Sequence record: PQ471515.1
Reading direction: 5' to 3' (one strand)
DNA: 64,000 bases
The notes under the pieces: generated by a model
Databases searched by the model: none
Seen by the model: the letters and a program-made list of their open reading frames with translations, nothing else
Told to the model about the DNA's origin: nothing
Translations under genes and position numbers: made by a program
Part shown: one piece after another, positions 1 to 64,000 of the stretch
Layout: the number at the start of each line of letters is the position of its first letter
Numbering within the stretch: the stretch's first letter is position 1

Positions 1-758
<758 letters not shown>

Positions 759-782
759 AATCTTATTGTTATTTTTATAAAG

Positions 783-788
783 TATTTA
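783..788 (-). promoter_or_regulatory. Late-type promoter (TAAATA) for the holin-like gene
   Basis: TATTTA on + strand, about 80 nt upstream of the minus-strand ORF; matches the core of T4 late TATAAATA. Confidence 0.4.
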
Positions 789-835
789 CCCAAATTTACG
801 TTTTTTTGATAGTTTATATGGAGTTAAAGTAATAA

Positions 836-2144
<1,309 letters not shown>

Positions 2145-2166
2145 AGTGTAATAATCAGTCGAGGGA

Positions 2167-3510
2167 ATGATGAGTAAAATCAAGCTTACGGATAAGCAAC
2201 AAGAAATTTTTGATAATTTTGTAGATCGTGTTTATAATTATGCAGGTAAAACTATATCTGTACTGTCAGCACCAGCGGGTACAGGTAAAACTTTCACTAC
2301 TGCTGAGATTGTTAAAGCACTGTGTAAAAATTACAATATTGCAGTAACATCGCCAACACACAAGGCAAACTCCGTTATTCGCAATATGCTAATCAACAAT
2401 GCTGGGTTAACTAAAGAAGATGCACAGGTTAGTACTATTCACTCATTTCTAGGTTTAAAACTAGTATATGAAAAGAATCGTCAAGTACTGAAGCATGACC
2501 CACAAAGTAAAGTTAGTAATACTAATGTTGATATTCTAATTGTCGATGAATGTAGTATGATTTCAGAAGAACTGTTTCAACACATTCAGGATCAATTGTG
2601 GCGTGTTCGCCGAGCGGTTTTATTCATCGGTGATCGCTGTCAGTTGCCTCCAGTTGAATCAGAAGGCACAATAGGAGAAACTAAGCTTTCCCCTGCTTTT
2701 GATGTTCCAGTACAATATGAATTAACAGAAGTTTTACGTCAAGCGTTGGATAACCCTATACTTGCAATTGCAACTGCAATCCGCGAGTGTATAGGTACTT
2801 CCAAGAACCCGTTTGATATTATGCACCAGACACATGGTCTGAGTACTATTACGCCAATTGAAGATGAAGATCTTTTCTTGGAAGTTTACCGTGAATTCAT
2901 TATGGAGAACAAAGGTTCAGCTAAGAAGATATTTGATTTTGTTAATGAAAATAAAATTTTGGCATACACCAACTACCGTGTGAACTTGGCTAACATCTAC
3001 ATTCGTAGCCAATTGTTTGAAGTACCAGAGGAATTCACAAAAGGTGAACCGATTGTCTTTGAAAGCATCACTGAGAACAGTCCATATGTGGTTCAGCAAA
3101 TCATCCAATGTCCTGATGTGAAAACCGAAAGTTTCATGGGTATTGATTGTTGGCAATTCCGTTTACCAAATGGTAGCTACATCTTAGGTGTAGGACCAGA
3201 AACGAGAATTGCAATGGAAGCTAAACTCGATGAACTAGTTAAAAATATTGAGAAAAAAGAAATCAATCCATTGACAAAGAAACCATATATGTGGCAAGAT
3301 TACTATGTGATTAAAAACAAATTACATATTATCAACTATCCTTATGCAACAACTGTTCACAAATCACAAGGAAGTACATTCGATAACATCTGGTTTGATA
3401 CTGATTTTATTGAGCGTATTGGCACTAATGATACAAAATGTAGAATCCTATATACTGCAATGACACGACCGCGTTACAATGTTATGTTGCGTCAGAATGC
3501 ACGATTCTAA
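2167..3510 (+). CDS. dda: Dda/RecD-like SF1B DNA helicase
   Basis: Walker A APAGTGKT, TIHSFLGL, IVDECSMI, IGDRCQLPPV, YATTVHKSQGSTF, LYTAMTR. Confidence 0.92.
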   Translation: MMSKIKLTDKQQEIFDNFVDRVYNYAGKTISVLSAPAGTGKTFTTAEIVKALCKNYNIAVTSPTHKANSVIRNMLINNAGLTKEDAQVSTIHSFLGLKLVYEKNRQVLKHDPQSKVSNTNVDILIVDECSMISEELFQHIQDQLWRVRRAVLFIGDRCQLPPVESEGTIGETKLSPAFDVPVQYELTEVLRQALDNPILAIATAIRECIGTSKNPFDIMHQTHGLSTITPIEDEDLFLEVYREFIMENKGSAKKIFDFVNENKILAYTNYRVNLANIYIRSQLFEVPEEFTKGEPIVFESITENSPYVVQQIIQCPDVKTESFMGIDCWQFRLPNGSYILGVGPETRIAMEAKLDELVKNIEKKEINPLTKKPYMWQDYYVIKNKLHIINYPYATTVHKSQGSTFDNIWFDTDFIERIGTNDTKCRILYTAMTRPRYNVMLRQNARF

Positions 3511-3550
3511 TAGACTAAATGATATACACAAATAATTTTGATTCTTAACA

Positions 3551-3557
3551 ATAAATA
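3551..3557 (+). promoter_or_regulatory. Late-type promoter ATAAATA
   Basis: Intergenic, about 40 nt upstream of ATG 3594. Confidence 0.45.
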
Positions 3558-3593
3558 ATCAAAAGTGTTTTGTATTATGGAGAAGAATATACA

Positions 3594-4160
3594 ATGAACA
3601 ATTTACTACAAGTATTCAAAATTGAAGTTGCAGGGACAAATCTAGATAATATTCCTTATTATATGTATGAAGATTATGATTCATCTTCCCCAACAACTGC
3701 ACCAACCGACCAACAAACAATTGACAAGTCTGTAGCACTACTACGTTACCTACAAGTTACACGTCTACTATCAACTTATTCTGTCCCAGTGTATTGTACT
3801 GTTGAATTTGCTACCCCAGGCACAGCAGCAACTATTCCAACTGGTGCAACCATCAATGTGGGTTATATCAGCTACGAGCCATTCCTAAGCACTCTAAGTG
3901 TTGAAGAACAAGCTGCACTAACCACTGTTGATCTTAAAACTGCTAAAGCAGCAGAAGTTATTCAAGAATTGTTAAACGAATCACTTAAAGGTGATGGTAC
4001 TAACGCAATTGAGAATGAAGAAATTTCTGTACAGAAAACAATCCAACGTGTTAAAGATGCACTATCTACTACCACTGTTGATTTCATTGAGTACGAGAAT
4101 GTGTACTTAAACGTACCTTCTGTAACTGATGCTGCTGTAGTTTCTTACGTAAAATTATAA
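3594..4160 (+). CDS. Hypothetical protein, probably late/virion
   Basis: Thr/Ala/Val-rich acidic ORF, GGAG SD, late-type promoter; start moved to 3594. Confidence 0.75.
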   Translation: MNNLLQVFKIEVAGTNLDNIPYYMYEDYDSSSPTTAPTDQQTIDKSVALLRYLQVTRLLSTYSVPVYCTVEFATPGTAATIPTGATINVGYISYEPFLSTLSVEEQAALTTVDLKTAKAAEVIQELLNESLKGDGTNAIENEEISVQKTIQRVKDALSTTTVDFIEYENVYLNVPSVTDAAVVSYVKL

Positions 4161-4183
4161 TTTAACCACATGGAGTTCTTGAC

Positions 4184-4378
4184 ATGACTGACAAAACCTT
4201 TTATGATCGTATTATTGAAGACAAGGGTGTTTTCGATAAAGTAGTTTATGACTTAGAACTTATGATCAAAGACGCACCAAATCCACGTGTGCGTACTCAA
4301 GCAGAGTTTGCTAAAACTTATCTAGTGCAAGTTCAAGCAATCTGTGAAGCAATTAAAAAACATAATGATAGTGCTTGA
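4184..4378 (+). CDS. Hypothetical protein
   Basis: 64 aa, GGAG SD. Confidence 0.7.
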   Translation: MTDKTFYDRIIEDKGVFDKVVYDLELMIKDAPNPRVRTQAEFAKTYLVQVQAICEAIKKHNDSA

Positions 4379-4403
4379 CAGAACATTAGTTCTTAGCTAT
4401 AAT
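4375..4403 (+). promoter_or_regulatory. Sigma70-type early promoter
   Basis: TTGACA-N17-TATAAT perfect consensus upstream of infC. Confidence 0.85.
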
Positions 4404-4447
4404 TACTATCGAATTGAACATTAAAACCATATCGGAGCTTTTATTAC

Positions 4448-5510
<1,063 letters not shown>

Positions 5511-5523
5511 CAGTATATAACCT

Positions 5524-7690
<2,167 letters not shown>

Positions 7691-7691
<1 letters not shown>

Positions 7692-8485
7692 TGCCAAGTA
7701 AAAGTAAAAGCCAAGCGAAATTCTTCGCTGCTGCTGCCCATAATCCTGAATTCGCCAAAAAAGCAGGTATTTCACAAAGTGCAGCTAAAGAGTGGAATGC
7801 CGCTGACGAAAAAGAGGGAAATCTTAAGAAAGGTTCAAAACTCCCTAATAAGGTAAAAGAATCTAGTATGCGTGGTTTGGTTGATATTGTACAAGATGCA
7901 GAATTAGCTGATACAGAAGACAGAACTAGTGATATAATGGATTCATGTGAAGAAGAACATAAAGAGAAATTGGAAGAAATGCCACAACGTTTCGATAGTT
8001 TCCACGGCCAAGACCGTGACGAGTTCGTTGACAAAACTGCCGAGATGACAGGTAAGCACAACATGGTCAAGTTCGCAGAACACAAAGATTATGATGTGTT
8101 TATGAATAAGAATGGTACTGGGTTTATTGCCTATGATAAGGCTGGTAAACAGCTTGCTATCGTTAGTGGACATTTGTCTAATGATGCGGTAGTAGGTGTA
8201 CCACAAGTGTTTGAGATTGCTGCTACGGCCTCCAAAACTGGCACTAAAGGTATCATCTATAATATCTTTATGGATATGGTTGCTCATGGTATTAAAGTAC
8301 TAAGCGACAGTCTTCACACTGATGATGCAATTAAATTCTGGACCCGTTTGATTGGTTCACACCAAGTCTACATTGTTGGTGGTGGTGAAGTACTGGCTAA
8401 GGCTAGTCCAGAGAAGGTTCACAAGTACTGGAGTGATGATGAATTTAGTCCTAGTGCTGAATTACAATTACTTCTGGTAAAATAA
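7691..8485 (+). CDS. Hypothetical protein, basic N-terminus and possible GNAT-like C-terminal domain
   Basis: MPSKSKSQAKFFAAAAHNPEFAKK N-terminus; C-terminal KG..YNIF....VLSD..HT.DA.KFW..L pattern. Confidence 0.55.
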
Positions 8486-8490
8486 TAATT

Positions 8491-8522
8491 GTCGGGACAT
8501 TTAATGTCCCGATATTTTTTTT
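8491..8522 (+). terminator. Rho-independent terminator
   Basis: TCGGGACAT/ATGTCCCGA stem plus T-run. Confidence 0.8.
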
Positions 8523-8550
8523 GAGACAAACAAAGCATTGATGATACAAT
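8523..8550 (+). promoter_or_regulatory. Class-2 promoter GAGACA-N13-TGA-TACAAT
   Basis: Same architecture at 39185, 44678 and 61474; upstream of the topoisomerase genes. Confidence 0.6.
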
Positions 8551-8585
8551 GTTGCATGACAAAGAGACATTAAAAAGGAATTCAA

Positions 8586-10550
8586 ATGGCTAAGAAAGAA
8601 AGTGCTGTTCTTCAGGAACATGATGTACAACGTCTAAACGATTATCAACATGCTCGCTTGCGTACTGAGATGTATCTGGGTTCACGTTCTGTTCACGAAA
8701 GTCAAGTACTGATCTTTGGTGAGTCTGGATATGAAGTTAAAAACGTTGAGTGGGTTCCTGCAATTCTAACTGCTACTCGTGAAATTATCGATAACAGCTT
8801 AGATGAATTTAAAAAAGCTGGTACAAAAGAGCCAGTACTCAAAGTTGATTTCAATGAAGAAGAGTTATCCTTTGAGATCAGTGATAATGGTCGTGGTATT
8901 CCAATTGACTATGTTCCTGAGTATCAGAAAAACCTATGTACAATGGTAATGACTGAAACTAAAACTGGTCGTAACTTTGATGATTCGAAGCGTGATGAAA
9001 CAATCGGTCAGAATGGTTTGGGTGGTTCAGTTGCAATGATTGTAAGTTCTAAAGCTGAACTTGAAATCCATCGCCAAGGTCGCCCGTATAAAACACAAAG
9101 TAGCAATGACGGATATGACGGTTTTTATAAGTTCAATCAGAAGTTCGAAGAAGGAACTATTATGTTTCCTGAACTTCATGTACATGAACCAACTATTCGT
9201 AAGGTTCAAGCAGATAAGACTGGAACAACAATTCGCTTCACTTTGAGTTCAGAGGTATTTCCGAACCGTAAACTACCAACCGAATTGCTATACAGTATTT
9301 TGAAAGAAATGTCTGCTGCTAACCCTACCTATAAGATTTTCCTTAACGGTAAGCGTATTGCAATTAAAGGAACTACCGAAAAAGCACTATTCAACGCATC
9401 TAAACTGATGCAATTGAACGTTAAAGATGAATCATTCAACTTTAACAGTACTTTCTACATTGTTCCTAATGCAGTATCGGGTATGAACAATAACTTCCAT
9501 ATGCATGGTTTGGTTAACAATGCCCCAGCATTTGATGGTGGTACACATCTTGATACATTCAAGAAATTCTTCTCATTAGGAGTAGGAACTGCTCTAGAGA
9601 AAGAATCAAAGAAACGTAAGATGAAACCTAACCGTTCTGATATTGAAGAAGGTCTGTTGATTTATAACGTAACAACGATGAAAGCACCATCATTCAACTC
9701 ACAGATTAAATCAAAACTAACCAACGAAAACGTTATTCGTCCAATTCAACAAGCGATGAATTCCGAGTGGTTTGATGAATTAGTCAAGAAGAACAAAGAG
9801 TGGATTGATGAGATTTTTGAACGCTGTGCTGCTCGTACCAACAAGAAAGATGCTGAAGAAGATCGTCGCCTAGCCAAAAAACTACTGAAAGGTAAAGTTG
9901 CAAAACTACTTGACAGTACTGGCACAGATCGTTCCACCTGCATCCTACTAATTGCTGAGGGTGATTCTGCTATTTCCAACATGGCAAGTGCTCGTGATCC
10001 TAAAGTTCATGGTATTCTACCATTGCGTGGTAAGATTATGAACGTCAGTGGTAATGAGAAAACCAAAGAACTAATGGATTCAATGGCATTGCATGATATA
10101 ATGGCAAGTATCAACCTGATTCCAGGTGTAAAAGCTGACCGAGCAGACCTTAACTATGGTAAGCTTTATATCTGTGCCGACGAAGATGAGGATGGAAAGA
10201 ACATTGGTGCTCTAGTGTGTAACTTCCTATACAAATTCTGGCCTGAACTGTTCCAAGACCCTGAGAATCCATTTGTATATGTATTCAAAACGCCATTCAT
10301 CATTTTAGAGAAAGGTAAAGAATCCAAATACTATTATGGTCATGACGTGCATGAATACAATCCAGATGATTGGAAAGGTTGGAAAGCAACCCGTGCGAAA
10401 GGGTTGGGTACTTTAGAAAAAGCAAACTTCCGTGATGCATTCACTAACAGTGTTGCAGTAGCGATTACTGATGATGGTCGCCTTGGTGAAACTCTTGATT
10501 TGATTTTCAACAAGAAACGTGCTGATGATCGTAAGAACTGGATGGAATAA
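8586..10550 (+). CDS. gp39: DNA topoisomerase II large subunit (GHKL ATPase plus TOPRIM; T4 gp39+gp60-like)
   Basis: EIIDNSLDE, DNGRGIP, GQNGLG, LIAEGDSA, PLRGKIMNV, ICADEDEDG, KGLGT. Confidence 0.95.
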   Translation: MAKKESAVLQEHDVQRLNDYQHARLRTEMYLGSRSVHESQVLIFGESGYEVKNVEWVPAILTATREIIDNSLDEFKKAGTKEPVLKVDFNEEELSFEISDNGRGIPIDYVPEYQKNLCTMVMTETKTGRNFDDSKRDETIGQNGLGGSVAMIVSSKAELEIHRQGRPYKTQSSNDGYDGFYKFNQKFEEGTIMFPELHVHEPTIRKVQADKTGTTIRFTLSSEVFPNRKLPTELLYSILKEMSAANPTYKIFLNGKRIAIKGTTEKALFNASKLMQLNVKDESFNFNSTFYIVPNAVSGMNNNFHMHGLVNNAPAFDGGTHLDTFKKFFSLGVGTALEKESKKRKMKPNRSDIEEGLLIYNVTTMKAPSFNSQIKSKLTNENVIRPIQQAMNSEWFDELVKKNKEWIDEIFERCAARTNKKDAEEDRRLAKKLLKGKVAKLLDSTGTDRSTCILLIAEGDSAISNMASARDPKVHGILPLRGKIMNVSGNEKTKELMDSMALHDIMASINLIPGVKADRADLNYGKLYICADEDEDGKNIGALVCNFLYKFWPELFQDPENPFVYVFKTPFIILEKGKESKYYYGHDVHEYNPDDWKGWKATRAKGLGTLEKANFRDAFTNSVAVAITDDGRLGETLDLIFNKKRADDRKNWME

Positions 10551-10561
10551 TATAGATTAAT

Positions 10562-10584
10562 GGGGAACATGGTGTTCCCCTTTT
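10562..10584 (+). terminator. Hairpin/terminator between the topoisomerase genes
   Basis: GGGGAACA/TGTTCCCC plus TTTT. Confidence 0.6.
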
Positions 10585-10600
10585 ACAAAGAGACAATGGA

Positions 10601-12013
10601 ATGGCTAAAAGTAAAAAAACCGAAAATCAAAGCATCGATAACCAAACACTAACTCTACTAGATTATAACAGTTCTGATTATGTGAATACCACATCACTAG
10701 AATATTCAATGTACACATTAGACCGTGCAATCCCTGGGATTGATGGCCTTAAGAGTTCACAGCGTAAAGCAATCTTCACCCTCTCAAAAGTTAGTGGTGA
10801 AATCAAAACTGTATCATGTGCTGGTAAAATGATTAGTGATGGTATCTATCTACACGGTGATACATCTGCATCTGGTACTCTCCAGAACCTAGCATCACCA
10901 GTGGTAAACAACTACCCACTCATTGGTAAACGTGGTGGTTTTGGTACACAAGTAAACAGTACTCCAGCTTCTGCTCGTTATACTTATGTCAAAAAGAATA
11001 AAAGTACTGAAATGTTAGTACTGCGTGACTCTGACATTATTCCAATGAAAGAGAACTATGATGGTACTACAATGGAACCAAGTTTCTTTTTACCTATCAT
11101 CCCACTATCTTTATTTGGTAACGATAGTATGTCAGTAGGTTATAAGAGTACAATTCTACCACATAAGATTGAAGATGTTATTGATAACTGTATTCGTGCT
11201 ATTGATAAAAAACCATTAAAAGAAATGACTCCATACTATGTTTCATGTGGTGCAAGTGATATCGTAACTAAGCTTGATGAAAACAAATATGAGTTCTATG
11301 GTAAAGCACAAGTAATTGATGCCAGTACTGTTAAAGTGACAGGTCTACCACCAAACTACAGTATTGAGAAATTCATCGAGAAACTCATTAAGATGAGCGA
11401 TGATGGTGATATTCGTGATTATGATAATGATAGTACTGATGTTATTGATATCACAATCAAACTACCACGCGGTACATCTGCCAAATGGGTAGAAAAAGAC
11501 GTAATTGAATACTTTGGTATTCATAAGAAAATGACACAAATTCTAACTGTTCTAGGTGAGAATGGTAAGGTTAAAGTCTATGATAACACAATGGATTTGA
11601 TTAAGGACTTTGTTGAATTCCGTTTCAAATACTATGTGAAACGCTATGAGAAGAAACTTGATGATTGTGCTGCTGAAGTGCGTTATAAGATTCTAATCAA
11701 AGAATGTTTTGATAATGATATGATTGCTAAGGTTAAGGGTTTTGCTAACCGTTCAGAAATGGTTGAGTTTGTTAAATCATTAAACACTGAAATCGAAGCA
11801 ACCGATGAGAATATTCAAAGCATCGTAAACTTCCCATCATATCGTTGGACCCAAGACAATTATCAATCAGTACTAGCTGATATTCAACATAACTTGGATT
11901 TAATGGATGAATATAACAATCTCCTGTCGAATCATGATTTGATTTGGAACATCTATAAAGATGAGTTGAAAGAACTACGTAAGATTGACTTCACGCCAAA
12001 AACTGAAGATTGA
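10601..12013 (+). CDS. gp52: DNA topoisomerase II medium subunit (T4 gp52/GyrA-like)
   Basis: RAIPGIDGLKSSQRK, YLHGD.S, G.FG, ASARYT catalytic Tyr, EP.FFLPIIP. Confidence 0.95.
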   Translation: MAKSKKTENQSIDNQTLTLLDYNSSDYVNTTSLEYSMYTLDRAIPGIDGLKSSQRKAIFTLSKVSGEIKTVSCAGKMISDGIYLHGDTSASGTLQNLASPVVNNYPLIGKRGGFGTQVNSTPASARYTYVKKNKSTEMLVLRDSDIIPMKENYDGTTMEPSFFLPIIPLSLFGNDSMSVGYKSTILPHKIEDVIDNCIRAIDKKPLKEMTPYYVSCGASDIVTKLDENKYEFYGKAQVIDASTVKVTGLPPNYSIEKFIEKLIKMSDDGDIRDYDNDSTDVIDITIKLPRGTSAKWVEKDVIEYFGIHKKMTQILTVLGENGKVKVYDNTMDLIKDFVEFRFKYYVKRYEKKLDDCAAEVRYKILIKECFDNDMIAKVKGFANRSEMVEFVKSLNTEIEATDENIQSIVNFPSYRWTQDNYQSVLADIQHNLDLMDEYNNLLSNHDLIWNIYKDELKELRKIDFTPKTED

Positions 12014-12020
12014 TTATAAA

Positions 12021-12063
12021 CAGGGAAGACCTTTATGGGTCTTCCTTGTCCTTTATATAAATA
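12021..12063 (+). promoter_or_regulatory. Terminator hairpin followed by a perfect T4-type late promoter TATAAATA (12056-12063)
   Basis: CAGGGAAGACC/GGTCTTCCTTG stem; TATAAATA. Confidence 0.75.
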
Positions 12064-12101
12064 ATCTATAGATAATGGTAGCTTGGCTATGGAGAATTAT
12101 A

Positions 12102-14498
12102 ATGACAACTTTTACCCCTAGATGGGATATAAAAGCCGATGCTCGATATATACAAGAAGGACAAGACATTCTTGTGCGTTTGAGTATCAACAAAGAAACC
12201 ACAACGGATGATAGTTATATACTTAATGAAAACGAATACTTAGAGATGATTCTAACTATTCAGGGTTTGGACAGTTCTGATGCAGTATTTCAACCAGAAG
12301 ATCACTACGCAGTGTATGTTGGAAATGATGAATCTAATCTCACACCTATATCATCAGGTATTACTGGTAACAAGTTGATTAATGGTAAGCACAAATGTAA
12401 AATTGATAAAACTCAATTTGATCTATCGGCAAGCACTAATACCGAAGATGTTTATTTTATTAAATTGCATTGTAAAGATGATGGTACATTTAACAACTCT
12501 GAACAGATTAACTTTTATCTTCAAGCAGTAAATGTTATGTACTATGGTAACATTTCCCCTAGTGGTGAAATTGGTTCAAATGAAGTAACAATTGAATATG
12601 ATAGCCAGGAAGTGTGGGTTACTCCTGGAATCGAAATCGGTGATGATGACAAATTATATTGTATTGGCGATATTGAATACGGTTCCAACAGTACTTTATT
12701 TGTACAGGGATTTGGTCGCCGTCGTCCATTTATTTTAGGAACTGATACATCAACTGACCTATCTCCTAGAGTATTTTATCCAGCGTATCGTCTACTCGAT
12801 ATGACCCCAGCAGAAGTTCCTGCTCGCCACATTACTGATGATTATGCAATCCTACGTCCTATTGATAATATATGGCCTGTATTTGGTATTAATAAAGAAA
12901 TTAAGGTTAATATTCAAACTAGCTCTGGGGAGTTACTAGATTCAGGATTGGTTTTCAACCCAAATGGACAATTTCTGCAAACATTCCTATATGACTCTGA
13001 TGCATGTGATGCATATTTCAAAGTTGAAATTGTTGATATTTTGAGTACATATAGTTATGACACTGACCGCTTCGCTATAAACCAACGTTTCAAAGCATAT
13101 CAAATGTGGGTATGTCCAGACAATGTAGATGGTATATACGCTGATGGTGATAAACCTTTACCTAATCATTTGTATCAGTTGAAAGATAACGTTGTATATC
13201 CATATGTAATCTCTGGTGAATATGATCTAGGTGAAACAAAGCCAGTGTTTAAAAGTTCAGATTGGATTGATTTAGGATATTATGATTCAAGCTTAGGTGA
13301 GAATATTATAGGTGAAGAGAAGATGTTCCGTGTTCTAGTGAACGCAGAAGAAGGAAACTCAATAGACTTCACAACTGATAGTGATTTAGGTAGTATTCAT
13401 GTGGGTGAATATTTCGGTCACAGTACTTATCCACAAATACAAACTACCAGTACTAATCAGGTATCTTATGTATTAGATGGTGGACCTGATGATATTCGCA
13501 AATATGGTTTGGACCTCACCGCAGATGGGTTCTTGGTCGGGACGGCATATGCAAAAAGTTTAGATTTCAGTGCAAATGATGATATAAATTTAGAATTCAA
13601 CATCAAAGCATATGACACTGAAGGTGGTGTTGCGTCCAAGTTATTTAAACTTAAAATTGTACGTGGTTTTGGACAAAACTACTTAAGTGCACATATTGTA
13701 CCTTCTGTTTATTTTGAACGTGAATGGTTTAAGTGTATTAGTACACCATCATTTACAAATCAAGCTTTCCATCGTCAATCAGATGATAGATACGGGTTAC
13801 AAAAAGTACCACGTATTTTATTAAAAGAAAACTTTTTGAGTCAGAACTATACTTACACTACGTTGAGTGATATTAAAAAAGTACTTAGGGAAAATATCAT
13901 AAACCAAACTGGTGCAACTATACCTGATGGGAAATTTAGAATGGTAATGGGAAACTATAAAGTAATGTCAGCACTTGACAACCAAGGTAACTTGCAGTAT
14001 GATATATTATACCGTGAAGTTTTACCCGCAGGTTCATTGGTGTCGGTTTCTAAGAATCCAAGAAGTTACACGCAAATTGATAACGGAACACTCGGTGAAA
14101 TATTTGGCTTGCGTCAAAATATTTTTGCAGCAATTGGCGAAGACACAACTAACCTTGTGAAAGACCCAACTGATTTACAAAACCGTGGTTTGTATGTAGA
14201 TGCTATACCTGGAATTTCTGATGAGATGCTAGATACTGTTCCTCGCTTCATGAATCACCCATACGAAGAAGATGGAGTTAAAAAGAAATTCATGCCAATC
14301 ATTCCAGTTGCATACTGTGCACCAGGAAAGGGTGAAGCATTCTTTAACACTTTACTTCAGAACAATGAACATGGTAAGATGGTTGGTGTTGAGTTTGAAA
14401 TCACAGGAGTTGAATTTGGATTCTTTGCACATGAATCCGAAAACTACGTTCATGATACATTTATGATTTCATTACAAAACAGCAATTTAGGAGGATGA
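12102..14498 (+). CDS. Large putative virion structural protein (Ig-like segment; possibly baseplate)
   Basis: About 800 aa, acidic and beta-rich; GLDLTADGFLVGT...LEFNIKAYD resembles an Ig/cadherin-like repeat; late promoter; start moved to the ATG after GGAG. Confidence 0.6.
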   Translation: MTTFTPRWDIKADARYIQEGQDILVRLSINKETTTDDSYILNENEYLEMILTIQGLDSSDAVFQPEDHYAVYVGNDESNLTPISSGITGNKLINGKHKCKIDKTQFDLSASTNTEDVYFIKLHCKDDGTFNNSEQINFYLQAVNVMYYGNISPSGEIGSNEVTIEYDSQEVWVTPGIEIGDDDKLYCIGDIEYGSNSTLFVQGFGRRRPFILGTDTSTDLSPRVFYPAYRLLDMTPAEVPARHITDDYAILRPIDNIWPVFGINKEIKVNIQTSSGELLDSGLVFNPNGQFLQTFLYDSDACDAYFKVEIVDILSTYSYDTDRFAINQRFKAYQMWVCPDNVDGIYADGDKPLPNHLYQLKDNVVYPYVISGEYDLGETKPVFKSSDWIDLGYYDSSLGENIIGEEKMFRVLVNAEEGNSIDFTTDSDLGSIHVGEYFGHSTYPQIQTTSTNQVSYVLDGGPDDIRKYGLDLTADGFLVGTAYAKSLDFSANDDINLEFNIKAYDTEGGVASKLFKLKIVRGFGQNYLSAHIVPSVYFEREWFKCISTPSFTNQAFHRQSDDRYGLQKVPRILLKENFLSQNYTYTTLSDIKKVLRENIINQTGATIPDGKFRMVMGNYKVMSALDNQGNLQYDILYREVLPAGSLVSVSKNPRSYTQIDNGTLGEIFGLRQNIFAAIGEDTTNLVKDPTDLQNRGLYVDAIPGISDEMLDTVPRFMNHPYEEDGVKKKFMPIIPVAYCAPGKGEAFFNTLLQNNEHGKMVGVEFEITGVEFGFFAHESENYVHDTFMISLQNSNLGG

Positions 14499-14499
14499 T

Positions 14500-14811
14500 A
14501 TGTTCAATCCATTTTTTGATCCATCAACCATGACCGAGAAAGAGTTACAATTGAAAATTAACGAACAATCGATGCGTATTACGTCTGCTCGTGCAGCAGG
14601 TATGAGTGATATGATTGTTGGTAACATGCAAACCGTTCTGAATCAGTGCTATGCTGAATTAGAGATTCGTCAGGGACAAAAAGAAAAAACCTCCTATGAC
14701 GAGCAAGACCCATGTATATTTGACATGAACTCTTACTTAACTGATAACGAAGAGGATCAGAAGAAGAAAAATGAAAGTACAAGGAAACAGATTTATAAGT
14801 CCCAATGGTGA
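14500..14811 (+). CDS. Hypothetical protein
   Basis: 103 aa, GGAGG SD, coupled to neighbours. Confidence 0.75.
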   Translation: MFNPFFDPSTMTEKELQLKINEQSMRITSARAAGMSDMIVGNMQTVLNQCYAELEIRQGQKEKTSYDEQDPCIFDMNSYLTDNEEDQKKKNESTRKQIYKSQW

Positions 14812-15289
14812 TGTAAAATGTAACCTTAATGCAGTCGTGTATGCAATCAACTGTGGTGCAGATATTCAGTACTTACAGCTACAGGAGATTGATGAACCGG
14901 AACGATTGAAATTTAACGATAATTGTAAAAAATTTGGTTTAGAACAGCGTATGCTGGATTATACAATAGAACATGATAAAAACCATGAGCTATGGCGTTA
15001 TGATCCAGTGTACGATAATATCAACTTGCGTGAGTACTTTTTACAGAAATGTACATCGGATGAAGCCCGTGAACGTGTAATGTATGAGATTGATTTGTTT
15101 GAACATTACAACATGACTAAGCTTTTAAGATGTATGATCTGGTTAGTTGATTATATGGAAGAGCACAATATTTTTTGGGGTCTTGGACGTGGCAGTTCAG
15201 TGGCTTCGTATTGTTTGTTCCTGATTGATTTGCATATGGTTGATTCTTTGAAGTATAAACTAGATGTAAATGAATTTTTGAAATGGTAG
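14771..15289 (+). CDS. Stand-alone fragment of DNA polymerase III alpha (DnaE-like, GRGS region only)
   Basis: RVMYEIDLFE...WLVDYMEEHNIFWGLGRGSSVASYCLFLIDLHMVDSLKY matches the DnaE PGRGS block; ends before the PDxDxD motif. Confidence 0.8.
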   Translation: MKVQGNRFISPNGDVKCNLNAVVYAINCGADIQYLQLQEIDEPERLKFNDNCKKFGLEQRMLDYTIEHDKNHELWRYDPVYDNINLREYFLQKCTSDEARERVMYEIDLFEHYNMTKLLRCMIWLVDYMEEHNIFWGLGRGSSVASYCLFLIDLHMVDSLKYKLDVNEFLKW

Positions 15290-15352
15290 AAAAACATGTG
15301 ATATAATGTTGTTTGAGGCGTTATATCACTCACATAGAAAAAGGATTTTTAT

Positions 15353-15697
15353 ATGTCAAAACACACAACTTATCGTGGAACCACCATTGATATGGATATG
15401 CTAAAGTATCAAAACCAGCACCAAGTAGCACTAGGTAATGCAAACCTAAATGCTCGTGGTGATAAGATTGGTTCAGGTGGTACGGTCATTAAAACCCGTG
15501 AAGAACTAATCCAAGAAAAAGAACGTGAAATGCAAATTCCTGATTTCATTCCTGAACACCAACTTCACAGTGCTGAATATAGTACTGAAGAAGTATGGGA
15601 TGATGAAAGCTTTGAAGTTCAACCACAAGAACCAGAAGTTGAAGTATCTGAAGAGAAGAAAGCTCCACGCAGAGCAAAAACTAAAGATCAGGAGTAA
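15353..15697 (+). CDS. Hypothetical protein
   Basis: 114 aa, AAGGA SD, extended -10 TGATATAAT at 15299-15307. Confidence 0.75.
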   Translation: MSKHTTYRGTTIDMDMLKYQNQHQVALGNANLNARGDKIGSGGTVIKTREELIQEKEREMQIPDFIPEHQLHSAEYSTEEVWDDESFEVQPQEPEVEVSEEKKAPRRAKTKDQE

Positions 15698-15700
15698 TTC

Positions 15701-16027
15701 ATGACCAATAAAGTAATGACAGCTTGTAAAGGTAAAGTTATTGTAACTGAACTAGAACATGGTGAGCGTAAAACCGCAGGTGGCATTGTACTGACAAGTG
15801 ATGATGGTAAGATACGTGGTATTCGTTGTCGTTGGGCTAAAGTATATTCTGTTGGTGAAGACATTACCGATATCAAAGAAGGACAATGGATTCTAATTGA
15901 CCACGGTCGTTGGTCGAGAACTATTGAGATTGATGGTATTAAAATGAATCTCGTGGATTATCCAGCAGCAGTAAGTTTGGTATCTGACACTGATCCACGC
16001 ATCTCTGCTCAAACATTTGGTCGTTAA
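15701..16027 (+). CDS. groES: GroES-like co-chaperonin
   Basis: KVIV...ERKTAGGIVL mobile loop, AKVYSVG.D...IKEGQ.IL. Confidence 0.85.
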   Translation: MTNKVMTACKGKVIVTELEHGERKTAGGIVLTSDDGKIRGIRCRWAKVYSVGEDITDIKEGQWILIDHGRWSRTIEIDGIKMNLVDYPAAVSLVSDTDPRISAQTFGR

Positions 16028-16038
16028 AACATAAATCT

Positions 16039-16070
16039 AAAGCTCGGATATATTATCTGGGCTTTTTATT
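16039..16070 (+). terminator. Rho-independent terminator
   Basis: AAAGCTCGGATA/TATCTGGGCTTT plus T-run. Confidence 0.7.
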
Positions 16071-16083
16071 TGGATGAAAATAC

Positions 16084-16353
16084 ATGATAACTGATGATGG
16101 AAAATATAGTTTTTCTGACGTTACGTTAGTTTCTAAAAATGGACGATTTATGTTTGAAGATAGAACTAACACGAAGTACGTATATGAAGTTTCTCATGAT
16201 ATGTTTAAGTACTTACTTATCGTATCAGCCCAGGCCGAAGCAATGGGCGTGAAGAACAAAGCAAACTCATTTAATTTTTTGTTTAATCAACTTGAAATGA
16301 CAGAAGACTTATTCACTGCATTGTTGTATGATTATGCAGATTGGATTTCATAA
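16084..16353 (+). CDS. Hypothetical protein
   Basis: 89 aa ORF filling the gap. Confidence 0.65.
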   Translation: MITDDGKYSFSDVTLVSKNGRFMFEDRTNTKYVYEVSHDMFKYLLIVSAQAEAMGVKNKANSFNFLFNQLEMTEDLFTALLYDYADWIS

Positions 16354-16379
16354 ACACCTAATATACAAGGAAATAAAAC

Positions 16380-17333
16380 ATGACTACATTATGGACTGAA
16401 AAATACCGCCCACAAACTATGGAAGATTATGTATCTAAGAACGAAGCCCTACGTCAGAAGATGGAAGAATGGATTCGTACTGGTGATATCCCACATATTG
16501 GATTTTTTGGACCAGCAGGGACAGGTAAAACTTCAGCAATCAAAGTACTACTGAATGGTCTGGAAGCTAACGGACACCTTGACCCTAGTGATGTAACAAC
16601 ACTGAATATGTCAGATGAAGGTATCGATGCTGTTCGTGATAAAATTGACGCAGCAGCAAAACTATCATGTTTTGGTCGTTATCGTGTATTTGTTCTGGAA
16701 GAAATGGAACAAATGAACCACAAAGCACAGGGTAGCTTGAAACGTGTCATGGAAGATTACCATGAAAATGCTCGTTTCATTCTTACCAGTAATGAACCAC
16801 ATAAGATTCAGAAACCTATTATCTCTCGTGTTCAGGTCATCACCATTGAGAAGCATGATATGGAACAATTCATGTCACGCATCTACAACGTACTATTGGC
16901 AGAAGGAGTAGATCTAAGTACTGATGAAAGTATTGAACAAGTACAAAAATACATCAATGCTTCATATCCTGATTTCCGCAAAACGCTAAACGTATTGCAA
17001 AGTTCAGTAGTCGATGGTAAACTTGTAAAACTAGAAGACAGTATTGAAAACTCTGCTGGGTATCGTACTGCCATCATTGATGCACTAAAAGCTGGTAACA
17101 TTCGTCAAATGCGTGAGCAGATTGTGCAAAACATTCCTGATGATGAGATGGATGCATTCTTCTCTTATTTGTATCGTAATGCAGAAATGTTCAGTACAGA
17201 CGAAATTACTCTAATGAAAATTAAGGTTAAGATTCGTGACGCTGTTGTTAAACAAGCTACCGTGTCTGACCGTGAAATGAATCTCAGTGCATTACTGTGT
17301 GAGATTGACCTAATCTGTTCGGGGAACATGTAA
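16380..17333 (+). CDS. gp44: Sliding-clamp loader AAA+ subunit (gp44/RFC-small-like)
   Basis: LWTEKYRP, GPAGTGKTS, LN.SDEGIDAVR, ARFILTSN, ISRVQ, PDFRKTLN. Confidence 0.93.
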   Translation: MTTLWTEKYRPQTMEDYVSKNEALRQKMEEWIRTGDIPHIGFFGPAGTGKTSAIKVLLNGLEANGHLDPSDVTTLNMSDEGIDAVRDKIDAAAKLSCFGRYRVFVLEEMEQMNHKAQGSLKRVMEDYHENARFILTSNEPHKIQKPIISRVQVITIEKHDMEQFMSRIYNVLLAEGVDLSTDESIEQVQKYINASYPDFRKTLNVLQSSVVDGKLVKLEDSIENSAGYRTAIIDALKAGNIRQMREQIVQNIPDDEMDAFFSYLYRNAEMFSTDEITLMKIKVKIRDAVVKQATVSDREMNLSALLCEIDLICSGNM

Positions 17334-17959
17334 TGAAAGACCGTTGTATTGTATTCGACTGTGACGAAGTACTACTAGATCACATTGGTTCATTAGGAGA
17401 ATACGCAAAACTCCAATATGATATCAACCCAACAACACCATACCCACTCGCATACGATTTATCCGAATGGTTTGGTGTTTCACGAGAAAAAGTTCAAGAG
17501 ATCATTACTGAATTCAATCAACGTTCGTATATGTTTGGATTACTAAAACCTGTAGAAACTAACACTGTAAGTATTATGCATGAACTGCGTGATCGTTTTT
17601 ACAAGGAAAAATTCATAGTACTGACTAAGTGTGGCAAGAAAGGTTATAGCGAGGTACTTCGCAATACTAATCTTATGCATGTATTTGGTGAGACATGTTT
17701 TGATGAAATCATCATTGTTGAAATGAATGAATCTAAGCATGAAGCACTAGTAGAATTAAAAGAACGATATGACGTAAAACTGATGATTGATGATTATATC
17801 AATAATATTGAAACATCAATGGAATTGGGTATCCCATCAGTTATGATGCGAGCGTCCCACAATCATATGTATAAAAATGGTTCTGGGTATGACTATGTTA
17901 ACAACTGGGATGAACTACGTTTAAAAATCTACTCAGTACTGTCAAAATATTACCAATAA
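17333..17959 (+). CDS. HAD-superfamily hydrolase (5'-nucleotidase-like)
   Basis: IVFDCDEVLLD motif I, SK, LMIDDY..N motif IV. Confidence 0.75.
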   Translation: MKDRCIVFDCDEVLLDHIGSLGEYAKLQYDINPTTPYPLAYDLSEWFGVSREKVQEIITEFNQRSYMFGLLKPVETNTVSIMHELRDRFYKEKFIVLTKCGKKGYSEVLRNTNLMHVFGETCFDEIIIVEMNESKHEALVELKERYDVKLMIDDYINNIETSMELGIPSVMMRASHNHMYKNGSGYDYVNNWDELRLKIYSVLSKYYQ

Positions 17960-17974
17960 TATAGTAAAAACAAT

Positions 17975-18020
17975 GGGGATTATTTAATCCCCTTTTATTG
18001 TTTTTTAAAAGTAGTAAATA
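17975..18020 (+). terminator. Terminator followed by late-type TAAATA (18015-18020)
   Basis: GGGGATTA/TAATCCCC plus T-run; TAAATA. Confidence 0.65.
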
Positions 18021-18058
18021 GTATTATATGTGCTAGTTTTTTAAGGATAATATAAAAC

Positions 18059-18625
18059 ATGGATGATTTAGATTATACAGATAATGCAGTCCAGCAGTTG
18101 TATGATAACAGCGGTATGCTAGATATACTTCTGGCTGTTGAAAAATATTTTGATGATAATGATTTGTATGCATATCATGGTATCATCGAAGGTGAACTTG
18201 TTGAAGGTCCGATTGTTAGTAAGTACTGGTGTACTGTGACGTTCAAATACTATCGTGAGAATTTCCCTGATCCTACAGCATTCTCAATTCTTGAGAAGCA
18301 CGGGACTAAGGTGTATGTGAAAGCAGATTATGAAATTACACCTATTCAAGATCCTAACCGCCAGGCTGATATGAAGAGTGTGGCTACGCAATCTGGTTCT
18401 GTTCGCATTCCAAAAAATGAACGAATTCCAGTTCTATTGGTCCGTGTACAAATTCCTAGAAACTTAATTAACCCTGAAAGTTTTGATGAATACAAACTAA
18501 TGGCTTCAGAGTTCAATAGTAATCCTATGAATGCACAAGAACCATCAGATGATCCAATTACTGGTGAAGATGTTGATTTAGATGTAGAAGTATCTGATGA
18601 TGTACAACAAGGTGGTATGCAATGA
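18059..18625 (+). CDS. Hypothetical protein (probably late)
   Basis: 188 aa, AAGGA SD, acidic tail. Confidence 0.75.
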   Translation: MDDLDYTDNAVQQLYDNSGMLDILLAVEKYFDDNDLYAYHGIIEGELVEGPIVSKYWCTVTFKYYRENFPDPTAFSILEKHGTKVYVKADYEITPIQDPNRQADMKSVATQSGSVRIPKNERIPVLLVRVQIPRNLINPESFDEYKLMASEFNSNPMNAQEPSDDPITGEDVDLDVEVSDDVQQGGMQ

Positions 18626-19302
18626 AAAAGAAACTAAATGAACAAGGTTTACGTCCACAAGTACTAAAGGATTTGATTCATCCTATTATTAGTGTAGATG
18701 AATATACTCCTAAGATTGAAGATAGTAATATCGTTGTTATGTTTCAAGTACTAAACAACTTTGATGCTGCATATGATCTGTCATCTTTTATTGAGAAGTC
18801 ACCAATTGATGCAGTTGATACTGAAGCTTCTGAAACACCTAACCTGGATGGTCGTTATCAGGTATTCGTTGAAATGGAACGTGATGCGGAATTTCCAGAA
18901 AACCTACTTCGTCTTATCAAAACTATTGAAAACATTTGCCCAAATCCAGGCTGGAAGATTCAGCTTTATGGTGTAAATGATCCAATTGATGTTGACTTTG
19001 ATGAAATTCAACAACGTATCGATTTGGGTATTCCTAAATCCATCAGTGAATTTTTAGACTTTGCAGGTGTATCAGTTGTTAAAGAAGGTCACATGCTTGC
19101 ATTAAACACTGCATATGGCAAATTACATTACAGTACTGGTAGTGGGTTTGTATCAGAAGCATACGTAAAACAGCTTCTATCGAACGATACGCAGGTAGAT
19201 ACGTCTCGATTAAGTTCGGTACTGGGTGAAAGTTATAGCGTCCTACGTAGTGGTAATCAGTATGTAGTAGGTAAAGATGGGAAATATTTGGTGTTACGAT
19301 GA
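18622..19302 (+). CDS. Hypothetical protein
   Basis: 226 aa, ATGA-coupled. Confidence 0.75.
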   Translation: MKKKLNEQGLRPQVLKDLIHPIISVDEYTPKIEDSNIVVMFQVLNNFDAAYDLSSFIEKSPIDAVDTEASETPNLDGRYQVFVEMERDAEFPENLLRLIKTIENICPNPGWKIQLYGVNDPIDVDFDEIQQRIDLGIPKSISEFLDFAGVSVVKEGHMLALNTAYGKLHYSTGSGFVSEAYVKQLLSNDTQVDTSRLSSVLGESYSVLRSGNQYVVGKDGKYLVLR

Positions 19303-20117
19303 GAATTTTAAACATGCTTAAATCTCTTCATGAGACTACCAAACTTCACCAAGACGACAAGTATCATCGTAGTACAACTAAAGATTTGGCATGTAGGATG
19401 TATATGAGACGATTCGAAATTTCTCGAATCGGTAAAGGATGGGACGATATCAAACGTGAAGATATCGACCCTGATGCAATATTCAAAGCATACATGGCAC
19501 GAAAAGTTTTTATCAATGAGAAAACTTTTTATATTGACAGCGATAAAGAACTTGAAGTAAAATTTACGAAAGGCTTGTGGAAGATTTGGTGCTTAGAGAC
19601 GTTCGGTGAAGTTTTACCAGAGCCACCAGTACCAGAAACTTACAAAGAACTAAAAGCTATATTTGACAATGAACATATACATACAAATTACTCACTATAT
19701 GAAACTGTTTCCGAAGCAGTATTTTATGGAGAGTTGAACGGTCATAACAAGTACTTTGATAGTATGGTGAGTTTTGATTTATTCTGTCATCTCCCTGGTA
19801 TCTCTAGTTGGACATGTGACCAGCATCGAGCTAGTAAGGTAGACAAGCGTAAGTTCTCTGCCCAACGCTTTATGCAAGCTGCTATGGGTATGTACAAATT
19901 GGATTATCTTGGGTGTCCAGAACCATATAAACATTTTTGGAAAGAACGTGCACAAAAGTGCATGAACTATTGTATAATTCGTTTAATGGATTCATACATT
20001 TTGAAATTCAGAAATGCAACTGTGTATGATATGCCGGAGCCACCGAAGAATGAAAAGTACCCACCAGTAAAAACATTTGTGTGGTACAAGGACAAGAGTA
20101 ACAAAAGGATGCACTAA
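19299..20117 (+). CDS. Hypothetical protein
   Basis: 272 aa, ATGA-coupled. Confidence 0.7.
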   Translation: MRILNMLKSLHETTKLHQDDKYHRSTTKDLACRMYMRRFEISRIGKGWDDIKREDIDPDAIFKAYMARKVFINEKTFYIDSDKELEVKFTKGLWKIWCLETFGEVLPEPPVPETYKELKAIFDNEHIHTNYSLYETVSEAVFYGELNGHNKYFDSMVSFDLFCHLPGISSWTCDQHRASKVDKRKFSAQRFMQAAMGMYKLDYLGCPEPYKHFWKERAQKCMNYCIIRLMDSYILKFRNATVYDMPEPPKNEKYPPVKTFVWYKDKSNKRMH

Positions 20118-20176
20118 GGTGCGTCCTTTTTTCTTTTAAAAAATGGTTTGACAAATACATCGTGTGTATGTAGAAT
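20103..20176 (+). promoter_or_regulatory. Terminator then sigma70-type promoter
   Basis: AAAAGGATGCAC/GTGCGTCCTTTT hairpin; TTGACA(20148)-N17-TAGAAT. Confidence 0.8.
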
Positions 20177-20216
20177 GTACGTATCGTATCAATTTTAATT
20201 AATTAAGAGGTCAGTA

Positions 20217-21344
20217 ATGAAAGGAAAATATTTTTTCATTGACAACGGTAAAGAAGTTGAAATCAAAGAATTTAACTTCAACTACGTTCTTAACTCACTG
20301 TTAAAACAGTATGACCGTTCATCGAATCGAAAATATATGTATACAATTGTTGTGGACAGAACATACGATTCACTGGGAAATCCACATTTCGACACACGTT
20401 CACTTTCACTTGACGAGATCTATTTTGATAATCGCCGTTTGAAGGTAATGGATTTAATGAAAGATAAAATTCATTTCTCAAATGTGAGAATCGTTCCAGA
20501 TCTCCCAATTCCTCCGTTAGAGAAGGAGTACCGAGACTGGAAGGAAGGTAAACTGCGTCCAAATATTGCAGCCGTAGCTACTGCACCAGAGGTTCCTGCT
20601 CCAATTGTTCTTAAGAAGAAACCGATCGACCCTGAATGTGATATGGTTGCTGACATTGAACGTTGGATGGAATTCCCAGATACAATTAAAAAAGATCCGG
20701 TGAAGGTTCTGGATTGGTATGTAAACCTACCAGTATGTGCACAAGAAGTTGGTGTGAAGATTCAGAAGATCTCCGAGCGTCAGTTGGATTTAAACGCAGC
20801 ATTACAGCAGCATAGTGATTATATCCGTTTACTGATGGGTAACCTCACAACTGCATTGGAAAAGTTATTCCCTTTGAAGCCTACATTTACACAGAAGTTG
20901 TTTGGGAAAGCTGATATCAAAGTACAGCCAACTGATTTACCAAAAGTAATGAAAGCATTGAATGAAGCAGTGAAGTACGATACGAATAAGTTTAGTGGTA
21001 TTACGACTTTATTCACTGAAATTCGTGATGAAGTTCGTGAAATCAAAAATGAACTTGAGTATGGTAAGATTGGGTGTGAATATGCAATTCGTCGTTTGGA
21101 AGATCCATTTGAATATGAACTGACGCTTGAACGTATTATGAAAATGGGGATTTCAACAGCAATGACTGAAACTAGTATTGTTGGTGTTAGTAAGCAGTAT
21201 CAGATTGATATGAGCCGAATGATTGATATTCAAACTATCACTATCCCATTGATCATAGGCCGTTTGCAAGCTCAAACTGGTAAAGCAGTTGATGAAGATA
21301 CTGCCAATATCATTCGTAACCTGGCGTATGGAAATAAAGAGTAA
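20217..21344 (+). CDS. Hypothetical protein with a TelA-like helical C-terminal half
   Basis: Coiled-coil pattern, FTQKLFGK and ID.QT.TIP.I segments parallel the adjacent TelA. Confidence 0.5.
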   Translation: MKGKYFFIDNGKEVEIKEFNFNYVLNSLLKQYDRSSNRKYMYTIVVDRTYDSLGNPHFDTRSLSLDEIYFDNRRLKVMDLMKDKIHFSNVRIVPDLPIPPLEKEYRDWKEGKLRPNIAAVATAPEVPAPIVLKKKPIDPECDMVADIERWMEFPDTIKKDPVKVLDWYVNLPVCAQEVGVKIQKISERQLDLNAALQQHSDYIRLLMGNLTTALEKLFPLKPTFTQKLFGKADIKVQPTDLPKVMKALNEAVKYDTNKFSGITTLFTEIRDEVREIKNELEYGKIGCEYAIRRLEDPFEYELTLERIMKMGISTAMTETSIVGVSKQYQIDMSRMIDIQTITIPLIIGRLQAQTGKAVDEDTANIIRNLAYGNKE

Positions 21345-21351
21345 AAAGTAG

Positions 21352-21380
21352 TTGACAGTACTGAGTGTTGCCTGTAGAAT
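21352..21380 (+). promoter_or_regulatory. Sigma70-type promoter with AGTACT overlapping the -35
   Basis: TTGACA-GTACT..N17-TAGAAT. Confidence 0.8.
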
Positions 21381-21426
21381 GTTTATCACTGAGCAACACT
21401 ATCTTAAATTAACTGAGGAATACACA

Positions 21427-22569
21427 ATGTCCGAGAAAGAAATCAATCCGAAAAAAGCAACAGTTAAACAAGCCAAAGCAACAAAAACTGCCAAACGTAC
21501 TACCAAAACAGCAGCACACACAATTGACGCAACTGATATCTTCGAACAACAGTCCAAGTCACTTCCAGTACTGAAAGATACCAAAGGTAACAGTATGGCT
21601 TTAACTGTGCAGAATATTAATACCATCGGAACCACTGCTGGGGCAGGTGTAGGACGTTTGGCTGATGAAATCATGTCAAAAGTTAACGTCACTGATGATA
21701 ATACCGAATTCGGTAAGTCTATTACTACTATCTTGACATTGACACGTGCAGTTGATATTGATAGTCTACAGGATGATAAATCAATCGTAGGCTGGGTCAA
21801 AAAACTCTTTGTTAATGCTAAACAGAAAGTTGGCGATCAGTACAAAAACAGTAAAGAACAAATTGATGAAATCATGAACACTCTTCAGGTTGGTATTAAC
21901 CGCCAGCATGGAGAATGTGCATGGCTAGACACTGCTTACAACGAAAACAAAGAATATCTCTTTGAACTGCGTGATACGTTAGTTGAGTTGGAAGAAGTTA
22001 CCAAAGCACAAGATGCTGAATTGGTAGCAATGCAAGCGAACCCTGACGTTGATTCTTTTGCAATCCAGGAGCAAAAGATGATTTGTGAAGCTCTTTCTAA
22101 GCAGGAAGATAAGATTCGTCGTCTTATCATGATGTGTGAACTGAGCGGTCCTCGCCTGATGAGTATGAAGAAAGTAAACCTCAACACTGTTTCTAAGTTT
22201 GAGGATTTGAAATCAGTTGTTATTCCAGCATGGAAATCACAATTGGCTGAACAGTTGATTTCCGAACGTCAACGTAAAGACAATGAGTTGGGTAATCTGA
22301 TTGACAATGAAACTAACCGTTTACTCGAAGTAAACTCTAAAATGGTAGCAACTAACATGTTGGATGCTGCTAAAGCAAATAATCGTGGTATCGTGGATAT
22401 TAAAACATTGCGTAATGTACACAAAACAATGATTGATAGCATCGAAGCAGTACTGATTGAAGAGAAGAAAGGTAAAGAAGAGCGTGAGCGAGCTAAGATT
22501 GAAATCGCAAAACTCTCTCATGAACTCGAAGATACTCTTCGTGAAATTGCTGAAAAAGCTAACAAGTAA
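21427..22569 (+). CDS. telA: TelA/YaaN toxic anion resistance family protein
   Basis: GWVKKLF..AKQKV...Y....QID.I, LD..Y.EN..Y..EL, VIPAWK.QL, TN.LL..NS; start moved to 21427. Confidence 0.8.
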   Translation: MSEKEINPKKATVKQAKATKTAKRTTKTAAHTIDATDIFEQQSKSLPVLKDTKGNSMALTVQNINTIGTTAGAGVGRLADEIMSKVNVTDDNTEFGKSITTILTLTRAVDIDSLQDDKSIVGWVKKLFVNAKQKVGDQYKNSKEQIDEIMNTLQVGINRQHGECAWLDTAYNENKEYLFELRDTLVELEEVTKAQDAELVAMQANPDVDSFAIQEQKMICEALSKQEDKIRRLIMMCELSGPRLMSMKKVNLNTVSKFEDLKSVVIPAWKSQLAEQLISERQRKDNELGNLIDNETNRLLEVNSKMVATNMLDAAKANNRGIVDIKTLRNVHKTMIDSIEAVLIEEKKGKEERERAKIEIAKLSHELEDTLREIAEKANK

Positions 22570-22572
22570 TAG

Positions 22573-22626
22573 TTGACACATGAGTGCGTTTTCAATATAA
22601 TGTTCTTATTGAAACGCACTCTTTTT
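22573..22626 (+). promoter_or_regulatory. Sigma70-type promoter whose -10 sits in a terminator hairpin
   Basis: TTGACA-N17-TATAAT; GAGTGCGTTT..AAACGCACTC plus T-run encloses the -10. Confidence 0.75.
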
Positions 22627-22650
22627 TAATATACAGATAAGGAACGAAAT

Positions 22651-23340
22651 ATGAAACGTCGTCATGTTAGTGTTGATATTGAAGCTCTCGGAACTCCTGA
22701 AAACTCTGGTTATGATATTATTATTCCAAATTATGCAGCAGTAGTTGTTCCAAGTAAACCTGAAAATGATATCAGACAGTTTGTATATGTTAAGTTACCA
22801 TACCAAGCACAAGTTAATGCTGGGATGAAATCAGATGCAGGTGCAATGGATTTCTGGATGAATACATGTCAGAAGGAATATCCTAATGCATATGCTGAAG
22901 TTGCCAGTACTATGGCACTTGTTGCACCAGAATTGTACGGTCCTAATGGTAAATCCAAACAAATCTTTACATCTAATGGTATTGTCGATTTCTGGAAAGA
23001 TATCCGTTTTGATTGTTATGGTAAAGAGGTTGAACATTCAATTTGGGGAAATGGCTGCAACTTCGACTGTAGTATTTTACAAGCTAATCACTTAAAACTA
23101 TTGAATGTTGGTGATTTGTGGAAATATGATGCTCCTGAAAACGCACGAACCCTGAAGCGTTTATTGAATGAAGAAGCTCGTACTGAAATGGATGAGATTG
23201 TGTCAGTGCAGTTAGCTAAATTCGTGAAGTATGCAGAAAAATGTGGTATTAATGGTTTGGAATTACATCACCCTCTGTATGATGCAGCACGTGAAGCTAT
23301 CCAAATCTCCTATTGTCTCAATAAACTTAAACTGGACTAA
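22651..23340 (+). CDS. DEDDh 3'-5' exonuclease (DexA/Rv2179c-like)
   Basis: HVSVDIEALGT (Exo I), WGNG.NFDCSIL (Exo II), HHPLYDA (Exo III). Confidence 0.85.
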   Translation: MKRRHVSVDIEALGTPENSGYDIIIPNYAAVVVPSKPENDIRQFVYVKLPYQAQVNAGMKSDAGAMDFWMNTCQKEYPNAYAEVASTMALVAPELYGPNGKSKQIFTSNGIVDFWKDIRFDCYGKEVEHSIWGNGCNFDCSILQANHLKLLNVGDLWKYDAPENARTLKRLLNEEARTEMDEIVSVQLAKFVKYAEKCGINGLELHHPLYDAAREAIQISYCLNKLKLD

Positions 23341-23343
23341 TAC

Positions 23344-24438
23344 ATGAATTTTATTATTCTGTTGATTCCTTCACTTATCGTTGTATTTGTTATGAAATAC
23401 ATGTATGATAAGCATATCAGTACTAAAGAACTGTTGATTCATATTGGTTGTTGTATAGTTGGTGCTGCTCTTGTGCTTGGTATCTCATATGCAATCAACT
23501 ACAGCCAATTGTACGATGTAGAGATTCTAAATGGGCAGGTAACATCCAAATATAATCACAAGGAGTTTTGTACACAATCAAGCTCATGTAAGCATTACAC
23601 GTGGCACGAGAAATGCAGAACTCGTTATGATAGTAAGGGGAAATCCCATCGTGAATGTGAGTCCTATAAGGTATTTGATTATTCATACGAAGTTGACTGG
23701 TATGTAAAAAGTACTGTAGGGAAGTTTGAGATTGAGCGAGTAAACCGCCAGGGTACAATGACCCCTCCACGCTGGCAACAGGTTAACATTGGGGATTATG
23801 CCGCCGCAGAAAGTTCTTATATTAACTATCTGTTCGCTGATAAAAACTCATTGTTTAGTCCTGGTGAATTACATGAAATGTATGATGAGAAATATCTTAG
23901 TACTTTACCAGAATACCCAAGTGTGGTAGACTATTATAAAACACACCATGTAATCAACACTACTAATTATAATGTAGATGGTTATGATGAGTATCTGCGT
24001 GAAGAACTAAAAACTATGGGTGCACGTAAACAAGTCAACATCCAAGTTTTGGTTTATGATTATAAAAACGTAGATTTTGTTGAGGCAACACTCGCTTCGT
24101 GGCGTGGTGGTAAGAAGAATGATGTTATTATGTTCTTTGGAATTGATAATGATGGGAAGATTGTTAAATTTGATAGCACTTCCTTTGCACAAGGCATGAA
24201 GAACGAAGAACTACATGCTAAGATGCGAATGGATGCATTAAATGAAAAATTAACTCTTGACTTGTTGAGCAAAGAAGTGCATAATATTGACACAAAGTTT
24301 GAAAGACTCTCTAATAAAGAGTTCGAGTACTTGTCTGTAAAAATGGAACCACGTAAAGATGTTCTCATCGGTGCTTCTATTTTGTTACTGATTGTATCTA
24401 TTTTCATTGGCCTTTATATGAGGGATAACAAGTTATGA
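23344..24438 (+). CDS. Membrane protein with a periplasmic TPM-like alpha/beta domain
   Basis: Two N-terminal TMs and one C-terminal TM; L..MGARKQVNI.V...W.GGKKNDVI.F.G resembles the TPM domain. Confidence 0.55.
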   Translation: MNFIILLIPSLIVVFVMKYMYDKHISTKELLIHIGCCIVGAALVLGISYAINYSQLYDVEILNGQVTSKYNHKEFCTQSSSCKHYTWHEKCRTRYDSKGKSHRECESYKVFDYSYEVDWYVKSTVGKFEIERVNRQGTMTPPRWQQVNIGDYAAAESSYINYLFADKNSLFSPGELHEMYDEKYLSTLPEYPSVVDYYKTHHVINTTNYNVDGYDEYLREELKTMGARKQVNIQVLVYDYKNVDFVEATLASWRGGKKNDVIMFFGIDNDGKIVKFDSTSFAQGMKNEELHAKMRMDALNEKLTLDLLSKEVHNIDTKFERLSNKEFEYLSVKMEPRKDVLIGASILLLIVSIFIGLYMRDNKL

Positions 24439-24989
24439 ATGGTAAAATTATTGCATTGATTGGTGTTGTTGTTGTATTCGGTCTTATGGCAATTGGTTCA
24501 GTTAGTATGTATGTAGATGCACATGACCGTGCTGTTGAATTTGAAGGTAATATTAAAAAGTACTATGATGCATCAGAAAGTCAACTAAGTAAATACACTC
24601 TTGTCATTCAAGAAAAAGTACAAGTTTCTGATAAGTATAAGGATGCATTGAAAGAAACCATCGAAACATACTTTAAAGGTCGTGAAGGTGTTGACCAGAA
24701 GTTTGTGATGTCACAGATTCAACAACAGGTTCCTAATCTCGATCCTAAGATTTATCAAGAACTTATGGTAACTATCGAGTCAGGACGTACACAGTTCAAC
24801 AATCTTCAGAAAATGAAAATTGACCAGTGTACTGATTATGCTAAGTTCCGTAAAGGTTTCTGGAACTCCAAAATTCTTGATACTAACACATTCCCAAGTG
24901 AAAATATTGAACATTTATGTACAGTAGTTTCTGATACACGCACTAAGAAAGCAATGGATACTGGTATCCAAGAAGTAATTAAACTATAA
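24435..24989 (+). CDS. LemA-like single-TM helical protein
   Basis: N-terminal TM, then helical bundle ending R..FN..Q....D...Y.....F...IL; coupled to the TPM-like gene. Confidence 0.5.
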   Translation: MNGKIIALIGVVVVFGLMAIGSVSMYVDAHDRAVEFEGNIKKYYDASESQLSKYTLVIQEKVQVSDKYKDALKETIETYFKGREGVDQKFVMSQIQQQVPNLDPKIYQELMVTIESGRTQFNNLQKMKIDQCTDYAKFRKGFWNSKILDTNTFPSENIEHLCTVVSDTRTKKAMDTGIQEVIKL

Positions 24990-24997
24990 TCTAAATT

Positions 24998-25023
24998 TGG
25001 GAGTACATTGTACTCCCATTTTC
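24998..25023 (+). terminator. Rho-independent terminator
   Basis: TGGGAGTACA/TGTACTCCCA plus TTTT. Confidence 0.75.
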
Positions 25024-25036
25024 TATAGGATTTATT

Positions 25037-25624
25037 ATGTTTTTAAAAAATACTTATGAATTAATTAAAATGCTTCAAAATATGAATTCCGGTGGTCTAT
25101 TCCCGTATCACTCTGAGGATAAAACTCATCGTTTAGTTTTGAAATTGGATGAAACTGGGCGTATTGCATCACTAAGAACGGCTGTTCCAAATATGGATCA
25201 AGTAATTATGCCAACAACTCCGAATTCAGGAACTGCTGTTAATACACCACAAACATATAACTCAAACTACCAACACCCACAGATGTATACGATTAGTACT
25301 CCATCTATTACAAGAGTTGCTTGTATTGTTAATATAAAAGTATCAAAAGACTATCGTGATTTAATATCAGTTGAATGGTCAGAACTAACATCAGCATTTG
25401 CAAACAATGGGCTTGTTGTAACAAATGCTGGTATAGCAGTCAATGCAAAAGAAGGACAACAGATAATGAGTGCGTTGTATCTTAGCAATGGTTATGTTAT
25501 CATTAATGGGAAGTTGTATTGTAACACCGAACCAGAAGCACTCACTGAAGATTTGATTAGTGAAAAAGAATATAGTCTTCTTGAAATTATGAATTTAAAA
25601 AAGGTATATGAAAACTGTGATTAG
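25037..25624 (+). CDS. Hypothetical protein
   Basis: 195 aa, AGGA SD. Confidence 0.7.
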   Translation: MFLKNTYELIKMLQNMNSGGLFPYHSEDKTHRLVLKLDETGRIASLRTAVPNMDQVIMPTTPNSGTAVNTPQTYNSNYQHPQMYTISTPSITRVACIVNIKVSKDYRDLISVEWSELTSAFANNGLVVTNAGIAVNAKEGQQIMSALYLSNGYVIINGKLYCNTEPEALTEDLISEKEYSLLEIMNLKKVYENCD

Positions 25625-26192
25625 ATTTGATCAAGACGATTTGCCATTTATCCAAGAACTAGAAGAACTAGTTACGGTAACGATGCAAGAAATTAGTTCA
25701 TGGGATATAACAGTTTTTAGGAACGTATATGATAAAATCACAAACTTTAAAACTGTTAATATTGAGGTAAAACACAATAACTTTTACTTAACAAAAGAAT
25801 TCATTCTAAAAAGACCCGGAACGATCCAACCGAAACGTAGTTTGTCTTTTGCTCAAGTTCTCGGTTCTAAGACAAGGGATGATGATGATTTGAATGAATC
25901 AATATATTCGTATATTAAAGAGCGTTCCCCTGATGTTAAGAAGAGATATTACCTTTGTGTTACATTTGATGAACAAGGAAAACTAAATGCGTATTCTATA
26001 AATTCATCAGCACACGTCCCATTACATTCAACGTCAATTGGTGATAAACAATTACTAATCGATTCATCAACATGGCATAATAGGGAAAATTTTGCCACTG
26101 AAACTTTTCAGTACTCGGTATCTGAACCAAAGTCTCCATTTGATTTTGTGTTTGTTAATAACATCCTTTTACGTTTTGGGGTAGGAGTCTAA
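25608..26192 (+). CDS. Hypothetical protein
   Basis: 194 aa, overlaps the previous stop. Confidence 0.65.
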   Translation: MKTVIRFDQDDLPFIQELEELVTVTMQEISSWDITVFRNVYDKITNFKTVNIEVKHNNFYLTKEFILKRPGTIQPKRSLSFAQVLGSKTRDDDDLNESIYSYIKERSPDVKKRYYLCVTFDEQGKLNAYSINSSAHVPLHSTSIGDKQLLIDSSTWHNRENFATETFQYSVSEPKSPFDFVFVNNILLRFGVGV

Positions 26193-26194
26193 AT

Positions 26195-26548
26195 ATGCTA
26201 ATTTATTTGAGTGTTCTTGTTATTTCATTACTGGTATCATTAGTAGTACTGAAAGTTGTTGCTATCGGTCGTAGTAAAATTGATAGTACTGAAACCAGTT
26301 CTGTGTTGGACCTAATTATGGATCATCCAAAGATCTGTACTGGGATTGTTGTGTTTGTTCTTCTTATAGGAACATTCATTGTACGTTCACATTTATACAA
26401 TATGTATGACTGTAGTGTTCGTTCAATTTCTCAGGGTGTTGAAACCGACTATAGCTGGTACTATGAGAAATGTCGCTTCAAAAACCAGCATGGTATTTGG
26501 GTTGATTTTGATAAACTGCGTGGTACACCATCTGGTGAAGAAGAGTAA
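26195..26548 (+). CDS. Hypothetical membrane protein
   Basis: Two hydrophobic helices. Confidence 0.7.
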   Translation: MLIYLSVLVISLLVSLVVLKVVAIGRSKIDSTETSSVLDLIMDHPKICTGIVVFVLLIGTFIVRSHLYNMYDCSVRSISQGVETDYSWYYEKCRFKNQHGIWVDFDKLRGTPSGEEE

Positions 26549-26550
26549 TT

Positions 26551-27042
26551 ATGTTTGAATTTCCTGAAGAGTCATTTAACTATATTGACCCTACTGATGA
26601 CGGATACAGACACATTAATATCTATAGTAAAGCTAAAACTAAGTTAGGTAGGGATCTATCTAACTTTTCGTCACATAGTTTTACCTTAGAACCATACGGT
26701 TGGTTCCCATCGGTAGAAACTTTTTATTTTTGGTTTTTAACAGGCCAGAAACATGATGATCTTAGAAAAGTGTCGGGTGCTGCTGCAAAAGCAGCGGCGA
26801 ACAAGTATATGCACGACCGTATTGAAATGACACCCGAATGCATTTCTTGTATCCAGGATGCAATATGTGCTAAGATATTTCAAAACCCAGAACTTGCTGA
26901 ACGATTGAGGAAAAGTAAGTTACCCTTCTATCATTACTATGTTTATGGTGGGAAGGTGGTTGATGTATCTGATGAACATGACTGGTTTGTTAAAACATTC
27001 GAAGATATAAGAATTGTTTTGAAGGAGAACCACAATGAGTAA
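26551..27042 (+). CDS. NADAR (YbiA/gp30.3-like) family protein
   Basis: HINIYS...LGR.LSNF, F.SVE..Y, AKI.QNPEL...L..S. Confidence 0.7.
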   Translation: MFEFPEESFNYIDPTDDGYRHINIYSKAKTKLGRDLSNFSSHSFTLEPYGWFPSVETFYFWFLTGQKHDDLRKVSGAAAKAAANKYMHDRIEMTPECISCIQDAICAKIFQNPELAERLRKSKLPFYHYYVYGGKVVDVSDEHDWFVKTFEDIRIVLKENHNE

Positions 27043-27313
27043 ATGTTGGGTATGTTGTAAGCAATTCGATGAAGATTATATTATTTCTTTGGATGTATTA
27101 CCACAACAATACATGATATCTTCAGGGAAATATAAACTAGATACAGTTCCAACACCTAAGTATATGGGGATTTGTCCATTGTGTAATGGGAATGGTGTAT
27201 CGAATGAAGTTGTTGCATTCACAAATACACAAACTACTGATTGTGTCGCCGAATATATAAGAAAGAATCTGGCTTTTTTCACTAGGAGATTATATGAACG
27301 AGAGAATCTTTAA
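27035..27313 (+). CDS. Zn-finger-like hypothetical protein
   Basis: CWVC ... CPLC. Confidence 0.65.
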   Translation: MSKCWVCCKQFDEDYIISLDVLPQQYMISSGKYKLDTVPTPKYMGICPLCNGNGVSNEVVAFTNTQTTDCVAEYIRKNLAFFTRRLYERENL

Positions 27314-27530
27314 TTCATATGATATGGAAGATTTACTAATACCATCTGATAACAGTACTGTTAAAATGCAAATGTATTGGTTAGTAAAAGATGGCAAGGT
27401 ATTCCAGCACAAAGTTACAAAAGTATGGCAATGTAATAAAAACAAATCTATAGTTGATGCACTCGCAACTGCATTTCCTGGGGTAGAGGTTGTATTTTTA
27501 CCATTTGCCTACATTAAGGAAATAAAATGA
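27294..27530 (+). CDS. Hypothetical protein
   Basis: 78 aa, AGGAG SD. Confidence 0.7.
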   Translation: MNERIFNSYDMEDLLIPSDNSTVKMQMYWLVKDGKVFQHKVTKVWQCNKNKSIVDALATAFPGVEVVFLPFAYIKEIK

Positions 27531-27694
27531 AAAAAACATGGACAATATTCGTAATACCTACTATAATGTTGTTATTGTCACTTACGGTCCCACAAGGGCA
27601 TGTTGTGGCACTGAATGTAGTAGAAATTATTCTTCTTGTAATTCACTGCATTGTATGTTACTATTATGTAAAATCGGATGATAAAAAAATATGA
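27527..27694 (+). CDS. Small membrane protein (not in ORF track)
   Basis: 55 aa, ATGA overlaps at both ends, two hydrophobic segments. Confidence 0.65.
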   Translation: MKKTWTIFVIPTIMLLLSLTVPQGHVVALNVVEIILLVIHCIVCYYYVKSDDKKI

Positions 27695-28113
27695 AGTACT
27701 ATCGAATTCGAGTTGGTGTAAGCTCTGGTTTTAGTAATTGGGTATATTATGATTTACCTGATAGCTATACAGTAGAAGATGTAATTGACTTATATTATGA
27801 AGAAGAGTCATGGGTATCCAGTACTGAAACGCACAGTGTTGTGTGTGAAGAACTGAGTGCAGAAGATTACAAGCACTGTACCCAAGCAATGAAGTATTAC
27901 AGTAAAGATGTGAAGATGTTATCTGAAAACGTTTTTCCTGTAAAAGAATGGGCAATTTTGCTTGCAAATCCTAACAAACCTGTTAGAATAGGTTATCCAA
28001 ACAATCATATGGTTTATCGAATGAATGATAAACGTGAGCTAAGTTATCAGTATGATTACAGTGCTTCTAAGTTTGGAGTTCTAAAACAATTTATGAAGGC
28101 TTATCCAGTATGA
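27691..28113 (+). CDS. Hypothetical protein
   Basis: 140 aa, coupled. Confidence 0.7.
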   Translation: MKYYRIRVGVSSGFSNWVYYDLPDSYTVEDVIDLYYEEESWVSSTETHSVVCEELSAEDYKHCTQAMKYYSKDVKMLSENVFPVKEWAILLANPNKPVRIGYPNNHMVYRMNDKRELSYQYDYSASKFGVLKQFMKAYPV

Positions 28114-28445
28114 GCAAAGACAGCAAAGAATTTATAGTACGTTGTAGTTGTGGCGATAATACGGAACATTGTGTTCACATTTCACAATTTGACTTGACAC
28201 AAGAACATGGAGATGATAAACTTGGTCAATGTCTAGTGAGTATGCGTTTGAATCCTTTCTTAAAATGGTACAAACGTGTATGGGTTGCATTGAAGTATAT
28301 TTTCGGCGTAAACGACTTTCAATACAAAGAAGCAATGATTGATGTTGACATTCTGAAAGAAGTTGTGTTACAATTAGAAGATACCCGCTCCGATGAGGTA
28401 AAGAAAGAAGAAAGAGATAAACGTACTGATGTGAAGGTTTTATGA
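28110..28445 (+). CDS. Hypothetical protein
   Basis: 111 aa, CSC..EHC. Confidence 0.7.
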   Translation: MSKDSKEFIVRCSCGDNTEHCVHISQFDLTQEHGDDKLGQCLVSMRLNPFLKWYKRVWVALKYIFGVNDFQYKEAMIDVDILKEVVLQLEDTRSDEVKKEERDKRTDVKVL

Positions 28446-28636
28446 GTACTGAACTTTATGAAAAAAAGTACTGTACAAATTGTTCAACCGAGTATACAAT
28501 ACAGGGTATGTTGATTTGTACAATATGCCAATCAAAACAGTCTGCCACTTTTATCGTTGATGATAGATTTGGTGATTTAAAACAGTTTAAAGCAAACCGT
28601 AATCTTCGTAACTTTAGCAATCTATATAAGGAATAA
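28442..28636 (+). CDS. Small Zn-ribbon-like protein
   Basis: CTNC ... CTIC. Confidence 0.6.
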   Translation: MSTELYEKKYCTNCSTEYTIQGMLICTICQSKQSATFIVDDRFGDLKQFKANRNLRNFSNLYKE

Positions 28637-28639
28637 CAC

Positions 28640-29068
28640 ATGAATATCGAACAAACTATCCGTAACCACTCTTTCTTCGCTGCTGAAACTGGTCGTGTAA
28701 TCGAGAGCGTCAAAATTGAAGAACTGATGATTAACGTTAAATATAAAGAACTGAATGATGAGATTAGCAGCACCATTTGTGCACTACGTGCTCCATTCCG
28801 TTCTGAAGCAGCTAAGAAACCTGCCTATGTACTGGCGATTGCATTAGGTTGTGTAGTGAAATTGGTCGTTGATGAAAATCAACTAAATATCAAAGTTGCT
28901 CCAACCAACGATGAAGAAAACATCGACCTGAACTTTGAAGGTAATCTGGCTGAAGACGTATTCTTCCAACAATCACTGGTTTATGATTTCCGTACCGTAA
29001 CTCATGACCATATCAACTTTGTCAATGAGATGGTTGACATTGTAGCTGAATACGAAGCTTCCCTATAA
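28640..29068 (+). CDS. EExxFQxS-motif family paralogue
   Basis: LAEDVFFQQSLVYD near the C-terminus. Confidence 0.75.
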   Translation: MNIEQTIRNHSFFAAETGRVIESVKIEELMINVKYKELNDEISSTICALRAPFRSEAAKKPAYVLAIALGCVVKLVVDENQLNIKVAPTNDEENIDLNFEGNLAEDVFFQQSLVYDFRTVTHDHINFVNEMVDIVAEYEASL

Positions 29069-29124
29069 TTAGATTAACAAAAGCCTCCGTAATGGGGGCT
29101 TTTTCCAACATAAGGATATGTATA

Positions 29125-29676
29125 ATGATTGACCAAATTAAAATCCTAACTGAACAAATCACTGATTTTCTAGCAGATAAAGATGGATTCAGTACTGAAG
29201 TTAAAATGCATGGTGTTAGTCTCGATGTAACTGCACCAAATGGCGAAACAACCAATTATGATATGTATGAAATCCTACTTTATACATTGGCTGTTCGTAA
29301 ACTTGGTAGTGATATTGAACTAAACATTAACAAAACCGAGAACGGTGACCAAGTGTTTGCAATCAACACTGGTGCACAAATGGACGTGGTAGCTGAAATC
29401 AACAAAATCAACCAATCTTTTGTGGGTTTCAAGCATGATACAATCCAATCTGTGTTCCTGGGTAAACAAACCGGAAACAGCCACTGTCCTTATTGTGTAA
29501 TGACAACCTATAAGAATGGTAACTGGATGCGTCAGGATCTAGTACTTGCTGAAATGCTTTATGCAATCACACACGGCCTAGAACTTGAACTTGATGATAG
29601 CGTGTACTGTTTCAAGAAAATCCGTAAACTTTCTGGTGATATACAAGCTCAATTAAAAGAATTAAATGATAAATAA
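29125..29676 (+). CDS. Hypothetical protein
   Basis: Start moved past the terminator at 29078-29104 to the ATG after AAGGA. Confidence 0.7.
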   Translation: MIDQIKILTEQITDFLADKDGFSTEVKMHGVSLDVTAPNGETTNYDMYEILLYTLAVRKLGSDIELNINKTENGDQVFAINTGAQMDVVAEINKINQSFVGFKHDTIQSVFLGKQTGNSHCPYCVMTTYKNGNWMRQDLVLAEMLYAITHGLELELDDSVYCFKKIRKLSGDIQAQLKELNDK

Positions 29677-29787
29677 TTATACCAGTAATGGTTAACATTA
29701 TCATGTTACTTTCCTCCCTTACATAATAATGATGCGTTATTATTTTATTGTATTATTCCCCTTTTTCGTACAAAATCTTTTTCGTAC

Positions 29788-29812
29788 TGCCCCGACCTTC
29801 GGGGCATTTTTC
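29788..29812 (+). terminator. Rho-independent terminator
   Basis: TGCCCCGA/TCGGGGCA plus TTTTT. Confidence 0.8.
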
Positions 29813-29833
29813 TTGTCTAAATTTTGAGGTTCT

Positions 29834-30229
29834 ATGAATAATACTATTGGTAGTACAATATCTAAACCACTCTCTTATTACCTTGAAAAATTCAGAAGTA
29901 CAAATGGTAAAAAATTTAATGGTATATACCAATTCTCACATAAAGAATATATCACAGTTGATTGTTATTCAAATAAACTTATGTACGTAGATGATACTGA
30001 ATACTGTATGAAATTGTCATTGGATGTAGAATTAGATAAGTTAACATTTATTGAATATACATCCAAAAGAACATCATTTCTTGGTAAATGTAATCGAAAA
30101 GTATATAAAAATATTTCAATGTACTTAAATGAAGATTACCACTTCCAACAAACAACGATTGAAGATGTTCTATTCAGTACTGAAGAATTGAAAGAACTGT
30201 ATCACTGGTATGAGCAATTCACATCTTGA
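29834..30229 (+). CDS. EExxFQxS-motif family paralogue
   Basis: LNEDYHFQQTTIED. Confidence 0.75.
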   Translation: MNNTIGSTISKPLSYYLEKFRSTNGKKFNGIYQFSHKEYITVDCYSNKLMYVDDTEYCMKLSLDVELDKLTFIEYTSKRTSFLGKCNRKVYKNISMYLNEDYHFQQTTIEDVLFSTEELKELYHWYEQFTS

Positions 30230-30284
30230 CATTATCGTGGGTTTATCCTACACTGTAAGATAATGATGCATAGAGGATAAATTT

Positions 30285-30695
30285 ATGAGTTTAGATTTAC
30301 ACAATGAACTAAAATATTATTTCGATTTGGATATATCACATTTGAACCAACACGTCAATTATATGACTAGTACTATGTGGTGGTCTGATGAGTTTGATGA
30401 ACCAAAAATCCAACTTTGTGGTGATTTGTCCGTTTTGAGGTTGTATGCCCTTGATTCGGAAATGAATATCAAGATCACATACATACCATACACAAACAAA
30501 CTTATTGTAAACACCCTAAACCCAGTTACAGTATTGAAAATTTCTGATTTGGACACGATACAGTCAGATGAATCACTATTCCAACGTTCTTTGATTGATG
30601 ATATGGGTGGTATTTTATATGAAGATATTGTACAATTGAAGAAGATGTATAGTGAATTGTTAGAAATTAAAAACACAGTAATTGTGGGGAGTTGA
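30285..30695 (+). CDS. EExxFQxS-motif family paralogue
   Basis: SDESLFQRSLIDD; TTGACA..TACACT promoter upstream. Confidence 0.75.
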   Translation: MSLDLHNELKYYFDLDISHLNQHVNYMTSTMWWSDEFDEPKIQLCGDLSVLRLYALDSEMNIKITYIPYTNKLIVNTLNPVTVLKISDLDTIQSDESLFQRSLIDDMGGILYEDIVQLKKMYSELLEIKNTVIVGS

Positions 30696-30696
30696 T

Positions 30697-31101
30697 ATGG
30701 TAAGTTTACTTGATATTGATAATACCAGTCTAGTACTGGCAAAAAAAGGTGTAATTCCCAATTCTACAAAAATTGATTATGCAGTTATTGAAACAAATAT
30801 TGGAAATATCTGGTATGACTCCGAAAGGGATATTGTGATTAGCTGCGTAGACAGTGACCGTGCTGAGTGTTGTAGGGTTGGTCATGACGGGCAATTTATT
30901 TTCGAATTCCGTTACTGGAAAGATGCTAAATTCCATCATGAGCATGTTTCAATTACAGGTGTGTATTGCACCGAAGAATCGTTCTTCATGGATAGTACTG
31001 TTAATGATTTTGGTTCAGTTACATTTGAGTACTATAAAAAAGTATACAACGTATCCAGAGAAGTAATGCGAATCATCAGAAATGCTGAGGGTCAAGATTA
31101 A
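30697..31101 (+). CDS. EExxFQxS-motif family paralogue
   Basis: CTEESFFMDSTVND. Confidence 0.75.
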   Translation: MVSLLDIDNTSLVLAKKGVIPNSTKIDYAVIETNIGNIWYDSERDIVISCVDSDRAECCRVGHDGQFIFEFRYWKDAKFHHEHVSITGVYCTEESFFMDSTVNDFGSVTFEYYKKVYNVSREVMRIIRNAEGQD

Positions 31102-31102
31102 C

Positions 31103-31477
31103 ATGACTACTATATATGACATTCTAGGTGACTTGAATAAAAATATAGATAATGATTTTGTTATTGTTGGAACTACACAAAATATAATTCATCTTCCATT
31201 GGGTACACCAGATAGGTTAATTTTTAATATATACGGAAAAACACTGACATACCTACACAATGGTATGGTTATATTGGTACTTGATATTAAAGAAAATACA
31301 ATACGATATGCATATGACTTCAACGTTTATTGGTCAAGAACCCATAGTATTGATATTGAGGAAGATGAACTATTTCAATTGTCGTTAATCGAGAAAAATG
31401 TAATAGGAGTTACCGAAATTGGCATTGTTAAAAAAGCATTAGAATATGTAAATAGCAAATTAAATGGTGAGCTATGA
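31103..31477 (+). CDS. EExxFQxS-motif family paralogue
   Basis: IEEDELFQLSLIE. Confidence 0.7.
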   Translation: MTTIYDILGDLNKNIDNDFVIVGTTQNIIHLPLGTPDRLIFNIYGKTLTYLHNGMVILVLDIKENTIRYAYDFNVYWSRTHSIDIEEDELFQLSLIEKNVIGVTEIGIVKKALEYVNSKLNGEL

Positions 31478-31929
31478 TGAAAATTGATGAAATAAAAAAT
31501 CATTTTGAAATTGCATTGTCTTGTAAATTTGATGGCTCTTATGTTCCTGATCCAGAAGAGATAATTAGAATTTCCACATCGTTTTCGGAAGAGTACAATG
31601 TTCTTATTGAGAAAACATATGACAGCACTGAACTCGCATTTTACAATAAGAATTCACGAACAACAACATTTATATTATTATATAACACAACATCGGATAT
31701 AATAGAAATTATAACATGTAAAACAAGCAAAGATATACATTATGAGACTATCTCAAATGTGAGTTATTGCTCAACTGAAGAAGGATACTTTCAGGAATCT
31801 CTTGTTAAAAATTTAACAGTTAGTTATTCTGATTTAAGCACTATAATCAATTGTGTTGAAAAGCTAAATGATTTCGTTCTATCTATGTTTGATATCACAG
31901 AGCAAAACCCGAAGGTAATCAAATGCTAA
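31474..31929 (+). CDS. EExxFQxS-motif family paralogue
   Basis: STEEGYFQESLVKN. Confidence 0.75.
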   Translation: MMKIDEIKNHFEIALSCKFDGSYVPDPEEIIRISTSFSEEYNVLIEKTYDSTELAFYNKNSRTTTFILLYNTTSDIIEIITCKTSKDIHYETISNVSYCSTEEGYFQESLVKNLTVSYSDLSTIINCVEKLNDFVLSMFDITEQNPKVIKC

Positions 31930-32378
31930 ATCCAGGACAGTTTTTCCATTTACTTAGTATTACACCTATACCGGATTTAATCAGTGAAGCGAATCAATAT
32001 CGTGATATAGGAATTGTATCTATGGAATACGATTCACCTGACTTTAAATGTTACGTAACATATGATTTGGTAGCCTATGAGTCAGAAACTGAGATAAAAA
32101 AACCATCATACATTTTTGTGTTCATATATAATGATTATAGTGGTGATCTACTCAATGATGTTCATATTGACACATTTGAAATATGTGATAATATTATAAC
32201 AGATGATTCATCATGTACATTTGATTTATCAGAAAACAGTACTGAAGAGGCACTTTTTCAGTTGAGTACAGTTAGTAACACTGTACTAACTCTTGATGAC
32301 ATTGAGAAATTTAAAGAACAGCTTGACGCAGTACGTGAGATGTTCTATAATCATTATCCAGAAATCGAGTTCAATTAA
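31923..32378 (+). CDS. EExxFQxS-motif family paralogue
   Basis: STEEALFQLSTVSN. Confidence 0.75.
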   Translation: MLNPGQFFHLLSITPIPDLISEANQYRDIGIVSMEYDSPDFKCYVTYDLVAYESETEIKKPSYIFVFIYNDYSGDLLNDVHIDTFEICDNIITDDSSCTFDLSENSTEEALFQLSTVSNTVLTLDDIEKFKEQLDAVREMFYNHYPEIEFN

Positions 32379-32392
32379 CTAAAGGTATCAAA

Positions 32393-32653
32393 ATGACTAA
32401 AGTAGTTCGTAAACGCCACATGATGAACATGGATGAATTTCGCACCTTTGACAAATACCGTACTATGTTTCGTATGCTGTCACAGGGCCGTCCAATCGTC
32501 ATTGTAACGGAGAATTACATGTCACCTGAGATGATGTTCGGTAATTATGAAAAGGTCTTCATGTTGTACGTGAAGCGTGAATTGCTAACGATTAAGACCT
32601 TAGCTGAAGCTACAGATGAAGATATGGATGGTGATAATACATTTACCATGTGA
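32393..32653 (+). CDS. Hypothetical protein
   Basis: 86 aa, AAAGG SD. Confidence 0.7.
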   Translation: MTKVVRKRHMMNMDEFRTFDKYRTMFRMLSQGRPIVIVTENYMSPEMMFGNYEKVFMLYVKRELLTIKTLAEATDEDMDGDNTFTM

Positions 32654-32731
32654 GGAAATATATGGCAGAAAAACCAAAAGAACCGTTAGACCGTGATGAT
32701 GATTTTTACGACGAACGATATGGGGAATCAG

Positions 32732-32983
32732 ATGAGTGAACATCGTGCAGTACTTAAAAAGATTTTAAATGAACTTGGTGATGAGTTTAATGTTACTGAA
32801 GAAGAATATCAATGTTGGAAGAAGGATTTTGAACTCCTTGCTGAGTATGATAAAGTCTTCAATATGATTGGTGTCATTAGCCAGTACTTACTTGGTGGTG
32901 GTCGAGCCAGTGCTTCAATTCTTGCATCTGCGATCATCTGTACTTCTCGATGGTGCGATGAAAAAAGTCTGGAAGATTTCTAA
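32732..32983 (+). CDS. Hypothetical protein (preceded by a 25-aa acidic mini-ORF at 32662-32739)
   Basis: Start moved to 32732; the mini-ORF has a GAGG SD. Confidence 0.6.
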   Translation: MSEHRAVLKKILNELGDEFNVTEEEYQCWKKDFELLAEYDKVFNMIGVISQYLLGGGRASASILASAIICTSRWCDEKSLEDF

Positions 32984-33035
32984 ATAAGATGCTATAATGT
33001 ATTATAGTACCTTAACAATATAAAAAGGATTTTAT

Positions 33036-33896
33036 ATGAAACCTATCAGAGTACTGTCACTTTTTAATGGAATGAGCGTTGGATATATGGCATTGGCAGA
33101 TGCAGGTATTCCAGTTGAAAAATATTACTCATCTGAAATTGACAAGTACGCAATTGCTGAATCTTCCGAGAATTTTCCTGATATTATCCAGTTAGGTGAT
33201 GTGACTAAGTGGAAAGAATGGGATATTGAGTGGGATAAGATAGATTTACTCATGGGAGGATTCCCATGTCAAGCCTGGTCTGTTGCTGGTAAGCAAGGTG
33301 GCTTGAATGATATACGTGGACAGTTATTTTTGGTTATGGTTGATATTTTTGAGCACATCAAAAGTGTAAAACCAAACTTGCAATTTCTGTTCGAGAATGT
33401 TAAAATGAAGGAAGATTTCAAAGAATACATTAATAGTATTTTAGGAATCACACCAGTACTGATAAATTCCCAGCATTATACGCCTCACTTCAGGCAGAGA
33501 TACTACTGGTGCAGTACTGATAAGCTTTTTATACCACCTGCATTATCAAATGCCCCTAAACTTCAAGATATCATTGAAGATGGTTGGTACACTGACAGAA
33601 CCGCTTCGTACTGTATAGATGCTAACTATTTTAAGGGTGGTGATTGTAACCAGTACTTTAATAAATCAAGACGACAGTTGGTTTTTCGTGACCCAACGAT
33701 TAATCGTCAATATCTATTGGAGAATGGTAAAAGAAATATTGACTATAGACACTTAAGTGTAGTAGAATGTTGTAAATTACAGGGTATTCCTGTAGATTTC
33801 TTTAAAGTGTCTAGTAAGACACAAGCATACAAAATGCTTGGGAATGGATGGACTATGCCAGTTATATCACACTTACTAAGAGAGATATTCTTTTGA
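33036..33896 (+). CDS. DNA cytosine-5 methyltransferase
   Basis: Motif I SLFNG, motif IV GGFPCQAWS, motif VI FENV, motif VIII Q.R.R.YW, motif X YKMLGNGW. Confidence 0.92.
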   Translation: MKPIRVLSLFNGMSVGYMALADAGIPVEKYYSSEIDKYAIAESSENFPDIIQLGDVTKWKEWDIEWDKIDLLMGGFPCQAWSVAGKQGGLNDIRGQLFLVMVDIFEHIKSVKPNLQFLFENVKMKEDFKEYINSILGITPVLINSQHYTPHFRQRYYWCSTDKLFIPPALSNAPKLQDIIEDGWYTDRTASYCIDANYFKGGDCNQYFNKSRRQLVFRDPTINRQYLLENGKRNIDYRHLSVVECCKLQGIPVDFFKVSSKTQAYKMLGNGWTMPVISHLLREIFF

Positions 33897-33898
33897 AC

Positions 33899-34378
33899 AT
33901 GAAGAACTACCCCACCTATACTGAACGTGTAATGAAATTTCAACGTCAGTCATCAAAGGAAGAATTAGAATTTAATTTGTACTATCCTAATATTGGTGAT
34001 GAGGTATTCTATTGTTCTCATACAAAGAATGGAACTTTACTTAAATCCGGTAAAGGTATTATTGTTGATATGATTCGCACTTTCAAAGGTAAACTTAATG
34101 TAATGTACAAAGTACAAGATTCAAGTACTGAGTGCATTCATGAAGTGATGCATAATATACCTGCATATCCAAAGGATTTTGTTGAGCTAATATCTCGAAG
34201 GGAGAAACCTATGTTTTATTGTGGTTATGACAAACTAACCAAACAAATTATTCCTAATACTATGGGAAAATTTAAAAGTGATGTTAAAACTGAACTTAAT
34301 AAGAAATTAGGTTCATCATGGGAAACTGAAAACGAATTCATCGAAATTCGTTTGATTGAAGTTACTATACTCGATTAA
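33899..34378 (+). CDS. Hypothetical protein
   Basis: Start moved to 33899. Confidence 0.7.
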   Translation: MKNYPTYTERVMKFQRQSSKEELEFNLYYPNIGDEVFYCSHTKNGTLLKSGKGIIVDMIRTFKGKLNVMYKVQDSSTECIHEVMHNIPAYPKDFVELISRREKPMFYCGYDKLTKQIIPNTMGKFKSDVKTELNKKLGSSWETENEFIEIRLIEVTILD

Positions 34379-34420
34379 TTACAGATCCACGCTATGCGTG
34401 GATTTTTCATAGGTGCATAT

Positions 34421-34936
34421 ATGACCGTTCCTTATGTTAAAATTATTAATAATATCCTTGATTCGTGGGAAGATGTTATTACTGGTAAAAAGAACCCAAT
34501 GCCAGTACACGCACTAACCGGAAGACTACAATTCAGAACGTCAAACAAAACTGAAACTTTTAATAATCATGATGTTCACATTACTATAAAATCACCTGTA
34601 CGTATTGTAATTAAAAAAAATCAAGATGATGAATTGACATTATCTATTGGTAGTGATAAAATCATTTTAAGTAATTTATCCGAAGAAGAATTCTTTCAAC
34701 GAAGTACTATCATCGACATGAAAGATTTCACATATGAATCATTGGTTGAACTCAATACACGTTTCAACGATATTCAGGAACGATTGCGACCAATCCTCCG
34801 TAAAGAAGAGGAAGCCTGGAATGAAAGTGTGAGAAAGATGCAAGAAATGTTGAAAGAAAATATTAACAATCTGGGTAAAGCTACAATGGAATTTGGTAAA
34901 TCTTTTAAACTGAACTTTTCAAAGGATCGTAAATGA
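34421..34936 (+). CDS. EExxFQxS-motif family paralogue
   Basis: LSEEEFFQRSTIID; follows terminator at 34385-34407. Confidence 0.75.
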   Translation: MTVPYVKIINNILDSWEDVITGKKNPMPVHALTGRLQFRTSNKTETFNNHDVHITIKSPVRIVIKKNQDDELTLSIGSDKIILSNLSEEEFFQRSTIIDMKDFTYESLVELNTRFNDIQERLRPILRKEEEAWNESVRKMQEMLKENINNLGKATMEFGKSFKLNFSKDRK

Positions 34937-35388
34937 AAATTGATAATTTGATTCATGTATTAGGGACTTTACATAAAATATTATTACATCTTAACGAGAT
35001 GAATAAACTAGGTTATAATGTCCATAATGTATTTGAACCTACATTTAAATATAACTCAATCACTGGAGATGGTAATTACATAATCGAATATACATATGAA
35101 ACCGATCCAGACTTCTATCCTCTTACGTTGAGAATTTATCCAACAAATCCGATAGGAATTCACGACATATCATCAATTTCACTTGATCCAGATGGTGAAA
35201 CGAGTATTGAATACAATAATGATTCAAAACCAGAATTTTACATTGATGACATTAAAAAGTTGTTCAATGATGAATATGTTTTCCAACAAAGTACTGTGCA
35301 TGATGTTGGTAGTACTACTGGGCAATTTTGGAATACATGTTATTATCATATGATTGAAATTTGTAAATTACTAAAAGGTGTTGAATAA
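34933..35388 (+). CDS. EExxFQxS-motif family paralogue
   Basis: FNDEYVFQQSTVHD. Confidence 0.75.
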   Translation: MKIDNLIHVLGTLHKILLHLNEMNKLGYNVHNVFEPTFKYNSITGDGNYIIEYTYETDPDFYPLTLRIYPTNPIGIHDISSISLDPDGETSIEYNNDSKPEFYIDDIKKLFNDEYVFQQSTVHDVGSTTGQFWNTCYYHMIEICKLLKGVE

Positions 35389-35771
35389 TGAAATACTGCA
35401 TTGAAGTACATTACACTACAGGTGATACTGAAAATTGTTATGACGTTCTTAATACAATTGATATTCAATGGTCTTCTAAAGAGGAAGCAGTTGCTGCTTT
35501 ACAGTGCCTAAAAGAGCATTGGGTGTTTTATATGAAGCAAGATAATTGCTATACAAAAGAACACGAAACGATCATGGAAAATGCTAAACAAAAAGAGTGG
35601 TTTGACCCAATATCACCAGCATATTCATTCTTGGTTAAAGTTGGTGATGTGACAGTTCCATTACGAACACCGTGGAACGGCTACTTTGAAACTCTTCATA
35701 ATGCACGAGTTGTCGCTGTTGATAACCCTGAACAAATCGATTTCGATTCATTGGACTGGAAAAAACTATGA
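35388..35771 (+). CDS. Hypothetical protein
   Basis: 127 aa, coupled. Confidence 0.7.
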   Translation: MKYCIEVHYTTGDTENCYDVLNTIDIQWSSKEEAVAALQCLKEHWVFYMKQDNCYTKEHETIMENAKQKEWFDPISPAYSFLVKVGDVTVPLRTPWNGYFETLHNARVVAVDNPEQIDFDSLDWKKL

Positions 35772-36211
35772 CAGTACTGCACCGATTGAAGAAGGTTAAG
35801 CATCCAGTTGTATATGAGGACTGGAAACGACAGAAGTTGCTGGGTGATTTTTATTACCCAAAATCTAAAGTTCTTGCGAATTCAAGATGTACATATTTCA
35901 AACATAATGATAAAGATACAGTATTTGTTGAAATGGGTTTCAATCCATCAAATACAATGTTCAGCACTAACCAAACATTTTACAAATTTCATATCCAAAA
36001 AGATTCATTTTCTATCATGATTTTAAAACTTTTAGTTGAAGATCTGCTATACCGTGGTGAACGTGTTCCTTTATCATTAGTGGATATTCCTTATAATAAT
36101 TTAGAGGAAATGTACTTCCAACAGTTGACAGTACAAGAAAACTTCGGTATGATAGGACTTCAAGAGTTAGAGATGATTAAGCAAATTCGTGATATCTACT
36201 TTAAGGAGTAA
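35768..36211 (+). CDS. EExxFQxS-motif family paralogue
   Basis: NLEEMYFQQLTVQE. Confidence 0.7.
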   Translation: MTVLHRLKKVKHPVVYEDWKRQKLLGDFYYPKSKVLANSRCTYFKHNDKDTVFVEMGFNPSNTMFSTNQTFYKFHIQKDSFSIMILKLLVEDLLYRGERVPLSLVDIPYNNLEEMYFQQLTVQENFGMIGLQELEMIKQIRDIYFKE

Positions 36212-36683
36212 CTATGCCAGTACGTAACAGTACTTCACGCTTTACGCTTCAACAGAAAGCAGATCTTTTGAATATGGCAAACAAAGATTCTAATTTTCAC
36301 TATCTAGTACTCGGTGGTTCAGTTGAAAAAATTGATCTACGTGAGTGTATGAAATAATACAAAGGGGACTAAAATGAGTCTACGTGAATCATGGGAACAA
36401 TTTAAAGAAGAGATTGGTTATCGTGGTGTCAAAATCGAACCAATCAATCGCACCGAAAGCATCAAAGCTAGTACCAATGGTACTACCTATGATCGATATG
36501 ATGAAAAGTATGGTTTACATTCTAAACCAAAGGATACTGAATAATGGTGTATACTAACATTTTTACTGGTATTATGCGTAAGTTTGTTAATGGTACTGGA
36601 TATGTATCCAATGACAACGGTAGTACATGGGTAAAAAATAATACGTCCGAATCTTTAGTGAAAAGTCTTCCGTATTATAAAGC

Positions 36684-36712
36684 TTGACACATGAAAATGG
36701 AGTATGTATAAT
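36684..36712 (+). promoter_or_regulatory. Sigma70-type promoter
   Basis: TTGACA-N17-TATAAT. Confidence 0.8.
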
Positions 36713-36729
36713 ACTCCTATATTAATCAA

Positions 36730-37317
36730 ATGAGGATATACGAAATGGCTGGTGTTGATAAAATTTGTGAATTCAGTGGCGATTATGAAGGTTACGAAAT
36801 GTACAAGTCCAAGCGTAATCACATTCAAGTTCTGTCAAAGTACCGTAAAGAATTCCGAGGCCACAAAGCAACATTGTATGTTTTTGAGAATGGATATTCT
36901 GAAGTTTTCACAAGTGGTGGGTACAGTACAGCTAACATGGCACATATCAACCCAAACCCAACTGAAGATGATTGGAATAGTGGTAACGCTTTTCGTATTT
37001 CAATTTTGAATAAAATGAATCGTTACGACCGTTATTGTACATTCTTTGAAAATATTTCAGAATACAAGCAAGCATTAAAGAAATATAATCAACGCTTACT
37101 AATGAATTATGATTACATTCTTCATGTTCCTACTGTTCCAGGTCAGGTTAATGGTCTGTATACGAACAGTACACATGATTTAACTGCGGTGATGCGTCGC
37201 CTCAAACGTATGTTGGGTTGTGGTAATTTAACAATCAAGGTTATGCGTAATGAATCAATGTATAACTTTTTAGATGTACTACACTACACATTGAAGGATA
37301 ATAATGGAAACGATTAA
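36730..37317 (+). CDS. Hypothetical protein
   Basis: Long ORF after the promoter; true start may be ATG 36745. Confidence 0.7.
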   Translation: MRIYEMAGVDKICEFSGDYEGYEMYKSKRNHIQVLSKYRKEFRGHKATLYVFENGYSEVFTSGGYSTANMAHINPNPTEDDWNSGNAFRISILNKMNRYDRYCTFFENISEYKQALKKYNQRLLMNYDYILHVPTVPGQVNGLYTNSTHDLTAVMRRLKRMLGCGNLTIKVMRNESMYNFLDVLHYTLKDNNGND

Positions 37318-37501
37318 GTTTATTTTTGAGGTGTTTGTTGCATTCATCTTATGTATTGTATCTATTGCTATTGCTTTAATTCCAGTCATCGTTTACCAAG
37401 TTAATGGTGGCACAGATCCAACAGTTGATATGTTACTTCGTTGTGTTGGATTCTGTATATGGTTGGTGATGTTTATGTACTATATGCATCTTGAGGAATA
37501 A
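37304..37501 (+). CDS. Small membrane protein
   Basis: Two TM helices. Confidence 0.7.
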   Translation: METIKFIFEVFVAFILCIVSIAIALIPVIVYQVNGGTDPTVDMLLRCVGFCIWLVMFMYYMHLEE

Positions 37502-37503
37502 TT

Positions 37504-38334
37504 ATGTCATTGGAAAAAGTAATTATTTCTGAATTCCGAAAGTACATCATTGATTGTGATAGAGATACCCAGCGTAAGTTCAATGAGTATCTTGACAAAT
37601 ATCCATATTTGATGTTTAATCCATTTGAAACTCAATCCGATGTTAATCTTGGATTTTACATTGGGTTTACACAACGAATTCTACAACAATATGAGATGAA
37701 ACAGCCAGAGGTTTGGGTAGAAACTGATTCGAATGAGACGAATGTTTTTTATCTGTACTCTTATTATGCGGAAATTGTTAGTTCAATGACGCTAGAAGGG
37801 TATCTATTCGTCAAAACATCTGATATTGAAAAAATATACATAGAACCTGTATCTTTGGATATGGTTGCCCAGCTTCCAACAGTTCAATATTTGGATGCAA
37901 ATGAGTTGACATATTCGGTGTTTGAGTACCTTAACCGAGACGATTTAACTCAAGAAATTGAGAATATGGTTTCAAAATATACCACAACTCTTATATCTAA
38001 TGGTTCACTTAGAATAGAACTGATTTACGACGATACTAGTACTAATGCAGTACGAGGAACTCGAATTGGAAAAGTTACTATACGTGTTGTCCACAATGAT
38101 GTAGTACTTGGTTATATTTCGAAACGTGGTCATGACTTGTGTTTGATTAACACATATGTTATTGAACGAAAAGAATGGAACGATTTAATGCAAAAAATCG
38201 TAGACGGAAGTGGAATTCGTGATATAATGTGTAATGAGGTAGTGACAATGAATCCTGACATTGACTGTGATGTATATTTCCCAGTTCCTGGATTTACTCT
38301 ACGTAATTTTGGTACATTAAAGGGTACAAAATGA
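37504..38334 (+). CDS. Hypothetical protein
   Basis: 276 aa, GAGG SD. Confidence 0.75.
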   Translation: MSLEKVIISEFRKYIIDCDRDTQRKFNEYLDKYPYLMFNPFETQSDVNLGFYIGFTQRILQQYEMKQPEVWVETDSNETNVFYLYSYYAEIVSSMTLEGYLFVKTSDIEKIYIEPVSLDMVAQLPTVQYLDANELTYSVFEYLNRDDLTQEIENMVSKYTTTLISNGSLRIELIYDDTSTNAVRGTRIGKVTIRVVHNDVVLGYISKRGHDLCLINTYVIERKEWNDLMQKIVDGSGIRDIMCNEVVTMNPDIDCDVYFPVPGFTLRNFGTLKGTK

Positions 38335-38621
38335 AAATTTTAGAAGTCTTACTTGAAAAGGATGCATCCGGCACTCTTTATGTTGGTAATGAGTTCAGTC
38401 CTGATCCAATTGATATGATGCAGCGTATTCAAACACTGACCCAATCAATTTCAGTTAAACAACCTTTCCTAAAAGAATTGGAAATTCACTGCGATAAAGA
38501 TATGGAACAACATGATAATGTTATTTCTGATATCAAAAGTCTATTGACAAAGAATGGATATGTGGAGTATAATCCTTCTATCGTAATCGTTATCCCTGAC
38601 TTTATGAAAGGAACATTGTAA
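38331..38621 (+). CDS. Hypothetical protein
   Basis: Coupled ORF. Confidence 0.7.
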   Translation: MKILEVLLEKDASGTLYVGNEFSPDPIDMMQRIQTLTQSISVKQPFLKELEIHCDKDMEQHDNVISDIKSLLTKNGYVEYNPSIVIVIPDFMKGTL

Positions 38622-38890
38622 TGACTAAAGAAGAAATGAAATCTCGCCTAAGCGAACTTAAGAAAGAACGAAAACTAGTCCGTTTGGACTGGGACATTCT
38701 TAACAAAAAAGATGAGCAATCATATGCTAACTGGAGTTCCGATAAAGTTCGCAATGACCGTTCCAAAGAAGACGCTAAACAGTTTATGGCATTGACCAAA
38801 CGTTTATCTTCACTGAATAGTGAAATTACAGGTCTTCAAAAGGAAATTATTTCAATTCTTCAAGTGGAGATCAACTCACTGTATGAATAA
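38621..38890 (+). CDS. Hypothetical coiled-coil protein
   Basis: 89 aa, heptad pattern. Confidence 0.7.
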   Translation: MTKEEMKSRLSELKKERKLVRLDWDILNKKDEQSYANWSSDKVRNDRSKEDAKQFMALTKRLSSLNSEITGLQKEIISILQVEINSLYE

Positions 38891-39179
38891 ACATGAAGTG
38901 ATTCATTTTGATGGTAAGATTTATGTACCAAACAATGATAGTACTGAATCTTATTATCTAATCAATGCAATTATGTCAGAAACACAAACATGTTGCCGTC
39001 AGCGTCCAGGTGAGTATGAGTTCAGTCAGACCATTGGTTATTATCGTTATACTGAACTTGATAAATTTACAATCGATTCTAAAAAAGTTATTGACGTTCT
39101 CACGAAGAACGGATATAATGAATCCGAATCAAACGAAACAGAGTTACCAGTCGTGAAATTTGTTCTAAAAAATAATTAA
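38883..39179 (+). CDS. Hypothetical protein
   Basis: Start moved to 38883 after GGAG. Confidence 0.65.
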   Translation: MNKHEVIHFDGKIYVPNNDSTESYYLINAIMSETQTCCRQRPGEYEFSQTIGYYRYTELDKFTIDSKKVIDVLTKNGYNESESNETELPVVKFVLKNN

Positions 39180-39184
39180 TTTTT

Positions 39185-39212
39185 GGGACAACGCTGAAAA
39201 GCATGATATAAT
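39185..39212 (+). promoter_or_regulatory. Class-2 promoter GGGACA-N13-TGA-TATAAT
   Basis: Shared architecture with 8523, 44678, 61474. Confidence 0.6.
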
Positions 39213-39296
39213 GTATATTATCGGCAGATGTAAAAATGCAAACCATTCCTCAATGATGAGGGTTTTTCATAAAAAAGAAATAAAAGGGTATTAAAA

Positions 39297-39506
39297 ATGG
39301 CTAAAGAAACTAACGCACAAGTACTAGATATCACCGACTTCGACCGCACTGTGAACTACATTCAGTTCCAGATTCATCAAGCTGAAGAAGCTCTCGCAGT
39401 ATTCCACGGTACTGGTGCAAGGCCAATCCGTTTTGCTCATCTAATTGCATGGAAGAAAAGTCTACAAGAAGAACTTTCTGAACTGCGTAAAGCAAACCGT
39501 AAGTAA
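39297..39506 (+). CDS. Hypothetical protein
   Basis: 69 aa, followed by terminator at 39513-39546. Confidence 0.75.
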   Translation: MAKETNAQVLDITDFDRTVNYIQFQIHQAEEALAVFHGTGARPIRFAHLIAWKKSLQEELSELRKANRK

Positions 39507-39571
39507 TTGATTTCCCGCCTCATCAATGTTGATGGGGCTTTTTTAATAAAATACAAACTGAGGATATATTA

Positions 39572-40078
39572 ATGAGTGTTGAATATTGGTTTTTGTTTAT
39601 ATGTCTTGGTACACTAGTACTGATTACATTGGGCTTAATCTTCAATACGGTAATCAGTGGTAGTAATTACTTCAAGTCCTTTCAACTTCTAATGTCAGCT
39701 ATGCAGTACAGTGACGAGGCAGAAGAAACCACTACATTGATTTTGAATAAACTTGAAGCTAACTTACTGGTTGCTAAAATTTCTTCGTGTAATACAAATA
39801 TTGTATTTTATGCATCACCCGTGGACATTAATGGGTACGAAATGAGTTATCAGCCAGCCGTTGCTGAAATTTTTATTGGTTCTAAGTATTATGCATATGG
39901 ATATATCCGAAAGTATTATACTGAAGCAAAAGCCGAGCTAACAAAGAAACGACCGTCAATTAAGACATTAAAGCGTATCATCGCACTAGAAAAGAAATTA
40001 CGAGGTGATGTGACAAAAAATGATTCACCCACTGTAGTAAATACAAAGAAAAAAAATAACGTAGTGGAGTTGGATTAA
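39572..40078 (+). CDS. Hypothetical membrane-anchored protein
   Basis: N-terminal TM, GAGG SD. Confidence 0.7.
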   Translation: MSVEYWFLFICLGTLVLITLGLIFNTVISGSNYFKSFQLLMSAMQYSDEAEETTTLILNKLEANLLVAKISSCNTNIVFYASPVDINGYEMSYQPAVAEIFIGSKYYAYGYIRKYYTEAKAELTKKRPSIKTLKRIIALEKKLRGDVTKNDSPTVVNTKKKNNVVELD

Positions 40079-40383
40079 TGGACGCAGATAAATCAAACAG
40101 TATTCTTATTGATGTACAAACGAAGTTATTAGATGTTATGGAAATCATCAAAGAATTACCACAAGGATATCAGTTTAAAGTTCGTGAAATGTTATCTTGT
40201 GCAGAAACTGTTGTGTCTATGTACAATGATGTGCAGCATGGAATTATCCCTGAAATTCTTCAAGATGGTCTAAATATTAACACAAAGATTCCAGTACAAG
40301 AGCCTGAAGAGGTTGTTCAGCCTGAACCAGAACCTACTATACGTAAAGTACTGGATCTATCTGGGATTAAAATTAACATCTAA
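40078..40383 (+). CDS. Hypothetical protein
   Basis: 101 aa, coupled. Confidence 0.7.
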   Translation: MDADKSNSILIDVQTKLLDVMEIIKELPQGYQFKVREMLSCAETVVSMYNDVQHGIIPEILQDGLNINTKIPVQEPEEVVQPEPEPTIRKVLDLSGIKINI

Positions 40384-40567
40384 AAATACAATCAATAGGA
40401 GAAGTAATGAGTAATCAAAAAATCGACTTAGTAGTAAAACTTCAAGAGATTCAAGCACTAGCTAAAGACCTTGATGAAAAACATGCAGCAGCAGTTGATT
40501 CACTGTGTGCAACAATCCTGACTGTTTTTACAGATTACGAAAAGAAATCTGATTAAACATTACTTTA

Positions 40568-40595
40568 TGCCCAGTCTAGTACTGGGTATTTTTTT
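40568..40595 (+). terminator. Terminator with AGTACT in the hairpin
   Basis: TGCCCAGT-CTAGT-ACTGGGTA plus T-run. Confidence 0.75.
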
Positions 40596-40606
40596 AAGGA
40601 AATAAA

Positions 40607-40999
40607 ATGACTGAATCTGAACTACGTGAAATGATAGATTTCATTTATGAAATGGTACAAGATAAAAATAACATCAATACAATTGCATCTGGTCCAAGAC
40701 AAATTGGTAACCAAATAACATATTCTTTGTCCTTATGGTTACACCCGTGCATTAAGGTTGATTGTTTGTATTTCCGTCCTGATATTGATGCTTATTATTT
40801 TGTCAATCATGATGCATTAATGAAACCACATAATCGTCCAGTTGATGATAACTTTGTGACGCACCCATTTTACCTGGCTGATTCCGAAGAGGATGAGTTT
40901 CAAAAGAACACAACGTTAAGCCCAGGTGAAATTTGCATCCCTTATGAACTAAAAGATAAAATGATTTACATCACAGAAGTTATGAAAACATGCTGGTAA
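40607..40999 (+). CDS. EExxFQxS-motif family paralogue (variant)
   Basis: DSEEDEFQKNTTL. Confidence 0.65.
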   Translation: MTESELREMIDFIYEMVQDKNNINTIASGPRQIGNQITYSLSLWLHPCIKVDCLYFRPDIDAYYFVNHDALMKPHNRPVDDNFVTHPFYLADSEEDEFQKNTTLSPGEICIPYELKDKMIYITEVMKTCW

Positions 41000-41046
41000 G
41001 TGCAATGAAACTCTGATATAATACTATGACTTACTAAGGAGAACAT

Positions 41047-41616
41047 ATGAACTTTATTAAATTCAACTCATCTGAGTCAGAAGCATACTTTAATACAAAT
41101 AATAAATTTAATATTATTCTTAAAGACGGAACGGTTGTTATCGGAGTATCATTGCTTTCATTTGATGGCGAAAAACTCAAAACTGTTTATAAATTCACCA
41201 ATCTTGATGGTGATTACTGGGATACGTCAGATGTATCTAAAATTTGCACACATTATGTATTTGAATCTATTGAAGTTGGTGATGGCTGGGCATTGACCTG
41301 TAATGGTAATAAAGTATTTTCTGGTAACATATTTGGGGTAATTTCCAGTAAAGAAATCGTAGACCATCATCTTCATGTTCTCAATAATAACGCCAACACT
41401 TATACACCTGATAATATCAAAATTCACGATATTGTAACATATACTGATTATAATGGTTTCAGACATAAAGCAATTGTAACTGAAGTTAAAAAACCAAAAA
41501 ATTATTTCGACCACGGTTTAATTGAAGTATATATGGTAGGTGGCGAAAAACAATACTTTGATCATTTCACTTATACTGGTTGGGATAGATTCCTAACCGT
41601 TGTTGAGGAATACTAA
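41047..41616 (+). CDS. Hypothetical protein
   Basis: 189 aa, AAGGAG SD, extended -10 upstream. Confidence 0.75.
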   Translation: MNFIKFNSSESEAYFNTNNKFNIILKDGTVVIGVSLLSFDGEKLKTVYKFTNLDGDYWDTSDVSKICTHYVFESIEVGDGWALTCNGNKVFSGNIFGVISSKEIVDHHLHVLNNNANTYTPDNIKIHDIVTYTDYNGFRHKAIVTEVKKPKNYFDHGLIEVYMVGGEKQYFDHFTYTGWDRFLTVVEEY

Positions 41617-41617
41617 C

Positions 41618-42106
41618 ATGCCGATTCGTGGTGTACCAGAACCATTAATGGAAGTTATTAAGCATGTTCGCATTGGAGATCGAGAAGTTAATCTGCGACG
41701 TGGTAATATATATTACTTTAAAACTTCAGAAATGAGTTCTGTGCAGATTGTCATTGGTACATCTATTATGATTACTCGCGTACTTGATGGTAGTACTGAC
41801 TTCGTTGGATACAATGTACTTACTAATAAAGTAACACATACATATAAATGGAGTGGATATAAAACTATTAAGTACGAGTTTGACTTAGCTAGAACTGAAG
41901 AAGAACGATTTATGCTGAGTACTATCAATCCAGCAAACTATCCTGACCTTGATGCATTTTTGCTAATTTTAAAATTGTATAATGAAGCAAATCAGAAAGC
42001 CAAAGATTATGATAGAATCATGTATGAACGCCGAAAAGAACGTGCACAAAAAAGTTATGATCTGTATGATAGCCCATACGTGAAATATAGTAAGGGGTCG
42101 AAATGA
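41618..42106 (+). CDS. EExxFQxS-motif family paralogue
   Basis: RTEEERFMLSTIN. Confidence 0.7.
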   Translation: MPIRGVPEPLMEVIKHVRIGDREVNLRRGNIYYFKTSEMSSVQIVIGTSIMITRVLDGSTDFVGYNVLTNKVTHTYKWSGYKTIKYEFDLARTEEERFMLSTINPANYPDLDAFLLILKLYNEANQKAKDYDRIMYERRKERAQKSYDLYDSPYVKYSKGSK

Positions 42107-42507
42107 ATAAAGAAGTTCAAATTATCATAACTCCACCTATACAAAGTCTGGATGTATCCATTAGTGATTTTTTGGAAAAATACTATGAATGGTTTAATGA
42201 AGATTCAGTAATTTATAACCATTCATTACCTGATGGTTTCGTTGAGCTTATTGAATTAAATGCAAAATCACTATACTTCTGTGTTGAATACAATGATTAT
42301 ATGACAGATGAAGCATATCGTTTTCGTTGTACATTGTATCCTAACCATTTTTCCATTGGTTATAAAGACTATCAGTACTGCACCACAAACTATAGTGTAG
42401 AGGAAGAATTTCAGTACAATTTACTTTATCCTGATTTAGATTATACGATTGCAGTACTGTTGACTAAAATCATGGATTTTTATAAAGATAAATATAATGC
42501 AGCCTAA
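42103..42507 (+). CDS. EExxFQxS-motif family paralogue
   Basis: SVEEEFQYNLLY. Confidence 0.7.
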   Translation: MNKEVQIIITPPIQSLDVSISDFLEKYYEWFNEDSVIYNHSLPDGFVELIELNAKSLYFCVEYNDYMTDEAYRFRCTLYPNHFSIGYKDYQYCTTNYSVEEEFQYNLLYPDLDYTIAVLLTKIMDFYKDKYNAA

Positions 42508-42682
42508 GACATTTGATGAGTGGTTTAATCTACACTATAATATAAATGCAGCAGATATATACTATTTTAAGCTTGAATTGTATATATCATTGCGTAACCC
42601 AATTGAGTACTATAACAACATTATCAATTGTGATGATTTTGGTACATATTTTAGTATAGCAGTCATGGACAAAATAAGATGA
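42497..42682 (+). CDS. Small hypothetical protein, possibly a distant MTHEEW-family relative
   Basis: KTFDEWF N-terminus, coupled to the next ORF. Confidence 0.55.
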   Translation: MQPKTFDEWFNLHYNINAADIYYFKLELYISLRNPIEYYNNIINCDDFGTYFSIAVMDKIR

Positions 42683-42858
42683 CACACAAAGAATGGTTAG
42701 ATGAACTAAAATTTAAACATAATCCTTTTGGTTTTGGTATACGCCAAGGTCATTATGATGTGTTAAAAGATAAACAACTTTTCAAATCATTTGTACTTGA
42801 TGAGGATAGTAATCACTGGTACATCTATGAGCTTGCAATTAGAGACAAAAAAAATTGA
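42679..42858 (+). CDS. MTHEEW-family micro-protein
   Basis: MTHKEWLDELKFKHNPFG..RQGHYDVL..LDEDSNHWYIYELA; not in ORF track. Confidence 0.75.
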   Translation: MTHKEWLDELKFKHNPFGFGIRQGHYDVLKDKQLFKSFVLDEDSNHWYIYELAIRDKKN

Positions 42859-42907
42859 CTAGTACTGATATATATGCTATTCTTTTGTTTTAAACAGGAG
42901 AACAATA

Positions 42908-43411
42908 ATGCTCATTACGCATGTACCGGAAAGTATTACTGAGATTTTAAGTAAAATTAATGTTAATGAATTTGAACGAACAGTTCGAAAACAAGGTACT
43001 TATCACTATAAGCACAAAGATGGTGAACATCAAATAAGCTTAGATCAGAATTATCAAACTCTAACAATTAAAATGGTTACTCGCTGGAATTTTATTCGTA
43101 AAGATACTATTATCTGTGATTTTGGTAAAAGACTACTTAGAAAATGTTTCTCTGAAACAAATGGTATCTATCCAAACCCGAATAGAATTTTCACATATCA
43201 ATACATCACAGATGAAGATGTACATTTTCAAGAGAGTTTGGTGTGTGATAATAAGTACTTTCCAGCATTTTCAGATAATTTGAAGTTAAAAGAACTATAT
43301 AACTATTTCTTAAACGACAATATTCTGTGGGATGAAGAATTAAAACAACGACAGATAGAACGTGAAAAGAAAAAAGTCTGGACTGGTTCACATTGGATGC
43401 AACGTAAATGA
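42908..43411 (+). CDS. EExxFQxS-motif family paralogue
   Basis: ITDEDVHFQESLVCD. Confidence 0.75.
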   Translation: MLITHVPESITEILSKINVNEFERTVRKQGTYHYKHKDGEHQISLDQNYQTLTIKMVTRWNFIRKDTIICDFGKRLLRKCFSETNGIYPNPNRIFTYQYITDEDVHFQESLVCDNKYFPAFSDNLKLKELYNYFLNDNILWDEELKQRQIEREKKKVWTGSHWMQRK

Positions 43412-43578
43412 CACATGAAGAATGGATGTCTATTATGAAAGAACGATATGATCTGTTTGGGAATGGATTTCGTGATGGTCATTACGATATTTTACGAGAC
43501 AAACATCAGTTCGATTTATATGTACTAGATGAGGATGGAAATCGATGGTTCATATATGAGCTTGCATTTAGGGATTAG
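43408..43578 (+). CDS. MTHEEW-family micro-protein
   Basis: MTHEEWMSIMKERYDLFG..RDGHYDIL..LDEDGNRWFIYELA; ATGA-coupled; not in ORF track. Confidence 0.75.
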   Translation: MTHEEWMSIMKERYDLFGNGFRDGHYDILRDKHQFDLYVLDEDGNRWFIYELAFRD

Positions 43579-43588
43579 AAGATATATT

Positions 43589-43896
<308 letters not shown>

Positions 43897-43904
43897 TTCA
43901 GTAT

Positions 43905-43938
<34 letters not shown>

Positions 43939-43951
43939 CGAGGAATCCAAA

Positions 43952-44149
43952 GTGACTAAAGCAGAACTTGTAGCATTATTGGAATCATATCCCGATGATG
44001 CATGTATTGAAGTTGTTCATAGTGCGAGGCATTTTGACATTGAAGATGTAGTACGTTATAATGACAAAGGTGTACTCATCATGGAACTATGTATTGGTGA
44101 AATGAAAACTGTACCCGAATCAGAAAAACGTAAAAATAGTAAACCGTAA
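43952..44149 (+). CDS. Hypothetical protein
   Basis: GTG start, GAGG SD, TTGACA..TATAAT promoter upstream. Confidence 0.7.
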   Translation: MTKAELVALLESYPDDACIEVVHSARHFDIEDVVRYNDKGVLIMELCIGEMKTVPESEKRKNSKP

Positions 44150-44159
44150 GGAAAATAAA

Positions 44160-44378
44160 ATGGAATCTACTCTATTAGAAGTTATTAACTCATTAAACGC
44201 TGGCGACAATGTTCAAGTACTCCTTCAGGGATACCGTGTAAAAGGTTCAGTAGTTTTAGTTAATGACACCACTGTTGTTGTAACTGAAACTAACCCGTTT
44301 GACAGTAATGAACTTGCTAATATCCATATTGATATTAAAAGTATTATTGGTGTTGGTGTAACTAAACCACAAGAATAA
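44160..44378 (+). CDS. Small beta-rich hypothetical protein (Sm/LSm-like possible)
   Basis: V.V.L.G..V.G.V..V.D..VVV.......IHIDIKSIIGV pattern. Confidence 0.55.
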   Translation: MESTLLEVINSLNAGDNVQVLLQGYRVKGSVVLVNDTTVVVTETNPFDSNELANIHIDIKSIIGVGVTKPQE

Positions 44379-44399
44379 CAATTGTTATTGGGGATTACT

Positions 44400-44672
44400 A
44401 TGCATTTTGAAAAATTCAATACAAATCGTAACACACGCATTGACGTTCTTTATGAAACACAAGACTCAATAAGCATTCGTACACGTAGTGGTGATGTATA
44501 TCATGACTGTACTATTGGTTGGGAACAGGGAAGAACACGTAGTGCAGAATTCGATAACTATCGCTTCTACCAAGGGGACACCACAATCTGGCCTGAACAC
44601 GTAGAAGATATTGCGATTGAAGATGAACATAAAGATGAATTTATAAAATTTAATCCCGAAACCGAATCATAA
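44400..44672 (+). CDS. Hypothetical protein
   Basis: Start moved to 44400. Confidence 0.65.
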   Translation: MHFEKFNTNRNTRIDVLYETQDSISIRTRSGDVYHDCTIGWEQGRTRSAEFDNYRFYQGDTTIWPEHVEDIAIEDEHKDEFIKFNPETES

Positions 44673-44677
44673 ATATT

Positions 44678-44805
<128 letters not shown>

Positions 44806-44809
44806 AAAT

Positions 44810-44895
<86 letters not shown>

Positions 44896-44912
44896 CAATT
44901 AAAGGTTAAACC

Positions 44913-45073
<161 letters not shown>

Positions 45074-45077
<4 letters not shown>

Positions 45078-45234
45078 CACATGAAGAATGGATGAATGAC
45101 ATTAATTTTAGATATTCGGGTATCGGTAAATGGCTAAAGTATCATTGGGAATTCATTTCAGAGCCACATCTGTATGATAAACTTATCAACGATCCAGAAT
45201 ATGAAATGTACTTAATTGAACTACTGGTACGAAT

Positions 45235-45238
<4 letters not shown>
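45074..45238 (+). CDS. MTHEEW-family micro-protein, tandem unit 2
   Basis: 54 aa; about the first 50 nt nearly identical to unit 1. Confidence 0.8.
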
Positions 45239-45825
<587 letters not shown>

Positions 45826-45883
45826 CTAAATAGTTCAGTACCAAGGAGATTAATATGTTTAAAGATGAACGTCCAGATTTGTA

Positions 45884-45922
<39 letters not shown>

Positions 45923-45928
45923 GAATTC

Positions 45929-46268
45929 CACAATCAGACGTATATGGTGTAAGTTACGTCGATGTAATCCAGAACAAGATCTCTGGTACTCTAGGAAGTG
46001 GTGAATGTTAACCTAGACGGGTTTGATAATTGGACGATAGGCAATTATTACTTGACTAGCAGGTTTAAACTAGAGGTGACAGTCCTTTACCAAACTGGAA
46101 AACCGGATGGACTTTTATTTAAAAGGGTAAGGCGTGGAAATATGTTTACAGTAGTTGCTTTTAGTAGCCTGTACGCCCCACGTCAAGGTAGCCGAAAGGC
46201 AAGTTAAAACGGGTGGTTATAAAGCTGAATTAACAGCGGCGTTTAAAAGCGTCACCATCCATTTTTTT
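45929..46268 (+). ncRNA. Candidate structured ncRNA (about 340 nt)
   Basis: Own promoter at 45894-45922, many hairpins, ends GGGTGGT..ACCATCC plus T-run. Confidence 0.55.
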
Positions 46269-46285
46269 TAATTAAAGTTGGTGAT

Positions 46286-46925
<640 letters not shown>

Positions 46926-46998
46926 CTTTTTAATTTAAAAGTACTTTACTGTAGTGTTTAGTACCGTATAATGTAAACAAAAGGATAAAATAAAACTC

Positions 46999-47523
<525 letters not shown>

Positions 47524-47545
47524 TTAAAAAATCAGTACTTTATTA

Positions 47546-47930
<385 letters not shown>

Positions 47931-47947
47931 TTCACATGATATAGGGA

Positions 47948-48469
<522 letters not shown>

Positions 48470-48527
48470 CAGGGGAGGTTGTGATTCCCGATTCAGTAGC
48501 TTATAAAGCAGTTCCGTGTGTGCCTAT

Positions 48528-48580
<53 letters not shown>

Positions 48581-48581
48581 T

Positions 48582-48619
<38 letters not shown>

Positions 48620-48638
48620 AGAGGTACTTCGAGTATGC

Positions 48639-48764
<126 letters not shown>

Positions 48765-48766
48765 TA

Positions 48767-48848
<82 letters not shown>

Positions 48849-48908
48849 GAAGAAACTGCTAAACAGCTTGAAGTACTTTGTAGTGCTGCACCTATGCCGA
48901 CTCTTGGC

Positions 48909-48960
<52 letters not shown>

Positions 48961-49020
48961 TGTAAGATGACCTCCCCTCAATGCGAAAGAGTATAGAGAC
49001 TTGTTGGATATCTTACTTCT

Positions 49021-49103
<83 letters not shown>

Positions 49104-49106
49104 TCT

Positions 49107-49182
49107 GCCGTTTTAGCTCAGTTGGTAGAGCAATCCCCTTGTAAGGGATAGGTCATCTGTTCGAGTCAGATAAACGGCACAA
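49107..49182 (+). tRNA. tRNA-Thr(TGT) copy 2
   Basis: GCCGTTT/AAACGGC, loop CTTGTAA; ends CAA. Confidence 0.92.
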
Positions 49183-49196
49183 AATAAAGGTACACT

Positions 49197-49613
49197 ATGA
49201 CATACAACATTGTTAAAATGGTGAACTATGTATTAAAAAACAACACATGGTCACTGCATGATGTACAATTAGAAGATATTGGTGAAGTTAGAGTATTTTG
49301 CTATGATGGCGATTTGAACGAAACCACTGATTTGAGTAAATGTTTTAATATTTTTCTTGGTTATGAAATCAATAATCATTTTTATTCATTTGATGTGTAT
49401 TTTGAACGAGTTAAAATCAGAATTGCTAATGTAAATAGTGATTATTATGACACTAGAATTGAATTGAATTTTGACGATATTGATACTGAAGAAAAATTCT
49501 TTCAGTACAATCTCGTAAACGATCTAAATGGATTGACATTTGAGGACATTAAAGCTATACTTAAAGTTCAAAGATTGATTCCAGAAGAGGTTCTAAATCC
49601 CTTTAATGACTAG
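49197..49613 (+). CDS. EExxFQxS-motif family paralogue
   Basis: DTEEKFFQYNLVNDLNGLTFEDI. Confidence 0.75.
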   Translation: MTYNIVKMVNYVLKNNTWSLHDVQLEDIGEVRVFCYDGDLNETTDLSKCFNIFLGYEINNHFYSFDVYFERVKIRIANVNSDYYDTRIELNFDDIDTEEKFFQYNLVNDLNGLTFEDIKAILKVQRLIPEEVLNPFND

Positions 49614-49965
49614 TTTAATAACTCGTATAATGCAAGATGTTCGTAAGAATCTTCATACTGGTAATTTTGATGATCCTAACATAAAAATATTATGTTATGA
49701 TGTATTCACACTGGTACATCCATCAGAATCTAATAATTTATACATAGCATATACTTCTCCTAATATTTTGTATCAATTTGATTTATATAGTACAATGGCT
49801 AAGATAACATTAGATGTTTCTAAGGAGCCAATTTTTATAGCAGTACGTGATTTTGAGTACACAGAAGAGTCATTATTCCAGTACTCAATGATAAATGACA
49901 TTGGTGACTTGACATTAGAAGAGATAAATGTTATAGTTGGTATGTGTCGTTTGATTAATCCATAA
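49606..49965 (+). CDS. EExxFQxS-motif family paralogue
   Basis: YTEESLFQYSMINDIGDLTLEEI. Confidence 0.75.
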   Translation: MTSLITRIMQDVRKNLHTGNFDDPNIKILCYDVFTLVHPSESNNLYIAYTSPNILYQFDLYSTMAKITLDVSKEPIFIAVRDFEYTEESLFQYSMINDIGDLTLEEINVIVGMCRLINP

Positions 49966-49978
49966 CTCGGAGCTTAAT

Positions 49979-50170
49979 ATGTTTTTGAATTTGTTATGCT
50001 TATTTGGTCGTACATTGGTTCTTGCTATTATTCATACACCTGGTATTCGTAATTATGTTTCTTATGAATTTAAGAAAAATTACCACAACAATACTGAAGT
50101 TCGTGCAACTAAGATGTGCAAAGACTTCAATGGAGATGTTCCACCATTCAAGAAGTACGAGGATGAATAA
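49979..50170 (+). CDS. Hypothetical protein
   Basis: 63 aa, GGAG SD. Confidence 0.55.
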   Translation: MFLNLLCLFGRTLVLAIIHTPGIRNYVSYEFKKNYHNNTEVRATKMCKDFNGDVPPFKKYEDE

Positions 50171-50454
50171 TGGAATTTATTGTTGCACCTGATGAACTAA
50201 AAACATTCACGTTCCGAGACAATAACAATTATCCTTATACAAATCATTCATTGAATTCATTGCATGTTATATCAATCATTGCATCTGAATACAGAGACAA
50301 TCCATGTATTGATTTTAAAACCACTGATGGTGAATATACATGGGTAGTTCCGAACGATAAATACAGTTATCAGGGTGCAGTGGAGATCCGCGACTCGATT
50401 CTAAAGCAAATCGAAGATGGACATACTCATCCTAAACTAAACATTCAGTACTGA
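50170..50454 (+). CDS. Hypothetical protein
   Basis: 94 aa, coupled. Confidence 0.7.
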   Translation: MEFIVAPDELKTFTFRDNNNYPYTNHSLNSLHVISIIASEYRDNPCIDFKTTDGEYTWVVPNDKYSYQGAVEIRDSILKQIEDGHTHPKLNIQY

Positions 50455-50694
50455 AATCGTTTAACCGGATAGCTTCTAGTCGGTACTGAATTCCTCCTTT
50501 TGTCTAGAAGCTATCACTCTTTTAAAGTATAATGATATCACCCTCATGGTTCATTATATTCATTACCCTCTAACAGTATCTTTTTTATTCCTCTTTGATA
50601 CTGTATTTTAGAAGTTGACATTTTTACTTCTACTGTGTTATACTTAAGGCTGATTCATTATGAATCGGCCTTTTTTCTTGTGGGGATTAATGTA

Positions 50695-51111
50695 ATGAAT
50701 AAAGAAGTTATTAGTTTAATTGATGAGTATATCAACCAAACATATCGTTTGATATTTTTAAATGAATTTGAGTCCAGAACAACGTATTATTCTGGTGAAT
50801 ATGAGATAATGACTGGATCATTTCTTAACGGATACATGGAGTTTTTAGAACAAAGCGATAATGTTTTCATTTCCATATCTGAAAAACATGGTGATGATTA
50901 TGTTATTGATGTATGGCCTAATAAAGTAGAGATTGACACTACAAAGAAAATTGTAATTGATGTGGATGAATCGTTGTATGATTTAACTGAAGATATGTAC
51001 ATGCAACTAAATTTCGTTTACGATCTAACTAACATAAGTTATTCTAATCTAAGTAAATTATTTTATATTTCTGGTGTACTACATAATAACGTACAACAAA
51101 ATAAAGGATAA
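50695..51111 (+). CDS. EExxFQxS-motif family paralogue
   Basis: LTEDMYMQLNFVYDLTNISY; TTGACA..TATACT promoter upstream. Confidence 0.7.
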   Translation: MNKEVISLIDEYINQTYRLIFLNEFESRTTYYSGEYEIMTGSFLNGYMEFLEQSDNVFISISEKHGDDYVIDVWPNKVEIDTTKKIVIDVDESLYDLTEDMYMQLNFVYDLTNISYSNLSKLFYISGVLHNNVQQNKG

Positions 51112-51119
51112 ACATTTAA

Positions 51120-51524
51120 ATGTTGAAAATTCCACCACATACACTATCTATGCTAATTGAAAATGGTGTAATATTTTCTGAAGGGTGTAGTTCATTCTAT
51201 ACATGTGACGTGGACCCGTACACATTTGAATACCGTTCATTTAAAAATACATTGAGTGTTCCATGTGAAGCTTCTGACAACATTGTACTTGTCGTTTCGT
51301 TCTATGGTGTACCAAACTTCTTCATTGATATATATTATGATTCTTTTAAGATACAAACATACGATCATTTTCTTGGTGAAGTGCTCTTGCAAATGCAGAT
51401 TGAACATGTTACTATAGATGAAGATATGTTCTTTCAGCTATCTACTGTATACGATATGTGTGGGTTGACAGTTGACAACATTAATGGTATCTTTGAAATT
51501 GCCAGAACCCTACGAGGAAGATGA
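51120..51524 (+). CDS. EExxFQxS-motif family paralogue
   Basis: IDEDMFFQLSTVYDMCGLT. Confidence 0.75.
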   Translation: MLKIPPHTLSMLIENGVIFSEGCSSFYTCDVDPYTFEYRSFKNTLSVPCEASDNIVLVVSFYGVPNFFIDIYYDSFKIQTYDHFLGEVLLQMQIEHVTIDEDMFFQLSTVYDMCGLTVDNINGIFEIARTLRGR

Positions 51525-51525
51525 T

Positions 51526-51942
51526 ATGGTCAAAATTTTAAGTGACAATGCGGTTGATATTGTCATTGATGTACTTGAAAACAGTAATACATTTGAGAAG
51601 AAACACAGTACTGTATACTTCGGTGAAGATTGTTGGCTAAGTTATACATCTAATAATTCGTTTATAATTCGTGTTGAAAAGGGTGATGTTGGATTAACGA
51701 TACATGCCTCCTATACTAAAACTGACAAACAAATAACTGTCATCGCTAACAAGCCAAGTACATCCGATTTCTGGGATAGTATTGATGATTGTGAACACTA
51801 CACGTCAACATTCTATGATACAGAAGAAGAACATTTCATGGATAGTACTGTTAAAGAATTATCTGTTCCATTTAAACTTATGAAAGCAGCAAGAGATTTT
51901 ATTTTAAAATACAAAAAAACAGGAGTTTATGATGCAATTTAA
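51526..51942 (+). CDS. EExxFQxS-motif family paralogue
   Basis: DTEEEHFMDSTVKE. Confidence 0.75.
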   Translation: MVKILSDNAVDIVIDVLENSNTFEKKHSTVYFGEDCWLSYTSNNSFIIRVEKGDVGLTIHASYTKTDKQITVIANKPSTSDFWDSIDDCEHYTSTFYDTEEEHFMDSTVKELSVPFKLMKAARDFILKYKKTGVYDAI

Positions 51943-52378
51943 TGGTAAGGTTTCTAAAGTAGGTTTAGTTTTTGAAAATTGTGAGTTCATTGAGATTGAT
52001 GTAAAGAATGTTTTATGGATGCATATTGCTGACGAGAAAACTCTGTGTAGTCGTTTTTCCAACGGTCTAACTATTAGTACTGGTATTGGTGAGTTCGGTA
52101 TTGCATTACGTAGTGACACACCATCTGATTTCATGGATAACTCAACACTGTTAGAACGTTTAAAAATGCGTGATGTTACACACGTTTATCTATATGATAC
52201 TAACGGTGTTGAACAGCGTTATGTAGTTGAATGGGCTAATTATAACCTTAGTGATCAGTATTCAGTAAACCAGCGTGTACAACTCACCCCTGGTGGTAAT
52301 ATTGTGTTTGTTAGTTCAACTGGTAAATTAATCAGTGTAGATGATGCAAATATTGATTTATTCACTTCATATAACTAA
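51929..52378 (+). CDS. Hypothetical protein
   Basis: 149 aa, AGGAG SD. Confidence 0.7.
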   Translation: MMQFNGKVSKVGLVFENCEFIEIDVKNVLWMHIADEKTLCSRFSNGLTISTGIGEFGIALRSDTPSDFMDNSTLLERLKMRDVTHVYLYDTNGVEQRYVVEWANYNLSDQYSVNQRVQLTPGGNIVFVSSTGKLISVDDANIDLFTSYN

Positions 52379-52389
52379 TACGAACTACT

Positions 52390-52809
52390 ATGAAAACAAT
52401 CAAAACACATTTCAAAGATACATGGACAGAAGTAAGTACTGGTAATATTCAAGATATTGTATACAGTACTGAAACTATTCATGTCTATGATGAAGAGACA
52501 GCAGCCGAGCAGTTAAAGGTATTGCATCGTAGTGTAGGTGAACACACCGAGTATGGTGTCAAACATACTCGTGAATTGGTAAGTACTGATCATATTGACA
52601 CACGTACTGTAAATCTATCAAAAGAAGAAATGTTTGATTTTATTCTAAACAATACTTTAACAATTCAACCAGATGGTTCACTATACAGTAAAACAGATGG
52701 TACACAAGTTCGTAAAAAGTACAATGTGACCATCAATGATACGGTGATGTCTGGATATGATTTAGTTGATGCAATCAACGAGTACGTTTCTATGCAGAGG
52801 TTGAAATGA
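52390..52809 (+). CDS. Hypothetical protein
   Basis: 139 aa. Confidence 0.7.
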   Translation: MKTIKTHFKDTWTEVSTGNIQDIVYSTETIHVYDEETAAEQLKVLHRSVGEHTEYGVKHTRELVSTDHIDTRTVNLSKEEMFDFILNNTLTIQPDGSLYSKTDGTQVRKKYNVTINDTVMSGYDLVDAINEYVSMQRLK

Positions 52810-53171
52810 TTAATCTGATATATTTTACAATTATTTGTTGCATTACTATTGTACTTTGTCGTCTAATTCATGTATACTCATATCATAAAGCGTTGAGAAT
52901 CGAACAAGAGATTTACAACGAAAACCGTGAGCCAGAGCCAGAGAAGCTACCCCGCTCACCATATGCATTGAAGCGTGAGATGCATTCGGAGAGTAAGAAG
53001 TGGGGTTATGCAATAACCAAGCATGGTTATATCTACACTGCTGCAAATGGCTATTTTCAAATTCACCATGATCTTTCAGTTGCGATTGGAATTTTATGGG
53101 AAATGGAGGATATAGGTGGTTATGAGCGTACTAAATTTCCAAACTTACAAAATGATCCAGGAACTTCATGA
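52806..53171 (+). CDS. Hypothetical membrane-anchored protein
   Basis: N-terminal TM. Confidence 0.7.
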   Translation: MINLIYFTIICCITIVLCRLIHVYSYHKALRIEQEIYNENREPEPEKLPRSPYALKREMHSESKKWGYAITKHGYIYTAANGYFQIHHDLSVAIGILWEMEDIGGYERTKFPNLQNDPGTS

Positions 53172-53325
53172 AGAACATGATATAATTGTAGATGTAGAAA
53201 AGAAGGAAGTTGTTATGAAGAAGCAAGCATACCGCATCTTAGACAACTTCTATCTTAAGGCATTTATAATGAAGTTCTGTGCAGACGAGCACTTAACAGG
53301 ACGTGTTATACGCAAGGAGTCGTAG

Positions 53326-53667
53326 ATGGACATGAGTTCAATAATTCAGTACTTGAGCGAGAATTTTGTCAAAATCATTTCACGTGGTGGTATGATTGTG
53401 CATCCTGAAACTGAAGATATGTATATCATTCGTTTTGATACAAATTCTTATGATCAAGTACTTGTTGTTTCGAAATTGGTAGGTTATAATGAAGTCGTTC
53501 AGTTCTGCTGTACCGAGTTCGGTATCTATATTAAAGATGCAGAAACCAATGAGATTTCACATTATTTTTATCACACACTGATGGGTACTAAAGATTTTGG
53601 ATTGAAATTCAATGATTTAGTACAATGTCACTATATGTTTAAAACATACCCAGCATCTGGGAAATAA
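53326..53667 (+). CDS. Hypothetical protein (possibly a degenerate EExxFQxS-family member)
   Basis: FYHTLMGTKDFGLKFNDL resembles the post-motif segment. Confidence 0.6.
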   Translation: MDMSSIIQYLSENFVKIISRGGMIVHPETEDMYIIRFDTNSYDQVLVVSKLVGYNEVVQFCCTEFGIYIKDAETNEISHYFYHTLMGTKDFGLKFNDLVQCHYMFKTYPASGK

Positions 53668-53678
53668 GGAGTAACAAT

Positions 53679-54494
53679 ATGAGCAACATTTTCTTCAAAA
53701 CCATTTCCTTCAAAAAAGAATCTTACTCTTACGCTTATGTAGATGGTAAAGTACTCAATATCGTTCTAGATGGTGTTGATGTGCCTGTTCAATTTACCAG
53801 TCATCAAGAAGCGATTGAGGGTGCTCAAGAGCTTAACAGCTTACTAAATGGCATTGAGAAGAAACCTGAAGTTAAATCTGACCTTGATTTATTGGTTGAC
53901 AAAATTAAAAGTGGTGAACTATTATCAATTCTAGACCAGTGTAATGAAAAATTACGTGGTGTTGTTGGTGATGTACGTACTACAGTTCAAGATCGTCTAC
54001 TTGAGCAAGCATTCAAAGAAGTTACTAAGAAAACTGAAGAACGTGTTGAAGGTATGATTAAAAACATTGATGACGTTCTCACTCATATGTTCACCAAGCC
54101 ATACGAATCAAGTACTGATTCTGAAGAGAAACAAGAAGAACCAGTAGAACGCACCAAGCCATCTATTGTTACTAAAGTTAAACATAGTTTTGGTTCACTG
54201 GATGATGTATTTGGCTTTACAAATGTACGTGTTAGTACTGATGAAAAGCCAGAAGTTGATGAAATGCTCATTGGTGACATGACAACTGGTCAACTCAAAA
54301 AAGAGATTGATACCTTTGTTAATGAACTAATTAGTTCTGAACGTGCTGAAAATATGTTTAGCAGTATTTCAGCAAACTTCGGTAAAGAAGCAACTGAGCA
54401 AGCAGTACAGGCATTCAAAGATTTGATTTACACTGTTGCAATTGCTAATCCAGAACAAACACTGGAAGAAGTTCTACGTAAAAACTTCAAATAA
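53679..54494 (+). CDS. Hypothetical protein
   Basis: 271 aa, AAGGAG SD. Confidence 0.75.
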   Translation: MSNIFFKTISFKKESYSYAYVDGKVLNIVLDGVDVPVQFTSHQEAIEGAQELNSLLNGIEKKPEVKSDLDLLVDKIKSGELLSILDQCNEKLRGVVGDVRTTVQDRLLEQAFKEVTKKTEERVEGMIKNIDDVLTHMFTKPYESSTDSEEKQEEPVERTKPSIVTKVKHSFGSLDDVFGFTNVRVSTDEKPEVDEMLIGDMTTGQLKKEIDTFVNELISSERAENMFSSISANFGKEATEQAVQAFKDLIYTVAIANPEQTLEEVLRKNFK

Positions 54495-54508
54495 GATATA
54501 GATAAAAG

Positions 54509-54540
54509 AAAAGCCACTACAATGTAGTGGCTTTTTTGTT
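54509..54540. terminator. Bidirectional terminator between convergent genes
   Basis: AAAAGCCACTAC/GTAGTGGCTTTT. Confidence 0.85.
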
Positions 54541-55696
54541 ATGCGTTATAACCAACAATGACTACAGTACAGCCAAATGGTTCAACAACTTTTAATACAA
54601 CATTATCATCTGCATCGAGTTCAACTTCACTTAGAACAACATGATTGTCTTCAGCATAGACTTGAACTTGTGGGAGGATTTTACCATGTTCACTAGCAGG
54701 AATTGACAGTGTATACATGGAATCACCATCAACTGCCCAATCACTATCGGCATACGTATTGTGATATGGAGTGGTGTGTAAGGTTTTACCAATAATACTC
54801 AATGAGATTGGAGCGTCATCGGTTTGGTACACAGTGATATTACCGCTAGGATCTACAATGAGGTCTACTCCAATTTGGAATAAATCACCACTGTATGCTT
54901 GTAGAGCAAGATACTCACCACGCTCATGAACAGTAGCTGGTACAGTTGCCATATACATGCCATCGGGCGTGTACTCAAACTGCGATAGAAGTACTGAAGT
55001 AACGAAGTCAATATCTTCGCCGCTTTCTAGTATATCAAATTCAATAGTTTTGGTATTATATATGTCAGAAGTGAGGATGATGGTTCCTTTACCGGATTGA
55101 GTAATTGGATCAACTGGAATACTAAAAACATCATCAATTATTTCAGTTGTGAAGTACTCGGTTCCGTCAGGAAGTATAACGGTAATACGCATTCCAGTTG
55201 TATTAATGACTGAACCTGCGTTGAATAGGCGACCACCTACCAAATCATCACCTACGAACGTTGGGAACATAAGGATGTTGTCTATATCTCTATCTATAAT
55301 CCCGCATTCAGGGGTGTACATATTATATAGTGTTTGTGAACTACCTAGAATTGTTTTGTGCAAAAGAAACTTATAAACAAACCCAGTAGGATCTGATTCA
55401 AGTTTAGCATCTGAGTATCCTCTTACGAAAAAAGAGTTCTTTCTTATTTCACTTAGGATTTGGTCATTAGTTTTGTTGTAGTTTAATTGATATCCTTGTA
55501 TATCCTTTGTTGTAATTTGTACTTTACGATAAATTACATTACTTACAGGATCAAGTAAATCATATAATCTATGGCTTCTCTGACGATAGATTCGAACATT
55601 TTTGAGTTTAGTCCCATCGTTGAGAATTGCACCATCGACTACATAACCACATTCACCGAACTTATATCGTCCAGCAGCAGCAATCGATCTTGACAT
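54539..55696 (-). CDS. Putative late/virion protein with two C-terminal beta repeats
   Basis: 385 aa, GGAGG SD, ATAAATA late motif at 55728-55734 (minus); repeats Y...PA..H.....Q.Y...V.....G.V/I. Confidence 0.65.
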   Translation of the reverse strand: MSRSIAAAGRYKFGECGYVVDGAILNDGTKLKNVRIYRQRSHRLYDLLDPVSNVIYRKVQITTKDIQGYQLNYNKTNDQILSEIRKNSFFVRGYSDAKLESDPTGFVYKFLLHKTILGSSQTLYNMYTPECGIIDRDIDNILMFPTFVGDDLVGGRLFNAGSVINTTGMRITVILPDGTEYFTTEIIDDVFSIPVDPITQSGKGTIILTSDIYNTKTIEFDILESGEDIDFVTSVLLSQFEYTPDGMYMATVPATVHERGEYLALQAYSGDLFQIGVDLIVDPSGNITVYQTDDAPISLSIIGKTLHTTPYHNTYADSDWAVDGDSMYTLSIPASEHGKILPQVQVYAEDNHVVLSEVELDADDNVVLKVVEPFGCTVVIVGYNA

Positions 55697-55812
55697 TCAT
55701 CCCTCCATTGGTATAATTATTATAATGTATTTATTATGGATAGGTAAAAAAGCACCTTGACTGAGTTGTGTTTTTGACGTATACTTAAATGGAATATCAA
55801 TAAGGGGATTTT

Positions 55813-56397
55813 ATGAGTGTTGTAGAAAAGCGATTAGTACTGAAAAATGGCAAAATGACTGTTAAGCTATACAAAGATGAAGCTGATTCTTTTATGGCTA
55901 AAGCAATTGAGAAATCTGAACGATATAAGATTCTTGCACCTGCAAGTAAATCGCCGTATGGATTTAATCACGCTCACAGTCATTTTGTAGGGATGGTATG
56001 TGAACATGCATCATTTGTACTTTTTAATGAAATTGAAAACTATTCAGGTATTGCACTTAACATTGATCCAGCGTTCCAAAGTGATGGTCGTGATGGTGAA
56101 TGTGATATCAAAGTAAACAACTTAAGAATTGAAGTGAAAGGCATCAAGTACAAATCGTGGACCGACTTTGGACCATGTGTTAGTACTCGACAGTTAAAAA
56201 ATATACAGAAAAAAGCTGACGTTATTCTGTGGGTATTGTATAATGAGAAAAAGCAAGAATTCACATTTGAGGGATTCAACTATGTAAAAGACATTAGTTC
56301 GATTCCAGTTGTGCTAACAGGTGTACCAGGGCGACCGATGATTGAAAATCACCCAGTACTGAGTATTATTAAACCACTTCAGGAGTTACCATTATGA
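55813..56397 (+). CDS. PD-(D/E)xK restriction-endonuclease-like protein
   Basis: G..CE, CDIKVNNLRIEVKG. Confidence 0.5.
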   Translation: MSVVEKRLVLKNGKMTVKLYKDEADSFMAKAIEKSERYKILAPASKSPYGFNHAHSHFVGMVCEHASFVLFNEIENYSGIALNIDPAFQSDGRDGECDIKVNNLRIEVKGIKYKSWTDFGPCVSTRQLKNIQKKADVILWVLYNEKKQEFTFEGFNYVKDISSIPVVLTGVPGRPMIENHPVLSIIKPLQELPL

Positions 56398-56621
56398 TTA
56401 CTGCCACTGTATATCAAGATATTAATGAAGAATTTAATTCTAAAATTGCATTTTTATCCTTTCCCGTATTGCCAGCTATTGGTGCTACGTTGAATCTTAC
56501 AATCTGTGGCTTTGAAAAATACTATGAAGTACTAGATATTGAGTACTGTGCAGATGTTTATTCATGCAACAGTGAGATTGCTATTCCGGTGCAAATCGAC
56601 ATTATAGTAAAAGAGGTTTGA
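56394..56621 (+). CDS. Hypothetical protein
   Basis: 75 aa, coupled. Confidence 0.7.
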   Translation: MITATVYQDINEEFNSKIAFLSFPVLPAIGATLNLTICGFEKYYEVLDIEYCADVYSCNSEIAIPVQIDIIVKEV

Positions 56622-57082
56622 TTATGTTTAAACACTTTCTAGTAATCACTGCTGTTGTATTCAGTACTTCCTGCTTTGTAGCACCAGTACATGCGGAAGA
56701 CCAGCGTCAAACAATCAAGACGATTGGAACAGGGAAAGCCCAACCAAAACGTACTGCTGAAGAATACATGCCTGAGATGCGTGAACGTTACCGCCAGCAA
56801 TACCGTGAAAAACATGCTAATGATAAGCCTATCAAAAAGCATAAATGGAATGTAGTCAAATCGCCATCGTTTTGTGCTGGGTATGCTAAGGTTAAGGATG
56901 AACAGCACAACAAGCAGTACTATAAAGATATGTACACATTCTATGATTCGAGGATCTCGGATGATGACATGATGGCTGCTAAGGTTGATAAAGAAGAATT
57001 TCTTCAGGGTTATGACATGACCGATGATGACAAGATCATGGAATGTGTTGAAGTATATGAAAAATACAGAGGTTTTGAATGA
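56618..57082 (+). CDS. Exported protein with signal peptide
   Basis: MFKHFLVITAVVFSTSCFVAPVHA (AxA cleavage site). Confidence 0.7.
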   Translation: MIMFKHFLVITAVVFSTSCFVAPVHAEDQRQTIKTIGTGKAQPKRTAEEYMPEMRERYRQQYREKHANDKPIKKHKWNVVKSPSFCAGYAKVKDEQHNKQYYKDMYTFYDSRISDDDMMAAKVDKEEFLQGYDMTDDDKIMECVEVYEKYRGFE

Positions 57083-57522
57083 CACTTTTGCTGATTCTAG
57101 GTTTATTAGTGTCATATTTCATTTTTCTTAACATCTTCTCTGATGCATCACATTTTGCATATGCTTCAGCTATTGCAAAACACGAAGGGATAAAGAAGTA
57201 TATTCCTGCATTGTTATTCTCATATATGTACCATCCAAGGTACTTTACACTAGGTGTGTTTGACAAGTATGTATACGACGAAAAAGCACTCAATGAAATT
57301 GAATACTTTGTAAGAACTCATGCTAATAACAATCCAAAATCATTAATTAACTTTACTGATAATCGTAAACGTGTTAGTATTAGAACTGACTTGTATCCTA
57401 CCAGTCACTTTCATCTAGGCGATTGTAGTGTGTACAGGGTTAGATACGAAAACTTACTGTTACCACCATCACATATAAGATACATAGAAAAATACTTGTT
57501 GAAATGTGTTGACTCCAAATAG
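57079..57522 (+). CDS. Hypothetical membrane protein
   Basis: N-terminal TM. Confidence 0.65.
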   Translation: MTLLLILGLLVSYFIFLNIFSDASHFAYASAIAKHEGIKKYIPALLFSYMYHPRYFTLGVFDKYVYDEKALNEIEYFVRTHANNNPKSLINFTDNRKRVSIRTDLYPTSHFHLGDCSVYRVRYENLLLPPSHIRYIEKYLLKCVDSK

Positions 57523-57575
57523 TAAATGGCAGTATAATAGCTTCGTACCGCAATAACTGACAAGAGGATTTAACG

Positions 57576-58034
57576 ATGGACGTATTAGCTACTCAATTCA
57601 AACGCAACGCAGAAGAACGTGAAGGTTACCTAAGTATCAGTGAAGTGGTTGAAGATGGATTCAAGCAGTACATTTTCAACAGTGCAATTAAACTGAAGCC
57701 AACAAAAGATTCACCGGACCGCAGCTTCACCAAGTGGATTGCATACTGGGAAGAGTCACCAATTGCAATCGAAATGACTGTCATCACTACAGTACTGGAA
57801 ACTGGTTACATCAAAGCAATTGTAGTTGATAAGAAAGTTCGTACTCTTGATGAAATCGGGACATACCCAGCACGTAACTCTAAAGTATTTGGGTGTTTAG
57901 TTGATGGTAAGTTTATGATTGAAAAAGATGCTAAGAACTATGTAATTGATAAACTACAAACCAGTGCTACTAAACAGGAAGTCGTAGACCAGAACGCAGT
58001 GGATGCTATTAAAAAGGCATGGGGTCTGAAATAA
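57576..58034 (+). CDS. Hypothetical protein
   Basis: 152 aa, TTGACT..TATAAT promoter and GAGG SD. Confidence 0.75.
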   Translation: MDVLATQFKRNAEEREGYLSISEVVEDGFKQYIFNSAIKLKPTKDSPDRSFTKWIAYWEESPIAIEMTVITTVLETGYIKAIVVDKKVRTLDEIGTYPARNSKVFGCLVDGKFMIEKDAKNYVIDKLQTSATKQEVVDQNAVDAIKKAWGLK

Positions 58035-58456
58035 TGTTCACACTTAGCAATGCAAAGTATCTATTTCTTATTGCTATTATTGGTTGGGTGATGGCTCCAG
58101 TGCTTAATGCACTGGGGTTTCCAGACGGACATAAACTTGTAAATGTTTCAGGTGTAATCCAGGGCATTTCATGGTATTCATTGATTATATTTTCTATATG
58201 TATTCATACATTTGCACGTGATCACCGCCGTCTGCTTTTTGTTAAAGTATTCGGTACTAAGAGATATAGTTTTGTGTTTACATTTATTTTAATACCATGT
58301 ATTATCTATGCTTTTGTATTTGATTACTATACTTATCTGTGGGTGTGTGGTTCTATGTTTGTTATGTTGGAATATACAAGAACTGTTCAAAACTCATATG
58401 CTGATGAGTATTATGATCTTGAAGTTAAACGAAAATTAACGGAGCTAAACAAATGA
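58034..58456 (+). CDS. Hypothetical multi-pass membrane protein
   Basis: About 4 TM segments. Confidence 0.7.
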   Translation: MFTLSNAKYLFLIAIIGWVMAPVLNALGFPDGHKLVNVSGVIQGISWYSLIIFSICIHTFARDHRRLLFVKVFGTKRYSFVFTFILIPCIIYAFVFDYYTYLWVCGSMFVMLEYTRTVQNSYADEYYDLEVKRKLTELNK

Positions 58457-58878
58457 GGGGATACAATAAGATTTGTATTTTTGTATTTTTAGTTTGTGCA
58501 ATCAATACATTTGGATATTACTGTACTGAAAACAACATTTCATATGGTTTAAATCCTTTGTGGTTTACAATTGCCAATGTAGCACAAATTGGTATTGCTG
58601 TTATGTCTGCACTTATGTTCTGTCCAATTGTAACTATGGATACTGATCATGAAAGGCTTGGATTTATCCGTGATACTGGAGACGAACCTTACAGTAGATT
58701 GATTGTGTTGTATCCATTTATTGTTATTTTAGGTACTAACATCCAACTTGGGTCTTTATCTAATAGTGTTACTTCAGCAGCCATTACAGTCTTTGCATTC
58801 ACATTTTTTATGGTACACAAATCAGTACTCAAATGGCACATCACCAAAATGGCAGAGAAAGGTACGGAAAACAGTTGA
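58453..58878 (+). CDS. Hypothetical multi-pass membrane protein
   Basis: About 4 TM segments, coupled. Confidence 0.7.
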   Translation: MRGYNKICIFVFLVCAINTFGYYCTENNISYGLNPLWFTIANVAQIGIAVMSALMFCPIVTMDTDHERLGFIRDTGDEPYSRLIVLYPFIVILGTNIQLGSLSNSVTSAAITVFAFTFFMVHKSVLKWHITKMAEKGTENS

Positions 58879-58937
58879 CGTGAGTTATTGAGTCATATAT
58901 AATTATTACATCAAAACTGGGAAATGGTAAGGAACTT

Positions 58938-59189
58938 ATGAACATCGATAAGGTCAAAGAACTTAGTGAAGCACTAATTAAGAACGAAGAAGCTTGTGAA
59001 GAACTTCGCAGTACTATCAAAGTTGAGTACGCACGTCTTCAAGCTATGCTTCAGGAATCCGAATGGGTTGTAACTAAATCTATCGAAGCAATCTATAAGG
59101 ATATCGAATCCCTTTTCAACAAGAAAAGTAAGATTGAATCTGATTCATATAACAAACGTAAAGAGTTATCTACTGCACTTGGTATCTAA
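58938..59189 (+). CDS. Hypothetical coiled-coil protein
   Basis: 83 aa, promoter TTGACG..TATAAT upstream. Confidence 0.7.
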   Translation: MNIDKVKELSEALIKNEEACEELRSTIKVEYARLQAMLQESEWVVTKSIEAIYKDIESLFNKKSKIESDSYNKRKELSTALGI

Positions 59190-59263
59190 AAGTATTTGAC
59201 TTAACCAATAACATGGAGTACAATGTGCTCCTAATTTAATTATCAGCTAAAAAGGAAAACATT

Positions 59264-59524
59264 ATGAAATCTATTCTCGTTGCAGTTAACCTGGTTGCTT
59301 CCCCATCTTTTAACTTCAAACAAGTTGTTGCTGATAATCTGAAGAAGATCTGTCCAAACGCTGAATTGACTTTCTGTGTGTTTGATTCAGAAAAAGTAAC
59401 TAAAGTTGATCTAAACTATCTTTTGAACGAAGTACAAAGTATTTCTGGTGAAAGTAGTTTGGAAGTACTGAATACGGTTGCTGATGACTATGATGATACA
59501 CTGGTAATTTCGGAGAAATTCTAA
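59264..59524 (+). CDS. Hypothetical protein
   Basis: 86 aa, AAGGA SD. Confidence 0.7.
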   Translation: MKSILVAVNLVASPSFNFKQVVADNLKKICPNAELTFCVFDSEKVTKVDLNYLLNEVQSISGESSLEVLNTVADDYDDTLVISEKF

Positions 59525-59529
59525 ATCCA

Positions 59530-59949
59530 ATGCTTAGATTTATACATTACTTAATCAGTAAGTTCTTTGGTTATTATACTATTGAAGGTAAAGCTACGCT
59601 TGCACATAAAATCTTTGTAGCATTATGTGTGGGTGATTATGACGTATTGAATAAGCACTGTAAATCTAAAGCATGTATTGACATAATGGCACTTCGTATC
59701 TATGAGTGTCAGTTCAATAGATATAATTTTTACCAGTACAGATATGATAAAGATGATTTTGATAGCATTAAAATGCTAAAGAATTTATGTAATAATAAAA
59801 AGAATATGCATATATCTGAATTTGTTGCATTGTATTTTTATTTAAAAAGTTCATTATACATGAATACACTACAACGCTTCGATACTAGAATTAATGTATT
59901 CAACGATAAAGAATTTTATATCTATGATAAATTTTTAGATAAGGTTTAA
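59530..59949 (+). CDS. Hypothetical protein
   Basis: 139 aa. Confidence 0.6.
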   Translation: MLRFIHYLISKFFGYYTIEGKATLAHKIFVALCVGDYDVLNKHCKSKACIDIMALRIYECQFNRYNFYQYRYDKDDFDSIKMLKNLCNNKKNMHISEFVALYFYLKSSLYMNTLQRFDTRINVFNDKEFYIYDKFLDKV

Positions 59950-59950
59950 T

Positions 59951-60448
59951 ATGACAACTGTTTATATTGATAAACGCTTGGGAGTATTACTTACTGATTC
60001 AAAAGTGACATCAACTGAGCAACGTTCATTTTTGAACCTATTCCCGTTGAAGCCAAAACTTAGTTATGGTGTAGTTTCACAAAAAACATTGTATGTACAC
60101 GACCGACTGTTTAGTGCTTGCGGTGAGGTTAGTGAAATTAACAAAGTACTGAGATACTTGATTTCACAAGAGACTGTGATACCAGACCGCAAGGCGAGTT
60201 GTCACTGTGTTCTTGTGTCAAAAGATTACATCATTCACTTAATCGTTAATAAGGGTAAGTTTACCAAGAAGATTGATTATCTCCATAATGATTATACATT
60301 CTTTATGGGTAGTGGTGGTGAATACATGCTTGATGCAGCAGTACATGAAGAGTATAATACTCTTCTTGATAAGGTATTTGATACCTTCATGGATGTTCAT
60401 AACCATGATATCTATACCGATGATAATATTAATGTATACCGTTTTTGA
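59951..60448 (+). CDS. Ntn-hydrolase, proteasome-beta/HslV-like peptidase
   Basis: N-terminal (M)TT, LL.DSKVT, FSACGEV, FMGSGGEYM. Confidence 0.6.
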   Translation: MTTVYIDKRLGVLLTDSKVTSTEQRSFLNLFPLKPKLSYGVVSQKTLYVHDRLFSACGEVSEINKVLRYLISQETVIPDRKASCHCVLVSKDYIIHLIVNKGKFTKKIDYLHNDYTFFMGSGGEYMLDAAVHEEYNTLLDKVFDTFMDVHNHDIYTDDNINVYRF

Positions 60449-60470
60449 TTTCATTCATTAGGAGAAGTAA

Positions 60471-61436
60471 GTGAAAAAGCTTGATTTAAATGCAATTTCT
60501 GAAGAAGTACTGGATGAGTGTTTTGCTAGTGAAGAAGTCAACGTATTAGAGGCTCTTGATTCCGTAGAAGAAGAAGAACATGACGGTCACAAGTTTGAGA
60601 AACCAAAAACAGGTATCAGCTTAACTCGCCCTAAAGGGATAACGAATGAAATGCTCATCCAAGCAGTGCGTGATGGCATAGACGTTAAAAAGAACATTGA
60701 CCTTTTGGTTCGCTACAACTATCCAATGGTAGTAAGTGTTGCACGTAAGTGTACATGTTTTATCCCATTTGAAGATAAGATTTCTTATGGTGTTGAAGGT
60801 TTAATGCGAGCAATTCATACGTTCGACACTACCAAAAATGTTAAGTTCATTACATATGCAACAACAACTGTGTACATGACAATCTATAACGAAAGTGCAG
60901 ATGCTAATTATCTAGTGCATTTCCCACGTTATATGAGTGTTAATAACATTTATGTGAAACGTTGTGTTGAAGAGTATCAAAGGAAACATGGTAAATACCC
61001 AACTCCTGAGATGGTGTCAAAAGAGACTGGTATTGAGATTCAACACGTTAAGAATTGTCTAACTTACAATAACACTTATGTAGCATTGAATATGAAAATG
61101 AGTAATGATTCAGAAAGTACATTATCTGACATTGTTACTTCAGTTGAACCTGATTACAACTTAGGTGTAGAAACTGTCAGTACCCCACTGGTACAAAGTA
61201 TTGCAGAAATGATGAGTAACCTATCTACCAAAGACCGTGAATTGATTGAACGTGTACATGGTATTGGTTCTTATTCTGAACCAGAAACGCTACGAGAAAT
61301 CATTGAGAGTGGTTTTGAAGATGAGAAGGGTAAGGTCATGACTGCTCGTTCTTCATTGCACCGTAAGTACTCTGAAGCAATGGAACGACTGCGTAAGATG
61401 GTTAAGACAAAAGGTTATGAGTTCGAAGATTTTTAA
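60471..61436 (+). CDS. Sigma70-family RNA polymerase sigma factor
   Basis: Region 2 N..MVVSVARK..D....G..GL.RAI..FD.....KF.TYA; region 3 G..PT.E.....TG; region 4 LS.K.RELI....G....TL.EI; GTG start. Confidence 0.85.
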   Translation: MKKLDLNAISEEVLDECFASEEVNVLEALDSVEEEEHDGHKFEKPKTGISLTRPKGITNEMLIQAVRDGIDVKKNIDLLVRYNYPMVVSVARKCTCFIPFEDKISYGVEGLMRAIHTFDTTKNVKFITYATTTVYMTIYNESADANYLVHFPRYMSVNNIYVKRCVEEYQRKHGKYPTPEMVSKETGIEIQHVKNCLTYNNTYVALNMKMSNDSESTLSDIVTSVEPDYNLGVETVSTPLVQSIAEMMSNLSTKDRELIERVHGIGSYSEPETLREIIESGFEDEKGKVMTARSSLHRKYSEAMERLRKMVKTKGYEFEDF

Positions 61437-61440
61437 GATT

Positions 61441-61471
61441 AAAGGGTTGACTTCGGTCAGCCCTTTTTTTT
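61441..61471 (+). terminator. Rho-independent terminator
   Basis: AAAGGGTTGAC-TTCG-GTCAGCCCTTT plus T-run. Confidence 0.9.
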
Positions 61472-61473
61472 AT

Positions 61474-61501
61474 GGGACAAATTTATTAATGGTGATACAA
61501 T
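61474..61501 (+). promoter_or_regulatory. Class-2 promoter GGGACA-N13-TGA-TACAAT
   Basis: Directly precedes a 500-nt ORF-free structured region. Confidence 0.6.
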
Positions 61502-61507
61502 GATCTA

Positions 61508-61995
61508 TGTACAATCACAATGACAGTACTGGTACTGACAATCTTCCCCTACTTCACTTGAAAATGTAAAGGATAGATGAGCTTTTCATTGTAGCGAACA
61601 GCAAAAGAAACCCGTTAGATGTGGGCATAGTTTGAACCCCTCACGGCAATGCGGCTGTATAAAGAACCACGTTAGGATAGCTGGTGGTTCCTCGATAGAC
61701 ATATAAGGATAACACCTTACGAATTATCTAAGGGAGAGTTATCGAATTTTGTACAGGAAAGTTGCGTCCAAAATTTGAGTACTCACATTAAGTATTTGAT
61801 TGCATAGATACTTAATGAAGATACACTATGTTTAAAAGTGTAGACCGTCATATGAAACTGAAGTAGAGAGAAACAGGATGACCCGCTTTCGCACTCGTTA
61901 TGAGTAATCTTCAATGCAATAGCTCTGATACCATCAGCGTCAAATTTCCCTCCGTGCGGGGGGGGGAAGAAAAATCCCTTCCTCAAATCCCGTCA
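61508..61995 (+). ncRNA. Candidate large structured ncRNA (about 490 nt)
   Basis: No credible ORF; many stems, e.g. CATTAAGTAT/ATACTTAATG and TACACT/AGTGTA. Confidence 0.45.
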
Positions 61996-62101
61996 ATATT
62001 AAAAGTCCTTGACAGTTATGATTCATTCGCGTAGAATACGTAGTATTAGAAGCGAACAGACATCTCGAAGAGATGGATGATTAACCACTAAGGAATATCT
62101 A

Positions 62102-62311
62102 ATGAATTCAGTAATCTTTTTAATTATTGCTCTTTCACCACAATCTGGTGTACAAATCACCCCAATGAATTCAATGAATCAATGCATTGCAGTACGTGAC
62201 AGTACGTATGAACAAGTAAACAGCGTTTCACTTAGAACAGTTGGTGAAGAATTAATGTGGTGTTACAATAGTAATACTAAAGAAAAACTAATTGTTGGAC
62301 AAACAGAATGA
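62102..62311 (+). CDS. Small exported hypothetical protein
   Basis: Hydrophobic N-terminus, TTGACA..TAGAAT promoter upstream. Confidence 0.7.
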   Translation: MNSVIFLIIALSPQSGVQITPMNSMNQCIAVRDSTYEQVNSVSLRTVGEELMWCYNSNTKEKLIVGQTE

Positions 62312-62535
62312 GTTATGGTGTTCGTTTTGAGATTCGTTCTATTGTTATCAATGACGAGAAACAAGCATCGTTGGATGACGATATACGAGAACTATATCTA
62401 TCATGTATCCGTGCAAAATCTGAAGCAGATGCATTATCACAAATGATTGGTTTTAATTTCTTTCATGGATACTATTTGGTACGAGTTATCGAAGTTAAAA
62501 AAGTCACTTTTGAGTGTCTTGCTGGAGAAATATAA
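62308..62535 (+). CDS. Hypothetical protein
   Basis: 75 aa, coupled. Confidence 0.65.
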   Translation: MSYGVRFEIRSIVINDEKQASLDDDIRELYLSCIRAKSEADALSQMIGFNFFHGYYLVRVIEVKKVTFECLAGEI

Positions 62536-62536
62536 A

Positions 62537-63331
62537 ATGAGCACTATAGATGAATTGATTCGCCGGAATTCAAAATACTACGAACCATCAGAAATTGTCG
62601 GCAACATTACTAAATCTGAGTTCGGACCAAATACTCGAAAACTCATTCATGTAATGTCACGTGATGGCTTTAAATGTGATTGTTGTGGTGAATCCAATGT
62701 GGTATTCACTTTACATAAGCACAGTACTAAAGACCGTTATAAATTCAGACCTTATGTACTTAAAGGGAAACGCCTTGTACGCATGACGTTAGACCATAAT
62801 GTACTAGACTGTCTTCAGGGCGGTAATGATAAAGAGAACATGACTGCATTGTGTGAGGATTGTAACGCATTACGCCAGCATAAGTTTGCTGAGTACAGTG
62901 AGTTTAAGTACTGGTATCATAACGCAGATCGTTCCATCGAGCCTGACGTTAACTACTGCTTCATTGAGTACATTAAGAATGCAAAAGATACATACATTCT
63001 AAAATCAATGTCACCTATTACAGTGTTCCCTGAGAATCTATTCAGTACTATGCAGCGTGATTTTAAACGTGGTATCATTAATGCATTCAAACACTTAGAC
63101 AAAGGTATCAAGCACTTTGAGGTGCAATGCTTAAATGAAGGAATGAATCGTTTAGTACAAATTTACATGAAATCATTTATAGGTGTTGACACCGCACGTC
63201 TACCAGTATATAATTACTTTATTGAAAGCGAAGAAGGTGAATCACTTCGTGATTATGGTGAAAGATTTAATAATAAAGTTTTCACTGCAATCGCAAACGA
63301 GATTCATTACTATAAACCATATGTAATTTAA
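62537..63331 (+). CDS. HNH (McrA-like, Cys-coordinated) nuclease domain protein
   Basis: CDCCG..MTLDH......GG....N...LCEDCN; start moved to 62537. Confidence 0.7.
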   Translation: MSTIDELIRRNSKYYEPSEIVGNITKSEFGPNTRKLIHVMSRDGFKCDCCGESNVVFTLHKHSTKDRYKFRPYVLKGKRLVRMTLDHNVLDCLQGGNDKENMTALCEDCNALRQHKFAEYSEFKYWYHNADRSIEPDVNYCFIEYIKNAKDTYILKSMSPITVFPENLFSTMQRDFKRGIINAFKHLDKGIKHFEVQCLNEGMNRLVQIYMKSFIGVDTARLPVYNYFIESEEGESLRDYGERFNNKVFTAIANEIHYYKPYVI

Positions 63332-63345
63332 TTAGAGGATATATC

Positions 63346-63528
63346 ATGCAAATCATCATTCTTATCGTAGGTATCATTCTTGGTGTATATGGTCACTCCT
63401 GGATGAACGAGAAGTTCCCTAATACCCGTCCTGAGTATTGCAGTACTAATGTATTCCAGAATAGTGATAAACCAAAGGATAGTATTGGTAAGAAACTGGA
63501 CAAAGTACTTGACGTAATCAACGAATAA
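63346..63528 (+). CDS. Small membrane-anchored protein
   Basis: N-terminal TM. Confidence 0.7.
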   Translation: MQIIILIVGIILGVYGHSWMNEKFPNTRPEYCSTNVFQNSDKPKDSIGKKLDKVLDVINE

Positions 63529-63537
63529 GGGTAAAGT

Positions 63538-63738
63538 ATGTTTAAATCAAATACAAATGTTGGTAAGAAGGTTCAATTACTTGAGGATGTATCCACTATG
63601 AGTGGAACCTTCACTAAAGGTCACATCATGACTATTATTGCCGAAACATCCCGTGGGTGGGATTTGGAAGATGCTGATGGTAATCGCATCCTTGAGGCTG
63701 GATTCTATGGTCATCGTGAATATAAAATCATTGATTAA
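63538..63738 (+). CDS. Small SH3-like hypothetical protein
   Basis: 66 aa, beta-rich. Confidence 0.65.
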   Translation: MFKSNTNVGKKVQLLEDVSTMSGTFTKGHIMTIIAETSRGWDLEDADGNRILEAGFYGHREYKIID

Positions 63739-63834
63739 GGATGCAACATGACTTTAGAGATTGTCTTTGGTATTGTTAGCTTAGTCGTCTGTGTGGGTTG
63801 GTTTGGGTATCTGATGATTTTTGGTGATTAATAC

Positions 63835-63869
63835 TTGACATAAGATATCAGTACTGTATAATGTTTATA
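63835..63869 (+). promoter_or_regulatory. Sigma70-type promoter with AGTACT in the spacer
   Basis: TTGACATAAGATATCAGTACTGTATAAT; a truncated ORF follows at 63908. Confidence 0.75.
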
Positions 63870-64000
63870 TCAAACGACACCCACTTTAACAAATAATAGG
63901 AAATATTATGTCTTTTACCAAAGAAGAACGTGACCTTATTAAAAAAGCAATCTGGTTTTATGCTAATGAAGGGGAGTGCGATGAAGAAAAAGCACGTGAA

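Follow-up and report, generated by a model that had tools for sequence, protein, structure and literature searches.

Identification and membership of the family

Between positions 28640 and 51942 of a 64,000-nucleotide stretch of phage DNA (hereafter the window), 21 small genes encode proteins that share a C-terminal motif, T/S-E-E-x-x-F-Q-x-S-x-V/I-x-D, which raises the question of whether they form one protein family and what such a family might do. The window corresponds to record positions 248001-312000 of Escherichia phage Turkey3 (PQ471515.1, 361 kb), a Rak2/121Q-like jumbo myovirus. An earlier note, made from the sequence, had listed 21 start positions; each of them opens a plus-strand ORF of 118-171 aa, and all 21 are annotated in GenBank PQ471515.1 as "hypothetical protein" CDS (Table 1; genes are designated by their start positions). 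The five motifs that it had quoted (TEEGYFQESLV, SEEEFFQRSTI, TEEEYFQTSTV, DEDMFFQLSTV and TEEEHFMDSTV) were found as written.

The motif, written as a loose regular expression, matched 19 of the 21 member ORFs and none of the 316 other window ORFs of at least 40 aa. It was also enriched over shuffled sequence, with 45 matching ORFs genome-wide against 1.0 ± 1.0 among residue-shuffled ORFs; a lack of such enrichment had been named in the earlier note as grounds for refutation. When hidden Markov models were built with one member left out, that member ranked first in 19 of 21 cases (E 2e-4 to 9e-16), whereas the top non-member reached only about E 0.1-0.5. The 21-ORF motif family is therefore real, with reservations for two genes. 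By sequence, 40607 (closest paralogue 46286) appears to be a marginal member. 42103 is without independent support: it ranked 71 of 3188 ORFs with the larger profile, was not recovered when left out, and is kept as a possible member on its motif remnant, size and array position alone.

The members are mostly acidic (median pI 4.6), with a pI below 5 in 16 of 21 against 29% of neighbouring ORFs; the most acidic is 31923 (pI 4.05, net charge -23). From the motif start to the C-terminus there are 33-51 aa in 18 genes, as expected from the 25-60 aa first noted; 34421, 41618 and 42908, whose basic tails are long, exceed that range (66-85 aa).

Table 1. Family members in the window. E values are from leave-one-out HMMs built from the other 20 window members; those in the larger-profile column are from leave-one-out searches of 3188 whole-genome ORFs.
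Status	Coordinates	Strand	Length (aa)	Motif (aa)	E	E, larger profile	Remarks
member	28640..29068	+	142	104-116	9.5e-07		rank 1; pI 4.55
member	29834..30229	+	131	99-111	2e-04	1.7e-08	
member	30285..30695	+	136	94-106	1.1e-09		
member	30697..31101	+	134	92-104	5.5e-09		M replaces Q
member	31103..31477	+	124	86-98	6.1e-08		
member	31474..31929	+	151	101-113	3.1e-09		
member	31923..32378	+	151	107-119	8.5e-08		
member	34421..34936	+	171	87-99	2.8e-07		long basic C-terminal tail; pI 7.9
member	34933..35388	+	151	112-124	7.3e-06		
member	35768..36211	+	147	112-124	2.5e-05		
probable member	40607..40999	+	130	93-105	0.035	0.017	degenerate motif
member	41618..42106	+	162	93-105	2.7e-07		long basic C-terminal helix
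possible member	42103..42507	+	134	98-110	0.49	0.52	degenerate motif
member	42908..43411	+	167	102-114	6e-07		basic tail
member	45469..45825	+	118	84-96	4.4e-09		between tRNA-Ser genes
member (weak)	46286..46657	+	123	87-99	3.3e-09	0.0016	larger profile, whole genome
member	49197..49613	+	138	97-109	9.3e-16		
member	49606..49965	+	119	86-98	1.9e-12		
member	50695..51111	+	138	98-110	4.8e-06		
member	51120..51524	+	134	100-112	5.3e-10		
member	51526..51942	+	138	99-111	1e-06		M replaces Q

Family size, distribution and genomic setting

A profile of the family was searched against the whole Turkey3 genome. The first pass gave 50 matches and the iterated profile converged at 69, about 11% of the 610 CDS; reversed-sequence controls returned no member. 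The 21 window genes first counted are thus present, and the count falls short of the family in the phage. All 69 members, of about 105-230 aa, lie on the plus strand. Their arrays occupy 28.5-70 kb, 107-122 kb and 276-339 kb of the record. Among 1.84 billion public proteins, at least 158 family clusters (50% identity, E 1e-3 or better) were found; nearly all are 110-200 aa long and carry the same motif. Every named public match was a Rak2-like jumbo phage of Enterobacteria, examples being the Salmonella phages Munch, 7t3 and SE_PL; other matches lay on contigs of about 350-360 kb. Orthologues of 30697 were detected by tblastn in Rak2-like phages of Escherichia, Klebsiella and Salmonella only. 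A stringent DNA pattern of the motif, of low sensitivity (2 of the 69 Turkey3 members), gave no true match among the genomes of 185,579 species of bacteria and archaea; it matched three jumbo-sized IMG/VR contigs. By these searches the family appears to be restricted to one virus lineage, the Rak2-like phages, and with its many co-oriented tandem paralogues, the nearest of them adjacent, it is a virus lineage-specific multigene family.

The members sit in co-oriented tandem arrays among tRNA genes; 49197, for example, directly follows two tRNA-Thr genes. In the array region, 17 near-consensus sigma-70 promoters were predicted by consensus matching on the plus strand and none on the minus strand (expected, 1.4 per strand), which agrees with the promoter-rich tandem arrays among tRNAs described in the earlier note. 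Putative sites lie just upstream of 30285 (30226-30254, 10/12), directly upstream of 45469 (45410-45437, 11/12) and near 50695 (at least 11/12, ending at 50644). In phage CBB, a region of RpoD-like promoters has been assigned to that phage's early host-takeover genes (PMC5259590).

The nearest paralogue of 49606 is its neighbour 49197 (E 4e-14), a pair whose sequences fit a tandem duplication, and that of 51120 is its neighbour 50695 (E 6e-09). In Klebsiella phage RaK2, 12 members flank the corresponding Dcm methylase and tRNA cluster, and because of this synteny the arrays must be old. No counterpart of 42908 was found in the syntenic stretch of JP4.

Conservation and selection

Members resembled one another in sequence only over their last ~45 residues, and profile-profile comparison did not extend this stretch: full-length hhalign between orthologue groups aligned no more than some 42-47 columns, those surrounding the motif. 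N-terminal-only leave-one-out profiles found no matches among the members, and N-terminal-only hhalign between orthologue groups gave nothing (probability below 1%), so the N-terminal parts are indeed without visible identity. Within the motif, the column shares (reference numbering) were 95-99% for F102, 85-95% for Q103, 73-96% for S105 and 75-95% for E98. The variable positions 100, 104 and 108 share one side of the helix, the pattern expected of a helix that packs into a fold or interface. The near-invariance of polar residues amid general drift exceeds the usual demand of packing and favours a functional site. The amphipathic helix noted after the motif is a real second conserved element, a loop with a capped helix, and is weaker than the motif (column shares 30-60%). 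Among orthologues of 49197, entropy was lowest in the motif (0.15 bits, against 0.76 in loops).

The proposed comparison of substitution rates gave an omega of 0.11 in the motif and 0.32 in the N-terminal part; for the family as a whole it was 0.25, against 0.14 for neighbouring genes. The family genes are genuine and evolve under purifying selection, which is strongest in the motif. Since overall omega is well below 1, there is no arms-race signature, and selection overall is not diversifying. The 31474 protein and its JP4 counterpart share 49% amino acid identity at a dS of 1.4, and in highly diverged orthologue pairs generally dS is also saturated (1.2-1.7), which points to old alleles swapped by recombination, not to fast adaptive evolution.

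Predicted fold

Two members were modelled with AlphaFold: 49197 (model 1; pLDDT 86.2, pTM 0.80) and 41618 (model 2; pLDDT 83.6, pTM 0.74). Model 1 consists of a helix (5-15), seven strands (20-91), the motif helix (98-107) and a further helix (115-125); model 2 has a short helix, seven strands, the motif helix (94-103) and a helix at 111-150. According to the DSSP strings, both models have one topology, in which an N-terminal helix leads into a seven-stranded antiparallel sheet, followed by the motif helix and, after a loop, the C-terminal helix. The agreement is not fully independent evidence, as the alignments behind both included other paralogues. Rak2-like phage proteins with ~16% identity, modelled independently in BFVD, matched at probability 1.0 and TM 0.53-0.62. 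The check for a shared fold suggested earlier was thereby made, and the modelling shows that the members share one predicted fold. The motif helix is the best-ordered helix in both models (block pLDDT 92-96). Since this one topology places it within the domain, the motif would be a folded helix and not a free docking peptide, and the docking proposed in the earlier note is not supported in that form; a short linear motif in a disordered tail was likewise rejected. Helical periodicity and pLDDT together suggest that the motif is buried.

Proposed function and alternatives

The proteins are small, mostly acidic, soluble and single-domain, and form a lineage-specific multigene family of Rak2-like phages with one predicted fold. 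We tentatively regard an early repertoire of binding or inhibitory proteins as their most likely function. The N-terminus of the motif helix would be capped by the Ser/Thr and the two acidic residues, the aromatic and aliphatic motif residues would pack on the sheet, and the near-invariant Gln, Ser and Asp would line the edge of the packing face. The motif helix and the capped helix that follows may form a constant C-terminal clasp, which would let the sheet and loops vary, so that every paralogue has a surface of its own. The proteins would be early-expressed cytoplasmic binders or inhibitors of different host, host-defence or competitor targets. The conserved polar stripe might be a common interface too, through which the members self-associate or bind a partner in common. 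We consider it unlikely that through this polar face the ~69 paralogues join one phage or host hub or hetero-oligomerise. If they did, the phage would carry a combinatorial repertoire of target binders built on one scaffold, a fold without a solved relative, as the viral equivalent of an immune-receptor-like library against host proteins or defence systems.

A shared hub, as proposed in the earlier note, could take the form of a phage ClpP-type protease or a host machine on which the constant helix docks, with the variable domain bringing different targets to it. The motif Glu, Gln, Ser and Asp are kept at ~75-99% over more than 200 clusters while the remainder is unalignable, and Turkey3 encodes at least one clear homologue of ClpP (Pfam E 1e-41), besides another that is marginal. 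We nevertheless doubt such an adaptor or degrader library, given that the motif is an ordered helix within the domain rather than a disordered linear motif, that the annotated Clp adaptor gene (window 4965-5510) is without Pfam support, and that the family has no positional link to the Clp genes, which lie ~190 kb apart from it in the record. Rather improbable as well is that the C-terminal helix-loop-helix is an oligomerisation module and the family its own partner, in homo- or hetero-oligomeric rings. p32/MAM33, which forms a trimeric doughnut, has the same order of elements (helix, seven antiparallel strands, two helices). Its chains were ranked first by Foldseek among PDB matches to model 1 and were seen again with model 2, strong acidity is common to the two families, and the conserved helix face is wider than one-sided packing requires; however, the PDB matches are insignificant (E 0.06 or worse, TM about 0.2-0.37) and the Pfam MAM33 model is absent from 136 members.

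The grouping of invariant polar residues on one helix could also mark an active or binding site (Glu-Glu...Gln.Ser...Asp) of small enzymes or of ligand or metal binders. This is very improbable: Pfam, NCBIfam and PDB gave no enzyme-family match, there are no conserved residues beyond the motif helix, a pattern atypical of active sites, and 69 copies of one enzyme per genome would be hard to explain. We give as little credence to the members being virion or injected internal proteins rather than cytoplasmic early proteins. Jumbo phages do package many proteins, and in relatives one gene next to the family (window 28110-28445) bears the annotation of a virion structural protein, but that gene is not a family member, no member is so annotated in Turkey3, JP4 or RaK2, the main text of the RaK2 paper lists no family ORF of the stretch examined as a structural protein, and the arrays lie outside the structural modules.

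Comparison with known systems

The family appears undescribed, as had been supposed: the members had no family match in Pfam, NCBIfam, PADLOC or PDB (PADLOC and NCBIfam HMMs gave no family for any of the 21), and no description of the family, its motif, fold or size was found in the literature searched. The profile gave four matches to PDB sequences, all with E above 0.5 and none to p32. Each window member has already been placed in PHROGs (e.g., phrog_17453, 24941, 21500, 23322) with a few weak cross-matches between PHROGs; among the PHROGs listed, the 21 members are scattered over 24, all of "unknown function", so that this database misses them as one family. The solved structures of known anti-defence proteins or DNA mimics (Ocr, ArdA, Acr proteins) gave no sequence match, and by fold only AcrF1 was matched (E 0.48-0.72, TM 0.22).

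The closest likeness in element order for both models was to the p32/gC1qR/C1QBP/MAM33 family (PF02330; e.g., PDB 1p32, 3rpx, 3jv1, 1yqf), whose small size and strong acidity also recall the phage proteins. No Foldseek match to the PDB was significant (best E 0.061; p32, E 0.06-0.5), model 1 gave TM values of 0.24-0.37 against p32 chains and model 2 about 0.18-0.20, and the MAM33 Pfam model matched none of 136 members at E 0.05 or better. Moreover, p32 is eukaryotic, mitochondrial and a trimer. We take p32/MAM33 as a weak, model-based lead to the fold, not as membership.

The poly-immunity arrays of polymorphic toxin systems (SUKH/SMI1-KNR4, CdiI, Tsi) are also tandem sets of small, highly divergent alpha+beta proteins, often acidic, each of which neutralises a different protein. 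SUKH_6 and CdiI_4 each gave one weak Pfam match (E about 0.02, 1 of 136 members), a recurrent SMI1_KNR4, SUKH or CdiI match was not found among the 136 members, and Tsi1 and CdiI chains appeared in the Foldseek tail. The phage family differs in having no toxin partners encoded nearby and in being confined to phages, and a functional analogy with immunity-protein arrays is speculative.

Pairwise searches split the family into clusters of 11, 6 and 3, and earlier paralogue counts, such as the 22 ORFs of CBB (PMC5259590), therefore miss most of it; an earlier remark on expansions in RaK2 probably covers part of this family. A lineage-specific expansion of this kind in a jumbo phage is the zinc-ribbon set of Bacillus phage G, with ~35 copies (Iyer et al.), which likewise consists of one small domain in dozens of tandem-array copies.

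Motif and membership of the family

The earlier note had described 21 ORFs in the window of Escherichia phage Turkey3 that share the C-terminal motif T/S-E-E-x-x-F-Q-x-S-x-V/I-x-D. All 21 carry it in translation as described, the five motif examples that were quoted are exact, and each ORF is annotated in GenBank as a CDS for a "hypothetical protein". A loose regular expression of the motif matched 19 of the 21 members and none of the 316 other window ORFs of at least 40 aa; genome-wide, the motif was found in 45 ORFs, against 1.0 ± 1.0 after residue shuffling. Leave-one-out HMMs placed 19 of the 21 left-out members at rank 1 (E 2e-4 to 9e-16), and the top non-member reached E 0.1–0.5. ORF 40607 (members are named by their start in the window) was marginal when left out (E 0.035 and 0.017). 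ORF 42103 was not recovered by the leave-one-out profile (E about 0.5), and is counted as a member for its degenerate motif, size and array position. Chance or non-coding ORFs were ruled out by the leave-one-out profiles, the shuffles, the reversed-sequence controls and dN/dS <1.

Leave-one-out profiles of the N-terminal part only recovered no members, and hhalign of N-terminal-only alignments of four orthologue groups gave probabilities <1%, with no homology found. Full-length hhalign covered just 42–47 columns, from the last strand to the C-terminal helix. The similarity is therefore entirely C-terminal, and the description of the family as united only by a C-terminal motif holds even at profile–profile sensitivity.

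Size, setting and distribution

For the genome census, all stop-to-stop ORFs of the Turkey3 record (361,208 bp) were scanned piece by piece with a profile of the 21 members and 115 database representatives. The first pass gave 50 ORFs and iteration converged on 69, every one on the + strand; the same profile had 0 matches in reversed sequences. The figure of about 21 genes stood for the window, but the genome total by iterated profile is 69, or about 11% of 610 CDS and about 32 kb of DNA. This count may be slightly low, because two ORFs of the first array, in which the regular expression found the motif, are not in the profile set at convergence. The family is "hidden" because pairwise phmmer (E ≤1e-5) breaks it into clusters of 11, 6 and 3.

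Locations of family members and of other features in the Turkey3 genome
Feature	Location	Strand	Remarks
Family members, n=41	record 28.5–70 kb	+	dense arrays
Family members, n=4	record 107–122 kb	+
Family members, n=21	window	+
Family members, n=3	record 314, 320, 338 kb	+	downstream of window
Motif-bearing ORFs, n=2	record 50397–50990, 52173–52790 (L005, a piece outside the window, 397–990, 2173–2790)		motif by regular expression
Perfect sigma-70-like matches, n=4	window, starts 36684, 38544, 43889, 44034	+
176-aa ORF	window 33848–34378		overlaps 3' end of Dcm methylase gene
tRNA genes, n=7	window 44716–49180
tRNA-Ser, unusual anticodon ACT	window 47585–47676		ARAGORN call
HNH homing endonuclease gene	window 46999–47523		within tRNA cluster
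Annotated "Clp protease adapter"	window 4965–5510		no Pfam support
ClpP-like subunits, n=3	L005 32572–33267, 36200–36808, 37158–37754		Pfam support for one, marginal for a second
Paralogues of 64–90 aa, 27 ORFs	record 22460–44773 (L004, a piece outside the window)		pairwise phmmer
Tandem paralogues, n=14–17, 369–461 aa	record 337098–357418 (L003, a piece outside the window, 25098–45400)	-	annotated HERC1/RCC1-like
Motif-family member among these	record 338255–338950	+
Five-member family, 54–59 aa	window 42679–45399		pairwise phmmer
Examples of this family	window 42679–42858, 44913–45077, 45074–45238, 45235–45399

Megablast matched window 28000–52000 at 100% identity to Turkey3 (PQ471515.1), record 276000–300000, so that the whole window corresponds to record 248001–312000; the relatives of Turkey3 at 86–99% identity are 121Q/PBECO4-like jumbo coliphages. 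The window has a G+C content of 31–39%, and its + strand carries almost every gene. The tRNA complement of Turkey3 differs from that of phage JP4. The ORF overlapping the Dcm methylase gene is annotated in JP4 and falls in an annotation gap in Turkey3; it is probably a real gene missed by the Turkey3 annotation, since the two copies are 84% identical with a dN/dS of 0.29. Other paralogue families were also observed. The 64–90 aa family and the first array of the motif family interleave in part, the 54–59 aa family sits between motif-family members and tRNA-Ser, and one motif-family member is wedged between the paralogues annotated as HERC1/RCC1-like (beta-propeller repeats).

A HMMER scan of 1.84 billion representative proteins gave 158 clusters (50% identity) at E ≤1e-3, nearly all of 110–200 aa with the same motif 30–45 aa from the end. 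The named members belong to Rak2-like phages (Salmonella phages Munch, 7t3 and SE_PL; Escherichia phages) or to contigs of ∼350–360 kb, and tblastn with one member as query matched only jumbo phages of Escherichia, Klebsiella and Salmonella. Klebsiella phage RaK2 has 12 members (best identity about 29%) in its syntenic 40-kb stretch, around the same Dcm methylase and tRNA cluster as in Turkey3; the arrays are therefore older than the split of these genera. Because a stringent DNA pattern of the motif finds only 2 of the 69 Turkey3 members, the lack of a true match to it in 185,579 bacterial and archaeal species genomes is weak evidence for absence from bacterial genomes. The lone match, in a Bacteroidales MAG, was attributed to chance; it falls within a long gene of 818 aa, on the opposite strand, and on reading we take this gene to encode the phenylalanyl-tRNA synthetase beta subunit. 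The same pattern matched three jumbo-sized IMG/VR contigs, with arrays in each. The uncultivated viral contig IMGVR_UViG_3300007747_000009 (108,897 bp, G+C 31%) carries seven family members in 9.4 kb and may belong to a lineage other than the named Rak2-like genera.

Predicted fold and the motif helix

Two members with no pairwise similarity at E ≤0.01, 49197 and 41618, were modeled with AlphaFold (pLDDT 86.2 and pTM 0.80; pLDDT 83.6 and pTM 0.74, respectively). The first model consists of helix 5–15, seven strands (residues 20–91), the motif helix 98–107, a loop and helix 115–125. The second has the same order of elements, with the motif as helix 94–103 and a long basic C-terminal helix; both predictions give one topology. 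Among independent BFVD models, proteins of RaK2, CBB, GAP32 and Erwinia phage pEa_SNUABM_47, all uncharacterised, also matched the 49197 model; the best matches, at about 16% identity, had probability 1.0 and TM 0.53–0.62.

Conservation of motif positions (49197 numbering)
Position	Residue	69 genome members	144 representatives
97	Ser or Thr	59%	81%
98	Glu	75%	95%
99	Glu	69%	86%
102	Phe	95%	99%
103	Gln (otherwise Met)	95%	85%
105	Ser	73%	96%
106	Thr or Leu	85%	96%
107	Val, Ile or Leu	94%	96%
109	Asp	50%	75%

The variable motif positions 100, 104 and 108 lie on one face of the helix. Ser/Thr followed by acidic residues looks like a helix N-cap, and a weaker form of this pattern opens the next helix (positions 114–117). 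In both models pLDDT was highest in the motif blocks, and among 91 orthologues of 49197 variability was lowest in the motif (0.15 bits) and highest in the loops (0.76 bits). Given its predicted helicity in both models, the high pLDDT, the one-faced variability and the N-cap-like pattern, the motif is read as an integral helix of the domain and not as a free linear docking peptide. A superficial likeness of the motif to the short recognition site of a plant potyvirus protease was set aside, given that both models show a helix there.

Comparison with known proteins identified no relative. Pfam (with 21 and with 136 members), NCBIfam and PADLOC returned nothing significant or recurrent, the longer members (191–233 aa) had no additional Pfam domain, and the PHROGs scan placed the 21 members over 24 listed families, all of unknown function. 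The family profile had E >0.5 against all PDB sequences. One weak match over a motif-like stretch, to the SAS-6 head domain (6z4a, E 1.5), was judged to be chance because the topology differs and E is >1. Foldseek found no match below E 0.05 in the PDB for either model; p32/C1QBP/MAM33 headed the list for 49197 and recurred for 41618. These proteins share the order of elements and are also very acidic (the median pI of the motif family is 4.6, with pI <5 in 16 of 21 members and basic tails in the exceptions), but TM was just 0.2–0.37.

Promoters and evolution of the arrays

In window 28000–52000, 17 sigma-70-like sites (at least 11 of 12 consensus positions) were found on the + strand and 0 on the - strand, against a dinucleotide-shuffle expectation of 1.4 per strand (maximum 4). 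Several lie directly upstream of members 45469, 49606 and 50695; many lie within the 3' end of the gene before them. Of the early promoters proposed previously, the co-oriented excess of near-consensus sites stands, but early timing comes from consensus matching only; the pattern fits early transcription by the host RNA polymerase. A region with RpoD-like promoters, with host-RNA-polymerase (early) transcription proposed, is described in the CBB genome paper (PMC5259590).

Eighteen family pairs and 20 neighbouring non-family genes were compared between Turkey3 and JP4. Median identity was 78% and omega 0.25 for the family, versus 86% and 0.14 for the neighbours (Mann–Whitney p 0.02 on omega). 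Pooled omega was 0.11 in the 13-residue motif, 0.32 before it and 0.28 after it. No positive selection was seen (omega per gene 0.08–0.56), with dS saturated in the most diverged pairs. Divergence across window 27500–51100 was strongly mosaic, adjacent members being from 100% to 44% identical; dS was about 0.1 in identical neighbours and 1.4–1.7 in those at 44–49%, with a range of 1.2–1.7 for the diverged members. This mosaic, with such high dS in the diverged members, points to old alleles swapped by recombination, not fast adaptive change, and suggests cassette-like exchange of alleles within the arrays. Nearest paralogues adjoin each other, as expected under tandem duplication.

Possible functions

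The results show that these small acidic single-domain proteins form a very large and old family, restricted to one lineage and encoded in promoter-rich arrays; on the predicted models, they have a constant C-terminal helical clasp with a sheet whose sequence is free to vary. We propose that the members would be made early, stay in the cytoplasm and use their variable surfaces to bind different targets, one scaffold carrying a host-takeover or anti-defence repertoire. The main text of the RaK2 paper names no family ORF of the examined stretch as structural (PMC3622015). In a stronger version, which the earlier note held, the motif may dock every member on one hub: the invariance of its polar residues exceeds usual packing needs, and a ClpP homologue is encoded by the phage itself (Pfam CLP_protease gave E 1e-41 for one of the three ClpP-like genes, a marginal 21 bits for another and none for the third). 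However, no evidence links the family to ClpP, and the annotated Clp adaptor in the window lacks Pfam support. By analogy with p32 trimers, the clasp may also mediate self- or hetero-oligomerisation.

If the variable surfaces do bind different host proteins, the family would be the largest single reservoir of host-takeover or anti-defence candidates in these phages, and nature would also have supplied a binder scaffold that is ready to use. Should the frozen helix be an interface common to the members, it would mark a new hub in jumbo-phage infection. About 1 gene in 9 of a widely isolated, therapeutic-candidate coliphage group belongs to this family, which is unnamed in the databases searched. 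Whatever its function, the family, once recognised, lets about 69 "hypothetical proteins" in each genome be annotated as a single domain, and it accounts for much of the genome inflation seen in Rak2-like phages. The conservation pattern is extreme, with one helix almost frozen over >200 sequence clusters and the other ∼100 residues retaining the predicted topology alone.

Comparison with known paralogue expansions

The literature search found no definition of the family, motif or fold, and neither the domain nor its copy number (about 69) nor the way in which it is conserved appears to have been described. Amplified gene families as such are already known from large viruses: about 10% of gene products are given as paralogues in the RaK2 paper (PMC3622015), 22 paralogous ORFs are reported for CBB (PMC5259590), and further cases, among them the roughly 35 zinc ribbons of phage G, are described in a jumbo-phage survey (PMC7824862).
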